Shown: positions 1 through 64,000 of the stretch, piece by piece
Numbering within the stretch: position 1 is the first letter of the stretch
How the letters are laid out: each line of letters starts with the position of its first letter
DNA from: Amoebophrya sp. A120
Lineage: Eukaryota; Protista; Dinoflagellata
Length of the DNA stretch: 64,000 bases
Reading direction: 5' to 3'
Assembly (NCBI GenBank): GCA_905178155.1
Contig: CAJINV010000002.1
Coordinates: forward strand, 11,472,591-11,536,590
Translations under genes and position numbers: made by a program
Notes under the pieces: model-generated
The model's input: the letters and a program-made list of their open reading frames with translations, nothing else
What the model was told of the DNA's origin: nothing
Databases searched by the model: none

Positions 1-107
1 TGCGAAAGAAGCAAGTTTTCTGCAGAGAAGCGCCACTACTTGCGACGTCACCTTCTTTACAACAACTCGAAGTCTCACAACTTCAAACCCCCCTCTGAGA
101 CTGAGTC

Positions 108-3100
108 TTATTTCGCTTTCGCCGCACACGAATCACTCTCGACAGAAATCGGCAGTACCTTCACGGACGCGCTCCCCTTGAACGGCGGCAAACTGTCTTG
201 CGGCGGCGGTGCTATTTCGGGCAGTCCACCCTGCCGCACCTTGTCAATGACTGCTTGGAAGAGTTTGCCGCCCTTTTCCGTGCGCAGCGTGTTCTTGTCG
301 AACATTTGGCGGAAGCTGCGCTCGTCGTCGTCGTTGGCGCCGCCAGGTGGCGGTCCCTTTCCGCGCGTCGAGCCTGGATTTTGCAGGTTGATCGTCCCCT
401 ATCCTGAGTAAAAACATCCCCACACCAGAGTCAAGATGGGGATTTTGCAACACAAACCTAGAACTTTTGGGGGTCACGCATCACAAGCTGCAGTCCGTAG
501 TGTAGTGCAGGTTCGCAAGGCCAGCTGCATCAGAAATCCATCTGCTCATCCTGTTTACAGCATTACAAATTCCAAAACACGACTAAAAATGCCTCTCCTG
601 GAGATGCGCATTACAAATGTTCCTGTCATTGCAAATCTGCATGACAACTCTGGGGTGGGTACATTTTTGCTCAGGATATCCCCGAAGACGTGTTCTGTGG
701 GTCGAACGTGCCCGTGCTGCCGAAATCCTGGTCGATCATGGAGGTTGACAAATGACTGGCGGACTGCGAATGCGAGGCTTTTATCCGGTGCTTGTGCGTC
801 GTTAGCGTCGCGGCCGCTGCAGCAGCGCCACCCGCTGCGGACGACGTGGTCGTGCCACTAGCGTGGGACGTCGTGGTCGTGGTGGAGTTGTTCACTTGAT
901 CTGTATTCGCCCGCTGCAGCTGGTGCGGGGCCGCGTTGAAGGAGGTCGAGAGTGAGTTTTTTAACTTCGGATTGTTGCGCGTACTCCGTCTCTGGGGGAA
1001 GCTGGTGTTGGTCGTACCCTGGCTCGACGACGTTGCGGAGCTGTGGTCTAGGGGATTCGTCTCCTTTGACGGGGTAACGCCGTTGTGGTCGCCTTCGAAA
1101 AGCATCGTAGACTCCTGCTCCAGACCCCCAGAACTGGTAGCGCCGACTGCTTGTCGTGTTTTGTTTTTTTTTTCCTTGCAGCTTGATGTTCTTGCTAGGA
1201 GGTATTGACAGCAGGAAAGAGCTTCTACTGAGAACCAGATGGATCATTCCTCAACAGTCACTCCAGGATGATGAAGTGGATGAAAAGATTCTATCCTTTA
1301 CCTTGTTCTGTATCACTGTTGATGGACTCTTCCCGATTCTTCCGCAAAGATTCTCGCGTTTTTATCTTTTGTTTGATGTGCTCTGGCATTACGCCCACCG
1401 CCGGCGTATTGTTATTTGTCGTCGAGTTCGAAGCAGCAGCGCCACCACTTGCCGCCCCGGTTCCGCCACCACCGCTCGCACCTGCCCCGGGCTTTTTTGC
1501 GCCGAACCTCCGCACAGTCCCCGTGGAAGACGAGCTTCCCCCTGTTTGCTCGCTCCGTCTTTTGTTTCCGCTCGTAGCTGTAGCTGCAGGAACCGCAGGC
1601 TTGGGATTCGGGTTTGGCGCTCCGAACACCAATGGGTCCTCGGACTGGTGCGTGTTGTTGCCGCCTCGCAACATTCCAAGCCACGCCTGTTCTGTCTCGG
1701 CGTCTTGGTCTCGCTCGCGCTGAAAATCAAAAAAAATGTCAGAAAATTTCATGATTACAAAAGTTGCAAGTGCAACCTTCTACAGACGCATAGCGAAAGC
1801 ACATCGCGCAAATCCATGTGCAACCATATGTACTTCAGCTTTACCTGAAGCGAAGTCGCTGGATCTACTGCAGTGGTGGTGGTTCCTAACTGCGCGCTCG
1901 TCGAAGGTAGTGGCTCCTCGTCGATTGTGTAAGCGGGAAAGTTTTTTGGCGGCGAGGGCCGGCTCCGCTGCTCAAGTCGTCTTGACGAGCTGCTGGTGGG
2001 CCGGGCGACGACATCTTCAAGCTGTACGTGCGAGCCTGAATGACCGACGCCAGGGGGAGAGTCCAGAGTGTAGGACCTGGTGTCAGTAGTTTCAGGTCCG
2101 ACAGACTCCATCCGGCGCAGAAGACAGATACTATGAATATGATAAGATGTAAACACAAAATATATATAATCTTGTGAGAAAAAAAAACAACTTCCACATA
2201 TACGTGGTACTAGCCACCGAGCGTTGCACCGGTGCGTCTTCGACGTGATCCAGTCCCCCGGCCCGATTAAACTTGCGAGGTGGCGGTAAGTGGGCGGCGG
2301 CAGGCGCTGGTTGAGGGGAGGTGCTGATTCCTGAATTCCCCGTAAGTTCCGCGCCTGCGCCTTCAAGGTCGTAGTCCGCTTCCGCCGAACGCGCATACCG
2401 GTAGTTCTGATGCTCATACCTGGAATTAGAAAAGAATGACAAGAATGCCCAATAAATGAGACTGTGACTCAAAAGGATCAGTTTGCTAGGATAACGAACA
2501 CAAAGCACAAGAAGTCAACTGACTTAAGTATATTTTGCGGTAGCGCTTGCGCTGCCAGCAGAACAAAATTTATTCAACACCAATCTTCATTTTCATCCTC
2601 TTGTTGTATACCTATACGTCGTACCTGTTCAAATATTTCCGATCGAAGACCGGCTCGCCCCCATTGCTTGGCGTGGGGCTCCCCACAATATTCGACGTCG
2701 ATGACGAGGAGGCATGATTTGTGTAATGGTAGTGTTCCTGTGCGTGGTTTGCGTTTGCCGCGTAGCTACTGGAGGAGCTGCTTGAGGCGGTGTAGTTCCC
2801 GGGAAGGTATGGATTCGCGGCCCCAGAGCCGTGGTAAGATTGCGCGTGCTCCACGCCTATCAAATGCAAAAATGTCTGGGTCTGGAAGATTCTGAGACTT
2901 GTGATGCACGTTTTGCATGAGCCGTGATGTCTGTGATGCATGCCCCAGCATCACAGATGTTTTAAGGGCATCTTGATGCCTATTCCGCATAACAAATGCC
3001 CTCACCGCGTAGCAAAAAAAAAAAACCCTTTGCTGCTCAAGCAATACAGATTTTTTTGGAATCCGAATGCAGCATCACAAGTTGCATTCTTCCAGACCCA

Positions 3101-3736
3101 GACATTTTTACATTTGATAACGCCAGCGGAGGCTGAGGAAGAAACAGCTCCCGGCCCAATACTCGAGGATATCAAATGTAAAAGTGTCTGGGTCTGGAAG
3201 ATTGCAACTTGTCATGCTAAATCTGCAGCATGCAAAAATCTGTGTTGCACGATTGCCAAAAGTCGTCCAGTTTTGACCAATTCGGGATGGAGTTTCTCAT
3301 GCAGGATAGGCATGAGAAAGGTCTCGCAGAATCTGTCATGCTAGGTCCTGCATTCCAGACCTCATGGGTCATGGAAAAGCAGCATGACAAATCGCGCATT
3401 CTTCCAGACCCAGACATTTTTGCATTTGATAGAGGACGAGGATGAGCTACTGCTGGTGCCGGTGGTTCCGCCGCCCGAGGTGGTTTGGTAGCCAATCTGG
3501 CCCGTTGCAATCAATCGCGTCCGATTCTGTTGCCGGATCTCTTCCCCTTTCTGAATGCGCTCTTTCCGCTGTTCGGCCCATGCGCTCGGATTAAAGCGAT
3601 TCGACTTTTGCCGTGTCATGGTCGGCTGCTGGGACGAAGACGCCGCACCGCCGGCCTCGCCACCCGTGGCTGGGGCTCCACCGTTGCCGAGCGGAGCAGG
3701 CTGCTCCCCTGCGGACTTCGTCGAACCAACCGGCAT
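108..3736 (-). CDS. Multi-exon gene, ~751 aa low-complexity (Ser/Gly/Thr-rich) protein of unknown function, interrupted by three introners and four GT-AG introns
   Basis: ATG at 3736 (MPVGSTKS), stop at 108. Proposed introns: element+TSD 3170-3436, 2858-3124 and 400-683; GT-AG introns 2420-2624, 2131-2203, 1720-1844 and 1150-1301. The remainder is 2256 nt (752 codons) and links ORFs 3362..3736, 2612..2941, 2131..2508, 1755..2417, 1291..1752, 671..1105 and 108..305 in frame. Confidence 0.75.
400..678. mobile_element. Introner E1: 279-bp TIR element, TSD TCCCC
   Basis: Left end TATCCTGAGTAAAAACATCCCCACACCAGAG matches the reverse complement of the right end, TATCCTGAGCAAAAATGTACCCACCCCAGAG (~50-bp imperfect TIR). 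TCCCC at 395-399 and 679-683. Excision gives ...NTSSG-TINLQNPG... in frame with MFDKNTLR. Confidence 0.9.
2858..3119. mobile_element. Introner E2 (family A): 262-bp TIR element, TSD ACGCC
   Basis: TIR TATCAAATGYAAAAATGTCTGGGTCTGGAAGA. ACGCC at 2853-2857 and 3120-3124. Excision gives ...SASAG-VEHAQ in frame. Confidence 0.93.
3170..3431. mobile_element. Introner E3 (family A, opposite orientation to E2): 262 bp, TSD GAGGA
   Basis: Same TIR as E2. The interior aligns to the reverse complement of E2. GAGGA at 3165-3169 and 3432-3436. Excision gives ...SSSS-SIGPGAV in frame. Confidence 0.93.
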
Positions 3737-5361
3737 CTATTCTTGGGATCGTCGTCGCGCTGCTCTCCTCCGAGAGCCCACAGCAGAAAGTGCTGATGGG
3801 AGAAATGTCCCAGAGGGGCATCCAGAGTGGGGTGGTACACGGAGACTCGTATCGGTCGGCCCAGGAATGCGATTGCGAATGCACTTCTTGTGCGGTCTTG
3901 GATAGCGGTGTCGATGGTGAAATTTTGGTTTCAATACGTAACCTGGCAGTATGTCCTGCTTTCGGTTTCAGGAGCTGCTTCGAGGTATTATATTTTCAAA
4001 AATTCCGTATACGGCTTCACACATCAGTCGCCCTGGAGTTATTTACACTTACAGTAAGAGGACTACGGTGTTGGCGAACCACAGTTGGAAATCATCAAAG
4101 CAGCATGCGCAATGTGCAGCGCAGTTCAAAAAAATTGTGCTTGTGGCTCTGTAGGTACGTATATGTGCACTGAAGAAGATTGTGTCTCGCTCGGAACTTC
4201 TACAGCTGCAGCGGTAGCTGCACGGACGTCGTAGTGGCACAGGCTGCCGATGGCGCGGAATAAGTAAGTAGTTGTAGTAGAGAACACCAAAACGCACGAA
4301 CACATTACTTAGCATTACACAGCAAACAAACCAGAGACCTATTATTTGAACCACAAGAGTCGAAAGAGCAGCACCTTCAGCAAGGTATGAAAACGTCACT
4401 GAAAAAACCCGCTTTGCCATATTTTCGTCTCTCTCTAGCTCCACTTTTTGAGCTTGCATGCCTGATTCGCGCAATACGATGAATGCTTGGGCACTGTGTG
4501 TCGTGTGTGATGAAGCAAGCAGCTTCAACGGTAGAACCAACCTCCCATGCAAAACGAAGAGCATCGTACGGCACGCCTATTCGTCCTGAATTTCACCAGG
4601 AAAAAACGCTTCCAGAGTCGCTTCCGAGTCAGGCGGCCCCAATGCCAGTGCATCATGTGAAGAACGCGATGGAATTTCTTCATTTCCGAAAACAAGAGGA
4701 ACAACTGTGGAAACGCAGACTGGTATGCGTATGGTCTCCAAAGAATCATCATCGAGGAAATAACACATCTATTTCCGTTTGCGCTGAAATCATGGAGTCA
4801 ATCCGTTGGCGTAGACATTTTGTACGATCCAAGAACGGATCCACTGTGAGTTATCGGGAGTCGACATTGGTTCGGGTCGAAATAACCTTGTTTTCGCTCA
4901 TAAATTTGATTGATAGAAGAAGTTATGGTACAATCTATCTTCGCTCACCTTGGTACAGTCAAACAACATGTAATCATTTCATTCATAGCCATAGGTGTTT
5001 TTGTTATATGCGCGTCTAGTGTTCGCTTCCGCACGTGCGCATGCCAAGCCGAGAAGGTGGCCACTTACCATCGACTTAGTCTTAGATACATGAGGAACGA
5101 ATCAACGAACTAAAAAGCGAAATAAACATAAAGCAGAAATCAAACAACGCAAACTGCCCAGTCAGATCTTCACTACAAAAGATTTATTTTTTGTTTTTGT
5201 TCATTGCGTCGATCCTTAACTAGTGAATCTGAATGCAGCAGCTGCGCAAGAAAATAAGAGTCGAGCCCACGCAGGTACCACAAGGTAGTGATGTGGCACC
5301 TTCGCACTGGATGAAAACTAGTTGTAGGGCTCGGGGTAGGGTTGTTTATTTCCACCTTCAA

Positions 5362-8300
5362 CTAGCTAGCAAACAGGTCCAGAAAATCATGGTCGAGACT
5401 GGTATGGAACGGCAACCTGCGATTCGAAGAAGACGATTGAGGTCGGGGCTTCGTGCACACTATCGTTGGCACATTGTCGACGTCGACGTCTTCAACCTGC
5501 ATGGCCAAGCTCCCCTTGCTCTCCTGGTTTGTTCAGATATCACTCTCATATTGGTTTTCGTCATATCATCATGGATGGAAAGGAAACTTTCTTAGGCACG
5601 TAGAAAGTAAAACCATTTCAAAGGACGTCGAAAGAAACTACTACTTAACTTTACTTGCATCAGGATCAGACTGGCATTCGAGATACCCTGTTCACATGCC
5701 GGCTCAGTCCTGCGGAGCTGCTTTGGGGTCGTTGCTTGCTTTTCGTCGGCACTTCTCCGGTGCAATCACCCAACCCCGACGCCGCATTGTCGGCGGCAGC
5801 GGAGGTATTTGCCGTTCCAGGCTGTCGCTGCAGCCAGCCGGTGGTTGTCGCGGCAGCCCACTGGTTCTTCTTGGATTCGCCGAGAAACGTCTCTTCCTCA
5901 CCCAAACCGAGCGCGGAGGGCATGGGCTTAGGGGGCTTCTCGAAATCCGATGCAATGTCACTAGTTTCGAGCTCATTTTCGTCCTCAACCGCCTGGGCCC
6001 AGCGACAAGTCGTGCGAAGCGCCGCCTGTTATTTTGTGTCAATTGGAAACACGTGCCTAGGTAGTAGCGACAGCACTTGCACTGTCAAAGAGAAAAAGAT
6101 GAAAGGAAATAAATAGAAAAAAAAACGCGTCGGCACGAAACAAAACTTGTTGTGGCTAGTTGTGGACGATACCGCTGAGTCGCTTCTTTGGATGGTTTTT
6201 GAACTTGGCAAATCAATTGTTTCTTCCACTGAGCAGTCCTGGAACTCGAACTCCAGATGCAACGCCTGTGGTGGCTCCTTGTGCCTACTGGGGGGTCGTT
6301 TTCCGAGTCTGTTGCCGACTGCGAACCCGGGTCGATTACTCGTAGCGTCGTCAGGCTGGTGCTTGTTGCTCGTCACGGCGCCCCCAAGTCCCTGCGCGGC
6401 CGAGGCGGACGGATCCTTCTTGCGCGAAGGGGGGCGCTTCATCCGCTTGCCGCCGACCTCGTTGTTCTCCGCCGCAGCAATTCCATGGGCAGTTTTGGCA
6501 TTCTGGTACCTGGCAGAAAAAATTAGTAGTTGCGCTGTGAGTTCTGTGTTCTGCACGCCTCACAGTGTAAAGAAGAAATACAGTGCCTGTAGTACTATTT
6601 CTTCAATAAACATTAACAACAACACGTAAGTAAGTGACAATAAACAGCAACAACACGCACAAACAAGCGATACAGATGCAGCATAATCGTAATCGTGAAT
6701 GCCGGTAGACACAGCAATCTATGATTTTTGTGTAATGATAATACGATAGATCCGTGCTTTCAATGCTTTGAATGACATCCGCATCGTCCGGCCCTGTCGG
6801 TAGCAACCCATCTTGGTCGATGCCACGGTTCCTGGAGCCTTTTCGGCTCTCCGGGCGCTCCTCCCTGCGGTAGTAGCGCTCTCGAAATGCCGCTTCGATC
6901 ATTGCAACGCGGTCGATCTGTTCCCCGCCTGCTGCACTGCCGCTGTGATGCAGACCCGCTGCGCCCGCGTGCCCGCCGTGGGAGGAGGTTGGCCGACTCA
7001 AAGTGCCCGCACTGGTACTGGCCTGTGCTCCAAAAGCAGTTTCCTCGGCCCCAATGTCCATCAGACCGAAACCGGCACTTCCCCGTTCCGGCCGCGCTGA
7101 GGACCCGCGCGAGGGCGGCCGCTGGGCGTCGCGGTCGCCCATTTTTGGCGCACTGCGTGGTCTGCCACCCCCGGTCTTCGGCGCACTCCTCGGCCGTTCT
7201 GCTTGGGAAGCGGAAGACGGCCCGCCGTTTGTGTAATAATTCTGCGTGGTTGGGTCCTGGATGAAGACGCGCTCCATCTCTTCGAAATTCTGCTCGACGG
7301 GCGAGCTCGTGGTGTAGGGGTCGTGCGTGAAATTATGCTCCGCTGTGCTGGACGCCGTGGATTTGCTTGCCGTGTCAGCTTCGACCGCAATTTGAAAACC
7401 GGTGCCAGCGGACGAACTGGATGTGGTGTTGCAGGAGGAGGAATTGTTCTTGTTCTCCACCGAAACTGACTCCCCGACCGTTGTAGAGGAAGACGACGCG
7501 GAAGCAGTTCCACCAGCTGAAGGGAAAACTTCCGTGGGATTCAGTGTCTCTTTGAAGAAATTCTCACTGCTCTTGTTCTTCCGGTGCCCCGCAGAATGCT
7601 TCCTGCTCGAACCCGACGACGTGGCACCTGCGGCTCCGGGCATCTGTCCACCTTGGCCGCTCGAAGAAGAACTGTAGTTGGCCGCCGAAACCGAAGAACC
7701 AGAACCCGCATTTTGATGATGAAGATGTCCCCCTCTGTGGTCCATCCCAGTTGAGGATTTACTTCCGTGTGCACCAGCCGACTCTTTGCTGCTGTAGAAT
7801 GCCATGGTCGGGTCGGCAGATGAGGAGCTGGAAGAAGAGAATTGCGATGGTGCGGTTCCGATCGGCCGCTGCTGCAGGAGACTCGTGTCAGGGGAGCCTA
7901 GTGTGGTACCGGAACAAGGTCCACCTCCTTGGGGGGTGGGTTGAGCATTGGCAGACTTCTCCAGTGGACTTGTTTTCTGGCTGCTTGGATGCGCCGCGTG
8001 GCCCAATGACGAGCCCCCCACCCCAGTGGTCGTCTGCTGATTCGACAGTGGCGAGCTTTGGCTTTGCTTGCTGCCGCTCGACCCAACTACACCTCCATAC
8101 CGCTTCGAGGTCGGGAGCCCGGTTGAGGATGACGATGTTGAGCTGTTGTAGCCAGCACCGGAAGTCGATGTAAGCTTCGATGAGCTCCCTGAGGTGGAAG
8201 ACATGCTGGATGTATTTCCAACCTGTCCAGCACTTGCTCCCTGGTCTTGCTGCTTTCCGCTAGTCCTTGCATTTGAGTTTGACACTGCACCTCCTACTTT

Positions 8301-9455
8301 GTTGCAGCTCATGAATCTGCTGCTGCTCCCTACCCCGCTGCTTGATGACGATGATCCTGCTGAATTCTGCTGGCCGCCCTGGCTACCGCTTGCTCCGGTG
8401 TAGTTATTTGCTTGTTTCGCGGCGTGCAGAGGCTGTCTGTAGGGTTCGTAGCGAAGCGCGTTGCTAATATTACCATTTGAAGCGCCGACGGAAAGTCCAC
8501 TCCCGGGTGCAGCTCCACCTGACGAGTTACTATTGTATCCCGCGGCGCTTGTGCTCGATGCTTGCGCTGCGGCACCTCCACCTGCACCTCCGCCGTGCTG
8601 CTTCATGAGCACGTCCCCCGTCTCGTTGACTTGCAGTGCCTTGGAGAACTCATGCCTGCGGCTGCGGTTCCGCTCCGCCGAGTTTGGGTGCGGGGCAGTG
8701 CCGGGAACCAGGCTCAGCAGGTCGGCGTCGTAGGCTGAGGCAAGAGAGGACAAAGCGGAGCTCGCTGCGTTGCCCGGGCGGAGCCCGTTGTTCTTGGATT
8801 TGTTGAACAGCATGTTGTTCGCAGGCGCACCCGGACCTCCACTGCCTGCTGTTTTTATCGAACTGTTCGTGTTGTAGAGTTCCTTGTTGCCAATAAACAC
8901 GTCCTCGGTACTGCTGTTGTCATTTTCCTCGTCGTCCGAGCCCCCTCCGTTGCGGTCGTCCGAGGGCGGTGAGAACTCTCCCGCGAGCGCCTGCGGCCCC
9001 GCCATCCGCGGACCACGACTTGCCGTGTTTCGCGTCCGAAAGCTCTGCGCGGAGCCGCCGTGATACAACCCGTTACCTGCGGAGTTGAGTCTACTGCTCA
9101 CAAAAGAGGAGCTGGTCGCAGAGGGGTTGTCGAGGTTGTCGAAATTCACGCCCTCGCCAAAGTGGGATCTTCGCTTTCCGTGCCGGCTGCTGATCTGCTC
9201 GTGGCGCTCCCACTGGCTGCTGACGTTCCCGCTCCCGTACCCGTAGCTGGAGTTGCTGTTCGGGGTGGGTTTACGGCTCCCGCCCAATTGGCTCCCCCGA
9301 ACACCAGTGTAGGTACTGTATACCCGAGAAGTGGCGCCATTGGTGGACCGAGAGATTCCGGTTGTTCCGCTTGAGTCTGGTGAGGAAGGGTGGTTTCTTT
9401 GATTTTCATCATTTGTTTCATCGCTTGCGACACGCGAAGTCATTATGTATAACAA
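5362..9455 (-). CDS. Multi-exon gene, >1100 aa Ser/Gly-rich disordered protein with repeated RPxS motifs, function unknown
   Basis: 950-aa ORF 6603..9455, then exon-like ORFs 6029..6556 (RPPSR repeats) and ~5690-6020, and a last exon ending ...FHTSLDHDFLDLFAS* at 5362. Intron ends are only partly resolved. Confidence 0.65.
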
Positions 9456-10301
9456 TGGACGAACTCATGATCATGGTTGCGCGTTCCAGAGTCATCATCA
9501 TGAGTTGTTTGAGTACATCTACATTTTCCTTTTTCATTTTCAGAACTGAACACATTATTTTCGAATACAGGCTGACTCGCCTTGATCTTGGGAATTGCGC
9601 CGTCGGTTCTGCTGCGGTGTCCCCAGACCCCAGCCTTGCCGCTGCTGTTGCCGTCCGAGCGCACTGCTCTGGTAGCCCGCACCACGGTTCCGCGAATTAT
9701 GCATTTTTTGATGTTGAATTGTATTAGCAAGCAAAAGAGGCACGGATCACGTCGATTGATGCTCGGCTTTCATCTGACAACTTTCAACTTGCTCCTGCAT
9801 CCTACTTCCTGGTGGAAAAACTAGTTGAAGAAACACAAACATTAACATCCATTTTGGTTCCGGTGCAGCAAGACAGCCAACATCGACGGTCACGAACACG
9901 ACTCCGTTCCCCGAATGCGACTGCGAAATAGAAATTATTTGCAAGACATCAATATCTTCTGTAGGATTGATCATAAATAAACATTCCGGTTGATTTTGGT
10001 AAAACGGCTCCGGGTCGACCTCCTCTCCTGCACGACCACCCTAAACTCTCGACCAAGCATGCTCGATGTTGTCGTTGTGATGTAGCTCTTTGCAGCATAA
10101 ACAACGACTTCTGACGACGAATTTCAACGACATGATTTGGTTTGTTGAACCCTTTCGAACAATATTCTTATGCCACCGTGCTTTCGTTGTATGTTCTCCT
10201 GAAGGTTTAGAGACAACGACCGGGCACAGAAAAATCCTTCGTCGTAGTATCTTCAATTCAAGTTGAAGGTGAAACAGAAACGATACTTATCAAAACAGCG
10301 C

Positions 10302-13300
10302 TCAGGTGTCATTGTTCTTCTTGGACAAGCTTTGTGGTGACTTCAAGTTTTTGCGTCGCGCTCTGCTACTAGCCACGCTAGTTGGTGTTGAATCACCTGC
10401 GTCATTTCTACCGCCCCGACGATCTTGCAGCAGCGCCGTAGTCAATCCGGCCGTCACCCCACGCAAGTCGCGCAACGACGCCAAACCTTGTTTGTCCGGT
10501 GACGTTGGGTCGTGCGCTGTCATTGCAGGAAAGCGCTTATCATTGTTGGCTACTGCAGCATCGGGACGATCTTGATGTTGGTGTGCTGGTTGCAGAGCGT
10601 TCTTTTTTGTCTTGCTTGTTTCTTTGTTCTTCCGCGCCTTCTTCAATTCTGCCGCGTAGTCTCCGTACGGCCACCACAAATCGGTGCTTAACTCGGCTTT
10701 GCGCTCTCTGATCCAGGCGAGCAAGGCAAAAAACTCGCCTGCGTGTGCGACCTGATCTTTTTCTGTCCCCTGCGGCCTCGATGAACCTTTCTGCGCTGTG
10801 TCTGCTCTCGATGTCTGCTTCGTCGTCTTTTCTATCTTCTGAAAAAAGTGCGACTCGCTGATCTTTTTGTCCAACGGGTGTGTCTTCTTTTCTTTTGCTT
10901 CTCCGCTCAGAGCACCGGCAGCAGCTGTCAAACTAGTAGTATTCAGTTGGCCCACCGCATACGCTACTGCTACTTGATGCAGCAGAGAAAATTCATGCAG
11001 AAGCGAAAATTCGACGCTGCTCTTCAGATCATTTTCGTTTTCATCGATTTTGTCCACCTCGAGCAAAAACAGCTTCAAACACGTAACGTATTCCTTCACG
11101 TCCCGCCACGTTTGTAACTTGTCAAAAACCGCAGCATCCTTTCCGTCTGGGAAAGCGCTTTTTCGCCCTTTATTCTTCCTCTTCAAAGCCGCAAGAAACT
11201 CTCCGGGTACTGGTGCGTCAACAGTGCGCAAAACGTCCTCCTGCGCGACGAAGGCCGCGGATATTTTCGCGACGAGGCTGTCGTCCCGTACCTGCGCCCT
11301 GGATAAAACTTCCAGACAGGTAAAGTACTTTGCCAGGGACTCCAGATTGTTTGCGAAGTTGCCTTTGAAGGCAGTGGCGGTTGATGCTGCACTTTCACCC
11401 GAGCTGTCGAAGTACCGACCCCACCAAACGTCAGTTTCGTGCCCGGCGTGGGGTCGCTCCAGGGGACTTCCTCGCTTCTGCGGACGCACTGCTTGCACGC
11501 CGAGATCGGCATCCGTCTCCTCGTCGGTCGTTGTTGCCTTATTTTCACTTTCGCTACCGTGTTCTTGATCTTTTCTACGCAACACCAGCAAGCCGGCAAG
11601 ATGCTCTGCTTCTTGCTGCGGAATGTCCGGGTGAAACTTCGCCAGCACCGCGGTAGCTTCCCTCGTTTTCTTTTTGATATCGATTTCAATTCTTGCTATG
11701 GAGAAGTCAACCGCTTCGTCCTGTAGTGACCTCGTCGTGTCTACTTCGTTATCTTTATTTTTATTTCCCTTCTTGCTACCGTCTTTCGGTTTGTCCTCGT
11801 CGTCTTTGGTGACATGCTTCTCCCTTTCAGGCGAAGTAAGCTGGCGTGTCTTCTTTTCTCGTTTCCCCTTCAGAAACCCTACTAATTTCTCCGTGTGCTC
11901 TATGTGATTCTGCGTCGCCTGTTTCTTCTTTTCCGAGTGCTCCTCGGAAAGGACGAGGAGGTCGGCCGCATCTGCCTTTGGTTCAGCCTTGGCGAGCGTG
12001 CTGCTCATCCGCACAGCTCCTTGCGAAGGGTAGTCCGCGTAATCCACTCCGACGGTGTAACGAGTCGCACTGGAAGATACCGGAAGCGAAGTTTGATTTC
12101 CAGCAAACGCGGAAGCTATGCTGCTAAAGCGCTGCTCCTGAGCTTGTGGCTCTAGCTGTAATCCCCCACCTATTTTTCCGTCGTTGTCAGGATAAGTCGA
12201 AGATAGCGCAGAATTTTTTGACGCAGCGCCGGAGGAGGTGTAAATCAACCCGAATTGTTCTTCTTCGGATGTTGTCGCGTTCAACTGCCGTTGTAGCAAC
12301 TGCTTTTCTTGCTTCTTCAACATCTGTTTGCTTTTTCTCTTCTCCGAAATCTCGGCCTCTTCCGGGGGGTACGACTTAAACGGCGAGGAAGCACTGTACA
12401 GGTCGTCCCGATCCACCTTCCACGTCAGGTCGATGCTCTCTTTTTTATTCCGCAGCGATGCATTCTGCATGTCCTTCTCCACGGTACTGTAGTGACTTGC
12501 TTTTCTGCTCCGCTGAGCGCACCGGCACGCCGGGCAGCAGTGATCACACAGCAAATTGTTCGGACAGCAACACAGCACCAGGACGAGCAAGAGAATCAGC
12601 AGAGGCAAGATGTAGAGCAAGGGCAAGAGCAAAAACCACAGGCTCACAGTCTCCGGACAGCCACTGTCCTCGTAAACAAACCCTTCTCGCTGCTCCAGAA
12701 GCGCGCAGAGGTACATTTCGCACGGGGTCAACCGGTGGTAGCCGCTGTAAGGGGTTTTCGTGGCGTCATCTGCGTTGTCCGCAGTCACGAACCAGGCTAG
12801 AAGTCCGCTTTGTCCACCAAACAGGTTCTGGTTTTCCTCCTTCACAAGCGCGAACTTCATCTGCGCTTCCCGCGCTTCCTCGGTGAAGCTGTACGGCAGT
12901 AACGGCACGGGTTTCCCGTCAACTTCGTGCTTCAGGCACCACTGCGCTGGCTCTTCGCGGATGCAGGACAGGGTTAGGGATTGCAGGTCGTTAACGACAT
13001 TCGGTTCGCACCCGACATGGTCGACGAAGTTCCCCCGCTGTTCCAGTTTCGCCCAGTAGCTCATAACGTACTCGTAGTCTTGCAACCGGTCGGGCGTGTC
13101 GTGGCAGACTGCAGTGCAATATCGCGCACAACATTCGGAGTCCATTTCCTCTGAAGCCGAGCCGTCGTCTAGAGCACGGCTATTTTCCGGCCCCAGAGAA
13201 AAAAAAGCTTGCATCGGGTGCGACGAACGCAGCGGATCGTCTTCGGCGTGATGCTGCTCATCTTCCTGGTCAAGAAAAGAAACAGGTCTCTCCTCCTCCT

Positions 13301-13898
13301 GCGTCCTGGTCGTTGACGTGGTCACCCGTTGGTTTGTCGGCTGTGTAAAAACGTCGACGGCGAACAGGTCGTGCTCCGGCAGCCCGGGAATCTTTTGACA
13401 CGTGCAATCTACGTGCCGCGTCGACCCGTAGCTGTAGCTCGCTGCTTCCTTCGCCTGCTGGAAGTTGATGCGCGTGTCCAGCAGAAGGCGCCCCCGACTC
13501 GTTTTCACCAGCTCCTCGGCGGACGCGGTAATGTTCTGCGCAAACCTCGCGTACTCCGCTTTGTAACTGTCACCAACGCAGCAGCAACAGCACCCCGTCT
13601 GCTCCGTGCGGAAGGGTGTCAACTCTCCGGCGCCCCGCTTGCTGCAAGTCTGCGCCGCCCAGGCCGGGGCGGTCTTGGGATTCTTTGCGCGGTACTCCCG
13701 GTACCATTGTGGCTCCTCGTGACTCGAATGCAGGCGGTGGAGTTGCCGGTCCTGCTGGTGGTCAAGTTTTTGCAGAGCCTTCTTCGACGCCTCCCGGCCG
13801 ATCGCAATGATGAAGACCTTTTTACCTCTGGGGTAGAGGAGCAGCAGGTGAAGAAAACGCCTGATTCTTGTGCGATGAAACAGAAACATCACCGACAT
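10302..13898 (-). CDS. 1198-aa predicted single-pass membrane protein with a Cys-rich N-terminal region, function unknown
   Basis: Uninterrupted ORF. Hydrophobic stretch LWFLLLPLLYILPLLILLLVLVL followed by CCCPNNLLCDHCCPACRC. Many cysteines upstream and a long charged tail. Confidence 0.75.
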   Translation of the reverse strand: MSVMFLFHRTRIRRFLHLLLLYPRGKKVFIIAIGREASKKALQKLDHQQDRQLHRLHSSHEEPQWYREYRAKNPKTAPAWAAQTCSKRGAGELTPFRTEQTGCCCCCVGDSYKAEYARFAQNITASAEELVKTSRGRLLLDTRINFQQAKEAASYSYGSTRHVDCTCQKIPGLPEHDLFAVDVFTQPTNQRVTTSTTRTQEEERPVSFLDQEDEQHHAEDDPLRSSHPMQAFFSLGPENSRALDDGSASEEMDSECCARYCTAVCHDTPDRLQDYEYVMSYWAKLEQRGNFVDHVGCEPNVVNDLQSLTLSCIREEPAQWCLKHEVDGKPVPLLPYSFTEEAREAQMKFALVKEENQNLFGGQSGLLAWFVTADNADDATKTPYSGYHRLTPCEMYLCALLEQREGFVYEDSGCPETVSLWFLLLPLLYILPLLILLLVLVLCCCPNNLLCDHCCPACRCAQRSRKASHYSTVEKDMQNASLRNKKESIDLTWKVDRDDLYSASSPFKSYPPEEAEISEKRKSKQMLKKQEKQLLQRQLNATTSEEEQFGLIYTSSGAASKNSALSSTYPDNDGKIGGGLQLEPQAQEQRFSSIASAFAGNQTSLPVSSSATRYTVGVDYADYPSQGAVRMSSTLAKAEPKADAADLLVLSEEHSEKKKQATQNHIEHTEKLVGFLKGKREKKTRQLTSPEREKHVTKDDEDKPKDGSKKGNKNKDNEVDTTRSLQDEAVDFSIARIEIDIKKKTREATAVLAKFHPDIPQQEAEHLAGLLVLRRKDQEHGSESENKATTTDEETDADLGVQAVRPQKRGSPLERPHAGHETDVWWGRYFDSSGESAASTATAFKGNFANNLESLAKYFTCLEVLSRAQVRDDSLVAKISAAFVAQEDVLRTVDAPVPGEFLAALKRKNKGRKSAFPDGKDAAVFDKLQTWRDVKEYVTCLKLFLLEVDKIDENENDLKSSVEFSLLHEFSLLHQVAVAYAVGQLNTTSLTAAAGALSGEAKEKKTHPLDKKISESHFFQKIEKTTKQTSRADTAQKGSSRPQGTEKDQVAHAGEFFALLAWIRERKAELSTDLWWPYGDYAAELKKARKNKETSKTKKNALQPAHQHQDRPDAAVANNDKRFPAMTAHDPTSPDKQGLASLRDLRGVTAGLTTALLQDRRGGRNDAGDSTPTSVASSRARRKNLKSPQSLSKKNNDT

Positions 13899-16711
13899 CT
13901 AATTATATTCTCATCCATTAGGCGAAATAAAATGAATCATCGTTGTATGCGCAAAGTTTGAAACTGCTTCGTTTTCTGCGAGCATTTTTTTGCTTCGCGC
14001 CTTTTGCCGCTGCTGTTCCTGATTCGAGCAGGAGCGTCTGATTTTTACTGCATTAAAGAGCTACCAGAAGACAATGAATAAAGAGGAACCCAACACCTTT
14101 GTTCGATCAATCTAAGTCTAATTTCAGAAAAAAAATTTCAACCTACTTACTGCTACATGAAAAATCACTAGTGCAATTCTGATTTTATTCGAGGAGAACC
14201 AAAACAACCTTACAGAAAGAGCAGTATGTTCGATTGACGCAACTTTATGTGCGTCGAATAAAACACGAGCACGGCACCGAGGTACGCCGAATTCGATAAA
14301 AATATTCATCAAGGGGTTCGTTCCGATTCTCTCTACGAATCGAAGATGGTAGACGAAACGATCACACGAATTCTTCAGCGAGAGCGATCACAATGTTGGA
14401 AAATAAATACGCGTCTACGATTTTTGACGAAAACCAGCAGGATGAGACGAGAGATTCCTAATGTTGAAAGCCAAACAAAATCAAGCAAAGGATAATGTAG
14501 TCCGTGAACTCGTCTAGACGTCCGCTAGACGCGGTACTTTCACGACTTTTTTAGTTGGCAAAAAGAGCGGACAGACTTCTTGTTCCAAGGGTCCGTCCCG
14601 TGAGGCAAGCTCTTTACGGGTATATCTTCTTTTATTATGTTTTTTTGATTTTCGTTTTTGTTCGTTTTTGTGATTTGTGTCGGTCGTCCAATTTTCAGCT
14701 CCGCAACCTTCACTGTTGAAGAATTGGCAACGCTTCTTCCATCTCAATACGGCGTTGTCATCGTGCTTTCAAACCGATAGGACCATGGTCTGCTGCTTCA
14801 CTTCTCCACTGTGTTGGTTGATCACAGTCGTCATCGGTGTTTCTTATTTTTGCTTCTTTCCCCAATAAATCACAAATGAAATAAAGTACATGGCAGTCGT
14901 GATGAAGCCAGTTTTTGACAAAGCTAAAGCTATCGCAACCAGAAAAGGGTGATACAGAGGCTGCCTGGCGGGGTTGGGTGTCAGAGATACTTAGTTCCGT
15001 CGTGTTGTTGTGTCAGTCTATAAGGATCGAGTCTCGCAGTAAATGAGCAAATACACCCTGGCTACTACTAGCCGCTCAAGGTTAAAAGATATGGTCGTTG
15101 CGTCATTGCTTTCCAGACACACCCCTGTTGCCTCAGTCATCGCGGTCGCAGCATCAGGAAAGGATCGGAAAGCAATGTTAGGGTTGGGGGGTGCTCGCAG
15201 TCGCAATTCGTTTTTCTTTTTCGTACTGCGCACGAGGAGATTTCATATTCATCTGTTTGACGATAACAAACAGATCGAGGACAATAGCAAAATGTGTGTT
15301 TGTGCATTTTTGACTAGCTTGGTTGCAAATGGATTGATAGAATTGCTTTATCGAAAAAGTGTTTTTATTACCAATAATCAGAAAGTTGAGTTTTCGCCGG
15401 CCACACCCATTATCCCCGAATCACATCTGGGTAGAGTGTTTAACAGATTACATCAGTACCAGAAGTTCAAGTTCTTTAATTCATCAGCATGATATTCCTC
15501 TCGTACTACCTGCTCAAGTAGACACAGCTCCCTGTTACGCTTACCGAAAAACTAGATCCATTAAAATGCTGCTTTGTCAATCGAATCGAACGGCTTGGCT
15601 TTTTATACTAACTACCAAGTTAGGGGACCACTAGTGAGAAAAAATCTGAACCAATGCTACAGATTTGTGCCGTAAAAATAGGTAGAGAGACAGCTCATGG
15701 ATGCAGACATAGCCACATCCTAGCTTTCTTCCCTGCTGCCTTCACAGCGAAGTAGAGTCCATAGGTGTAGTTTCTCCGGACGAGCCGTTCTAGTTGGTGC
15801 TATAAAAAACTTTGTTGACGATCCTTAAAAAAGTAGCTGAAGACAGATTTTCTAGTTTATTTGGTATCGATACTTACTGAACCACAAAACAAAAGAAGAA
15901 GCTCTCGCGAAAGAGCAGAGGAAGTTTTGTTCGCTCGCCTCCTGCTTCTTCGGCGAATAGTTATTTGTATTGCAGTTCCGAGTGAAGATTTGTTGATACT
16001 GGAGCAGAAGATCAGTGCTGGTGGTGCCGACATATATTAATAGATGACCTTTTTTCAGAATGTTCTCGAGAGTTATATATGTATAGTTCACAAGTTTTGA
16101 TGAATCCAGGGATGATGCTATGGCGCTCACGAAACAAAAGTAGTTGAAGTAACAGTAAAGTAGCTGGATGTAGTCGTTGTCTTTTTCAATATCATTGTCC
16201 GCCTGCGACAGTAAGTTATAGGAAAGATGTTGAAAACTGTGAAAAAGTGCCTCCGCCAACTCCGGTCGTGGTCAGCGGAATTAGCGATAATATCCGTCTT
16301 CGATGAAGTCTACGGATATCAATTGGCGCAAGAGAGATTGCTTTTGCTGTACGCCCGTACCTTGGCTTCTTAGCATCAGTCCCTCATTTTGTGGGAGGTC
16401 GCAGACGGGCTTGCTTCTCGCAGCTGGTTGCTGCTTCAGTCGAGGTATCAGAAGTCACGCTAGTTGCAGAAACTTATAGGTTCGCAAAGAAAATTGCAGG
16501 AAGAGGTGAGTGAAAAGGTTCTTGCAGGCCCTTCTCTTATCAAGCATTGCTGCGGCAGAGGCAAAATTGATGGAGATGGTTCCTCTCGAACTCGAATTCG
16601 GGAAGTCGCTGTCGCTTTCTTTCTTCGTCAATTCTTTTCTGAATAAGGAGATTCTTGTCGTGGTGAAACCGCTAGGCATGTGGAGGCTTAAAAAATTCCG
16701 CTCGTTCTATG

Positions 16712-19700
16712 TTACCGCCGATGGTGATGGCCGCCCGGCCCAGCCGATGGGTGGTGCTGGCCACCGCCGCCGTGGTGATGTCTACTGCTGGAAGACAGCG
16801 ACGTTTGGCAGAACGGATGCTTAAGCGCTTCGTCAGCATCCGGGCGCTTCGCCGGGTCAAGCGTGGTAAGCTGGTGCATAAAGTCGCCCGCACTCTTCAT
16901 CATCTGCATGTACTTCACGGCAGCCGGGTCCCTGCTGTTACGGGTTTTGGCATCCAGGTGCGCGGTCAGCTGGTCTGTAAACACCGAAGCCGTGTTGGTA
17001 GGGAAGGACAAAACCTTCTTCGTAGTGTCCCGCAGAGTGCTGCGGTCCATGTAGACGTGGCTGTTTTATTGAATAAATATGAATATTATATTCACATGTT
17101 GAAAAGGTCATCTGCGTCGTTCGATTGCGGATGCGGGAACACGACGTTGCCCCCAGAAAGATTCAGAGTGATAAAGTCGCATCTCAGAAAAAAAAAAGAA
17201 TTTCAAACAAGAAATAAACTAAACAAGTACACAAAGTCCATCCCGGGTTCATCGAAGTATTTTTTCCAACACCGCCCGCTCTTGATCATTTTGCCGCTCA
17301 TTTTACCCTTGATGTCCATGATCACCTTGAGCTGATCGTTATTTGTGTCACCCTTGAAGAGGATCTTGGAGGTCAAGCACTCCCACACCGTGCAGGCCGC
17401 GCTCCAAATGTCGATCTTAGCGTCCCAGTTGGCCTCGATGATAACCTCCGGTGCGCGGTAGAACCGGGACACTTGATAGCCGTTGGACTCCACCTCGTGG
17501 GAGTCCAAAGCGGAGCCGAGATCGCAGATCTTCAGCAGAATTTGCTTGTTCGGGTCGTTGACCAGCAGATTATCCGGCTTGATATCGGCATGAATGATGC
17601 CGTTCCGATGGATGTGCCGTAAGCCCACCATGAACTGCTTGGTCCACTGTTGCGCCAGACCCAGAGATACGCCGCGATCTGTAGGTGGTGGAATTCAATG
17701 ATTTATACTTCTTTTTTTTTGCGGCCCGATATTAATTTTTTGAGCTGCTAGAATATAAGTAGATCATCTCGGTGCCTTCCATTGCTGTTTGTTGTTTGTG
17801 TTCATGCGTGAAGGTGGGAACGCGTTTACACACCTTTTTCTTCTAGCGCTATTTCAAGAAAAACCCTCGCTGTTATGAAAGCCGCTCAATGCGAGAATTT
17901 GATATTTATTATATTGCGGGATAACTTGGGAGAACTCATGCTTGCAGATGAAGCATCTATCTTATCATGATAAATGATGAATGAGTAAGTACCTCTTTTG
18001 CTGAAGGCCTTGATTCCCTCGCGCAGAGAGCACATCATAGCTTCAAACACCATGCAGGTATGGCCGCGGTAGACAAAGGTCTCGATGAGACGGATCACAG
18101 AACGGCGGTTGTCCGGATCTTTTTTGTTCAACCGTTTCAGAATCAGAATCTCCTTCTGTGCCGCTTTTGCCATCATAGCGTTGTCGCCTGTATTTCGAGA
18201 AATCAACCCATTTCAATTCATCGCTCGGTAATTTGAAATTACTGTTTGTTGTTCGTTTTCTTCTTCATACTCTGTGCAAACAACGAAACATCAAACACTA
18301 GCCAATGACCACGTGCTGCGCAGTTCTCACTTATTATTTATGCAAGCAAAAGCCTTTTATAAATAAAGTACGGATGAACTTGACGGCGACCTCCCGCTTG
18401 GTCGCCTTGTCGGTGCAGCGTGCGACGCCGGAGAACACTCCCTTTCCCACGTGGTCGTTGATGACATGGTACCGGTCCATGATGAGCTCGCCCATCTTGG
18501 GGATGTAGTAGCCCTCTTCGTTGTTCCAGTCCTCGGCCCCGGCCCCGTGGTTTTGCAGCTTCTTGGCGTGGCCAGTGTCCCCGGCGTCGAAGATTTCGCC
18601 GAACATATTGTCCGCCGCGGCCTGTTCGTGAGTTGATTGTTTTGGGGAGTTCTTTTTCGGCCCTCCTTCCACCTCTAAGTCATGTTGTTTCTCGTCCTCT
18701 TTTTTCGAAAGACGGATGAACTCGTTGAGTTCCTGCATACCAGTGGCCCCCAACTCCCGGTTCAGCTCGTCGTTCAAGTGGGGTTGGTTCTCCTGTTCGT
18801 TACTGTCCTCGTCGTCTTCCGTCGGGGCGCTAGGGGATGCCATCGCGCCGTAGGGAGTTCCGGTCAAAGGGTCGACCTGGTAAAGTTTTTTCATTGAACA
18901 TGATTGTCATGATCCAAGACCTCAAGAAAGTAGGTGCTCTTCAGTACATCTTCGAGATTGTAGCTTCTATACATCGCGATCATCTTCACGTTTTTAATCA
19001 CAAAAGTGATGAAAAAGGAAAAAAAGACGTCCAGCAGCATAGGTTTACTGAGGGTGGTGCGATCATTAATTCCTTCCTCGTGTCCTGCTTTTCCGCGGAG
19101 CTCTGGTCGCCGCCGCTGGTACTGGCGTGTTTTGCCATGATCGCTGCCCGCTTTTCTAGTCGCTCTTTTCTTAACCTCTCCAACCGCGCCTCCTCATTCT
19201 CCTCCTCCACGTGTTCCTCCTCTTCGATGTCCTTGATATCCAAATCGGAAGAGGGCTCGTCGAAGTCCTTGCTGTTCTGCTTCGCCTTGCCGCTCTTGTT
19301 GCGGCTCAGGTGATGCTGGTGGTTGTCGCTGTAATTGCTCCCCGCGCGCTGGCGCGACCGGCTGTTATGGCGGCGTCCCCCTCGAGCCCGACTGTCGCCA
19401 CGATAGCCGCGACCGCGGTCGTTGTTTCGTGAAGGGCCACCTCCGCGCGGTGACTTGTTGTACGACGACTTGTGGTGTCTGTCGTTTCCTCGCGGACTAC
19501 CGCCCTTGCTACGATGGTGGTTATCTGGTCCTCCGCCACGGCCGCGGGGTGATTTCTCCTTTCCTCGGTCTCTAGAGGTCTCTTTGTGCTGTCCTCGCTG
19601 CCGCTTGGCGGCCTCGTCCCTCTCGCGGCGCTCCCGGCTCTTTTTCCCGCGCGACCGACTTCGTTTTTTCGGCCTGGTGTCGATGTCACGGGGGTTGTTC

Positions 19701-20512
19701 AGACTCTTTTCTTTCTCCACCCGCAGACTTTCCGTCTTTTTAATGTGCTTCAGTTCCTTTTCCGTTTTCGCGGGGCCTGAGGTGGCGACTATGGTCCCGG
19801 AAATTGCCTTGTTCAGGCCGGAGGAAGAGGTTTGCGACTTGGTCTTGGCCAGATCCTCGCTCGCTTTCCGCTCTACTGGAGGCGGCGCCGGTGCAGCGCC
19901 AGCAGACGGAGCTGCACCATCTTTGCTACTATGGTCCTTATTCATCTGCTCCTTGTTCGACGTACCGTTTGCGATGACCGCAGAAGCAGCGCTGTCCTTG
20001 TTGCCGTGCTGGTCCTTATTGTTGTCTTTTGATGAACTGTTTGGCTTCAGAACCACGCCGCCGTTGGCCGTTGTGATGGTCTTCGGCGGTTGATGCGTCT
20101 TGTCACCGCTACTCGTCTTCGTATCCCTGTCTTTTTCCTTGCTTGCTTTCTCGTTTTTCGAAGGAGCTTTCACCCCGTTTGCCTCCGGCTCGCCACGCGA
20201 TTTTCGCGGCCGGCTGCGACTACGGTTATTTTTCGTGCGATCTCGGTCGCGGTCTTTTGTGTCTTTTCGACTTCTATGCTCGTCTTTGTCGCGGTCCTTC
20301 GACCTTTTTGCCGTCCTGTCCCGGTCGCGCTCACGCTCTCGATCGCGCTTCTTGTCATGGTGCTGCTCTTTCCGATCCTTGTCTCTTTTGCTATTGTCGC
20401 GGTCTCGATCCCGATCTCGCCGGTGGTCTTTGCCAGACGGTTTTGCGCCGCGGTCCTTCTCTTTTCCGGCCGAAACCAGGGAAATATCTGACACGTCACT
20501 ATCGCTTGCCAT
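16712..20512 (-). CDS. PRP4: PRP4 (PRPF4B-like) spliceosomal CMGC kinase, 5 exons
   Basis: RS/RD-rich N-terminus. DWNNEEGYY pre-kinase motif, GKGVFSGV, VAVKFIR, LKRLNKKDPDNRRSVIRL, HADIKPDN, KICDLGSA, VSRFYRAPE and C-terminal LDPAKR...ALKHPF. Four GT-AG introns join ORFs 18998..20521, 18334..18894, 17886..18206, 17203..17631 and 16712..17050 in frame. Confidence 0.92.
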
Positions 20513-22024
20513 TATTTTCAAATGTTGAAGGTAGCCTTTAACTTTCTCAGCGACGTTCGTTGTTCTGCTTCTTTCCTATTCGCTGATAAAAGCAGCTCGT
20601 CCGGCTAGGATGTACGCAGAACAGTACGTGGGATAAGTACTTGGCTCCAGGAACAAGAAGAAGGCGGCGCTGGGACCATATTCTTACTGTTGATCAGTGC
20701 AGTTCCTAGCAGGCTGTATCTACATTCTATGTTTACGTAGCTACGTGGCAGAGGATACCACCATCAGATTTCTGTTGTTGCAGAAAATCTCATCCGTAAA
20801 CAGGACAGCTAGCCCTCGGTTGTGAGGCGTCACGCAGCAGGACAACAAGGACGAGTCGGCAAATTGGCAGAAAGAGATGAAAGTGTAGGTACTAATATCG
20901 CACTGAGATGGTTCTTACTCGTAAAAGTGATGTGAAACAAATTTACTCTATCGTCTCCTCTATATGCCAGACACTCGCGCTGTGAATAAGTATGTGAATC
21001 ATGTGGGTTACAACGGAAGATTTGGCGAAGCTGCCAGATTGATAGGAAATGCTTTTATTCTTAGCAATTGATTTGATCTCCCATGTGTAGTGTCCGTCCA
21101 AGGTGCGTACCAAGGTTAGAGATTTTCCATCTAGATTTACTCGATTCTGCACAGGGGTAAGTATCTATATTCAGCTTGCGTTCTTCTAAGATGGATCCGT
21201 GCCAAAAAAACGCTATCGCTTGGACAATTCGAGAGAACAGAAAATTGAAGTAGTTGACATTCATTTTGATATTGTACGGTCTTCTTTGTGCGCTTAGACT
21301 TACTGTCTTACACTTTTTTGCTTTTCCACGCGCTTTGTGAACTTCAATTTGATGTTCTTAATTTGTGAAGTCCTTTTTCTTCTCGTCGCACTTTTTCAGA
21401 GCAAATTGTCGTAAAAAGGTACGTCAGGAGAAGGTCGCGCAATGTTGCTCGCTCATGTCCAAAGCTTTTTTATCCAAACTTTTAACTTTTGATGTCACCT
21501 GCTTTCATTCTTCGAAGCTAATTTGAAGGAATCTCAGAAATTCTGCACCACTCCCACAGAGAGCAAAAGACGACACGAACAAACTCAGATTGTTTTGCTG
21601 TGCTGCACAGGCAACGACAATCAAGTATTTTCAAGCGAAAATGGCAAATCGTGTATCATTCGCAAACGCGAAAAAGAAAATGTCGATTGTCGCCAGTGTT
21701 ACATCAGTAGGTACCCGCGTACTTTTGCAGCACGAAGGCACACAACAATGAAGATCTTTTGATCACTACGTCGCTTGATTGCGCGCTTTCTTTTGCTTCG
21801 CATGTAGTACAAACATCGGCTCCTTCCTGGACGCCGGCGTAATAGTACTCTAGTATTCAAATTTCAATTTACTCTAGCACGGGAATTCTAAAATTCTTTC
21901 ATGCGTTATTGTCGCTTTTTGCCTTGGCTTGTTTTCTACAGGGAAAGTAAATATCGACACCTCAATGTCGCTTCAAACACGAAGTCGAGTCTTCCATCGT
22001 AACACTTCATCGTATCAATCAACC

Positions 22025-25000
22025 TCAATCCATGCCATACAAGTCTCCGCCGCCGAGGATACTGCGCCCGTGCTCCAGTTGCAGCACTTTCAGGCTTGGT
22101 GCTCTTTCCAGTGGCTCCTCCTCCTCCTCGTCCTCTGAGCCGGCGTCTGAAGAACCCGTCCCACATGCACCTTGCCGATCGTCTGGCTCTGACTCAGACT
22201 CGCTGACGCAGGAAGACGCGGTCTCTTCATCTCGATCCTCTTCCTCCTCCGACGAGGACGTGAACAGATGTGACGAAGAAGACGAACCGTCTTGATGCTC
22301 CGAAGGAGACGATTCGCCACTAGTGTCCGCGTCCGCTTCCGCATCCGGAGTATCATGATCCAGTGCGTGGCTGTGGTTGACTGGAGCAGGTGACGGCACC
22401 GCCGTGCTCTGCGGCGAGGTGGGGGGGCACGTCGGCGTGTCGTTCTCCGCATCGTCTTGGTCTTTCGCGTGGCAAGATCTTGTCGCCGCGGTTTCTTCAG
22501 AAAGAAGGTCCGCTTTGTTTTCAACTGCTGAAAAAACAGCGGGCATAGGACGAGACTGGCGAATCATCTGGTCACCCACGACAGCCGGAGCTGGTTGCTC
22601 GGCCTTCCTCGTGTGATGATCCACATCTCGGAAACGCTCCAGGGAAAGTTTGACGCTTCCAGCAACGTCCTCCTCACCGAAAGAGCAGGAACCGGCCCAG
22701 CTACGAAGTGGCGGATCAGGTAGCCGATAGGGATTTTTACAATCGATCCGACATAATGTTGTCTTCACTGGGGGTCGTACGCCCTCCCCTGGCTTTGCAT
22801 TTCCACCCGGCACCGTCGTTTTTTGCAGTACCCCCGAAGATGTTGGAGGTGTGTACACGAAGGGAAGCGGCTGGGTGGCGTTCTTCAAAATGCCTTTCTT
22901 CGGGAATAACACAGCAGCGCGGGAACTACACAGGTTGTTGCTCTGTCGGCAATCTACTGGCCGCGGAGACACAGAACTTTTCTTATCTACCACAGGGGTA
23001 GACGCACATGACAAATGGGGCGGTATGGACGCTGCAGCACCACCACGCGCAGGCTTCTGCTCCTCTGTAGCAACTCCTTTGCTGTGGTCCTTCCGCGTTT
23101 CTCGACACTCGCGTCCTCCTTGATGATGAGAGAGACTAGTACTTGGAGTCGGAGCCATATCAGGATGAGCAGATGCTGCATAATTATCCGATGCAAAAGA
23201 TGCGGACAGTGGCGGCACACGTCGCCCTTCGTCCTCCTCATGGTTGATCTTCTCGATGAGTTGTAGCATTTTCTGCTGCTGTTCGGTCAGAAAAATTGCG
23301 TCCAGGTTCATGTCCTCAACTTCCGACCCTTCCACGTCTTCTTCGAAAACGGACTCATCGGATGACGATAAAAGCTCGCTGCCGGAAGACGACGCAGCAT
23401 TATTAACATGCGGAGAACGTCGCTCACCTGCTGCGCGACGCTCTAGCGGAGTTCGCGCTTGACCAGAATGAGCATGATGCTCGTCACCAGGAGCGAAAGC
23501 CCTGCTCCTCACTTGAGCTCGTGCAACAGGAAAAACCTCCTTCCCGGCGCCATGCCGATTGCGCTTCAAGCACTCCCGCAGCTCGTCCACGTTTTTGATC
23601 ATTCCTGCTTTCTGCAACCTCGGAATCAGCTTCAGCATCTCCCGGCTGCCCTCGTACCCTGCTCGATGCGCCAGAAAGTCATCCGGAAAGGGAATCGCCC
23701 CGCCCTGGAAGCAGGAAAAGTCGAAGGGATCGTCGGTGTCAAACTCACTGTCGCTGCTTGCGGAGTACAAACCGGATTCGTAGCTACAGCCAGTCGTCCT
23801 GTGCAACCGTAACGCGCGCTCATGCTTGCGGCTCTGTTTGACCAGCATTCCGAACAGTCTCCGGGAAACAAGGCCGCTTTGCCTTGCTTGCCGCTCGTAC
23901 TTTCTTCCGACCTTCTCCATCGCTTTGCCCAAATGGTAATTGAAGTCGTGGGGCTTGTGTTTTCGAAACCTGTACGGGCCCCCGAGGTGGATGTAGTCCG
24001 GATTTTGAAATATGTGCGGGTTGTCGTGTGTAAAGCCCTGACGCTTGTAGTCGAAGAACTTTTCGTCCTCAACTTCGTCCTCCTGGAGATACTGCTTCAA
24101 AGCGTCGTCTTCACTGCTTGAGTCATCCACCTCTCCATGATAGTCATACTTTCTATCTCCGTGGTAATTTTTGTTGCCCGCTCCTGCATGAAAGTGGCCC
24201 GGCCTCTTGGTAGTTTCCCCGTAGTTTATTTCGTTTTCCCCGCCGCCGCTCCAGTTTTTCTCGCGGTCTACTTCGTCGGCACCATCTTCTAGCAGATCAT
24301 TGGAACTCGCATCGCTGTAGCCTATCAACTGTAAAAATGTCTGGGTCTGGAAGATTCTGACACTTGTCATGCACGTTTTGCATGAGCCCTGATGTCTGTG
24401 ATGCATACCCTAGCATCACAGATTTTTTGAGAGCTTCTTGATGCCTTCTCCGCATGACAAATGCCCTCTCCGCGTAGCAAAAATCACATTCCTTTTGGTA
24501 CTCATGCAATACAGATTTTTCTGGAATCCAAATGCAGCATCACAAGTTGCATTCTTCCAGACCCAGACACTTTTACACTTGATATAGCCCTGGTTATCCA
24601 AATATCGGTCCGGCTCCGCGGCCTTGTTTTGTGCCTTCGTCCGAAATATGGATTGCAAAAGTGTCTGGGTCTGGAAGGATTCGAACTTGTGATGCATGTT
24701 GCGAATCATACCAAAATCTGTGTTGCGTGACTCTCAAAAGGTGCCCATTTCTGGCCATGCTGAGAGGGCATTTGTCATGCAGAACAGGCATCACCAAGGG
24801 GCTGCAGATCCTGTGATGCTAGACCCGGCATTCCAGAATTGGTTGAACTTGGAAAAACTGCATCACAAATCTCGGAATCTTCCAGACCCAGACATATTCG
24901 CATTTGATACGAAATACTTTCCAGCGGAACTCATCCCACTCCTCTTCGTCGTCCGTATTGTTTGGCTGGTCGTTGCGGTAGCCCCGTGTGATTTCTTCAT

Positions 25001-28000
25001 ACTCGTCAGAAGAAAGCGAGAAGCTGCTGGTGGTGTCGCTGCTCTTGCCAGAGCTTGTTCCACGGAAGAGCAACTCCTCATCCGAATCGGAGGCAATGTC
25101 TCTTGCAGGCGAGGACTCAGCCTTCCCGTAAAGCCGCTGCAGCTGTTCACGAAACGCCCGCCGTCCTCCGGGGCGAAAATTCTTGTTTTCGGAATCTGCA
25201 GAAGATGACGAGGAAGAAGTAGACGTTGACGTGGCGCTGGCGCTGCAGTCACTGCCATCGCCGTTGGCCGCTTCGTCCACCGTAGTGCTCATGTTCGTGG
25301 TAGTGGTCGAGGTACGAAAATTTTTCTGCGAAGAAAGTGGCTTCGGCTCAGTCGAGTTCGCGCCACAAACCGTCTCTTGATCTTGAAGGAGAAGGAGTCG
25401 AACATCGGTAGGCGAGATACAACCCGGAGCAGCAGACACATGACGAGGAGAGAAGTTCTGATGTGAATCTAAATGTAAATTGGCTGCCGGTGGCACTGCT
25501 GCATCGGTCCTGCTTGCAACAATCGATTTCAGCTCTGTGTCCGATGTGGGGGCGCTTGATGATTCTTCAGAGGCCGAGGACTCAATGTCCATGCAAGTGT
25601 TGTTGTCGTCCCTGCTTCCACCGTCGCCCTTCATCACCATTCCCCCGGGGCGCTGTTGATCTCTGGGGCCGATGTTCTTCTTGCCATTGTCTCTTATGCT
25701 AGGGTGCCAGCAGTTAAGTGCGTTGCACACTTTTTTCAACTTCACCTTTAGCCTCCGCCAGCGATCGGGGACCGATCGAACCTTTCTCCGTACCACCTTC
25801 CTGTCCTCCGTGAATGTCGTCCGGTACTCGTCCTGCCTTCGGCCGAGTTTTAGTAAAATTGCGTCCCGTTTCCGCCTGCTCATGGATCGAAATTTGTGTT
25901 CGCGCAAATTCTCCTCGACATTTTGCACGAGGTTGCCTTGCCACAAGTCGTCCAGGACTCGTGCGGGAACGCCCATGTGAACTTTGAGCTGCCGCAGTGA
26001 TTCGGTCTTTTCTGCCATCCAGTCCGCTGGTGGATAGAGCAAGGCGAGTTCGGGGTTGCCTTTCAGTAGCGCTGGGTGCGGCAGCAATGTGCTTCGCATT
26101 CTCAGCTGGTCCTCACGGGTACAAAGTTTCAAATTCAATGTCTCGCTCGCCCATTCTTTTCGCGTAGAGATCGCGCTTTCTCCATCGCCAGTCGTCGCGG
26201 TCGTAGAGTAGAAAATTTCTGCCAGGTGCCGACACTGTATTTTGTTTTCCTCGGGGCGTCTCCGGTATCGATCAAGCTGTTGGCGCTGCGCGATTTTTGT
26301 CCTGACCTTTCCGACCGTTAACTGCCACATGTGGGGATCGTGTTGCCAAGGGCGATAGTCCGGCGCATCAACCGCAAAGCTCGTCGCGATTTCTACTGCA
26401 GCATGTTCATCTCGGCATTCAAGCTTCTTGCGTTCTCGCTTGTGACGGGAGGCGCCAGCGCCAAGAAAGGCGGTAAAAGGACGAGCATGGTGATGGTCGA
26501 CGATTTCTTTATCAACAGTGCTCGCCCTGGCTGTGCCAGCCTTAGCAGAAACTTCACCACCTGTGCTCGACTTGTAGGACTGTGGACCCAGCAAGCCCAA
26601 TTTCTGTGCCTTTATCCTCCGGAGGGCGTACCTCGCTGAAGTCAAGAGAAAGCCCTGCTCCACGGTTTGTTTGTGCTTCGCGAGGCGGGCAGAGCGATGC
26701 GCACAAATTTGCTTTTTTTCTCTCGCACGATTCGCTCCAGATCTCGTTTTTCGCAGCTGCGTCTGCAAAGCGGATAGGGACAACAGACTTTGCGGCAACG
26801 ATCGGGCAACTTGTCGATAGATCTTTCCTGCTTGTCGCATCGGCACCCCCTGGTCGTGCCCCACTGGAGATATTTCGAACGAAGAAGTTTGTGACGGTAA
26901 TATCGGCGTCGCTTGTTGCAACAATTGGCCAGTACTAGCGCAAACAGTTGCGGTTTTGCTGCAGTAATCCAATTCCCGCTGCAAGTGTTTTCGTCCCGCT
27001 CTTCGCTTCTTCTTGAAATCGGAAAACGACTTGGTAGCGCAACTGATGCAGGTGCAGTCTGCTACCGTCACTGGACGTCCACGGTACAAGCGAGACCGCA
27101 CATCAGGTGGAAGGGCAACCGGCTTCGCTGCTTTCAGAATGGACACCTGCGGCGCGCGACAGTACGGTGGACAGACCGTCGGCAGTTCCGGACGATGACT
27201 CGGATTCGTCCGCAGAACCGACAGCAAAGAAGGCTGCACATGGTCGTAAGTAGACTTTTTCGTTGGCAGTAGACCACATGAAATTATTCTTTTAGCTGCA
27301 CCACCGGAGGAGCCAGACTCGTTGCTACCGCTTGACAGACTCGGTGATGACGGTGATGGACTTACCGTTTCACTGTCCGCTGCGCTTAGAATGGGAGCAT
27401 CGGGGTGGTACACGAAGCCCTCGACAATCACGTCTTTGTCCGCAGCTCCACCGAAAAAGGATTTTGTGCTGCAGCTCGTGTTGCTGCTATTGAACCGCAC
27501 GCATTGGCGCTGGTGCTTAGTTGCAACACTTCGCTCTTCTTGTTGATTTCCTCGTTGGTCAATGAGAAAAGGCCAAGGATCTCTCAGCGGCGGTGCCGGT
27601 CCGTAAACACGTACCATGTCTCCTGCGAGAGCTTCGACATCGTCTTCGTGCTGACTCCGAAAACCGCTTTCGTTCTCCCAGTGGTCTTTCTGCGCCTTCT
27701 CGCTTAGAGCGCGCAATATGTCGGCCCGGTACGTGGTGATATCGGCGGCCTGCACGGTGTCCAAGATGTCCGCCACGTTCTCCTGATACAGGACGGAGTA
27801 GGGCTCCTTTCCATTCTGATATATTCGCTCTCTGGTGAAGTAGTCGCCACCGCCGCGTTTTAAATGTTCGTCGTGGGTTCTTTCCGCGGCGTGCCGGAGC
27901 TCCTTGTCGACCCAAAGCTTTGTCTTTGCCCACCTCTCTTCTAGCTGCACACTGCGACGCCTAAAGGCTTCAACTTGCACCTCAAAAATCGCTGTGGCGT

Positions 28001-28868
28001 CCTTTTTTTCGTTGCGAAGGCGGTAGCTTCTCACTAGTGAGGCGGAGCGCGCGGCACAAAGATCACCTGACAATGGATTCTCCGCCGCAGCTTCTGCTCG
28101 GTCATCTCGGTGTTGATGGTGCTCGTGCTGGTGCTGCAGGTAATCAAGCCTAAATACCGTGTCATACCTTTTCGCGGCCGCAAATTCTTCTCCTTCCTTT
28201 TGGGCAGCGTCGAGAAAACAGCACAGCTTCTCGCGATGCTGGAGTGCGCAAGAGCCGGCGTATTCGTTTTCCATCGCTATCTCGGCCGCACTAAGGGTGA
28301 ACATATCGTGTAGGTGCCGGCCTTCCTCTTTCCTCCTCCTCTTTCTACTTGCAGAATTCGGTGGACGAGCAGGATCAGTTGTAGTTCCGTCCCCAATTAT
28401 TAAGTTCGAAGGCAAAGACCACGAGTCCCATGCCGAATTACACTGGTCATCGGGCCCATCCACTTCGGAGGTGCCAGCACTGGTGAACGAGACACAGCTA
28501 GTAGCTCCGACTTCGCTGGCGAAAAGAGAAACTAATTTTGCATTTTCGTTGGCAGCTTGTCCATCGACGGGGGCAAGGAATCGGAAGTCCGAAGGCAAGA
28601 AAGGCGCTGTGGGCGCCACAATTGCAGTCCCCTCCAAGGACAGGCAGTGCGTTGGTATGACCCGTGCAATTGCCAGTTGGTCTACCGCGGTCGAAATCAA
28701 ACAGCGCACCTTCTGACGCGAGAATTCCGCAGACAGCCGACCGGTGTTGAAAAGCGACTTGTATAGCGCTTCCGCCTCTTGCTGCTGAAACGCAGTTCCT
28801 ACAGCGCTTACCAGTGACGTCCCACCGGTGAAGTATGCACCTAGTTTTCGTTTTAGCTTCAGATTCAT
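22025..28868 (-). CDS. ~2102-aa protein of unknown function, interrupted by two introners
   Basis: ORFs 24819..28868 and 22025..24406 join through the micro-exon FRTKAQNKAAEPDRYLDNQGY once E5 (268 nt with TSD) and E4 (267 nt with TSD) are removed. 6309 nt remain (2103 codons). Confidence 0.8.
24323..24584. mobile_element. Introner E4 (family A, same orientation as E2): 262 bp, TSD TAGCC
   Basis: Colinear with and very similar to E2. TAGCC at 24318-24322 and 24585-24589. Excision gives NQG-YSDAS. Confidence 0.93.
24647..24909. mobile_element. Introner E5 (family A, same orientation as E3): 263 bp, TSD CGAAA
   Basis: Left end TATGGATTGCAAAAGTGTCTGGGTCTGGAAG; right end CTTCCAGACCCAGACATATTCGCATTTGATA. 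CGAAA at 24642-24646 and 24910-24914. Excision gives WKVF-RTKAQ. Confidence 0.92.
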
Positions 28869-28977
28869 TCCAGATCCACTACTATTGGTGCCTCTTTACT
28901 TTTCTCCATTGATTTAGAAAAACGACAGCAACAGACTAGTTCAGAAGTCGCTTGAAAAGCCACGCATGCCAACATTG

Positions 28978-30081
28978 TTAGAATTTCTGAAGATCTGTAC
29001 CTCGCATACTCAGGAGCGGCCGTTTCTCCTGAGCTCGCAAATGGCAGGCTTCTGTAATTGCTTTCCTGAACACAGCATCTTCATCCCCCATGATGCCCTT
29101 TCCTAACGTATTCTGGCTTCCTCGTGGCGCGCCCCCGTTAGTACTCAGCCCCATCCTTGTCCCAGGTGGACATGAGGAGCTACTGGAGGGCGAAGTTCCC
29201 ACGAGAAGTTGGCTTCGCGAGGACGGCGAATCTGAGCTATCGCTACCGCTGGAAGGAGATGAGGCGCAATCACTCTCGCTGCTTGGGAGCGAAGACCCAC
29301 TGGACGGCGGAGAGTCCGAAGTGGGGCAGGAAAGGGAAAGCGCGCTCGTAGTATAAAAATCCGGGAACGACTTACTAGCAGTCGGTGACAAAAATGCCGG
29401 AAGGGCGACACCAGGGGCGGCATTCCTTTTGCTCTGCTGCTTTTTTCTACTAGCTTGACGATGCGATGTTGCTGCCTTTTCTGCTGCCGGGACGCCAAGC
29501 CTCCTATGATGTGTCTCGTCGACTTTACGCATTGCGGCCTTGCTTCTTGATGTCGTTGTCGTGGCGGAATTTGTAGAATTGGGTGCTCGCCGCGACGTGG
29601 GATTAACACCAGACTCACCGATGATCACATCTCGTGGACCACCTACCCCGTTGTTTAATTGCTGCTCAACTTTGCAACGATCAGCATCTTGCCTCTCCGA
29701 TGTAACTATAGGACCATTCGAATGATGATCCCCGGCGAGGGCGGCTTCCCGTCGTCCGCCACCATCACTTCGCAAGCCACGAGAGAAGTGCTGCTTCCAA
29801 TTCTGCTTCCATGTCGCTGCTTCGCCGGACCTTTCCTGTTGCTGGCTCTTGATTCGGCGCTGATTCTCTTCGCGCCGTGCCCTCGCACTGTCGAAATTCT
29901 GCTCGCGACGTGCTGCAAGATTTTCCCGTTCCTCCTTTGAATCCAGCATGGCACACAATAGGTCGGCGTGCCTGATGGCTTCCAGAGTACAGCGGTCACG
30001 CTCGTTTTGGTGCCCGAAATGAACGACCTTGCGAGTTGCCCTGCACTCGCTAGGCGAGGTCATCTCGTCGAGTTCCTGCAT
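28978..30081 (-). CDS. 367-aa hypothetical protein, Ser-rich
   Basis: Single ATG-initiated ORF on the coding strand; no recognisable domain. Confidence 0.6.
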   Translation of the reverse strand: MQELDEMTSPSECRATRKVVHFGHQNERDRCTLEAIRHADLLCAMLDSKEERENLAARREQNFDSARARREENQRRIKSQQQERSGEAATWKQNWKQHFSRGLRSDGGGRREAALAGDHHSNGPIVTSERQDADRCKVEQQLNNGVGGPRDVIIGESGVNPTSRRAPNSTNSATTTTSRSKAAMRKVDETHHRRLGVPAAEKAATSHRQASRKKQQSKRNAAPGVALPAFLSPTASKSFPDFYTTSALSLSCPTSDSPPSSGSSLPSSESDCASSPSSGSDSSDSPSSRSQLLVGTSPSSSSSCPPGTRMGLSTNGGAPRGSQNTLGKGIMGDEDAVFRKAITEACHLRAQEKRPLLSMRGTDLQKF

Positions 30082-31048
30082 CTTTTGTTTTCTTTGCGTG
30101 AGTGTGACCGCGAAAAAATCACAGCCACCACATTGTAATGATCATCTTTCCAACAGCAGATCCAGATGTCTGTCCTCGTTCCAAAGAATCACGCATCTGC
30201 AACTTAGGCAGGTGATACGTCACACACAACTACGTCTACGGTAATTGTTTGTTGTTGCCGATGAAAAAGTGCGTCATCTGGAAAAAGAAAAAATGAGCGA
30301 GTTTTATTTACCTTGGTTAACAAACAGTGTGATCGAGCTCAAAGTAGATCTAGATGACCATCGAAAGCAAAAAGATGAATAAAGCGCAAAGCATGATCAA
30401 GGAGCGGGCTGCGCTGGTGTACAACGCGCTTACTTTCTTGTTTGATATCAGCGGCCACCCCACGACGCTCGCCACTATGTTGCGCGCTTCGGGATCGAGG
30501 TCAATAAGCCAAGCTTCTCGAAGATCGATGCAGAAAGAGACAAAACTTCTAGCAAATCAGTAGCCGTGCGCTGCAGAAATGGATCGAGAATCTTCTCTGT
30601 CGTTGAACACCATAATCATCTGTATTAGTATCTACGCATTGCAGATACGGTGCAACAGCATCAAAGTGTAGCAGCATATACGACTTCCATAAAAGGTCGC
30701 AATATTTATTGTTTTCGTACGCTCAAGAGCCAAAGTGTTGCAGATATTCTCAAGCAGGTGGTGTTCAACATATGTGCAAGAGTCGATATCAACTGTAACC
30801 CAGCAGCAATATCGGTCTTCTTGTTCTGGAATCAATTCTAGTATACTCAAGAGTGCAAGAATCATTGTGAAGTTTTGCGAAACTCAACCGCGATGTGACA
30901 CACGTATTATCTGAAACTTCATATCCTACATTTACGCTTTTGTTTTTGCCTTGCTCTGTTGAAAAAAATCAAAGCCGCCTTCAATGCTATACAAATCACA
31001 TCGCATCCAAAGTAAAGGTAGTCCACCTCCACGTTCGCAAGCTTGTTT

Positions 31049-32506
31049 CTACAAACGAAACGTTCCGCGGGTTCGAGACGCCAACTGCGCTTTGGCCTTT
31101 GCAGTTTTACTCCCCGCTTTTTTCGGCTTCGGGCCCATCGCCTTTGGCAACATTCCGGCATCCTGGATCTCGCTGAATTTTTCCAAGTCGCCCATGGCGT
31201 CTTCGGGTACCTCGTCAACCTGATCCGCATAGACTTGAAAGTCTTGCTCCGCCGGCTCGGGTGCTTCTTCTGGCGGAAGATCCTCTTCGGCTTCTTTGCC
31301 CGTTTTCTCGTCGTAGTGCCGCAGGACAGTGCGCCCGCGCGACCCCGGCATGAGACAGAAAAATTCTGCCTTACCTTTTCCATTGATATCCGGCTTGGTT
31401 CCGGCTTTTTCCGCCTGCATCTTCCTGAGCCAGATCTCGTCTTCATCCTCCGGCTGCCCCGGCACGACCGTGCGCCCGTACTTCTTCCCACTCAGCCCCA
31501 TCACCTTGGTTGCTGTTTTGCGCTGCTGGAGGAAGAACCCCGTGCTGCCACCGACGTCGTCATCACTCGACTCCGCGTCCTCATTCCGCTCCAAACGCTG
31601 GTCTTTTGCTCCCCGCCACGTCCTTTCTCTCGAAAGCAGCATCTGCTGGTCCGCGAGAACTCTTGCACGCTCTTGCTTGATCGACTTCGCCTCCTTAATT
31701 GCGCCCCTTTTCAGGTGCAGCGGAATGGGCGGCGTGATGATCATTTCGTTCACCATTTTCGCGATCTCTGACGGTGATTTGTTCTTCCCCTTTCCCTTTG
31801 ATGATCCGGCGGTCCCTGGCCTGCTGGACGATAATTGTTGTTCACCGGTACGACCACCACCATCACTTCCAGAAGAGGTTGACGAAGTACTTCTTTTCCT
31901 AGCACTTCTGGTGGTTTTTCCCGATGAAATTACACTCGTCGTGGCTCCACCACCTCCGTGCTTCCCCATGCCCTTCATGACCGGCATTTTCCTCTTCGGT
32001 GACGGCGACGATTCCGAATGCGTCAGCAGCTCGGGCTGCGCCAGCCCGTAGCTGCTCGTGACCGGCCCCACGGTCGCTAGCTTCTCCCGCATGCGCTGCA
32101 GCGCGTGCTCGCGGAACATCTTCTGCCGGTGTCGCATCTCTGCGCCTTCCTTGTCCAATTTCTCCAGCTTATGCTGTGCAAAAGTATCGTACTAGTATGA
32201 ATTGCATTACAAATTTTTTCAAAAAGAAAAGCCCAATTTGTAATGCTGATTTGCCTATAGATGGGCAACTTGTCATGTATATCAAAGGAGCAAGTGAATC
32301 ACTTTCAAAAGAATCATAGGGTCGAAAAAAAAAAAATTCGGAGCGTCCCCAACTTCCGTAGCGCCTGCAGCTTTTTTCCCCGCGCCAGACACAGCTGGTC
32401 GGTAGATTGCAGTGGGCGAATGCTTGAGAAGGCTACGACCAAAAGCCCCAGGCGTCGCATTTTGGTAAGGAGAAGGCTGCGAGATGTAGTGCGCAGAAGA
32501 TGCCAT
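31049..32506 (-). CDS. Hypothetical protein, probably two exons
   Basis: 369-aa ORF 31049..32158 preceded by the acceptor TTTTGCACAG. A probable first exon MASSAHYISQPSPY starts at 32506. Confidence 0.6.
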
Positions 32507-32635
32507 AGAAGATACCCCAAGACCAGCCCCAAAGCATCATACCGTGGTGCATAATGCTACCCCGCATGGTGCTACTGGCGCACTATTCTTACTTTTGCCC
32601 TACTCTACTGTTACCAAGTGGCAGAAGTGGAACAG

Positions 32636-32969
32636 TGGAGGTGTAATCACTTGAGATGAGCAGCCTGTTTCAGACGAAAAAAAGCCAAACCCACTTGATA
32701 TCTGCTAGGGTGATTTGACGCGAAAAAGACGTGTTTCGGGCATCAATTTGATGCCAAAAATCGCGGCTTTTTGCAGGGGTGATTCAAGCAGATTCGAAGC
32801 GGGAGGAGTCAAATGAATCATAGGGCTAATTGATAGCTACAAAACGCAAGGTGATTACACCTCTTTTTTTGCTTCGAAAAAGATGAATTTTTGGCAAAAG
32901 TTGAGCTTTTTTCAGAAAATCCGACACCCTCGGGACGCTACGCCCGACGGTATGGAGGTGTAATCACTT
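32636..32969. repeat. Three copies of GAGGTGTAATCAC (two direct, one inverted) upstream of a gene
   Basis: TGGAGGTGTAATCACTT at 32636-32652 and 32953-32969. Inverted GTGATTACACCTC at 32851-32863. Confidence 0.75.
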
Positions 32970-33297
32970 CATTTTTATGGTGTCGCTTTTCCTATCTTTA
33001 GCAATGGGCTTGTGCTTGGTATTTTGGGTTGCGAATGCTTCCCCCGAGTTGTTTGCAAGCTATTCAGGCGCGATGGCCCCAGCGTCCACTCATGGCCATT
33101 GCGTTCGTCCCCCGTAGCCACCAACCAAATAGCGCAAACCTTATCGAGAAAGGCGCGACCTTCCTGAGGAGCGTCGCTGTGTTTCAGGTTATTTGGTTGT
33201 ATATATTGGGCGCTTCCTTATGCGTGCGAGCCGGGCCATGCACTGCGGTACTTGGAAAGTTTTTTTTTTCCGTATGGTGATTCATTTGTAAGGTGAT

Positions 33298-35486
33298 TCA
33301 TTTACCCCTGTGATAATGTATAATTGCAATTACTAAACTACGAGTACGATACTTTTGCACAGGATACAGCTGCTTCAAGTACAACACCGACCCTACATTC
33401 CAGTCGAGCTTCAGATTGCGGTCGTCGAAGCCCGAGACGGTGTTCCCGTACATGTCGATGGCGGCGACGTCGTCTGGCGGCTTCAGCACCACGCGCCCCG
33501 TGCGCTGCTTGGAGAACTTGCAGCTATCCGGCCGCGGAACCGGCACCCGCCGCTGCCGCGCGGTGCTGCTTGTGGCGGCGGCTTTTGACGTTCCGACGAC
33601 CAGTTCCTCTTGCGGTTTGGACGGGGAGGAACTATTCTGGTACACCGTGTTCAGCAATTCCGTCCGGTTCATGAATGCACTGTGTGGTCGGGTCCTCGCC
33701 CGTCCTGGCGCGCTTCCCGTCTCCCGGCTGCCGAAGTGCACGCTCCCGGGCAGGTCCGCGGGCGGCATATTGGCGGTTGCCTTCACGCACCTCGTCAAAT
33801 TGTTCGGACGGTGGTCCTTGGACCTTTCCGTAATGCCGTGCTCCGGGGAGGTTGAGCGCTCCGGGGACAGCGTGCGGTTCGGATCCCGGGTGTCCGTGTT
33901 GTAGACGGCACTGTCGATCACGCTGGTCGGGCCCTTGTGGTTGGCGAACGCCACACCGAGTTTCGGATTGCGCGTGAACCGAGACGTGGAATCCTTTCCC
34001 GCTTCGTCATAAGTGTTGTTGAACATAGAATCCCGATTCTTTACCGCTGCAGACTCCATTCCGCGAGATAACGTTGCCGAAGGATGCTCCGGCCCGGGCG
34101 GAAAAAACGGGTTCTCGAAGCCCTCGGGTAGCAAAACCATGTCCGCTAGCATCGAAGGGACCTGCTCTGCATTCTCCACGTCCCGCGTGTTCATTTGCAG
34201 AGCCGCGGAAAACGCCTGAACGTTTTGATTGCGATTGCATACGGTTTTTACGGCAAAAATACCTTCTTCATTTTCATCAAAAAAATTATAGATTCATAGC
34301 ATGAAGATCGTCGACAGAATACAGAACGGCATGGGAGGCGTGGTTAAGACTTGTTACGTCTAATTCGTATCTCCACAGTACCTTTTGGTCTTGTATCATT
34401 TCCATGTGTTCTCCAGCAACAGCGCCGCCATTTGAAAAGTTTCCGCCGAAAACTTTGCTGCTCGGGCTCAGATCTCCCCCCACACCAAACGCCGCTTCGG
34501 CAGAAAATGGTCGCTGGTTCAAAGCCAGAGAGCCCATTTGGTACGGAAAGTTTTTCCCCAAACTATCACTCGGAAAAGCTCCGCCTGCCACGTTGACCGT
34601 GGACGATTGGGGGCGGCTCGCGTTTTTCTGCGAAGCCGGCGTGTAGCCCACGACGCCCGAGGTAGCCGAGTACGCGGCGGAATGCGGCCGAGCCTCCTTA
34701 TTTTCGGTCGCGCTGTACTGCACCGCACGCACCACGCGGTTTGATTGGGGTCGCGCGAGCGGTAACACGGTCTGTAACCGAGGGCGCGCGGTGTCCGGCC
34801 GGGGGTCGGACGGACCCGCGGTGCTCTGCTTGACGCCGGCTTTGTGGACGTCAAACTTTGGGACCGCGAGACCTGTGGAGGTGGAGGACCGGGATTGTAC
34901 AAAATGAAAATACTTGGTCTGTCCCTCGCGGTCTTAATTTTGTGTCATGCACACGATGTGATAGATGAGAGGCATGAAAAGACAAACGGAAATAAAGCAA
35001 CGAGTCAAAGTCCATCTTCAAGTATTGACATCATCTAGTACCATGGTTCTGATCGAAGTAGCTGTTTGCGGTAAGTGGACGCCCGACCTGCTTCACGAAA
35101 GCATCCAGGGTCCGCATGCGATCCCAGTCTTGCGGCACCCTGGAGATATTCAAGGTATTCTTTTTTCTCGTGAGTTAGGCTAATGTAATAAGAAAGTGCA
35201 ATTACTCTAATCGTAGACGTAGCTAGCAGGAGAAATCGCATAAGTAATTCATCTGCAGAAGGTCGTACATCTACATTCGCATTCCAACATCAAGACGACA
35301 AAATAAATGGACCGAAGAGCACAGATACTACACAAAAACTTACCTCCTTCCTCCGGCACTGGCAGCATTGCTTGGGTTCGGAGCCAGTTCCAGAATCGAT
35401 CCATCTCCGCCCGATACGTCTTCGGGAATGAAATCGAGGGGATTCATTCCCCGGTCGAAAGCGTCCATTTCGGCCGACTCTGCCAT
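33298..35486 (-). CDS. Multi-exon hypothetical protein with repeated RPxSA motifs
   Basis: ATG at 35486 (MAESAEMD). Three GT-AG introns give a continuous frame ...GGRR-VPQDWDRM...DQNH-GLAVPK...QDQK-AFSAALQMNTRD. The 3' end may include a further exon. Confidence 0.7.
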
Positions 35487-36061
35487 CTTTTCCAGTTCAA
35501 TCTATCTATGATTCAGCAACATTTCTGGTGCAAGAAATAGCTCCGCTATGATATCGTATGTAGTGGCCCTCGCACACCGGATCCTCCTCCTCGCGACGGC
35601 AACCAAATCATACTCATTTGATTCAAGCAACTCTTGGGCAGATCACGAGCATCTCGACTGACCTCTCGGCAGTTTTGTGAAGAGCGCCGCTCGACGAGTC
35701 CTGTAGTCTCGCTCTCATGTGGAAACGCAAACTTCAACTTGATGTTTTGTACCTGAGAGTGGCTGTTGCAAACGACGACGACAGCATGATCCACATAGAT
35801 GGCTGACGGAACCAGAATATGAAGAACGAAACGTGCATTCATCGAAGAACAAGAATTATCAATCTCAACGACGCTAGTTACAACTTTTGTGACTGTGATT
35901 TATTCGATGTACTCGTCACGATGCGCTTATTGTAATGTAAATGTAATGTGGTTTCTTCAACACAGCGGCGCTCACATCGATGTTCCATCCTTTGCATGAA
36001 AAGAGGTCAAGGCTCAACTTCATGCGCGTCCAGAAGCTGAAGCTAGGGGCTATAAACCACG

Positions 36062-37195
36062 CTAGCTGTCGTTTGTTAATGAGAATTCCTTTAGCCGGTT
36101 CATGAGCGGTGGCCGGCTCGGGTCCCGGTCCCAGGAGGAGTGTGTTACCTCTATTCTCTGTGACATCTTGTCCAGCGTCTCCTTCAGCATATCGGCAAAC
36201 TCGAAGGCCATCGTCTCCATCTTCAACGTCAGTGACCTGTTGCAGTGTACTACATGATGCGTCCATCTGCGCTTAAGTACTTAGCACCAACCAACGTGCG
36301 TCATGAGTCATGTGCAACGTCCGCGCTGTCTGAGTCTGGAGTAATGGACTTGGACGTGGTTGCGCATGACAAATCATATACTCATAGATACAGATACAAA
36401 CTGGAAAAACGAAAACTCACTAGATTCTCTTGTACTAGTGTACCTGATCTCCTCGTCCTTAGCGGCGATAATGTTGTCCTTTTCCACTGCGGTCTTCTCT
36501 ATTTCGTCTCTGACTGCCTCGATATCCGCTTTGGATTGCGCCACCTGGAACGGAAAGAGTAGATGCATGCCGATGCAGTGCCTTGCTGCACAGAAGGATT
36601 TTTGATTCTCATTCTCTTTCTCAGCAATACGCAAGCATGAAGTTCTCCCCGTAGCTGTGCCTACTTTTCCCTTGCGCCATTTCATAAATGATCATGCTGC
36701 AAAATAAAACAGCAGGAGTTCTGGCTATATAGTACCTGGACTTGCAGATCCTCGATTCGCTCGTTGAAGGAGTTTTGCATTTCCCGGTACTGTCGTTGCA
36801 TCTCACCGGTATTTTCCAGCGCTCGATCAGATTCCTGGTTAAAGCCCGTGTCCAGCTCCTCGATTGCTTTTTTGTGCGTCTCTTCGTCGCGCATACACTG
36901 TGCTATACTGTCGTCCTTTACCACTGTAGTGATTTTTGTTTCCAACAATGACAATCTATGTACTTGTCAACTTCATGTTCATGGAATCACATTGCATAAG
37001 GAGCTCTCATGGCGGTCCTCGTGTTGCTAATAAATTCTTTGCGCCTAAACACGAGCGTTCACGAAAAAATAATGAAATCGTACTTAATCGGTATTGCAGG
37101 ACTTCGAGCCTTTTCTGGAGCATCTTGTTCTCTGCGTCGAAATCTTTCTCGCCATCCCCGGCGGCGGCCTTCTTTTCTGCTTTCTTCGGCCCCAT
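36062..37195 (-). CDS. CCDC153/DRC12-like flagellar coiled-coil protein, 4 exons
   Basis: MGPKKAEKK start; GEMQRQYREMQNSFNERIEDLQ; EKDNIIAAKDEEIR; last exon KMETMAFEFADMLKETLDKMSQRIE...RLKEFSL. Matches my recollection of the CCDC153 family. GT-AG introns. Confidence 0.75.
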
Positions 37196-37783
37196 TGTTG
37201 CAGAACGCTATTCTTTTCGCCGCTCGAAGTCGCAGAGGTGCAGCTGTGCAACGTATCAACTTAGGTCGGACTGTGATTGCGAAGAAAAAGAATCAATGGT
37301 GCCCGGCAGAAAATGCACAGAGAACGACAGTCAGTTCGAGTAAAGGATCGTCCGGATGTTGACGGAAGCCGACGGACTATGTCCTCTCTCGAGTTGTCTT
37401 CGTGGTCACAGGGCCAAGAGCTTGCAACAGGTCCTGTTCCGCGGAAAGCTCTTCAACGTTTCGACAGGTACGTTCGCGATTTGCGCCGGCCTCCAAAATG
37501 TTTCTTCGCCCTGATACTGCAGAAGGGCAAGTGCTGCTTTAGCTTTAATATTCAGTTACAAATACTCACTTCTACCGCAACAGATGCTCGAACGGCCATA
37601 ACAAATGGAAAAAGTCTTGTTTCTCAAAATCTAATGCGGGGTAGGGGTTCGACGAAGGTAGCTGAGGGATCAGTTTATTTGAAATCGTGCTGCTCTGGCT
37701 ATCCTTCTTCGACGAAAGCAAAAAGAGCAAACTCGTCACAGAAAAAGGAATATATATGATCACTCTCTCTCCCCAGCAATACA

Positions 37784-38981
37784 CTGCTGCGCTGCTTCAA
37801 TCGAAATTCGCGAGCTGCTTCAATCGAAATATGGAAACATAGACATTCTACTGGCCAACGCCCACCATACCACGCGGATTGGAAATTCGTGGCAGCACGG
37901 ATTTCCAATTCGCTCTCTTTGCTGTTCTTCACCTCTTTCCGGGGTCCCGGAGTTTTCGCCTTCCGAGATTTCCCGGGAACTTGTGCAACTTTTGCGCGTT
38001 TTTGTTGCGAATCACGACGGTACGGCCGAGTTGCACAGCGAGTTGCACGGCGCAACTCGCCACGCACCTATCACAACATTTCGCGCCGAACCAGGACGGT
38101 ACGGGCCTTGTTGCAACTTCCCGAAAATTGTGCAACTCGTCGGCGCTGCAGCCGGGCGGCTGCAGCCGGGCGCATGGCATCGGCGGCGGCGCGGTAGGCG
38201 AATGCACTCGGCAAGGCGGGGGCAGCAAGCGCCAGCGCAGCCTGCGGCAGCTGTCCCAAGAAGTGGAAGGACCAGGCAGCAGATTGGCGAAGGAAGGCGG
38301 GGGCGCCGGCAAAGTGATAGCGGTAGGCCCAGTCAGATCTCTCAAACAGGGCATGGAACTAGAAGCAAAGAGCGCGCCCTAATATAATAAAAAAAGCGCG
38401 TCAGCATCAAATGCAAGCTGCAAAACGCACTGCATTCTGCGAAAACACAGCGCGAAAGCGATAGTTTTGAAAACACGAAAACCGACTAAATTCTGACGAA
38501 AAGGAGACCCCGAACCTCTAGAGGTTGGAGGTCTCCTTTGGGGTTTCCTTTAGGCCATTTTCGCCCGCGATTCAAAACAAAATATGGGAGACCTCTACAG
38601 GTCGGGGGTCTCCTTTGGGGTCTCCTTTGTGGAATGCCATCGTGTCTAGCTCTCGAAAAAAGTTCGCCGGATTCCTGACCTGTAGAGGTCAGGGGTCTCC
38701 TTTGGGGTCTCCTTTGAGGTCTCGTCTGCAGAATTCGATCGTGTTTAGAAGAAGCAAAGAGCTCGCCAGAAATCGGACCTCTAGAGGTCAGGGGTCTCCC
38801 TTGGGGTCTCCTTTTAGCCTCAAAAGCTGTAGTCCCGTCGAGATAAGCTTTTGATTAGAGCCCTACAGGTTTGGGGTCTCCTTGAGCGTCAGGTCTTTGG
38901 TCTAGTTGGTTGCAGTCTATAGTTCTCTTGGGTATCATCACTCTCTCTGCTGCGCTGCTTCAATCGAAATTCGCGAGCTGC
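37784..38981. mobile_element. Putative non-autonomous element bounded by identical 35-bp direct repeats, with an internal repeat array
   Basis: CTGCTGCGCTGCTTCAATCGAAATTCGCGAGCTGC at 37784-37818 and 38947-38981. GC-rich non-coding interior. Confidence 0.45.
38513..38884. repeat. Array of a 39-bp repeat with a palindromic head (4 full copies plus 1 partial)
   Basis: Consensus GACCTCTAGAGGTCAGGGGTCTCCTTTGGGGTCTCCTTT at 38513, 38590, 38677 and 38776, partial copy near 38860. Gaps of 38, 48, 60 and ~45 bp. Confidence 0.9.
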
Positions 38982-39521
38982 AGCGCTTCTCTTTTGCTAG
39001 TGCACGCTCCGCTCGTCCCAACCAGCAACTCACCCCCAGACCCTGAGTGATTGGGCACGATGCGATCAATGGAAGAATTGCCGAAACGTATTGAAAGCTC
39101 TGCCTCTGCGACCAACACTTGTTTCGTATCCGCCGTCATCTTTCGAGGTACCGTCGGCCTCCAGCAGGAAACCAGCTTGTTGTACAGCTTTAGCACAGTA
39201 TAATTTCTGTTAGTCACGATCTTGAATTCGAGCACCAGCCGTGATATTGGGATTAGCGTTTAGCGGATAATTGGGTTCGAGTGTACTGTTCAGTACATAG
39301 AAAACAAGCAAGGGTAATTTATTGCCGAATACGAGTGAGTGAGAGAGAGCAGTTTTAGTTTGTCGATTTCTGTTGTTCAAGAAAACAAATCAGGTATAGT
39401 AGTGTTGCGTACTGCACGTTGTCGAATCTGATTATTATCGTCAGCATAGTCAATTTGGTTTCCGTGCCGCTTGCTGTTGTAGCGGGAGAACAAGCTCGAT
39501 CCTGGTTCCCTTCAAACAAGC

Positions 39522-40041
39522 TTATTCGTCCTCGGCCTCGGCCTTCAGGGCATCCAGCTGGTTAACCAGCTCGTCTAATCGCTTCTGGAGCTCTTCGTTC
39601 CTCTGCTTCAATTCTTCATTCTCCGCTCGCAATTCCTCCACGTCGACACCTTGTCGTGTAAGAGAACACAGGTTCGATCGATGCTTTTTACTTTTTCCAA
39701 TTTTCTTTGCCTTTGGCACCAAATGAAAATCAAGCAAAAACAACGTTACCAAAAAACTCTCTACCTGTTGGCGCGCCGAGATACTTTTTGATGTAGTCGA
39801 TGGCATTGGCCGGTCTTTCTGGCTCCTCATACAGACCAACTAAAACTTTCGTTAGCTGCGAAATGACGCCATTCGCCTCCAAGTACCTTTTTGTTTTTGA
39901 TAGGCTTGAAAGGATTATAATCTAGTTTGCGCAACGCAACGCAAGAAAAATTCATTGACCGCCATGGATAAACATTGCAGCAACACGTAATAGATACTTT
40001 CGGAACTCCTCCTTTTGTGTGTCTGCGCTTTCGAAGCTCAT
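39522..40041 (-). CDS. MYCBP: c-Myc-binding protein (MYCBP/AMY-1) homologue, 3 exons
   Basis: Spliced product MSFESADTQKEEFRKYLEANGVISQLTKVLVGLYEEPERPANAIDYIKKYLGAPTGVDVEELRAENEELKQRNEEL... through two GT-AG introns. Carries the family signature KVLVxLYEEPExP. Confidence 0.92.
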
Positions 40042-41722
40042 CTTGTTTTCTGCCGTGTCTAGCTAACGAACTAGCTTTCAAACGAGGGTAGCGTACAACT
40101 CCAATTTCCTAAGTTTATTGTAGACTGAGGTAGGCGAGGTCCGGTGTTCCGGCGTGGTCGATTGACCTGGGAGTAGGTCTGGAACAGGGGGGTAGGGTGC
40201 ACGTGAAGACTCAAAGGCAATAGTGCCATGATCCGAGGTCGGAGCTGTATTGTAAAACACGGTTTACATTGGTTAAGCGGTAACTGGAATACGTAGGTCA
40301 CCCGTCTTTAGACGATATCAGAGTGATTTTTTTTTTCTTGATATGATTTCGTCCCTGCATAAGTATGTAGTAATTCTCAGCTCCAGGTAACAAGCTACCT
40401 CTACCCTCAACACGTCGCTCCAGTTCCACATTCGCTCATCAAAGACAACAACAGGCGTCTGGAGACGCATGGGCATGCCTAGTGAAACGTGCACAAAGCT
40501 CCGAACAACGACTACTTAGGAGGTTCTTGTAAAGTTACAAACCAAATAAAAGGTCGAAGAATATATAAAATTCGATACTGCTCGTTCGACCTTTCGATCT
40601 GCTATACTCTTTGTCTTTCAACTTCTCTTTCTGCTCAATAACAAGCGCAGTATTGCAATCGACATCTCCTGACAACCGAACTACTATACTTGATGTTGGT
40701 GTTGCAAACTTTATTCTATTCTCTTGTTGTCGTCGCAAGTGCGAGGAGATATAGAGACGGAGGATGATCACGAGCTGCCAGTTGATCTTTTGAAGAGCCA
40801 TTCTGGTGCAACAAGGGGAGCTATGGCTATCCCTGTCCCTACCCCGACGCATCAAAAATATGATTTTCTCTTTATTCATTTCGTAGTGGCATTGTGTCGA
40901 CAGACTACAAGGATGTCGGCGTCAGAGTAAGTCTCAGAGGTGGAGGCGTGGCTCACAGAAACTTCGCTTGGACCTTTCCAAACGAAACCTCTACCGCTGC
41001 CCGAAGGATAAGGAGGTTCAAATAAACCGAATAAACAAGTTCTTCATTATTCAAGTCAGTAAAAAGGTAGTGCGAAAACGAGGGAAATACCAAAACGGCG
41101 AATCGCTAGCGTGTCTGTGCTGTCAACAAGTGTATAGATACTTACTAGGAGGACAAAGAGTAAAACTACATAATGGACCGCCTCTCCGGAGATATCAAAA
41201 GACAAGAGTCAACATAGTGAACCAACTCAATATGCGAGGACAAACTATTCAGAAAAAAACCGGGGAGAAAGCAAAGTCGCTACCTTTTCGGTTTTCCAAA
41301 ATTCAAGCTAGACTCTATGAACATATCGCCTTTATTCAGCCGGGGTGCAAGTGAATGTCACTTCTTCAGAAAAACACCAAAAAACACCAAACCAGCGTCA
41401 TGCCCTCGCCTTTTTTCATCGACTTCACTCACATCTTTTTGTCTCTTGGGCTTGCGGCAAAAAAAGGAGGGAGACAGCCGTATCCGGAGGACGCATCCAT
41501 CTTTATGGCTGAGTATGTAGTTACTGCTTTGGTTATGCACCGCGCGTAAACATAAAGTTTCTTCCTTGCTAAAAAAATGTGTGCCTTAATTTTAAACAAT
41601 AGTCTTGCTCTTGCAGCCAAAAACGGAATTCATACGAGTGCCTTGTTCTTCCTGCACACTTCTGCTTGATCATAATCAGTACGGCGAGAAGAAGCAGAAA
41701 TGCAACAGCATCTTCCGCCTCT

Positions 41723-44700
41723 TTAGACTTGTTGCAGGGCCTTTTTTGTCTCCTCAAAGTCGAGAGAGGAGGAGCTGCTGGAGGATGATGAACTGGCACT
41801 GGGAAGAGATGCGCGTTGTACGAGCACTCTAGTGCCCCTTCTCCCAATAGAAGAAGTCACACTTCCGAAACATCGAGAAGGTCCTGAAGATGTACCATAC
41901 AGTAGGAGGCTAGATGATTCATCTCGTCCTCGTGTTTCTGTCGTTTGTTGCTCTCGTCTGGCTTCATGCGAACCATCTGTTTGGACGCAGCGCTGGACGT
42001 CCGGGCTACTTGTCGCAGACCGCGCGGCGTCACACGTCTCTGGGCCCAAGCGGCGTACGTAGCCGTCGTCGGAATCGAGATGATCTACGAGAAAGGCGCC
42101 TCCTAATGTACTCGCTTTGTGTTTTGACAACTCGAGCATCGCCTTTTGTTTCGCACTCTGGTTTTGCCCTGCGACAGCCGGTGCCGGATTGCAAATGCAA
42201 AAGGAATCTCGCTGCAGCGCGCAAAGCCCCTGGTCCTGAAGTAGCGACAATTCGCCACACACCGACAGCAAGGCCTCCGGGGACTCTGCATGCATTCCGC
42301 GCCCGTCTTGCACGACCGGCGTCCACTCTACTGCGCTTGGCTCCTCACTGTCTAGTACCGGCGACGCGGCTGCAGCCAACTCCAAAAGGTCCAGCCTAGT
42401 AGTGCGCTCTAGGTTAGAAAAAAGCAACTCATCCTCGGAGGATGACGCGCTAGAAGAACTACCTCCGTCATCTTCAAGGTCGTCTGTTGACGCTGCTGGT
42501 GGTGCGACTCGAGGATGTTGAAAAGGCTTTCTCGAGGCCGGACCAACTTCCTGCTCAGTGCTCTTATTTTCGTCGTGAAGATCACGTTGGTGACAGAAGC
42601 TCTCTACTGCGACGCCCACCTCATTCTGTGTGTCCGCGCCAGAAAAACTTTGCTCTTCGGTGTCCCACTTCTCGCCAGCTAGCTCTAGTAGCTTGGCTCC
42701 GTTTCTCCTGCTTCCGCAGGTTTGTGAACGCATCTTGACGGCGGGCACGACGTCGTCAGAACTTGACGAGGAATCGGAATCGCCTGCGGCAGCTTGTGAT
42801 GCGGTTGCAGAAGAGGATGAAGATGAACTGTCAATTCCGTCCTCCCCAAAATACTCTCTTCCAAAAACGTCCCTTCGGGCGCCGAACAGTGTGCGGAAGG
42901 GCAAGTCCGATTCCAGACTCTCCGTTTTGAAGTCGTCCAGACTGAAGCTCGACAAGCGCCAGCCGTTCGTCACAACTCCGCGCTGGAGCTCCTCTACTTC
43001 GTATTCGTCAAGACGTCCCCGCTCCGCCATAGCCAGCCATCCCTCCCGCAGCTCGCCGGGCGGCAAGCGCCAAAAAGTCTGCTGCGTGCGCGTGAGATGC
43101 CGCCAGTAAAACTTGACCTGTTCCACGTCCGTCCACACGTGCGCAATTAGCTCGGGGAAATGCGTAAACACGAAGACCATCTCCTCCGCGGTAGGGGGCT
43201 CGATCGCAGAAAGTTCTTTGTCATTCGTCGGCCAGGACAGAAACACGCTGCTGCAGGTGGTTTCCTCGCTAGGTTCGCCGAACCCGGACCCGGAGGAAAT
43301 TGTTCTGGTAGACGGCGTAGCGCGGCTACCGCTGCTGCAGGAGGAACTTGATGCTGCACCTCCGAAAATGCCACTCCGCCAGCGGCCGGCATCTGCGGCA
43401 CTAGCACCATAGTGCGTCCCTCTTTTTTTTCGAAACAGGTCAGGGTGACACTCGTCGTCCCGATAGAATTCCTTCTCCCCGGTTCGCCGCGCATTTTCCT
43501 TGCTTCCAGCCTGTCGTGCCAGAGCGTGTTCCTTAACAGAAACGAAATTTTTCACCTTGTCTGGCGATTGATTGCCTACTACGTTCGTGAAAAACTTGTT
43601 GTATTTCCTCCTCTCAGCCTCAGACGGTCCGGTATAATAGGGCGATGCGTAAAGATGAGATTCCTGCCCCGCCAGCGCAGCCCGGTTCGATGTAGCTTTC
43701 TGGTCTGGCTTACTACTAGATGACGTCGAAAATAACACAGGGGATTGTTGATGCTTTGGTGACATCCATACCGCCACCTCGTCTATTCTGTGTTTTCTTC
43801 CGCCTGCGTCTCCTCCCGGCGATTGCGTTTGCATTTTCTTGTGCTTGGACATCCAATACTCCTGCTTCTCTGCGAAGGATCCTGCTCCGCGACGAATCTC
43901 ATTGTGGCGCTCGTGACTCTCGTTCGGGTTGTGCCTGTGTCCTCGTGCGCGCCTGTCATGAGCTTCCCTCGCTGACGCACAAGAGAAATCTTTGCTTTCG
44001 TTGTCGCGGGACCACGCGTGCGCCGGTGTGTTACAATTATCGAAGGGGACAGTGGAACAGGAACCCCACAAAATCTGCGTCTGGTCGCCGGTGACATAGT
44101 TCTTTTTACAAAAAGCTTGTTCACTAGGATTCATCTTTTGGCCTGCTCCGTAGTATACCTGCAAGTGAGGTAGGGAATCGGCGGACACGCAAAGCACGGA
44201 TGCTGCGGGCACGGGCACAGGTACTGGGACAAGAAACGGCACAGGCATCACTGCCACCGGCATCGGAACACTTTGCACCTCCACCTGCGGAGGTTGAGGC
44301 ACTTTATCTTGCGGCTGATGGCTGTGTAATTGTTCAGGTCCATTTCCTGACGTGGAAGAAGACGAGCTGGCGCCGGTAAATGAGCACGGTCCAGTGAAAG
44401 CAGGAGCTTCTTCATCTGCGAATTGCGTTTTCTTCTCCTCAGAACGTTCATTTTTCACGACCAGCCCGCCGGTGGCAAGTTTTTGTCGTTGCTGGTCCTC
44501 CATTCTTTTGCGGGCACATGCGGACCAAGACGCAGACCTTGTTGTGTCGGTTCTTCTCCGGTCGCAACTTTTCTCAAATTTCGTCTTGCACGCAGCAAGC
44601 AGCTCATCCTCATCCTGTCCCCTGCCCTCTTCGAAATAAACACCTCCTGCGGACGTCGACCTGTCGGAATCAGCTGATGCCCAGGTTCGCCATTTTGTTT

Positions 44701-45280
44701 CGTGCTCCGGGATACTCGAAACGCATGCTGGTCGTGGTGCTGAGACTGCTGGTGAGCCATGAACAATGCTAGCACAGTCTTGGTGCTGGGGAAGCGGAGA
44801 CGAGGGCTCTTCGTTCGGCTCACCAGCGACAACTCCTACCGGTGTCCGGTCGCGTGATTTAGCAGAAGGCTCGTCCACTCTCGTCGTCATTTTTGCGTCT
44901 TTTCCTTCATTCCCTGGTGGTGCGACCTCTTGAGTCGCGACCCCCGTCATGATTCCCGCCGGCAATGTTGATCCTGTGCCCACGCGCTTCAGCTTATCCA
45001 GGTAAGAAGGCTTCGGTCGCGGATGAACGACACGGCGCTCTGCTGCAGTCTCTGGTGTGTCCGCCGCGCCTGCGCGCATCGATGACGCCCGCGTCGGCGC
45101 GCCAATGCGCAAGAACGCTGCAGCGAAGCAAACGCCAACGATGATGTCATCGGAAGGGACTTGCTGGAAGAAACTAGTGATGCTGATGGTCATACCCAGT
45201 AGAGCCAGGGTCCCCAGAAAGTTCCTTCCTGTGCGTCGCAAACGCACTTGTTCGAAACAAAAGCTGCTTTTTCTTCCCAT
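41723..45280 (-). CDS. 1185-aa hypothetical protein with a hydrophobic N-terminus
   Basis: Uninterrupted ORF. N-terminal hydrophobic segments, mostly low-complexity, one Trp-rich ordered-looking stretch (FLSWP...KFYWRHL...FWRLPP). Confidence 0.72.
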   Translation of the reverse strand: MGRKSSFCFEQVRLRRTGRNFLGTLALLGMTISITSFFQQVPSDDIIVGVCFAAAFLRIGAPTRASSMRAGAADTPETAAERRVVHPRPKPSYLDKLKRVGTGSTLPAGIMTGVATQEVAPPGNEGKDAKMTTRVDEPSAKSRDRTPVGVVAGEPNEEPSSPLPQHQDCASIVHGSPAVSAPRPACVSSIPEHETKWRTWASADSDRSTSAGGVYFEEGRGQDEDELLAACKTKFEKSCDRRRTDTTRSASWSACARKRMEDQQRQKLATGGLVVKNERSEEKKTQFADEEAPAFTGPCSFTGASSSSSTSGNGPEQLHSHQPQDKVPQPPQVEVQSVPMPVAVMPVPFLVPVPVPVPAASVLCVSADSLPHLQVYYGAGQKMNPSEQAFCKKNYVTGDQTQILWGSCSTVPFDNCNTPAHAWSRDNESKDFSCASAREAHDRRARGHRHNPNESHERHNEIRRGAGSFAEKQEYWMSKHKKMQTQSPGGDAGGRKHRIDEVAVWMSPKHQQSPVLFSTSSSSKPDQKATSNRAALAGQESHLYASPYYTGPSEAERRKYNKFFTNVVGNQSPDKVKNFVSVKEHALARQAGSKENARRTGEKEFYRDDECHPDLFRKKRGTHYGASAADAGRWRSGIFGGAASSSSCSSGSRATPSTRTISSGSGFGEPSEETTCSSVFLSWPTNDKELSAIEPPTAEEMVFVFTHFPELIAHVWTDVEQVKFYWRHLTRTQQTFWRLPPGELREGWLAMAERGRLDEYEVEELQRGVVTNGWRLSSFSLDDFKTESLESDLPFRTLFGARRDVFGREYFGEDGIDSSSSSSSATASQAAAGDSDSSSSSDDVVPAVKMRSQTCGSRRNGAKLLELAGEKWDTEEQSFSGADTQNEVGVAVESFCHQRDLHDENKSTEQEVGPASRKPFQHPRVAPPAASTDDLEDDGGSSSSASSSEDELLFSNLERTTRLDLLELAAAASPVLDSEEPSAVEWTPVVQDGRGMHAESPEALLSVCGELSLLQDQGLCALQRDSFCICNPAPAVAGQNQSAKQKAMLELSKHKASTLGGAFLVDHLDSDDGYVRRLGPETCDAARSATSSPDVQRCVQTDGSHEARREQQTTETRGRDESSSLLLYGTSSGPSRCFGSVTSSIGRRGTRVLVQRASLPSASSSSSSSSSSLDFEETKKALQQV

Positions 45281-47070
45281 TTTTGAAAATACAGCTTCTA
45301 ACTCATCTAACTTATTGACAGTTGTGATGCTGTACCTCGTTTTCTAGTGACGAATCTACAGGTGGCTGAGCAGAAGAGTTCTCACAAATGAGCAGCTCCA
45401 ATGATAGTACAAATGAACGCCTTGCTTTCGTAGACCTGCTAGATCCGCATCTTTCTAAAATCTCATTTAGTCGATTTTACCAAGGAAAGAGTGAGAGCAA
45501 TGAGATCTGCGTGAGAAAACCTTCCTTTCTGAAGTCGCCAAACAGAAGCCAAAGAAGAAACAGATCATATAGTGTTCCGACGCAGCCGCTGCTCACCACG
45601 GAAAAATCATGCGGGGGGCGATGTCAATGTCGGTGAGCCAGATCAAACCATGACAGATCCTACTCGTGATACTGCATCGCATCAAAAGTTTGCAAAGAAC
45701 ATCAAGAAGAACGAGCACCGCGATGGACCAGAACTATCTGAATGCATGGATCGAGAATGTTTTTACGAACAACAGGTTTTGGTTTTCTTTAATGACCACC
45801 GACCAAAGATGGCGGTCAATCGCAAGCGCAACTGCTACTGCTAGCAAGCGTGTCTGCATTAGCATTTCTCTGCTACCTGCTGGTGGTGATAGTCACAGCC
45901 AATGCCAGAGTCACTCGACTCTTCATCTGCACACTCAATCATAAGATGTGTGCGAGCGAGAAGTCATATATAGAAAGTAAAATCCCAAAGGGAAGTTTGA
46001 ATAGAGCACTGTAGCAAGGCGAAAAGTCATATAGAAATCCAAATGCGCTCCCAGTGAGCTCAAAGAAATCGACGTCCACGAGAATTCTTTCGCGGTAAAG
46101 TAACGAATAAGACAGCGAGTGTCATCGATGACACCCGTGTTGCCGCGCTTGATGCGATCCCCACAGCGGATAAATTTTCACCGACAAAATTCGGTGTGGG
46201 ATCATCAAAAAAGCCAACGTCAAAACTCTTGCCCTGCTTGTGTTTCCCGTCGATCTACATCATGATCAAACTTAATGTGAAAATGCTTTGGACTTTGGAG
46301 GAAAAGTTTTACGGAATCAGCAGAGAAATAAATCGTTATCGTTTCTCTTTCTAAACGAAACTCTATCGGCTTGTTGTTTAGAGATCTCGATCTGGTATAT
46401 CGGTACCATACTAGCGAAAGCGAAAAAGATATCTTGCTTTTGATACTGCAAAAGGGACAACAGCCTTCTGTTAGAGTTCAAATAACGAAAAGACGCGCTT
46501 GGCGCACGATTCTCCGTAATTAATGCGAATTGCCAGAACTATCGACGATCTGACTAGTACCAACAATGAAAACGTACAAATTACGAGCATTTGACTCGTT
46601 TGCCGCTTCGTGTCTGCAAAAAACAACATGAAAAAGAATTAAATAGAATTCTTTCATGTGTTGGCAGAAAAAAAGCGATTCAAACGGAGGCTGCGGGAAC
46701 TGCGAGGCTAATGTGGAAATTAAAAAGGCTAATATCGAAAACCTATATGCCGGCTGCCTATGTATAATCCGTTCCTGAGCAGGCCCCCGGTTCCGTGACA
46801 CGGCAAGGCAACCAGGTCGTTCAGCGAGGTACAAAGTCTTGGTGCTCGCTGAACTGGAAATCGTGCTCTTCGACTACGAATCACTGCGCGTTCGAAATCG
46901 AGCCAGAAAACAATACAAACTCAGATAGACAAATCAGAATAATTCATCGTAAACTAAAAACTCTTTGATATTGATTCAAAAAAACGAAATATAACATAAA
47001 ACATTTTACATTGATTCGCATGTAATAACCACGACGTACAATTACAATTGCAATTTATTCACTTCACTTC

Positions 47071-47469
47071 GGGGGGTGGTGGTTGGCGGTGGCCTCTTCG
47101 CATGTGGCTCACTAGACCGGGGCAGGGAACGACGCAACGCTATGCACCACGGGCACGCGACTACCAAATGCCAGTGTGGACGCCAATCCGGGCAGGAATT
47201 CACGAGGGAAACTCGCGAGACTACAACCCTATTTGTTCAACAGAGGAGTCAAAATGAGAGGAGACTCGATCTTTCAGTCCTCGCGCGCGCAGGGACTAAC
47301 TGCGCGAGGCTCTACGTTTCAGCGCCCTTACTCCGGGGTCGCGTCCGGAGTGTACTACTTCGTGGGATCCCGACCCTGTTGCTGTGCGTTGTGCGCTCGG
47401 CCAGGCGCGGGGTCGGGAAGGCCGGGGGTGCGTTGTGCGTTGTTCGCAAGTAGTACAAAAAACTGTTTT
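47071..47469 (+). ncRNA. Candidate structured RNA or structured repeat, family unassigned
   Basis: GC-rich island next to AT-rich DNA, with a long-range helix, at least five hairpins mostly extended by G-U pairs on the + strand, and a downstream TTTT. Confidence 0.3.
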
Positions 47470-48042
47470 ATCAGCGGCGCTGAGTACTTCGTCTTCATTT
47501 TTCCCACCTCGCCAGTGTCGTCTCCTGGCCGTGGAGGAGCAGGAGCGATAGATCACAGAATGTCATCAGTTTAATCTTCATGTTGCTTTACGTATTTTCA
47601 TCGTGTGGTGGCCGGTTTGCTATTGCTTCCCCTGTCCCGGCCCTGTCAAATCTTAATTGCGTGCCTGCCGCGCAGCTACATACTCCGGCGTGCTGTGCCA
47701 TTTCTTAATCTTAGTCTTTCTAAGTACAATCTGCTTCCGTAGTGCCATGAATGCCGAGCCTTTCAATGCTGCCTCACAGCAGGTTCCTTTCAAAAACCGC
47801 CACTCCCCCATTTAATATCAAAGCTCTCCTCTGCTCCGGTTGAAACTGCTTCCAATAGAATATCTGCATGTCGCGCTGAACGTCAAGCGACAAGCCTCGA
47901 CCATTGCATCATCAGATCAGAATATTACCGTTTGGTATGCTCGCATTCAACCACCCAAATAAATAAGTTCTCTTCGAGCCACTGCAATTCTTGTGGAGTG
48001 GGTTCCGACGTGCGCGGCCAAGTTAGCAACGAATCTCGCAGT

Positions 48043-49636
48043 TAAATGGATCTGAGTTAAAATATTCCTCAGTGCGTTTTTCTCACATTTCGTCGTTGTG
48101 CCGCTGGACTATTTTGGGGTGCAATGTGAAGCTGCTCGTTTGGTGTCTACATTTTTAGATCCTTCAAGCCAAAAAACTACTATCTTGGGGGCCCCAGGGC
48201 TTGCACCATAAGCGGGCCCTGCAGTGCTAGCTCCCGACCTCCCGAACAAGCTCGTCAGCCTGAACGTTTGGAGGATCCCAAGAGTTACTAGATCGGGAAG
48301 TTGGAGGTAAAACGCAGCGCGCTGAAGGATCTGAAAAATTCTGAATCTGCTGAAGTGTTTCGTTCAAAATTTATTTGCACAAACTACACACATTCAATCC
48401 TTCACAGGAGGCACATCCGATTTTTGTTTTTGCTGTAGGGATTGAGGTGTAAACAATGTCGGAAAAACTTACTGAAAGATCAAAAACCATTCGCCCACCT
48501 TCGTCGGCAGTGCCTTGGTCCTACTTATCGATATGGTAACTAGTGGGTAGGGAAGTTTCTCCGGTGTAGCTTTTTTGGATGACTTGCAAAATCGAAAAAG
48601 AGGCAAAGCGCCTTCCCCTGCCATTTACCTGACTCAGGGCTTGACTCACCGCGCGAGTCTGTAGTTCTAGGTAGTGCTAGAAGATCAAAGCGCCTCGATC
48701 TTCGGTCGTCCGGTAGTTCTACGTGCGTTCGCAATCAAAACTATATATGCGATTCAGACTAAACTTCGGTAGCGCCGCAAGGCGGATGGAGTGCGTTACT
48801 TTAGTACTTTCGAAAGAATAAATGTCGAACAATAAATAAAAGCTTATCTTCTTATTTGTCATCGATTCCATCTGTGCTCCTGCACCTGCTGTTGTGCAAA
48901 ACAACGGAAGCGCAGCAATATAGGTCTAATCTTAGCACGCGCGAATAGCTGTGCGCTGTGTTAGCTGTTAGGTTAGTTTAAGTATAAAGACTCGTAGTGG
49001 CAAGGAAATCCAGTGCAAGCGCCTACAACAAGCAACTTCCAACGACGGATATTCAGATCCTGAAAACTCGTCGGATTGGTTCAACGACATCGCTTCAAAA
49101 TCATATAAAGTCTAGTGTCCCTATATCTTGGAGGGCAGCACGCGGTAGGTTTTCCTTAGCTGCCTGTCGCAATAAATGGATCTGAGTTAAAATATTCCTC
49201 AGTAAGTTTTTCTCACATTTCGTCGTTGTGCCGCTGGACTATTTTGGGGTGCAATGTGAAGCTGCTCGTTTGGTGTCTACATTTTTAGATCCTTCAAGCC
49301 AAAAAACTACTATCTTGGGGGCCCCAGGGCTTGCACCATAAGCGGGCCCTGCAGTGCTAGCTCCCGACCTCCCGAACAAGCTCGTCAGCCTGAACGTTTG
49401 GAGGATCCCAAGAGTTACTAGATCGGGAAGTTGGAGGTAAAACGCAGCGCGCTGAAGGATCTGAAAAATTCTGAATCTGCTGAAGTGTTTCGTTCAAAAT
49501 TTATTTGCACAAACTACACACATTCAATCCTTCACAGGAGGCACATCCGATTTTTGTTTTTGCTGTAGGGATTGAGGTGTAAACAATGTCGGAAAAACTT
49601 ACTGAAAGATCAAAAACCATTCGCCCACCTTCGTCG
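48043..49636. repeat. Two near-identical 464-bp direct repeats (48043-48506, 49173-49636) around a 666-bp spacer; LTR/TRIM-like
   Basis: Constant offset of 1130 bp. I saw only a 2-nt difference (AGTGCG vs AGTAAG). TCGCAGTT occurs at both outer junctions. Confidence 0.9.
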
Positions 49637-51809
49637 CAGTTGATTATACCGAGGTGACCTTGGATTTATGGGCCCATCAGGCGATGCTTGCGTGACCGCC
49701 GCAGGCTCCGTCGGTGGATCGCGTAGATTCCCATCCGGCATCGGAATTGCGATGGAAGGATCCGTTCCCTGTTGATACTCCGGTGCTCCGGTTTCCTGTT
49801 GCGGTGATGCTGGTCGTGTTGCCCATGCTGCCTGTCGTCTTCCAGGACTGTTTCCGTGCTGCGAAAGAGCATACCCGGCCCTTGCCTTAGCCTTCGCCTC
49901 TTCCGTCAAAAATAGATCTCGATTTCGTAATTTATTTTTGCTCCTGTTGCTTTCAGCGGCGGGGGCTGCTGGTTGCGTTGGGGCTGAGAAGGTAGCGCTT
50001 GTGGAGAGTCCTTGGAACGACGAGTTTTGAGGGGGCTGCTTCACCGCTGCGGCGGGAACAAAAGGTTCCCAAGAAGAGCCGGCATGCCCAGTGTGCGCCG
50101 GAACAGGAAATTCTTGACGCGCTGCTGGCATCTGCTCCGGGTTGCCGAACAAACTAGGACGACAAGCAGTCGGTAATTGACTTCCGTGGGTGGTCGGCGC
50201 GGGCTGCGCGACGAATGTCTGTCCAGGTTGCGGCTGCTGCGGCGTGGAAGCTGGAGAATGCATTTCCGAGAAGGGCACAAAGACGGCGGCCCAGCCCCAG
50301 CCTATGCCTCCACATGCAGGAACATACCCTTGTTGCGCTTGCGACGAGTGTGGCTGCGTATGTGCTTGCTGTGCCGCAGGATCGATAGGCGATGACGACG
50401 ACGTCCGAAAACCTTGTTGCGATAATTGCAACGGTATCTTGTGGTTCGGGTATGGATGCGAAGTGGGAGCAGACGCCGGTGGGGCTGAAAATTCTCCCGG
50501 TGGCTTCCTCAGTGTCCGCTGTCCCTGAGCCGGTGCGGCCTTAAGTTTAGTTTTCGGAGTAGCAGCTGTAGCAACTCTATCTCCCGGCAGTGTGCTGTCG
50601 TTGTTATTCAGCGGGTGTTGCTTTCCAACCAGAGACGGGCCACGGGGCTGCAGACCAACGGGGAGAGGAGGCTGCTTTTCATGGACATAACGAGAACCAT
50701 ATGAATTTGGCCACGGTGTGTGCAGCTCTGGTTCTGCGGCGACATAGATGCTTCTTGGATATGGACCTTGTGGACTTGGATGCGATTCTCCAGTTATTTG
50801 TCGCGTTGCAGTTGTGCCGGAAGGAAGATTTCGGCCTGTGAAAATGTGAGGAGAGGGGATATGCATATGCCGAAAATTGTCAAGGTCAAGGAGCTCCTCA
50901 CAAACAAAAGCTTAAGAGCATTAACTTATCATGTAACACTTTGCCGCTCCACGTTTTGCGGCTCTACGTTTGGGTTTGCCCGTTATTCACATAAATCAAA
51001 CACGCATCTATGGAGAACGGAAGGGAACCTGTGCACATGCAGTTGACGAAGTAATATTAAGTAATCTATCAAGATACTGCAATCAATCAATGCCATCAAG
51101 CTCAAAAAAAAACTGTACGTACTTGCTGATTCGCTGAATCTACTTGGGACGACGAGCCAGCAACTTGTGTGGATCGAATATGTTTTGTGGGCTCGCCGTA
51201 AACTTCATACCAGTGTGGAGCACCACGACCCCCGGTGGGCCAGGATTGATGCGGCATGCTTTCACCAGTTGTTTCGCTACTCCCAGCTGGTACGAGAGAA
51301 TTAATAGCTTCACGCACACGTGCGAAAGGGTCCAGGTCCCACGTCTCGTCCTCTGACTCGTCATCTACCTCGTCCGCCCAAGGCTTGCGCTCGATCCTCT
51401 TCTCCTTCGGTTTCGAGTCTTCAGGATTATCTTCGAGAACATCGTTGCACCCAGCAGGCAGACTGAACGGCGGAATATTATCTAGGGACAATTCCTTGCG
51501 GCCATGTGCAGGCGATGGAGAAGGCAACGTAGCGGGAGACGGTCCTCCTGCTAGTGTTTCCTTGCTGTCAGTGCGAAGAGAGATGAGAGACCACATGCTG
51601 TCACTCGAACCAACCGTAGGAAGGCCTGTGCTAAAAGACGCGCGAGTCGACGCTACCGGCGATCCGCCGGCTGGGATTGTTTTTCCCTGCTCTGGAGACC
51701 ACATCCTCAGTCCAAAGACGGCCCTCAGGAGCACACAAGAGCACAGTACCAGCCGGCATAGCCGGTGTTGGTAGCTACAGCAACTGTTCCGCAGAAACAA
51801 ACGAATCAT
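49610..51809 (-). CDS. Two-exon Pro/Gln/Ser-rich hypothetical protein with a signal-peptide-like N-terminus; 3' end runs into the direct repeat
   Basis: ORFs 51102..51809 and 49610..50866 can be joined by a GT-AG intron (acceptor TTTTCACAG near 50840). The last 8 codons and the stop lie within the repeat copy. Confidence 0.62.
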
Positions 51810-53225
51810 GTTGGTAGGTATCTGCCTGCACGACAGTTATGAAATTGACGTAGTGAAGAGTGACGGGAAAGCACACTATTAAGACGAAAACACAGCTGTG
51901 CTCTGTACTTGTGTAAGAGAATCAGGAAATCTTAACGTGTTTGTAGGTAAAATTAAAAATCCAATTTCGATATCTGCGTACAGACGAAGTTGAAATGATT
52001 CCAAAGCGTTGGTTGTGAGTCAGTAATCAAATAGTTGCGTAGTTGTCGAAGTATAAGTATGTGTAAGATGAAGTGGTATCACAAGTGAAAGGGGTGCCGC
52101 TTGCAGCTCACCTCTGCTTCTGAAGCTGTTAGTATAGTCAGACGACAAACTCAAACATAGGAGTTGATACATTATGTCCGTATGCTCAATATCCATGTTG
52201 AGTTCATGCCGGGGCTTTCGTGGCGAGGCGGACTGCCTCAATACGGATCTTGTTCATCTTATATGTCACAATTTCAGTGCTGGATACAGATTATCATTTC
52301 CACGAACTGCGCGATGGAATGCATAAAAGATCAAGATCTTGCTTCGTACAACCACGAGCCTGCGATTTTGTCTTTCAATCATTCCCGGTTGTTCCATGGA
52401 ACTACATTTCATCGGAATCTGTCCAGGGGTCGCTCAAAATGACGGGACCGTCGTGAACGCATTTTTGTGTTCGATCGTACTGCAGAACCTGCTGGTGATA
52501 TTCAGAAACTCAGTCATAGCAACGACAGATCTGAGTATGGATGATGATCTATCCTGGACTTGTAACACGACCTGTTCTCTTTACCATCTCGGGATCTCGA
52601 GCTCGATCGCGATTGAAGGTTGCACGTCATGATCATACTTGAGTACAGTCTCGTCTCCTCGAAAAACGATTCATGCTTTCTCATGAGTGCTCGTTGTTTA
52701 GTGGTGAACTTGTTTCGGCACGCCAACGGAGTCACCGTAGTCTAACTGTTCATTTTCTCCGCAAGTTCAAGTTTTATTACCCAGCTTTTTGTTTCATTGC
52801 GCCGAGACGGGACCCTTACCTTGGGCGGCAGCTTTGCATGCTTTCGCTGCAAAGAAACTGGAAAAGAAAAGACGCACATTTCTATGTACAATCATTACCT
52901 CATGTATAGAGACGCATCTCCAAGTGAAAACTTTTTCACGGGGGGAGCCAGAAGCGTGGCAGTAACCAAGGCACAACTCAATCGTTCTACTCATAGCGGA
53001 TAGAATCACGAGAAACCGAACCAGCGGCGTGGTGCTGTAAGATATTAATTTCCATACTCATAGTTTTGCATTTGCTACAAGAACGAAGACCAGCACGCTC
53101 AGATGGAAAAATGAAAAAGAAAAACGCATAGGCATCAAGAGGGCTTCAAGATGACTCGGTCTTTGTGTGTACAAATATCATACGAATCCAGTGGTCGTGC
53201 TGGTGCTCAACATCGATCTTCGTTT

Positions 53226-55248
53226 TTATCGAAAGCCGTGGCATTCTGGATGCGGGTGAGGGGGCTTGATCGCCACCGCAAAAATGGTGGACGCCCCGTC
53301 GCTCATGGCGTCGTAGCCCCACTGGAAGGCCTGGTCGATTTCGTCCTGCGTGAAGTCGGAGGTCTGCAGCCCGGCGCTGCGGGCGATGTCCCAGACGTAG
53401 TCTCCGCCGCTCGCCATCAGCGTCTTCGGCACACAGAAGCCCGCGTTCGAGAGCAACGAATGCACGCCCTCCTTGGTGTAGCGAAAAAAGTCGCCCGGTA
53501 CCTGGTGGTACTGCGCGAGCTGTGGCACGGAGAGGAACAGCAACCCCCCGGCGTGCAGACTGTTGTACAGCGCTGTGGCGGACTGCTCCGGGTGGGGCAG
53601 GTGCTCGAACACCTATCAAAGGCAAATGTGTCTGGACCTGGAGGGATGCGCGCGTTTGTAGTGCCTGCTCTCGTGGACCTTAAAAATGGTCTGGAATGCA
53701 GTCTGAAGCATCGCAGGTTTTGCGACAGCATCTTGAACTTGATCTTCATAACGAACCCGCATGAGAATGAGCAACGTTTAGCGTCCATGCAACACAGATT
53801 TTTGATTTTGTGCGATAGCGATAGCGATCGCGATCCAAATTTGGCATGACAACTTGCCTTGCTCCAGGTCCAGATGACATATTTGCAATGCATAACACCT
53901 GCGTGGACACGATCAGATCCAGGTAGTTATCAGGCCCGAGGAGCTTGGGGTACTCGAGGATATCCCCGTATAGTGTGTGGGCATGCAGGTCCAAATGCGG
54001 CGGCACGCCCTGCAGCGTCGGCTCGTAGCGAAACGCGATGATGTCCTGGCAAAAGTGCTGGAAAAGCAGTGCGTAGTTCACCTCGGCCCACTCCCCGCAA
54101 CGCAATCCGCCGGCACGGGTCGTGATCATCCCTTTCCCCTTGTTGCTCTGTTCTTCTTCTTGCGTCGCTGTTTGGAGGGTCGCGAGTTGGTCGGGCCCTA
54201 AGTGGTCTAGCTTTTCGGATAGTGTCGTGTCTGTCGCGGAGATCGCCGCAGCTTGCTGCGGCTGGGTCGCTGCCGCGGGCACGTTTCTCAGGAGAACTTG
54301 GAAGAGCTGTGGCATGTTTCGCAGCGCCATCATGTAGCGATTGATAAAGTAGTGCTCCGGGACCCGTGGGGGCGCGCCGATTTCTGTGGCGCGCTTGGAC
54401 CAGTTTTCCATGCCCTGCGTCTTGACGTTGCGCGTGCCCAGTGGCATCAGTTTTCGCCGCTCCAGGAGGCGCAAGAGGAAGACCCACGCTTCCTGCAGCA
54501 GCGAAACGGAGTTCAGCTGCTTCTGCAGATGCTTCCCCATGGGGTTTTGCCCGTAGCAGTGGCACTCCGCGAGGTTCTTGCCCCCGCTCTGCTCCACTTG
54601 CGAAAGAAAGGCGGGCGGGATTTGCATCTGCGCGGACCCACACACCACGGGCGAGCTGGTGGCAGCGGTGGCAGACGCAGGCACCGGGTAGGGCGGCGTC
54701 GACCAAAGGCCCAGATGCGGCACGCCGAATACGATCCACCCATTCGGGCAGTTGCAGGGAGTGTTCCAAAACCCGCACAGGTGGCTGCCCCCCGACCGCA
54801 CATAGTCCACGTCTGCCTGCATCGTACCGATTTCCTGCAACAGCGACTGCTGGTCCGACGGGCTCAGGTTAAACAGCGCATTGTCAAACGCACACTTCTG
54901 CTCTTCGTAAGCCGGCGTCGTGGCACCGGCAGCTGCATCCCCTGGACCAGCCGGAGCAGTTGTTTCTGCAGCTGCCGCCGGCGGAGACTGCAACCCAGTT
55001 TCCCCCTCCGCTTGCGCATCCCTTCTGGTGTAGTCTACTTCTACTTTCCTGGATTGATAATTCTTCAACGTGTTTATTCGGTGCTTTGCGAGCAGTGACG
55101 CCTGAGCGTAACGCAGCGACGCGACAGCATCATGTCCAAAACCTGTCGTTAGCAACAAGCTCGGTGCCACACCAGACCGCAGCACGGAGGCACGCAGAGA
55201 GACTCCCATTGCCGTCCCCGGCGAGGAACAGAGGACTGCTCCTCGCAC
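53226..55248 (-). CDS. Class I SAM-dependent methyltransferase-domain protein (~570 aa) with an N-terminal extension
   Basis: After removing E6: LDLIVSTQVFEHLPHPEQSATALYNSLHAGGLLFLSVPQLAQYHQVPGDFFRYTKEG, typical of Methyltransf_11/23 motifs (xEH..P, LxxGG, YH..PxDxxRxT). 1737 nt remain. Confidence 0.82.
53614..53894. mobile_element. Introner E6: 281-bp TIR element related to family A, TSD ACACC
   Basis: Left end TATCAAAGGCAAATGTGTCTGGACCTGGAG; reverse complement of right end TATGCATTGCAAATATGTCATCTGGACCTGGAG. ACACC at 53609-53613 and 53895-53899. Splits the conserved QVFEH motif. Confidence 0.92.
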
Positions 55249-56292
55249 AGTGGCTCACGTCATCTGTGAGCAACGTAGCGCTGGCGTCAGCGTCAGGCGG
55301 CGACCGGCGGACCAAAAACACAATTCAAATTTCCGTACGACTTCTAGGATTAAGAAACATTAAAACGCGACGTCGCAAAGCAAAACATGGTAATGATAAA
55401 CACCCTCTGCCCCCGTAGACTGAACCGTCCTACTTACGGCATGCCAAGGATTAATTTTCGTTCTTGATTATTCATTTTCACCATGATGGTTCTCGTTCTA
55501 CTGTCCGTGGGACCGGCGCCATCAGTCTCAATATGCCCCCTCAGTTTCAAGACACAATAAACACTGCACTTGCCACTGTGGTTCCAAGTTCTTATCGCGA
55601 AAGTTCGCGGGTTTCGGGTTACCACAATACCGAAGCTAGTATCATGCACGCATTGACCTCCAACCCTTTTTCTCATCGATGCTCCCTCTGACTCTCTCAC
55701 TCTCCCTCGGAGCACTTCTACAAGCCACTGTGGACAACCAGAAACCAAAAAGATGAAGCCGCAATACAATAAACTGAAACACACGCGCGGTGTAACTCCG
55801 GCGCCTCGATCAAAAGAGAAGGGGCATGACTTTGGTCCACCTCGCGGGTGAATTAAAGATCCTCGAATGTTATGTTTTGATCTTGTAGTTGCGAGGGGAT
55901 TATCGTGGTTTCGGAATGCGCTTGTGAGGGGGGTTGTTCATTTGAATTTCTAGTTGAGAAAGCCACTACTTCTACTACACACCCAAAACTCAAAAGTAAA
56001 ACTTTTCACAGCTAGGTATTAATGAGTATCGCTCGACAACGACGGCACCCCGAAGCAGTAGCTCTGGCTAGTGCAGGCGTCTTCTTCGTATTGGCTCGTC
56101 TTCAGACTGCCACTGCGACGTTCGGTCTATTTTTGTCTGTAAACACCTACAATGCAAATCTGTTTTATAGTTATTAAGTACGTATGTGGCTCGGGTTGAA
56201 AATGAAATTACTTATGTACTTGTAGAAAATTTGATTATAGATGGGTTTGGTGGATTTTTGTGATGGTGTGGAAAGATAGGTCATTGACCCTT

Positions 56293-59200
56293 TTAAACAT
56301 TTACATCAGATGACTTTGATTTTTTTTGAGGGGATTTAGCAGCCGCAGGCGCGGGTGCTGGCGGAATGGTTTCCCGTTCGTTTTCAGCCTCCGGAATGGG
56401 CTTCAGGTCATTGTCACTGCCTCCGTCCGGGAGCCCCGTCCTTGTTCTGCTCGCCAGCTTCTGTGCGGTCCGCAGGGTTCGCCAATGTTTGTTCTTGGTT
56501 TTTCCCGGGGGGGTCGGGGTATCTAGTGAGATCCCGAGCACGCGCGATATGAGGTCGCGCCCTTCACTAGCTTGCGTGTCGGCTGTCCTCGTTATGTCAA
56601 AGCTCGCAGTGGGGCTTTTATCGTCAGAGTTTTGCCCGCGGTTCAACTTCGCCACCATGGCTGACACGCTTGGCCCGGGAGTTTCCGCGGACGACTCTAC
56701 GGAGCGTTTCTTGCTGCTGCCTCCCCTAGATTCGTCCATACCCTGAGGCAGGTGCGTCGCTGAAGCGAATCCTGGATCGGGCGGCAGCCCTGGGCGGGTC
56801 GAGGCTAAGTTGGTCTTCGTCCCGAGAAAGCTATCTAGGTGTGTGCGCTGGATCAAGAGCGACAGTTGCTTCTGGTACTCTGTCTCGTTGTCGTGCGGGA
56901 TGTGGCTCAGTGGCTGCGCCTTTCTCGGCACCCGCATCACCCTCGTGCTGCCGTCTTCCGAAACCGACTGCAGCTGCGAAGAGTTGTGCATGGAGCCCAT
57001 CATCGAACCCGTCCCCTTCGAGCTGGAGGGCACGACTTTGTAGTAACTTTTCGGCTCTTTTTTGTCCTTCTTCTTTTTCTTCTTGTCTTTCGAATAAACT
57101 GCTGAAGTTCTTGACTCAGCAGCGGTCTTCTGCGCCGTCCCAGACGATCTCGCTACACTCGTCTTCGCTGTCGCCCCACCACTTCCCTTCTGTTTCCCTC
57201 CGGAAGGCGAGAACTCCTCATCCAGCACAGCCAACACCACTTCCTCATCCGCCTGCTTCGAAGTTGGTTTTGTCGTAGCACCATCAAATGACGGCTGTTT
57301 CGTCGCAGTCTGTACGACTTTCTTCCCCCGCACGCTGCGTGCAGCAGCTCCTGGTGTGCCAGGAGTACGATCACCGTCCTCACCTTGTAGAACAAGTTCC
57401 GAGTTCCTTACTTCGTTGGCGATAGCGTCGTCCGGGAGGTGAGATGACTCTTCGCCATGAAGATGCTCGTCTGGGTCGTGGAGCCCGGTGTCGATCGGTT
57501 TCACGCCCAAGGCCAGCAGCTCGCTACGAATTTCCTGTAACTGGTTCAATGCCATCAGGATCTCCGCCCGCAGCTCGTCTGGAATGTACTTCCACTTCTT
57601 AATTTCGTACAAGGAGTAGTCTAAAATGATATTTTCGATCTGCAGATCCGCGATCAGCCGGTGCTCCTCCTCCGGGCTCAACGGCGGCGCCTCCTGCTCC
57701 CCGCCGTGGTCGTGCAGTCGGTCCTCCGTATGCAAGAAAAAAACTGTGTGAGTGTAACTCTGTAATGCAGAACATGCAACAGAGTTACACGCGTCATGCC
57801 AGACAGCCACGAAGTCCTCTTTTCCTGTGTGTTTTCCCTTACAATCCACGCATGACAGGTTTTCTCTGTCATGTAGAGCAAATTTGTAATGCTGTCAGCC
57901 AAAGAAAGTTACACTAACACAGTTTTTTTCTTGGATACTCCGCCTCCTGTTTTGCGATTTCCCGCTTTTTGGTGACGATGAGAAAGCGGTCCCGCAAGTC
58001 GTTCACCCGTTTTTTGCGCTGGTGCAGTTGCGAGAGCAGCATGGCCACCACGGCGACCACGCCCAGCCACACCACGCAGAACGTGGCCACGATGCTGGCC
58101 CAGTTGCGCTTGGACCGGGCCTCCTCCGGCGTGCTACCCTCGGGGATGGTGACCAGCGACGCCGCGAGCGCCGGGACGAGCGTGCCGCCCCCGAAACCGA
58201 TCATCTGCGTCGCGAAGTTGTTGCACGCGGAGGCGAGGGCCCGAGATTTGTGGGGGATGACCGTCAACAACATGCCGGCCAGCCCGGGCACGAGCATGGC
58301 CCCGAAGAACACCATGGTGCCGGAGAGGGACGCGAACCAGTACAACTGCGTCGCGCGTCGGCCGCCCGTGCTGCAGGACAGGATGAAGCACAGCAGTGCC
58401 GCGATCACGGTGTCCGCCACGATGAAGTACAGGTACTTGATGCGGTGGATCAACCCGACGTAGCCGATCCTGTCCGCAATGACGCCGCCCAGCACCACGC
58501 CCCCCGGGGGGCCCGTGACCAAAATGATGGTGTAGATCAGCAGCACGTGCGATTTCCACGTGGCGCGGGTCCACAGCGTGTGCTCCGCCGGGTCCTCCGG
58601 TGCCTCGCCGTCGGCGTACGCCTCGTCCACCGGGTAAAATTCGTCCAAAAACCAAATCGTGATGTAGGACTGGATGGCATTGGTGATGCACCACATCACG
58701 CAAAGCGTGCACACACACCCGACGAAGATGCCGGACTTCAAGATGTCGCACACCCCAAACTCGTCGGCCTCCTCGAGGCCATCCTCCGCTGGCATGATGT
58801 TGCCGTTGTCCGGTTGTACGGGGGCGAGTGAATCTTCCTCGACTAGTGAAGCTGCTCCTTGTTGTCTTTCTTGCTTTAAGACATCCGCTTTGCTTTTGCG
58901 ATCGATGACGGACACAGCCGTAGGGTTCATTTGCCCCGCGGAAGCCCGCGCCACCGATTTGATGTCAGCATCGTCACCAGCCTCGCCTTCGGGGGCAAGC
59001 GGGCGCTTTTTGCTCTTGTTGGAGCTCGAAGACGTCGCGCCAGCAGGTCGTGTTGACATAGAAGCATGACTGGTTTGCGAAGAACCTGTTTCGCTGCTTT
59101 CAGCACGATTCATCCCAGTTATTCCGACTACCGTAGCCTGTTTATTCAGCAGAGCTGTATCACTCTCTACGTCACTCGCGGACGGACTCGAGGGAACCCC

Positions 59201-61258
59201 AGAAACGAACTTTACCGGAAAGAACTCCTGCTCCTGGCCAGCCGGCGTCTTCACAGTTGCCGTTTCCCGCGCCGATTTCTGGGTCGGGGACCTGATGGCA
59301 TGAGGGTCGGACGGCGCGTGGGATATTGACGCGGCCGACGTCAGTTCGGTCCATGCGTCAGGCAAGTGCAGACCCAGAAAAGACGCACCCCTCGCGCCAG
59401 CTAGCGGCAAGACCTCCTTGATGTCCTCCCCGACCGAGCCGTGCGCGTCGGCGGGGCGCAGACCCGTCGGCTGCGACTGCGCTAGCTTCTTGGTGGTTCC
59501 ACGGTCTCCTGTACCTCCCACCGCGCCGGATGGCCCATGCCCCGAACGACCCGCTTCCCTGCCGTCTGCTTGTTGTTGTTCCCTTGTTCCGCTAGTAGAA
59601 TCCCCCTCTTTATTGGGAAGGTGGTCCACCTTCTGTCCGTGCGCCTTCGCGTACAGCTCCCGCCACTTGGCCATGCGGGGGGAGGACCAGGGATCGTCGA
59701 TGTACTCGTGCGACATGCGCGACAGCGCGATAGCGGTGCAAAGAATGATTCCGCCGCAGCAGCCCAGCGGGTACCGCCAGTACGTTTCGGGGAGCAGTCC
59801 GGTCGCCTGGTACCCCAGGAGCGAACCAACCGGCCCGCAGATCAACGCCAGACTCAGCCACATGTTCTCCGACCCCGGGCCCGCAAACTCCGGCGCCCAC
59901 ACGCACACATACACCACCGCGAACACCTGCGTGCCCCCGACGAAAAACCGCGAAGCCACCATCGTCCAGACGGACGGCGACACCGCCAGCGCGCACGTGG
60001 CCAGCCCGTTGCACGCCATGCCAATCGTCAGGACGGTCTTCTGACTGTGGTTCTGCAGCAGTTTGCCGCCCGGGTACGCTGCGATGGCCAGACCGAAGTA
60101 GGTGATAAAAAGCAAAACACCCTCCTGCATGGGGGTCGACTGGTATCCGTTCCGCAACACTTGCAGGACCACGGCAAGCGCTCCCGCGTCTACGTTCACC
60201 AACATGTTGATTACCAGCAAAATGATGAACACACAAATCACTTTGCCGCGGTTCTCGCGGGGGTGCACTCCTCTGCTCAATACCTTGTTCGGGTCTGCTT
60301 TTAGGAGGTTTGCGAAAAACCCACCTTTATCTGTAGATGTTTTTTCCCCTGTATTGTTTTCATCTCCTTGCGGTCCCGCTCCCGTGGCACTCTTCGATTC
60401 CTCGACATTTTTCTGCAACAAGGGCTGCTGTACTTCTGCTAAAGCGCTAGTATGACCGAAGGGCCCTCCTGGCGGGTTTATTTCGTCGTTCGCCGGCTGC
60501 GTGTTCGCAGCGTCGGTGCTAGTACCTGCTGCGGGACTATCTGTTTTGCCCCCTCCTTCCGGCGTGGGCGGCGCTTCGAGCTTGGCAGCAATGCAAGGAA
60601 TCGAGCACAGAAGGGCTACCACGATAAGAATGATCAGACCTGCCAGAATGTTGGAGGCTATACCAGCCTCTTCGTCGATATTGTAGAGAAGTCCACCGGT
60701 GGTCGCGTTCGTCGTGCTGCTCAAGAATAAACCGGACGTGCCATTGGAGCTGGTTAAACCGTGATCTGGCAAATGTTGATCCACTGGATTCGAAGCGTTG
60801 TCGGCGCTGGTGTTCGTTACCGGCACAGGCTCGGCAACTTTTGCTACATCGAGCATACTTGATGTTCCCCTCCCGGATTCGGCAACTGTAGGGAAGATCC
60901 TTTCACCCGGTGAGGGGTTGTGCGTTGCGTGCACTTCTTGGACTTGCGACGCTGCTGACGCCTCGGAAACTTTATGTCGATTCGTCCTCACCAGTACTTT
61001 TCTTCTTGTTCTTTGCAGAGCTCTACTTCGGTCACCAGAACGACGGCTTTCATCCCGTGCAGCTGCAACAGGTCGTGATGTGCCAGCTCTACTCGGCAAA
61101 CCGCCTCTTCCTGAGCGCCCGTAGACGTACGAAAACACCGGCGGGAGCAGCAAAGCAAACTTTCCTAACATCATCTTTGCCGAATGCATTTTTCTGGATG
61201 GTTGCTTCTTCGGGCTTTCTTCCCGCGGAGACTTGTTCCTCACGCTGAAGGATTCCAC
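56293..61258 (-). CDS. Spinster-like MFS transporter with long N-terminal, central and C-terminal extensions (~1580 aa)
   Basis: Two hydrophobic helical bundles: NMLVNVDAGAL...SRFFVGGTQVFAVVYVCVWAPEFA...GPVGSLLGY and GPPGGVVLGGVIADRIG...VIPHKSRALASA. Removing E7 fuses ORF 57914..61258 to 56293..57849 (EAE-DRLHD), 4752 nt. Confidence 0.85.
57729..57937. mobile_element. Introner E7: 209-bp TIR element of a distinct family, TSD CTCCG
   Basis: Left end TATGCAAGAAAAAAACTGTGTGAGTGTAACT; reverse complement of right end TATCCAAGAAAAAAACTGTGTTAGTGTAACT. CTCCG at 57724-57728 and 57938-57942. Confidence 0.9.
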
Positions 61259-63001
61259 TAATCGTGTCGCACCGGCGGCGTCAGGATGTTCCCTTTACCC
61301 GCGGAACTTGCCGGACGATGACGTGTCTCGAGTGAAGGTTGGTCCGTATAGAAACGGTTGCTATGCGCAATCATGATTTGTGTGCGGGAGTTCTTCAACA
61401 ACTAAACAACTACTTTTCTGTTTGTTCTGAACATTGGAAATTTAATTCTCGCTTGCGAGATGCCACACATGATAAGATGGGGGTTCTCTACTTGTCATAC
61501 TTCCAAACCTAATTTGTGATTTCAACTGCTAGTGTGTTATCTAGGGCGTAGGGATAATGGGCATCACAAAGGACAATGCTGATTCGCAGCACACCTGTTC
61601 AAATTCGTTTCGTCAGATTGGATGTGAACCGGGTCTTCAGACTTCTGAAACTGTAGCTGTACTGAGTTTGCGACGATGGATTTGAGTTGCACGACAGACG
61701 AAACGCTGGTGATGTTTGATTCTGCTTGGTACGAAAAATGACGAAAGGCACCGACACGAAAAGACGAAAAGGGAAATGTATTCTTTGTGCACGAAATCGG
61801 CTAGAAAGTGTGACCGAAGTACGATCGCAACGCGGCACGAAACGTACTTGGAACGATATCTTATCGTGGGAATGAATAAAATGCTAAACCACTGTTGGCA
61901 TCTCAAATTTAGCTATACGCAAGACAACACGACCGTTGGGGTCGTCGACCGAGCACCACGATTTCGCTACGAACATCTACACAGACACAGTGCGTGGCAT
62001 GAGGTTAATTCATAATCACAAGCTATAGCTAAACGAGATGGTCCGTTTATTCAACTCAACGCACTGCGAAAAGGCAGGTGCTTGATGATGCAGAACATCG
62101 TAGATTCCAAAAATCCGGATAGCGATACAGCAAGCCAGCCTGCCGGCGTTATTGAACATCGGACGAAAGATTCACCTCTCTTTACGTTTCCCAGACTACA
62201 CTTTTTCTTCCAAAGATTCTAAGCGAAGGAAGGTGCTGAAATTTTTATCAGAAGCAGTTTATTACAAAACCAACAAAAGATCAAGGTACTTAAGTATTTT
62301 CCTATTCGTCTAATTTTTATTGCTTTTGGGAAGTCTAGTTACTGTCGGCCGCGGAGCAGAAACACATCGTGAGAAATGGGTATGACTCAGGTCCACTATT
62401 TCTTTGTTGAAAGTGTCGGTGTCCTCCTTCGTACAGTAGGCAACTTTGGCCTACTGAGGTACTTAAAAACTAAAGTGGGCTTTCTTGCTTCTGCCGCTCT
62501 ATTGTGCAATTCCGAGTGCAGCTCCTGTTGCGATGGACCACAACTGGCCGGATTTGCAAAGTCTGCTGATGAAGCCGCCTTAGGGTCAGGAACAGGATCA
62601 GCTCTGTTTTTCCGGGCCATTAAACCCGTCACCGTGCTCCTGGACGTACTAGCCAGAGGAGCGCGACCCAAAACAGCACGTTGTCAACGCCAACGGATGC
62701 GCGACTGAAGACAACAGCGGAGACGAAGCTGGACGTTATTTCTATTGATCTTCGTTACTATTTGCTTCTAGAAAAGAAGGAACAAAAGTATTCCAGTATT
62801 GATATTTCTTGAAAGAGAAAGAAGGACGTCGACCGTCTACCATGACTACATCGGATCAAGGCTGCGTGAGCTGCTATCAGTCGCGCAAGGACATTCGCCT
62901 TTCTTATGCCGAAATCTTTTAACAAAGAAACGGGAAATCGACTATAAACTCTTTTCCGAAATCTTTTTCTTCCGAAAATAATGATTTTTTAAAACTTTGC
63001 C

Positions 63002-63973
63002 CTAGCCCATCATTTCATCCATCATCATGTCGGCTTCAGCTGGATACCCGCCTTCCATCATCCCCTCTTCTTCCACAGTATGCTAGTGAAAATTCATGTC
63101 TGCGTCGGATCAAAAGCAAACAGTGCTGGAGCGAAACCATGTACAAATTTGCACATACTTATGATAAGAGACAATTGCATTCTTGCTTAATGCAAATTGA
63201 TTTTGAGGCGACGTAGACGAAGTTTTATTTCCACCGTAGTCATCGAATGGCAAATCGGCTTCCGGCTCCATCCCGGTTTTGAATTTCGCCACCGCTTTGG
63301 CGCCGTCTTGGATGGCGTGTTTGCTGAGCTCCCCGGGGAGGATCAACCGAGCCGCGGTTTGGATTTCCGTGGCCCCCAACGTCTTCTTCCCCGTCAGCCG
63401 CAACAGCTTCACCGCCTCCGTGGCAATGCGCTCGAACAAGTCGCTCGCGAAGGAATCCAGGATCTGCATCGCCTTGCCGGACAGGGTGCACTCGTCGTGG
63501 TGGACCGTTTTCAACACCTTGTGGATGTACAGGTTCCAGGAGGTCGGCTTGTTGCCCTTCTTTCCCTTTTTCTTCTTCATGTCGTTCGGGTCCTTGATCA
63601 CCTTGTCCTTCTTCTCCATCTTGTCCTTCTTGAAGTGTTTCCCCTTCTTGTCGTCCTTGAACTTTTTGTCCTTGTACTTCTTGTCCTTGTCCTTCATCTT
63701 GTCCTTGTCCTTCATTTTGTCCTTGTCCTTCATTTTGTCCTTGTCCTTCATCTTGTCCTTGTCCTTCATTTTGTCCTTGTCCTTCATCTTGTCCTTGTCC
63801 TTCATTTTATCCTTGTCGTCCTTGTCCTTCATTTTATCCTTGTCCTTCATCTTGTCCTTGTCCGTCGCCAGCTTGTAGTCCAGCTTCATTTTGTCCTTCT
63901 CCTTCTCCTTCAAGGCCTTCTTGCTGCCACCCAGCAGGTACCCATCCTCCTCAACCATGTCGTAGGACGACAT
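63002..63973 (-). CDS. H2B: Divergent histone H2B with a long KDKDKM-repeat N-tail and a probable acidic C-terminal exon
   Basis: Histone fold SWNLYIHKVLKTVH...SGKAMQILDSFASDLFERIATEAVKL...KKTLGATEIQTAARLILPGELSKHAIQDGAKAVAKF. Probable last exon EEEGMMEGGYPAEADMMMDEMMG* ends at 63002; the junction is unresolved. Confidence 0.85.
63680..63863 (-). repeat. Coding 18-bp tandem repeat, about ten copies, encoding KDKDKM
   Basis: Repeated TTGTCCTTGTCCTTCATY on the + strand. Confidence 0.95.
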
Positions 63974-64000
63974 GACTTTTGCTTTGTTGATACGCTGTGC

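Follow-up and report, generated by a model that had tools for sequence, protein, structure and literature searches.

Several coding exons in the 64,000-nt stretch of the Amoebophrya sp. A120 genome analysed here (the window) are interrupted by segments that start with TAT and end with ATA. Amoebophrya is a marine parasite. The locus raises the question of what these segments are, and how the genes that carry them give rise to intact messages. The segments are Amoebophrya A120 introner elements, a class already described in 2021. Our reading, to which we assign a probability of roughly 0.8, is that they are short, non-coding inverted-repeat elements, each flanked by a 5-bp duplication. On this reading their spread was likely that of cut-and-paste DNA transposons, and end pairing likely guides the machinery that takes them out of pre-mRNA, so that a single copy of the duplication stays behind.

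The original prediction counted seven elements, E1 to E7. All seven are real, and each is flanked by an exact 5-bp direct repeat whose sequence differs from site to site. The count missed E8 and, nested within it, E9. The elements, listed without strand, are:

E1, 400–678: 279 nt, flanking repeat TCCCC; a family of its own with 8 members.
E2, 2858–3119: 262 nt, repeat ACGCC; belongs to the E2–E5 family of 103 members.
E3, 3170–3431: 262 nt, repeat GAGGA; orientation opposite to E2.
E4, 24323–24584: 262 nt, repeat TAGCC; 89% identity to E2.
E5, 24647–24909: 263 nt, repeat CGAAA; orientation opposite to E4.
E6, 53614–53894: 281 nt, repeat ACACC; within a methyltransferase domain; GT-AG register possible.
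E7, 57729–57937: 209 nt, repeat CTCCG; no GT-AG or GC-AG register.
E8, 32170–33366: 1197 nt, repeat CAGCT; no GT-AG or GC-AG register.
E9, 32280–33315: 1036 nt, TAT...ATA, repeat ATGTA; nested in E8.

The arms of six of the seven elements E1–E7 are 32–46 nt long with 76–97% complementarity, and those of E6 align only with a small indel. The ends in the window mostly read TAT, seven nucleotides and at least three A, a few having two A only. E8 is composed of the 156-nt core of a family of ~150-nt elements and the nested E9. An unbiased scan of the window for a 5-bp repeat combined with end complementarity of at least 14/20 returned 12 matches, nine of them TAT...ATA; each of ten shuffled sequences gave 0–3. 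TAT...ATA segments flanked by a perfect 5-bp repeat number 35 in all; nine of them score 14–19/20, and the remaining 26 score 5–10.

The elements are located in five host genes:

110–3735 (approximate), minus strand: E1–E3 host, a low-complexity multi-exon gene and the weakest-supported host.
22025–28895, minus strand: E4/E5 host, a 2111-codon open frame after element removal.
31049–34870, minus strand: part of the E8/E9 host, which is transcribed and contains GT-AG introns as well.
53220–55210 (ends approximate), minus strand: E6 host, methyltransferase P0001, 565 aa.
56293–61190 (start approximate), minus strand: E7 host, MFS-domain protein P0003, 1560 aa.

P0001 and P0003 are database proteins labelled Amoebophrya sp. 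A120; they are 100% identical to two host proteins of the window, which codes for both exactly once the elements are removed. P0003 is obtained upon removal of 214 nt at E7, not of 212, 213, 215 or 217, and this annotated protein supports a scarless, presumably RNA-level removal of E7. The insertion of E6 into a methyltransferase was correctly predicted: the element lies inside the domain, and P0002, the A25 orthologue of P0001, aligns with 58% identity and no gap at the E6 junction. Protein searches with the E4/E5 host and with one exon of the E1–E3 host gave no database match, which weighs neither for nor against these hosts.

Removal of the element plus 5 nt fuses long minus-strand frames at E4 (1346 and 765 codons), E5 (1327 and 784), E6 (451 and 128), E7 (1117 and 477) and E8 (307 and 372). 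The joins at E1–E3 are shorter (186 and 96, 115 and 81, 100 and 96 codons), and the other frames there are also fairly open, so that the predicted restoration of the reading frame stands for E4–E7 and is a weaker test for E1–E3. In a set of 173 elements, this removal gave the strictly longest open reading frame in 106, against 31 and 36. All eight outer elements lie inside open reading frames, as predicted, with long frames making up 54–69% of the strand (P 0.007–0.05); E9 sits in E8, not in an exon.

Removal from RNA was followed in runs X1–X4, which comprise assembled contigs of amplified cDNA-type data from two samples of one study, and whose label as RNA is a guess. The comparison took in the hosts of E4–E8; those of E6 and E8 are covered by contigs, and those of E4, E5 and E7 fall outside this coverage. 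Among raw-read runs, X7 has 0 reads on the window, and the 61 reads of X8 are partial and all fall within a single 35-nt spot. Exactly 286 nt are skipped at E6 in transcript contigs of X1, and 1202 nt are skipped at E8 in all four runs, by contigs that lack ordinary GT-AG introns as well and therefore represent RNA. Both intact copies covered by transcript data, E6 and E8, are thus cleanly missing from messenger RNA. No contig of X1–X4 has E9 alone removed, but rare forms drop out of contigs. Mapping of non-canonical junctions, the check that the original prediction had proposed, agrees with its claim of scarless removal at E6 and also at E8, which the prediction had missed, and the A120 protein does so at E7.

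A hairpin combined with a direct repeat is the classic substrate of template-switch artefacts. The elements match this substrate, and the RNA evidence consists throughout of assembled contigs from one study; the skips might then reflect reverse transcriptase jumping across the hairpin and short direct repeats of elements that are not truly spliced. We regard this as highly improbable, since retained elements would introduce stops or frameshifts, yet P0001 aligns with its A25 orthologue without a gap at the junction. The skipped form is also dominant at E8, where skipping contigs have a depth of 47–98 and the bin within E9 reaches about 2 at the most, and a 165-nt intron described below is skipped although it has no direct repeat at all.

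Excision of ciliate internal eliminated sequences (IESs) involves inverted repeats, TA-rich ends and the removal of one repeat copy. The window elements resemble IESs in all three respects, and a single DNA-like run, X5, was compared; transcripts could in principle stem from templates already cleaned at the DNA level in some life stage. However, an 8,150-nt contig of X5 spans E6 without any difference, and the matches listed for this run include no E6-skipping joint (one site, one run), so that the DNA-level removal that would have contradicted the original prediction was not seen. A separate metagenome assembly contains 277 intact elements, and the loss of GT-AG introns from the skipping contigs identifies these as RNA. 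We consider DNA-level excision very unlikely.

The elements might also be ordinary GT-AG or GC-AG introns with splice sites created by the duplicated target, as in introners of other algae. Such a register is possible in three of the eight outer elements, GT-AG in E6 and GC-AG in E2 and E4. Because the GT-AG register of E6 falls inside its duplicated site, E6 alone does not prove removal outside the GT-AG rule, and single copies such as this one may be ordinary introns. The remaining five outer elements have no register, including E8, which is nevertheless removed, and only 8 of 122 strand-called related elements have one. This contradicts the reading for the class, for which we hold it to be very improbable. 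The predicted non-GT-AG removal is therefore upheld by E8 and by 114 of the 122 related elements, with E6 readable either way.

How the ends are recognized can be approached from their predicted folding. The end duplexes of the nine elements have energies of −29.6 to −53.2 kcal/mol vs −2.9 to −11.1 kcal/mol for eight GT-AG introns. Folding of E6 as a whole intron is unexceptional (z −1.5), and its terminal TAT is not paired with ATA in the predicted fold. Elements are present in genes in both orientations, 33 vs 36 in the E2 family and 12 vs 12 in the E8 family. Pairing of the ends as a guide for removal is consistent with these data; the indifference to orientation is no proof of base pairing, because symmetric ends could hold sequence signals in both directions. 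We hypothesize that the terminal hairpin takes the place of GT-AG recognition by holding the two ends close to each other, and that insertion into exons would for this reason be nearly neutral. Strain A120 retains U2, U4, U5, U6 and most spliceosomal proteins, and U1 is apparently missing (Farhat et al. 2021, PMC7789003). For this reason we infer that the elements are cut out by a retooled major spliceosome, a reading that carries slightly more than half of our weight among mechanisms.

Alternatively, a spliceosome-independent endonuclease and a ligase could read the hairpin and cut at fixed distances, as proposed for euglenid introns, releasing a circle or a linear piece and no lariat. The ends without dinucleotide constraint and the orientation independence of the elements agree with such enzymes, as does the staggered junction of one decayed copy (below). 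In nonconventional introns of Euglena, spacers of fixed length flank a motif that is paired (PMC12501133), and the introns leave circles (PMC11282704). On the other hand, the A120 spliceosome is nearly complete (PMC7789003), the transcripts carry GT-AG introns together with the elements, the non-canonical introns of Fritillaria derived from terminal inverted repeats are reported to be spliceosomal (PMC11282704), and no candidate enzyme emerged here. We view this route as possible, at distinctly lower probability than the retooled spliceosome.

The junction of the likely decayed copy is unambiguous:

63075–63239, minus strand: CT...GT intron of 165 nt, located in a histone H2B-like gene; it is likely an element that has decayed.

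One cut precedes TAC by 1 nt and the other follows ATA by 4 nt, with no direct repeat (both values 0). The similarity of this intron to the element library is 55, vs 43 ± 4 for shuffled sequences, and GT-AG introns score 42–63, so that it is not separated from them. This one junction suggests that elements are cut 1 nt ahead of TAT and 4 nt beyond ATA. In a register test using DNA only, on 37 elements with decayed duplications, register 5 was best in 1452 of 2000 bootstraps (73%) and register 1, which corresponds to 1+4, in 261 (13%).

Two other considerations of the register were dropped. G-rich duplications in the window had pointed to a 4+1 register with a hidden GT-AG, and the duplications of the 122 strand-called related elements have no clear base bias of this kind. 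Table S4 of Farhat et al. (PMC7789003) has NT-NN in 9/9 of the top A120 end pairs, seemingly in favour of 1+4. Motif-seeking placement of the junction inside the duplication yields fractions of 0.32 for gt, 0.19 for at, 0.42 for ag and 0.17 for ac, and the values of a published family are close to these (147, 101, 166 and 106 of 547, in the same order). It is conceivable, although we doubt it, that all A120 TAT elements are cut in one fixed staggered 1+4 register by a nuclease-ligase that measures from the hairpin and acts independently of the spliceosome. The published "variable" borders would then be an artefact of aligners that place junctions within the 5-bp duplication, and the outer hairpin would direct the removal of a nested copy such as E9 in a single step.

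Among 428 pairs of terminal inverted repeats collected without requiring a flanking repeat, an exact 5-bp repeat flanks 245, a 4-bp repeat 1 and a 6-bp repeat 0; 165 have none. A sample of 287 sequences, biased to the E2 family, forms 46 clusters, with E6 and E9 as singletons. The motif TGTVATGC is present in 280 of the 287 sequences and occurs only 7 times in the 60,985 window bases outside elements. This sharing fits the idea of a common transposase, though E9 lacks TGTVATGC and has a different internal repeat motif. The elements have the properties of MITEs: they are short, non-coding and present in many copies, with terminal inverted repeats and a constant target duplication. We propose that they are mobilized in trans by a putative DDE transposase, which would cut the target with a 5-nt stagger and whose binding sites are probably the TGTVATGC repeats that the elements share internally. 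No transposase-coding copy or autonomous partner with the same ends was found in 411 kb of loci; E9 has no stop-free stretch above 92 aa, and elements longer than 450 nt have none above 151 aa, the 151-aa case being a mis-paired composite. Viral contigs contained no matching terminal inverted repeats, phages no match to E9, and Rfam gave no match. Farhat et al. report no transposase in A120 and present arguments against general mobilization by a transposase (PMC7789003).

These results bear on the removal of tens of thousands of non-GT-AG introns in an organism apparently without U1 snRNA. Decayed copies provide unambiguous junctions, and with these the cut register can be established across the whole genome from RNA-seq data already at hand; the nested E8/E9 pair is a test of one-step vs two-step removal. 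The shared internal motif may serve as bait with which to find the missing transposase or a splicing factor. If true, a general rule of end-guided excision would account for a transposon saturating exons while burdening its host little.

Of the known systems, IS3EU/GingerRoot transposons likewise have TA..TA termini (Kojima and Bao 2023, PMC10045372). The resemblance to IS3EU raised by the original prediction, which itself noted 6-bp duplications there, fails on the length of the duplication, usually 6 bp in that group and 5 bp here. Euglenid nonconventional introns similarly disregard the GT-AG rule, have paired ends and junction repeats, and occur alongside GT-AG introns; they differ in their CAG/CTG motif, spacers of 3 and 5–6 nt and unrelated lineage (PMC12501133, PMC11282704). 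Their product was shown to be a circle, which for the window elements is one of the candidate products. Introns of Fritillaria borealis are also MITE-derived, with inverted repeats and target duplications, but mostly have AG-AC/AG-AT ends and are reported to be spliceosomal (PMC11282704; bioRxiv 2025.08.15.670264). Gozashti et al. 2025 (PMC12130899) list, among 22/58 A120 rows, families of about 150–320 nt classified as TIR DNA of unassigned superfamily with mostly non-canonical ends. The window elements match these in size, TIR class and ends, a likeness at the level of the class, not of family number; the integrase-like family 38 of that study has open reading frames, and no window element does.

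The closest counterpart is the A120 introner elements of Farhat et al. (PMC7789003), which start with TAT + 7 nt + AAA and have direct repeats of 3–5 nt. The shared TAT end rule is borne out but not new, having been stated there for A120; it is matched by the end logo of the 277 metagenome elements, with A at 89–94% in positions 11–13. The window elements further share the strain label of their hosts, the inverted repeats, junction repeats within 3–5 nt, repetition in families, a size near the reported mean of 240 nt, no internal transposase, occurrence together with GT-AG introns in one gene, and removal from transcripts, at non-GT-AG sites in the case of E8. The paper gives repeats of 8–20 nt and variable or unknown borders, whereas the arms here are about 30–45 nt long and the 5-bp duplication is uniform. 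As far as we found, neither a nested copy nor a decayed copy with cuts offset by 1 nt ahead of it and 4 nt beyond it is in print. Together with the internal motif common to families, the nested copy and the one junction suggesting 1+4 go beyond the published description, and add no difference in kind.

The TAT...ATA elements E1–E7 of the original prediction all have these two ends, and each sits between two exact copies of a 5-bp repeat, which differs from site to site. In an unbiased end scan of the window for a 5-bp repeat with complementarity in no fewer than 14 of 20 end bases, there were 12 matches, nine of them TAT...ATA elements, compared with 0–3 in each of ten shuffles. It added E8 and E9, the latter located within the former.

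400–678: E1, in a minus-strand ORF
2858–3119: E2, in a minus-strand ORF
3170–3431: E3, in a minus-strand ORF
24323–24584: E4, in a minus-strand ORF
24647–24909: E5, in a minus-strand ORF
53614–53894: E6, in a minus-strand methyltransferase gene
57729–57937: E7, in a minus-strand gene for an MFS-domain protein
32170–33366: E8, in a minus-strand ORF
32280–33315: E9, inside E8

An exact 5-bp repeat flanks 35 TAT...ATA segments; end complementarity among them is 14–19 of 20 bases in the nine elements and 5–10 in the other 26. Removal of an element with one repeat, predicted to restore the ORF every time, joins the minus-strand frames at all eight outer sites (E1–E8), strongly at E4–E8 and more weakly at E1–E3. 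The supposed restriction to exons applies to the outer elements, all eight of which lie in ORFs (P 0.007–0.05, long ORFs making up 54–69% of the minus strand), but not to E9, which is in non-coding, intronic sequence and shows that copies land in such DNA too. E9 lacks the motif TGTVATGC and carries its own internal repeat; therefore, one end rule covers at least two kinds of interior. The E9 repeat is dispersed and resembles GT(G/A)AT(C/T)AC, and low-depth RNA contigs differing slightly from E9 suggest other copies of it. Over its full length, the E8 core can be aligned with uninterrupted relatives of ~150 nt. At 33325–33345, within a near-tandem duplication, it has five bases more than its family, perhaps a footprint left by an element that was excised.

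Removal at the RNA level is seen at E6 and E8. At E6, a 2,412-nt contig of the RNA-like run X1 connects 53607 directly with 53894 and lacks 286 nt, and an 8,150-nt contig of X5, a DNA-like run with even coverage of the region, crosses E6 without difference. There is no E6-skipping joint among the X5 joints listed (14 further joints exist). At E8, 1202 nt are skipped, E9 included, in contigs of all four RNA-like runs (X1–X4; two samples from one study, run kind only guessed). These contigs also skip GT-AG introns and are therefore spliced RNA. The proposed non-canonical splicing stands at E8, which has no GT-AG or GC-AG reading across six registers and is thus a real case, whereas the E6 duplication contains a possible GT-AG reading. 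Removal is independent of fixed end dinucleotides.

The E6 host is identical (100%) to P0001, an annotated methyltransferase labelled Amoebophrya sp. A120, whose coding is exact with 286 nt taken out; 284, 285 and 287 fail. Its methyltransferase Pfam match (residues 426–478) spans the junction region; P0001 and its A25 orthologue P0002 are 58% identical and align gap-free at the junction. The E7 host is the A120 protein P0003, with coding exact after removal of 214 nt; 212, 213, 215 and 217 fail. Both proteins are annotations, distinct from sequencing reads. The X5 contig depth summed over E7 reaches thousands, compared with ~25 in its flanks, suggesting a very large family, although summed depth does not equal copy number. 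Every long ORF and every host gene is on the minus strand, matching reported unidirectional gene clusters of Amoebophrya. Other features of the window are:

16676–20575, minus strand: protein kinase gene, free of elements, in which RNA confirms four GT-AG introns
~37980–38140: GC-rich stretch with TTGCAAC-like repeats, adjoining the next feature
38500–38890: intergenic cluster of short repeats, both direct and inverted, not TAT-ended
48043–48511 and 49173–49640: direct duplication, 469 bp, 99% identity

A scan with an E2-family end as query gave 141 loci (411 kb), a sample skewed to that family; the 80 loci listed all come from a single metagenome assembly. TIR pairs collected without demanding a repeat (n = 428) include 245 with an exact 5-bp repeat, none with a 6-bp repeat and 165 with none, many of the last probably being cross-pairs or decayed copies. 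Host strand was callable for 122 of the 277 unique elements extracted; their duplications have no marked base bias, and GT-AG or GC-AG splicing is possible in only eight. The strictly longest ORF results from removing the element plus 5 nt in 106 of 173 cases, compared with 31 and 36 for plus 4 and plus 6. Together with the window elements, 287 sequences form 46 clusters, and 280 of them contain TGTVATGC. Orientations relative to the host are 33 versus 36 in the E2 family, 12 versus 12 for E8, 9 versus 6 for E1 and 3 versus 10 for E7. Four longer members (L056:3001–3972, L037:3094–3724, L036:571–1051, L020:3314–3770) combine the usual ends with unrelated interiors devoid of a long ORF, which may be captured DNA or insertions of another kind.

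That the elements spread as a non-autonomous cut-and-paste transposon is suggested by their TIRs, the constancy of the 5-bp duplication, their grouping into families and the nested copy. No coding copy was found among the window elements and 411 kb of related loci, and Farhat et al. (PMC7789003) state that they found none in A120. Gozashti et al. 2025 (PMC12130899) describe one A120 family that carries TIRs together with integrase-like ORFs, a candidate transposase source.

Because the duplication is perfect, the cut position is hidden. The only unambiguous junction, with zero ambiguous bases, is a 165-nt skip in X1 (63075–63239) in a histone H2B-like gene. On the sense strand, this intron reads 1 nt, TAC...ATA and 4 nt, and its far end matches TAT, seven bases and AAAA. 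It is likely a decayed TAT element; its library similarity is no proof of class, and an alternative 5′ alignment is possible. The intron ends are CT...GT, non-canonical. When coding likelihood was compared between registers in 37 elements whose duplications have decayed, another register was chosen in 1452 of 2000 bootstraps and the 1+4 register (cuts 1 nt before TAT and 4 nt after ATA) in 261. Published end-dinucleotide tables were rejected as support, since motif-seeking placement reproduces them. With independent support having failed twice, the 1+4 register is a lead from one junction.

The end duplexes of the nine elements reach −29.6 to −53.2 kcal/mol, compared with −2.9 to −11.1 for eight GT-AG introns and −19.9 for the 165-nt intron; whole-intron folding is unexceptional (z about −1.5). 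Six of the eight RNA-confirmed GT-AG introns (166–314 nt) begin with GTAC. The strong duplexes fit pairing-guided removal, and the symmetric ends could instead serve as sequence signals. The cutter may be a nuclease-ligase distinct from the spliceosome, of the kind suggested for euglenids (PMC12501133, PMC11282704), which we consider rather unlikely here. We favor a retooled major spliceosome (probability about 0.55), because A120 retains U2, U4, U5, U6 and nearly all spliceosomal proteins, and apparently not U1 (PMC7789003). Judged by titles and text passages, no publication that we found resolves the excision chemistry in Amoebophrya.

The A120 introners of Farhat et al. 2021 (PMC7789003; 29,850 copies, 1,954 families) have inverted repeats that begin with TAT, seven variable bases and three or more A; their direct repeats measure 3–5 nt. 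The window elements conform in all features tested and belong to this class; the original observation is real and was read correctly, but the system was already known for A120. The suggested likeness to IS3EU extends to the TA..TA ends, but the elements are not assigned to IS3EU/GingerRoot, since the 6-bp duplication usual there (PMC10045372) is absent. Euglenid introns and the TIR-derived introns of Fritillaria work similarly, but the elements belong to neither. Neither PMC7789003 nor PMC12130899 uses the word "nested" in its main text. The window offers a nested copy, a shared internal motif and one unambiguous junction, which make the question of excision easier to test but do not answer it.
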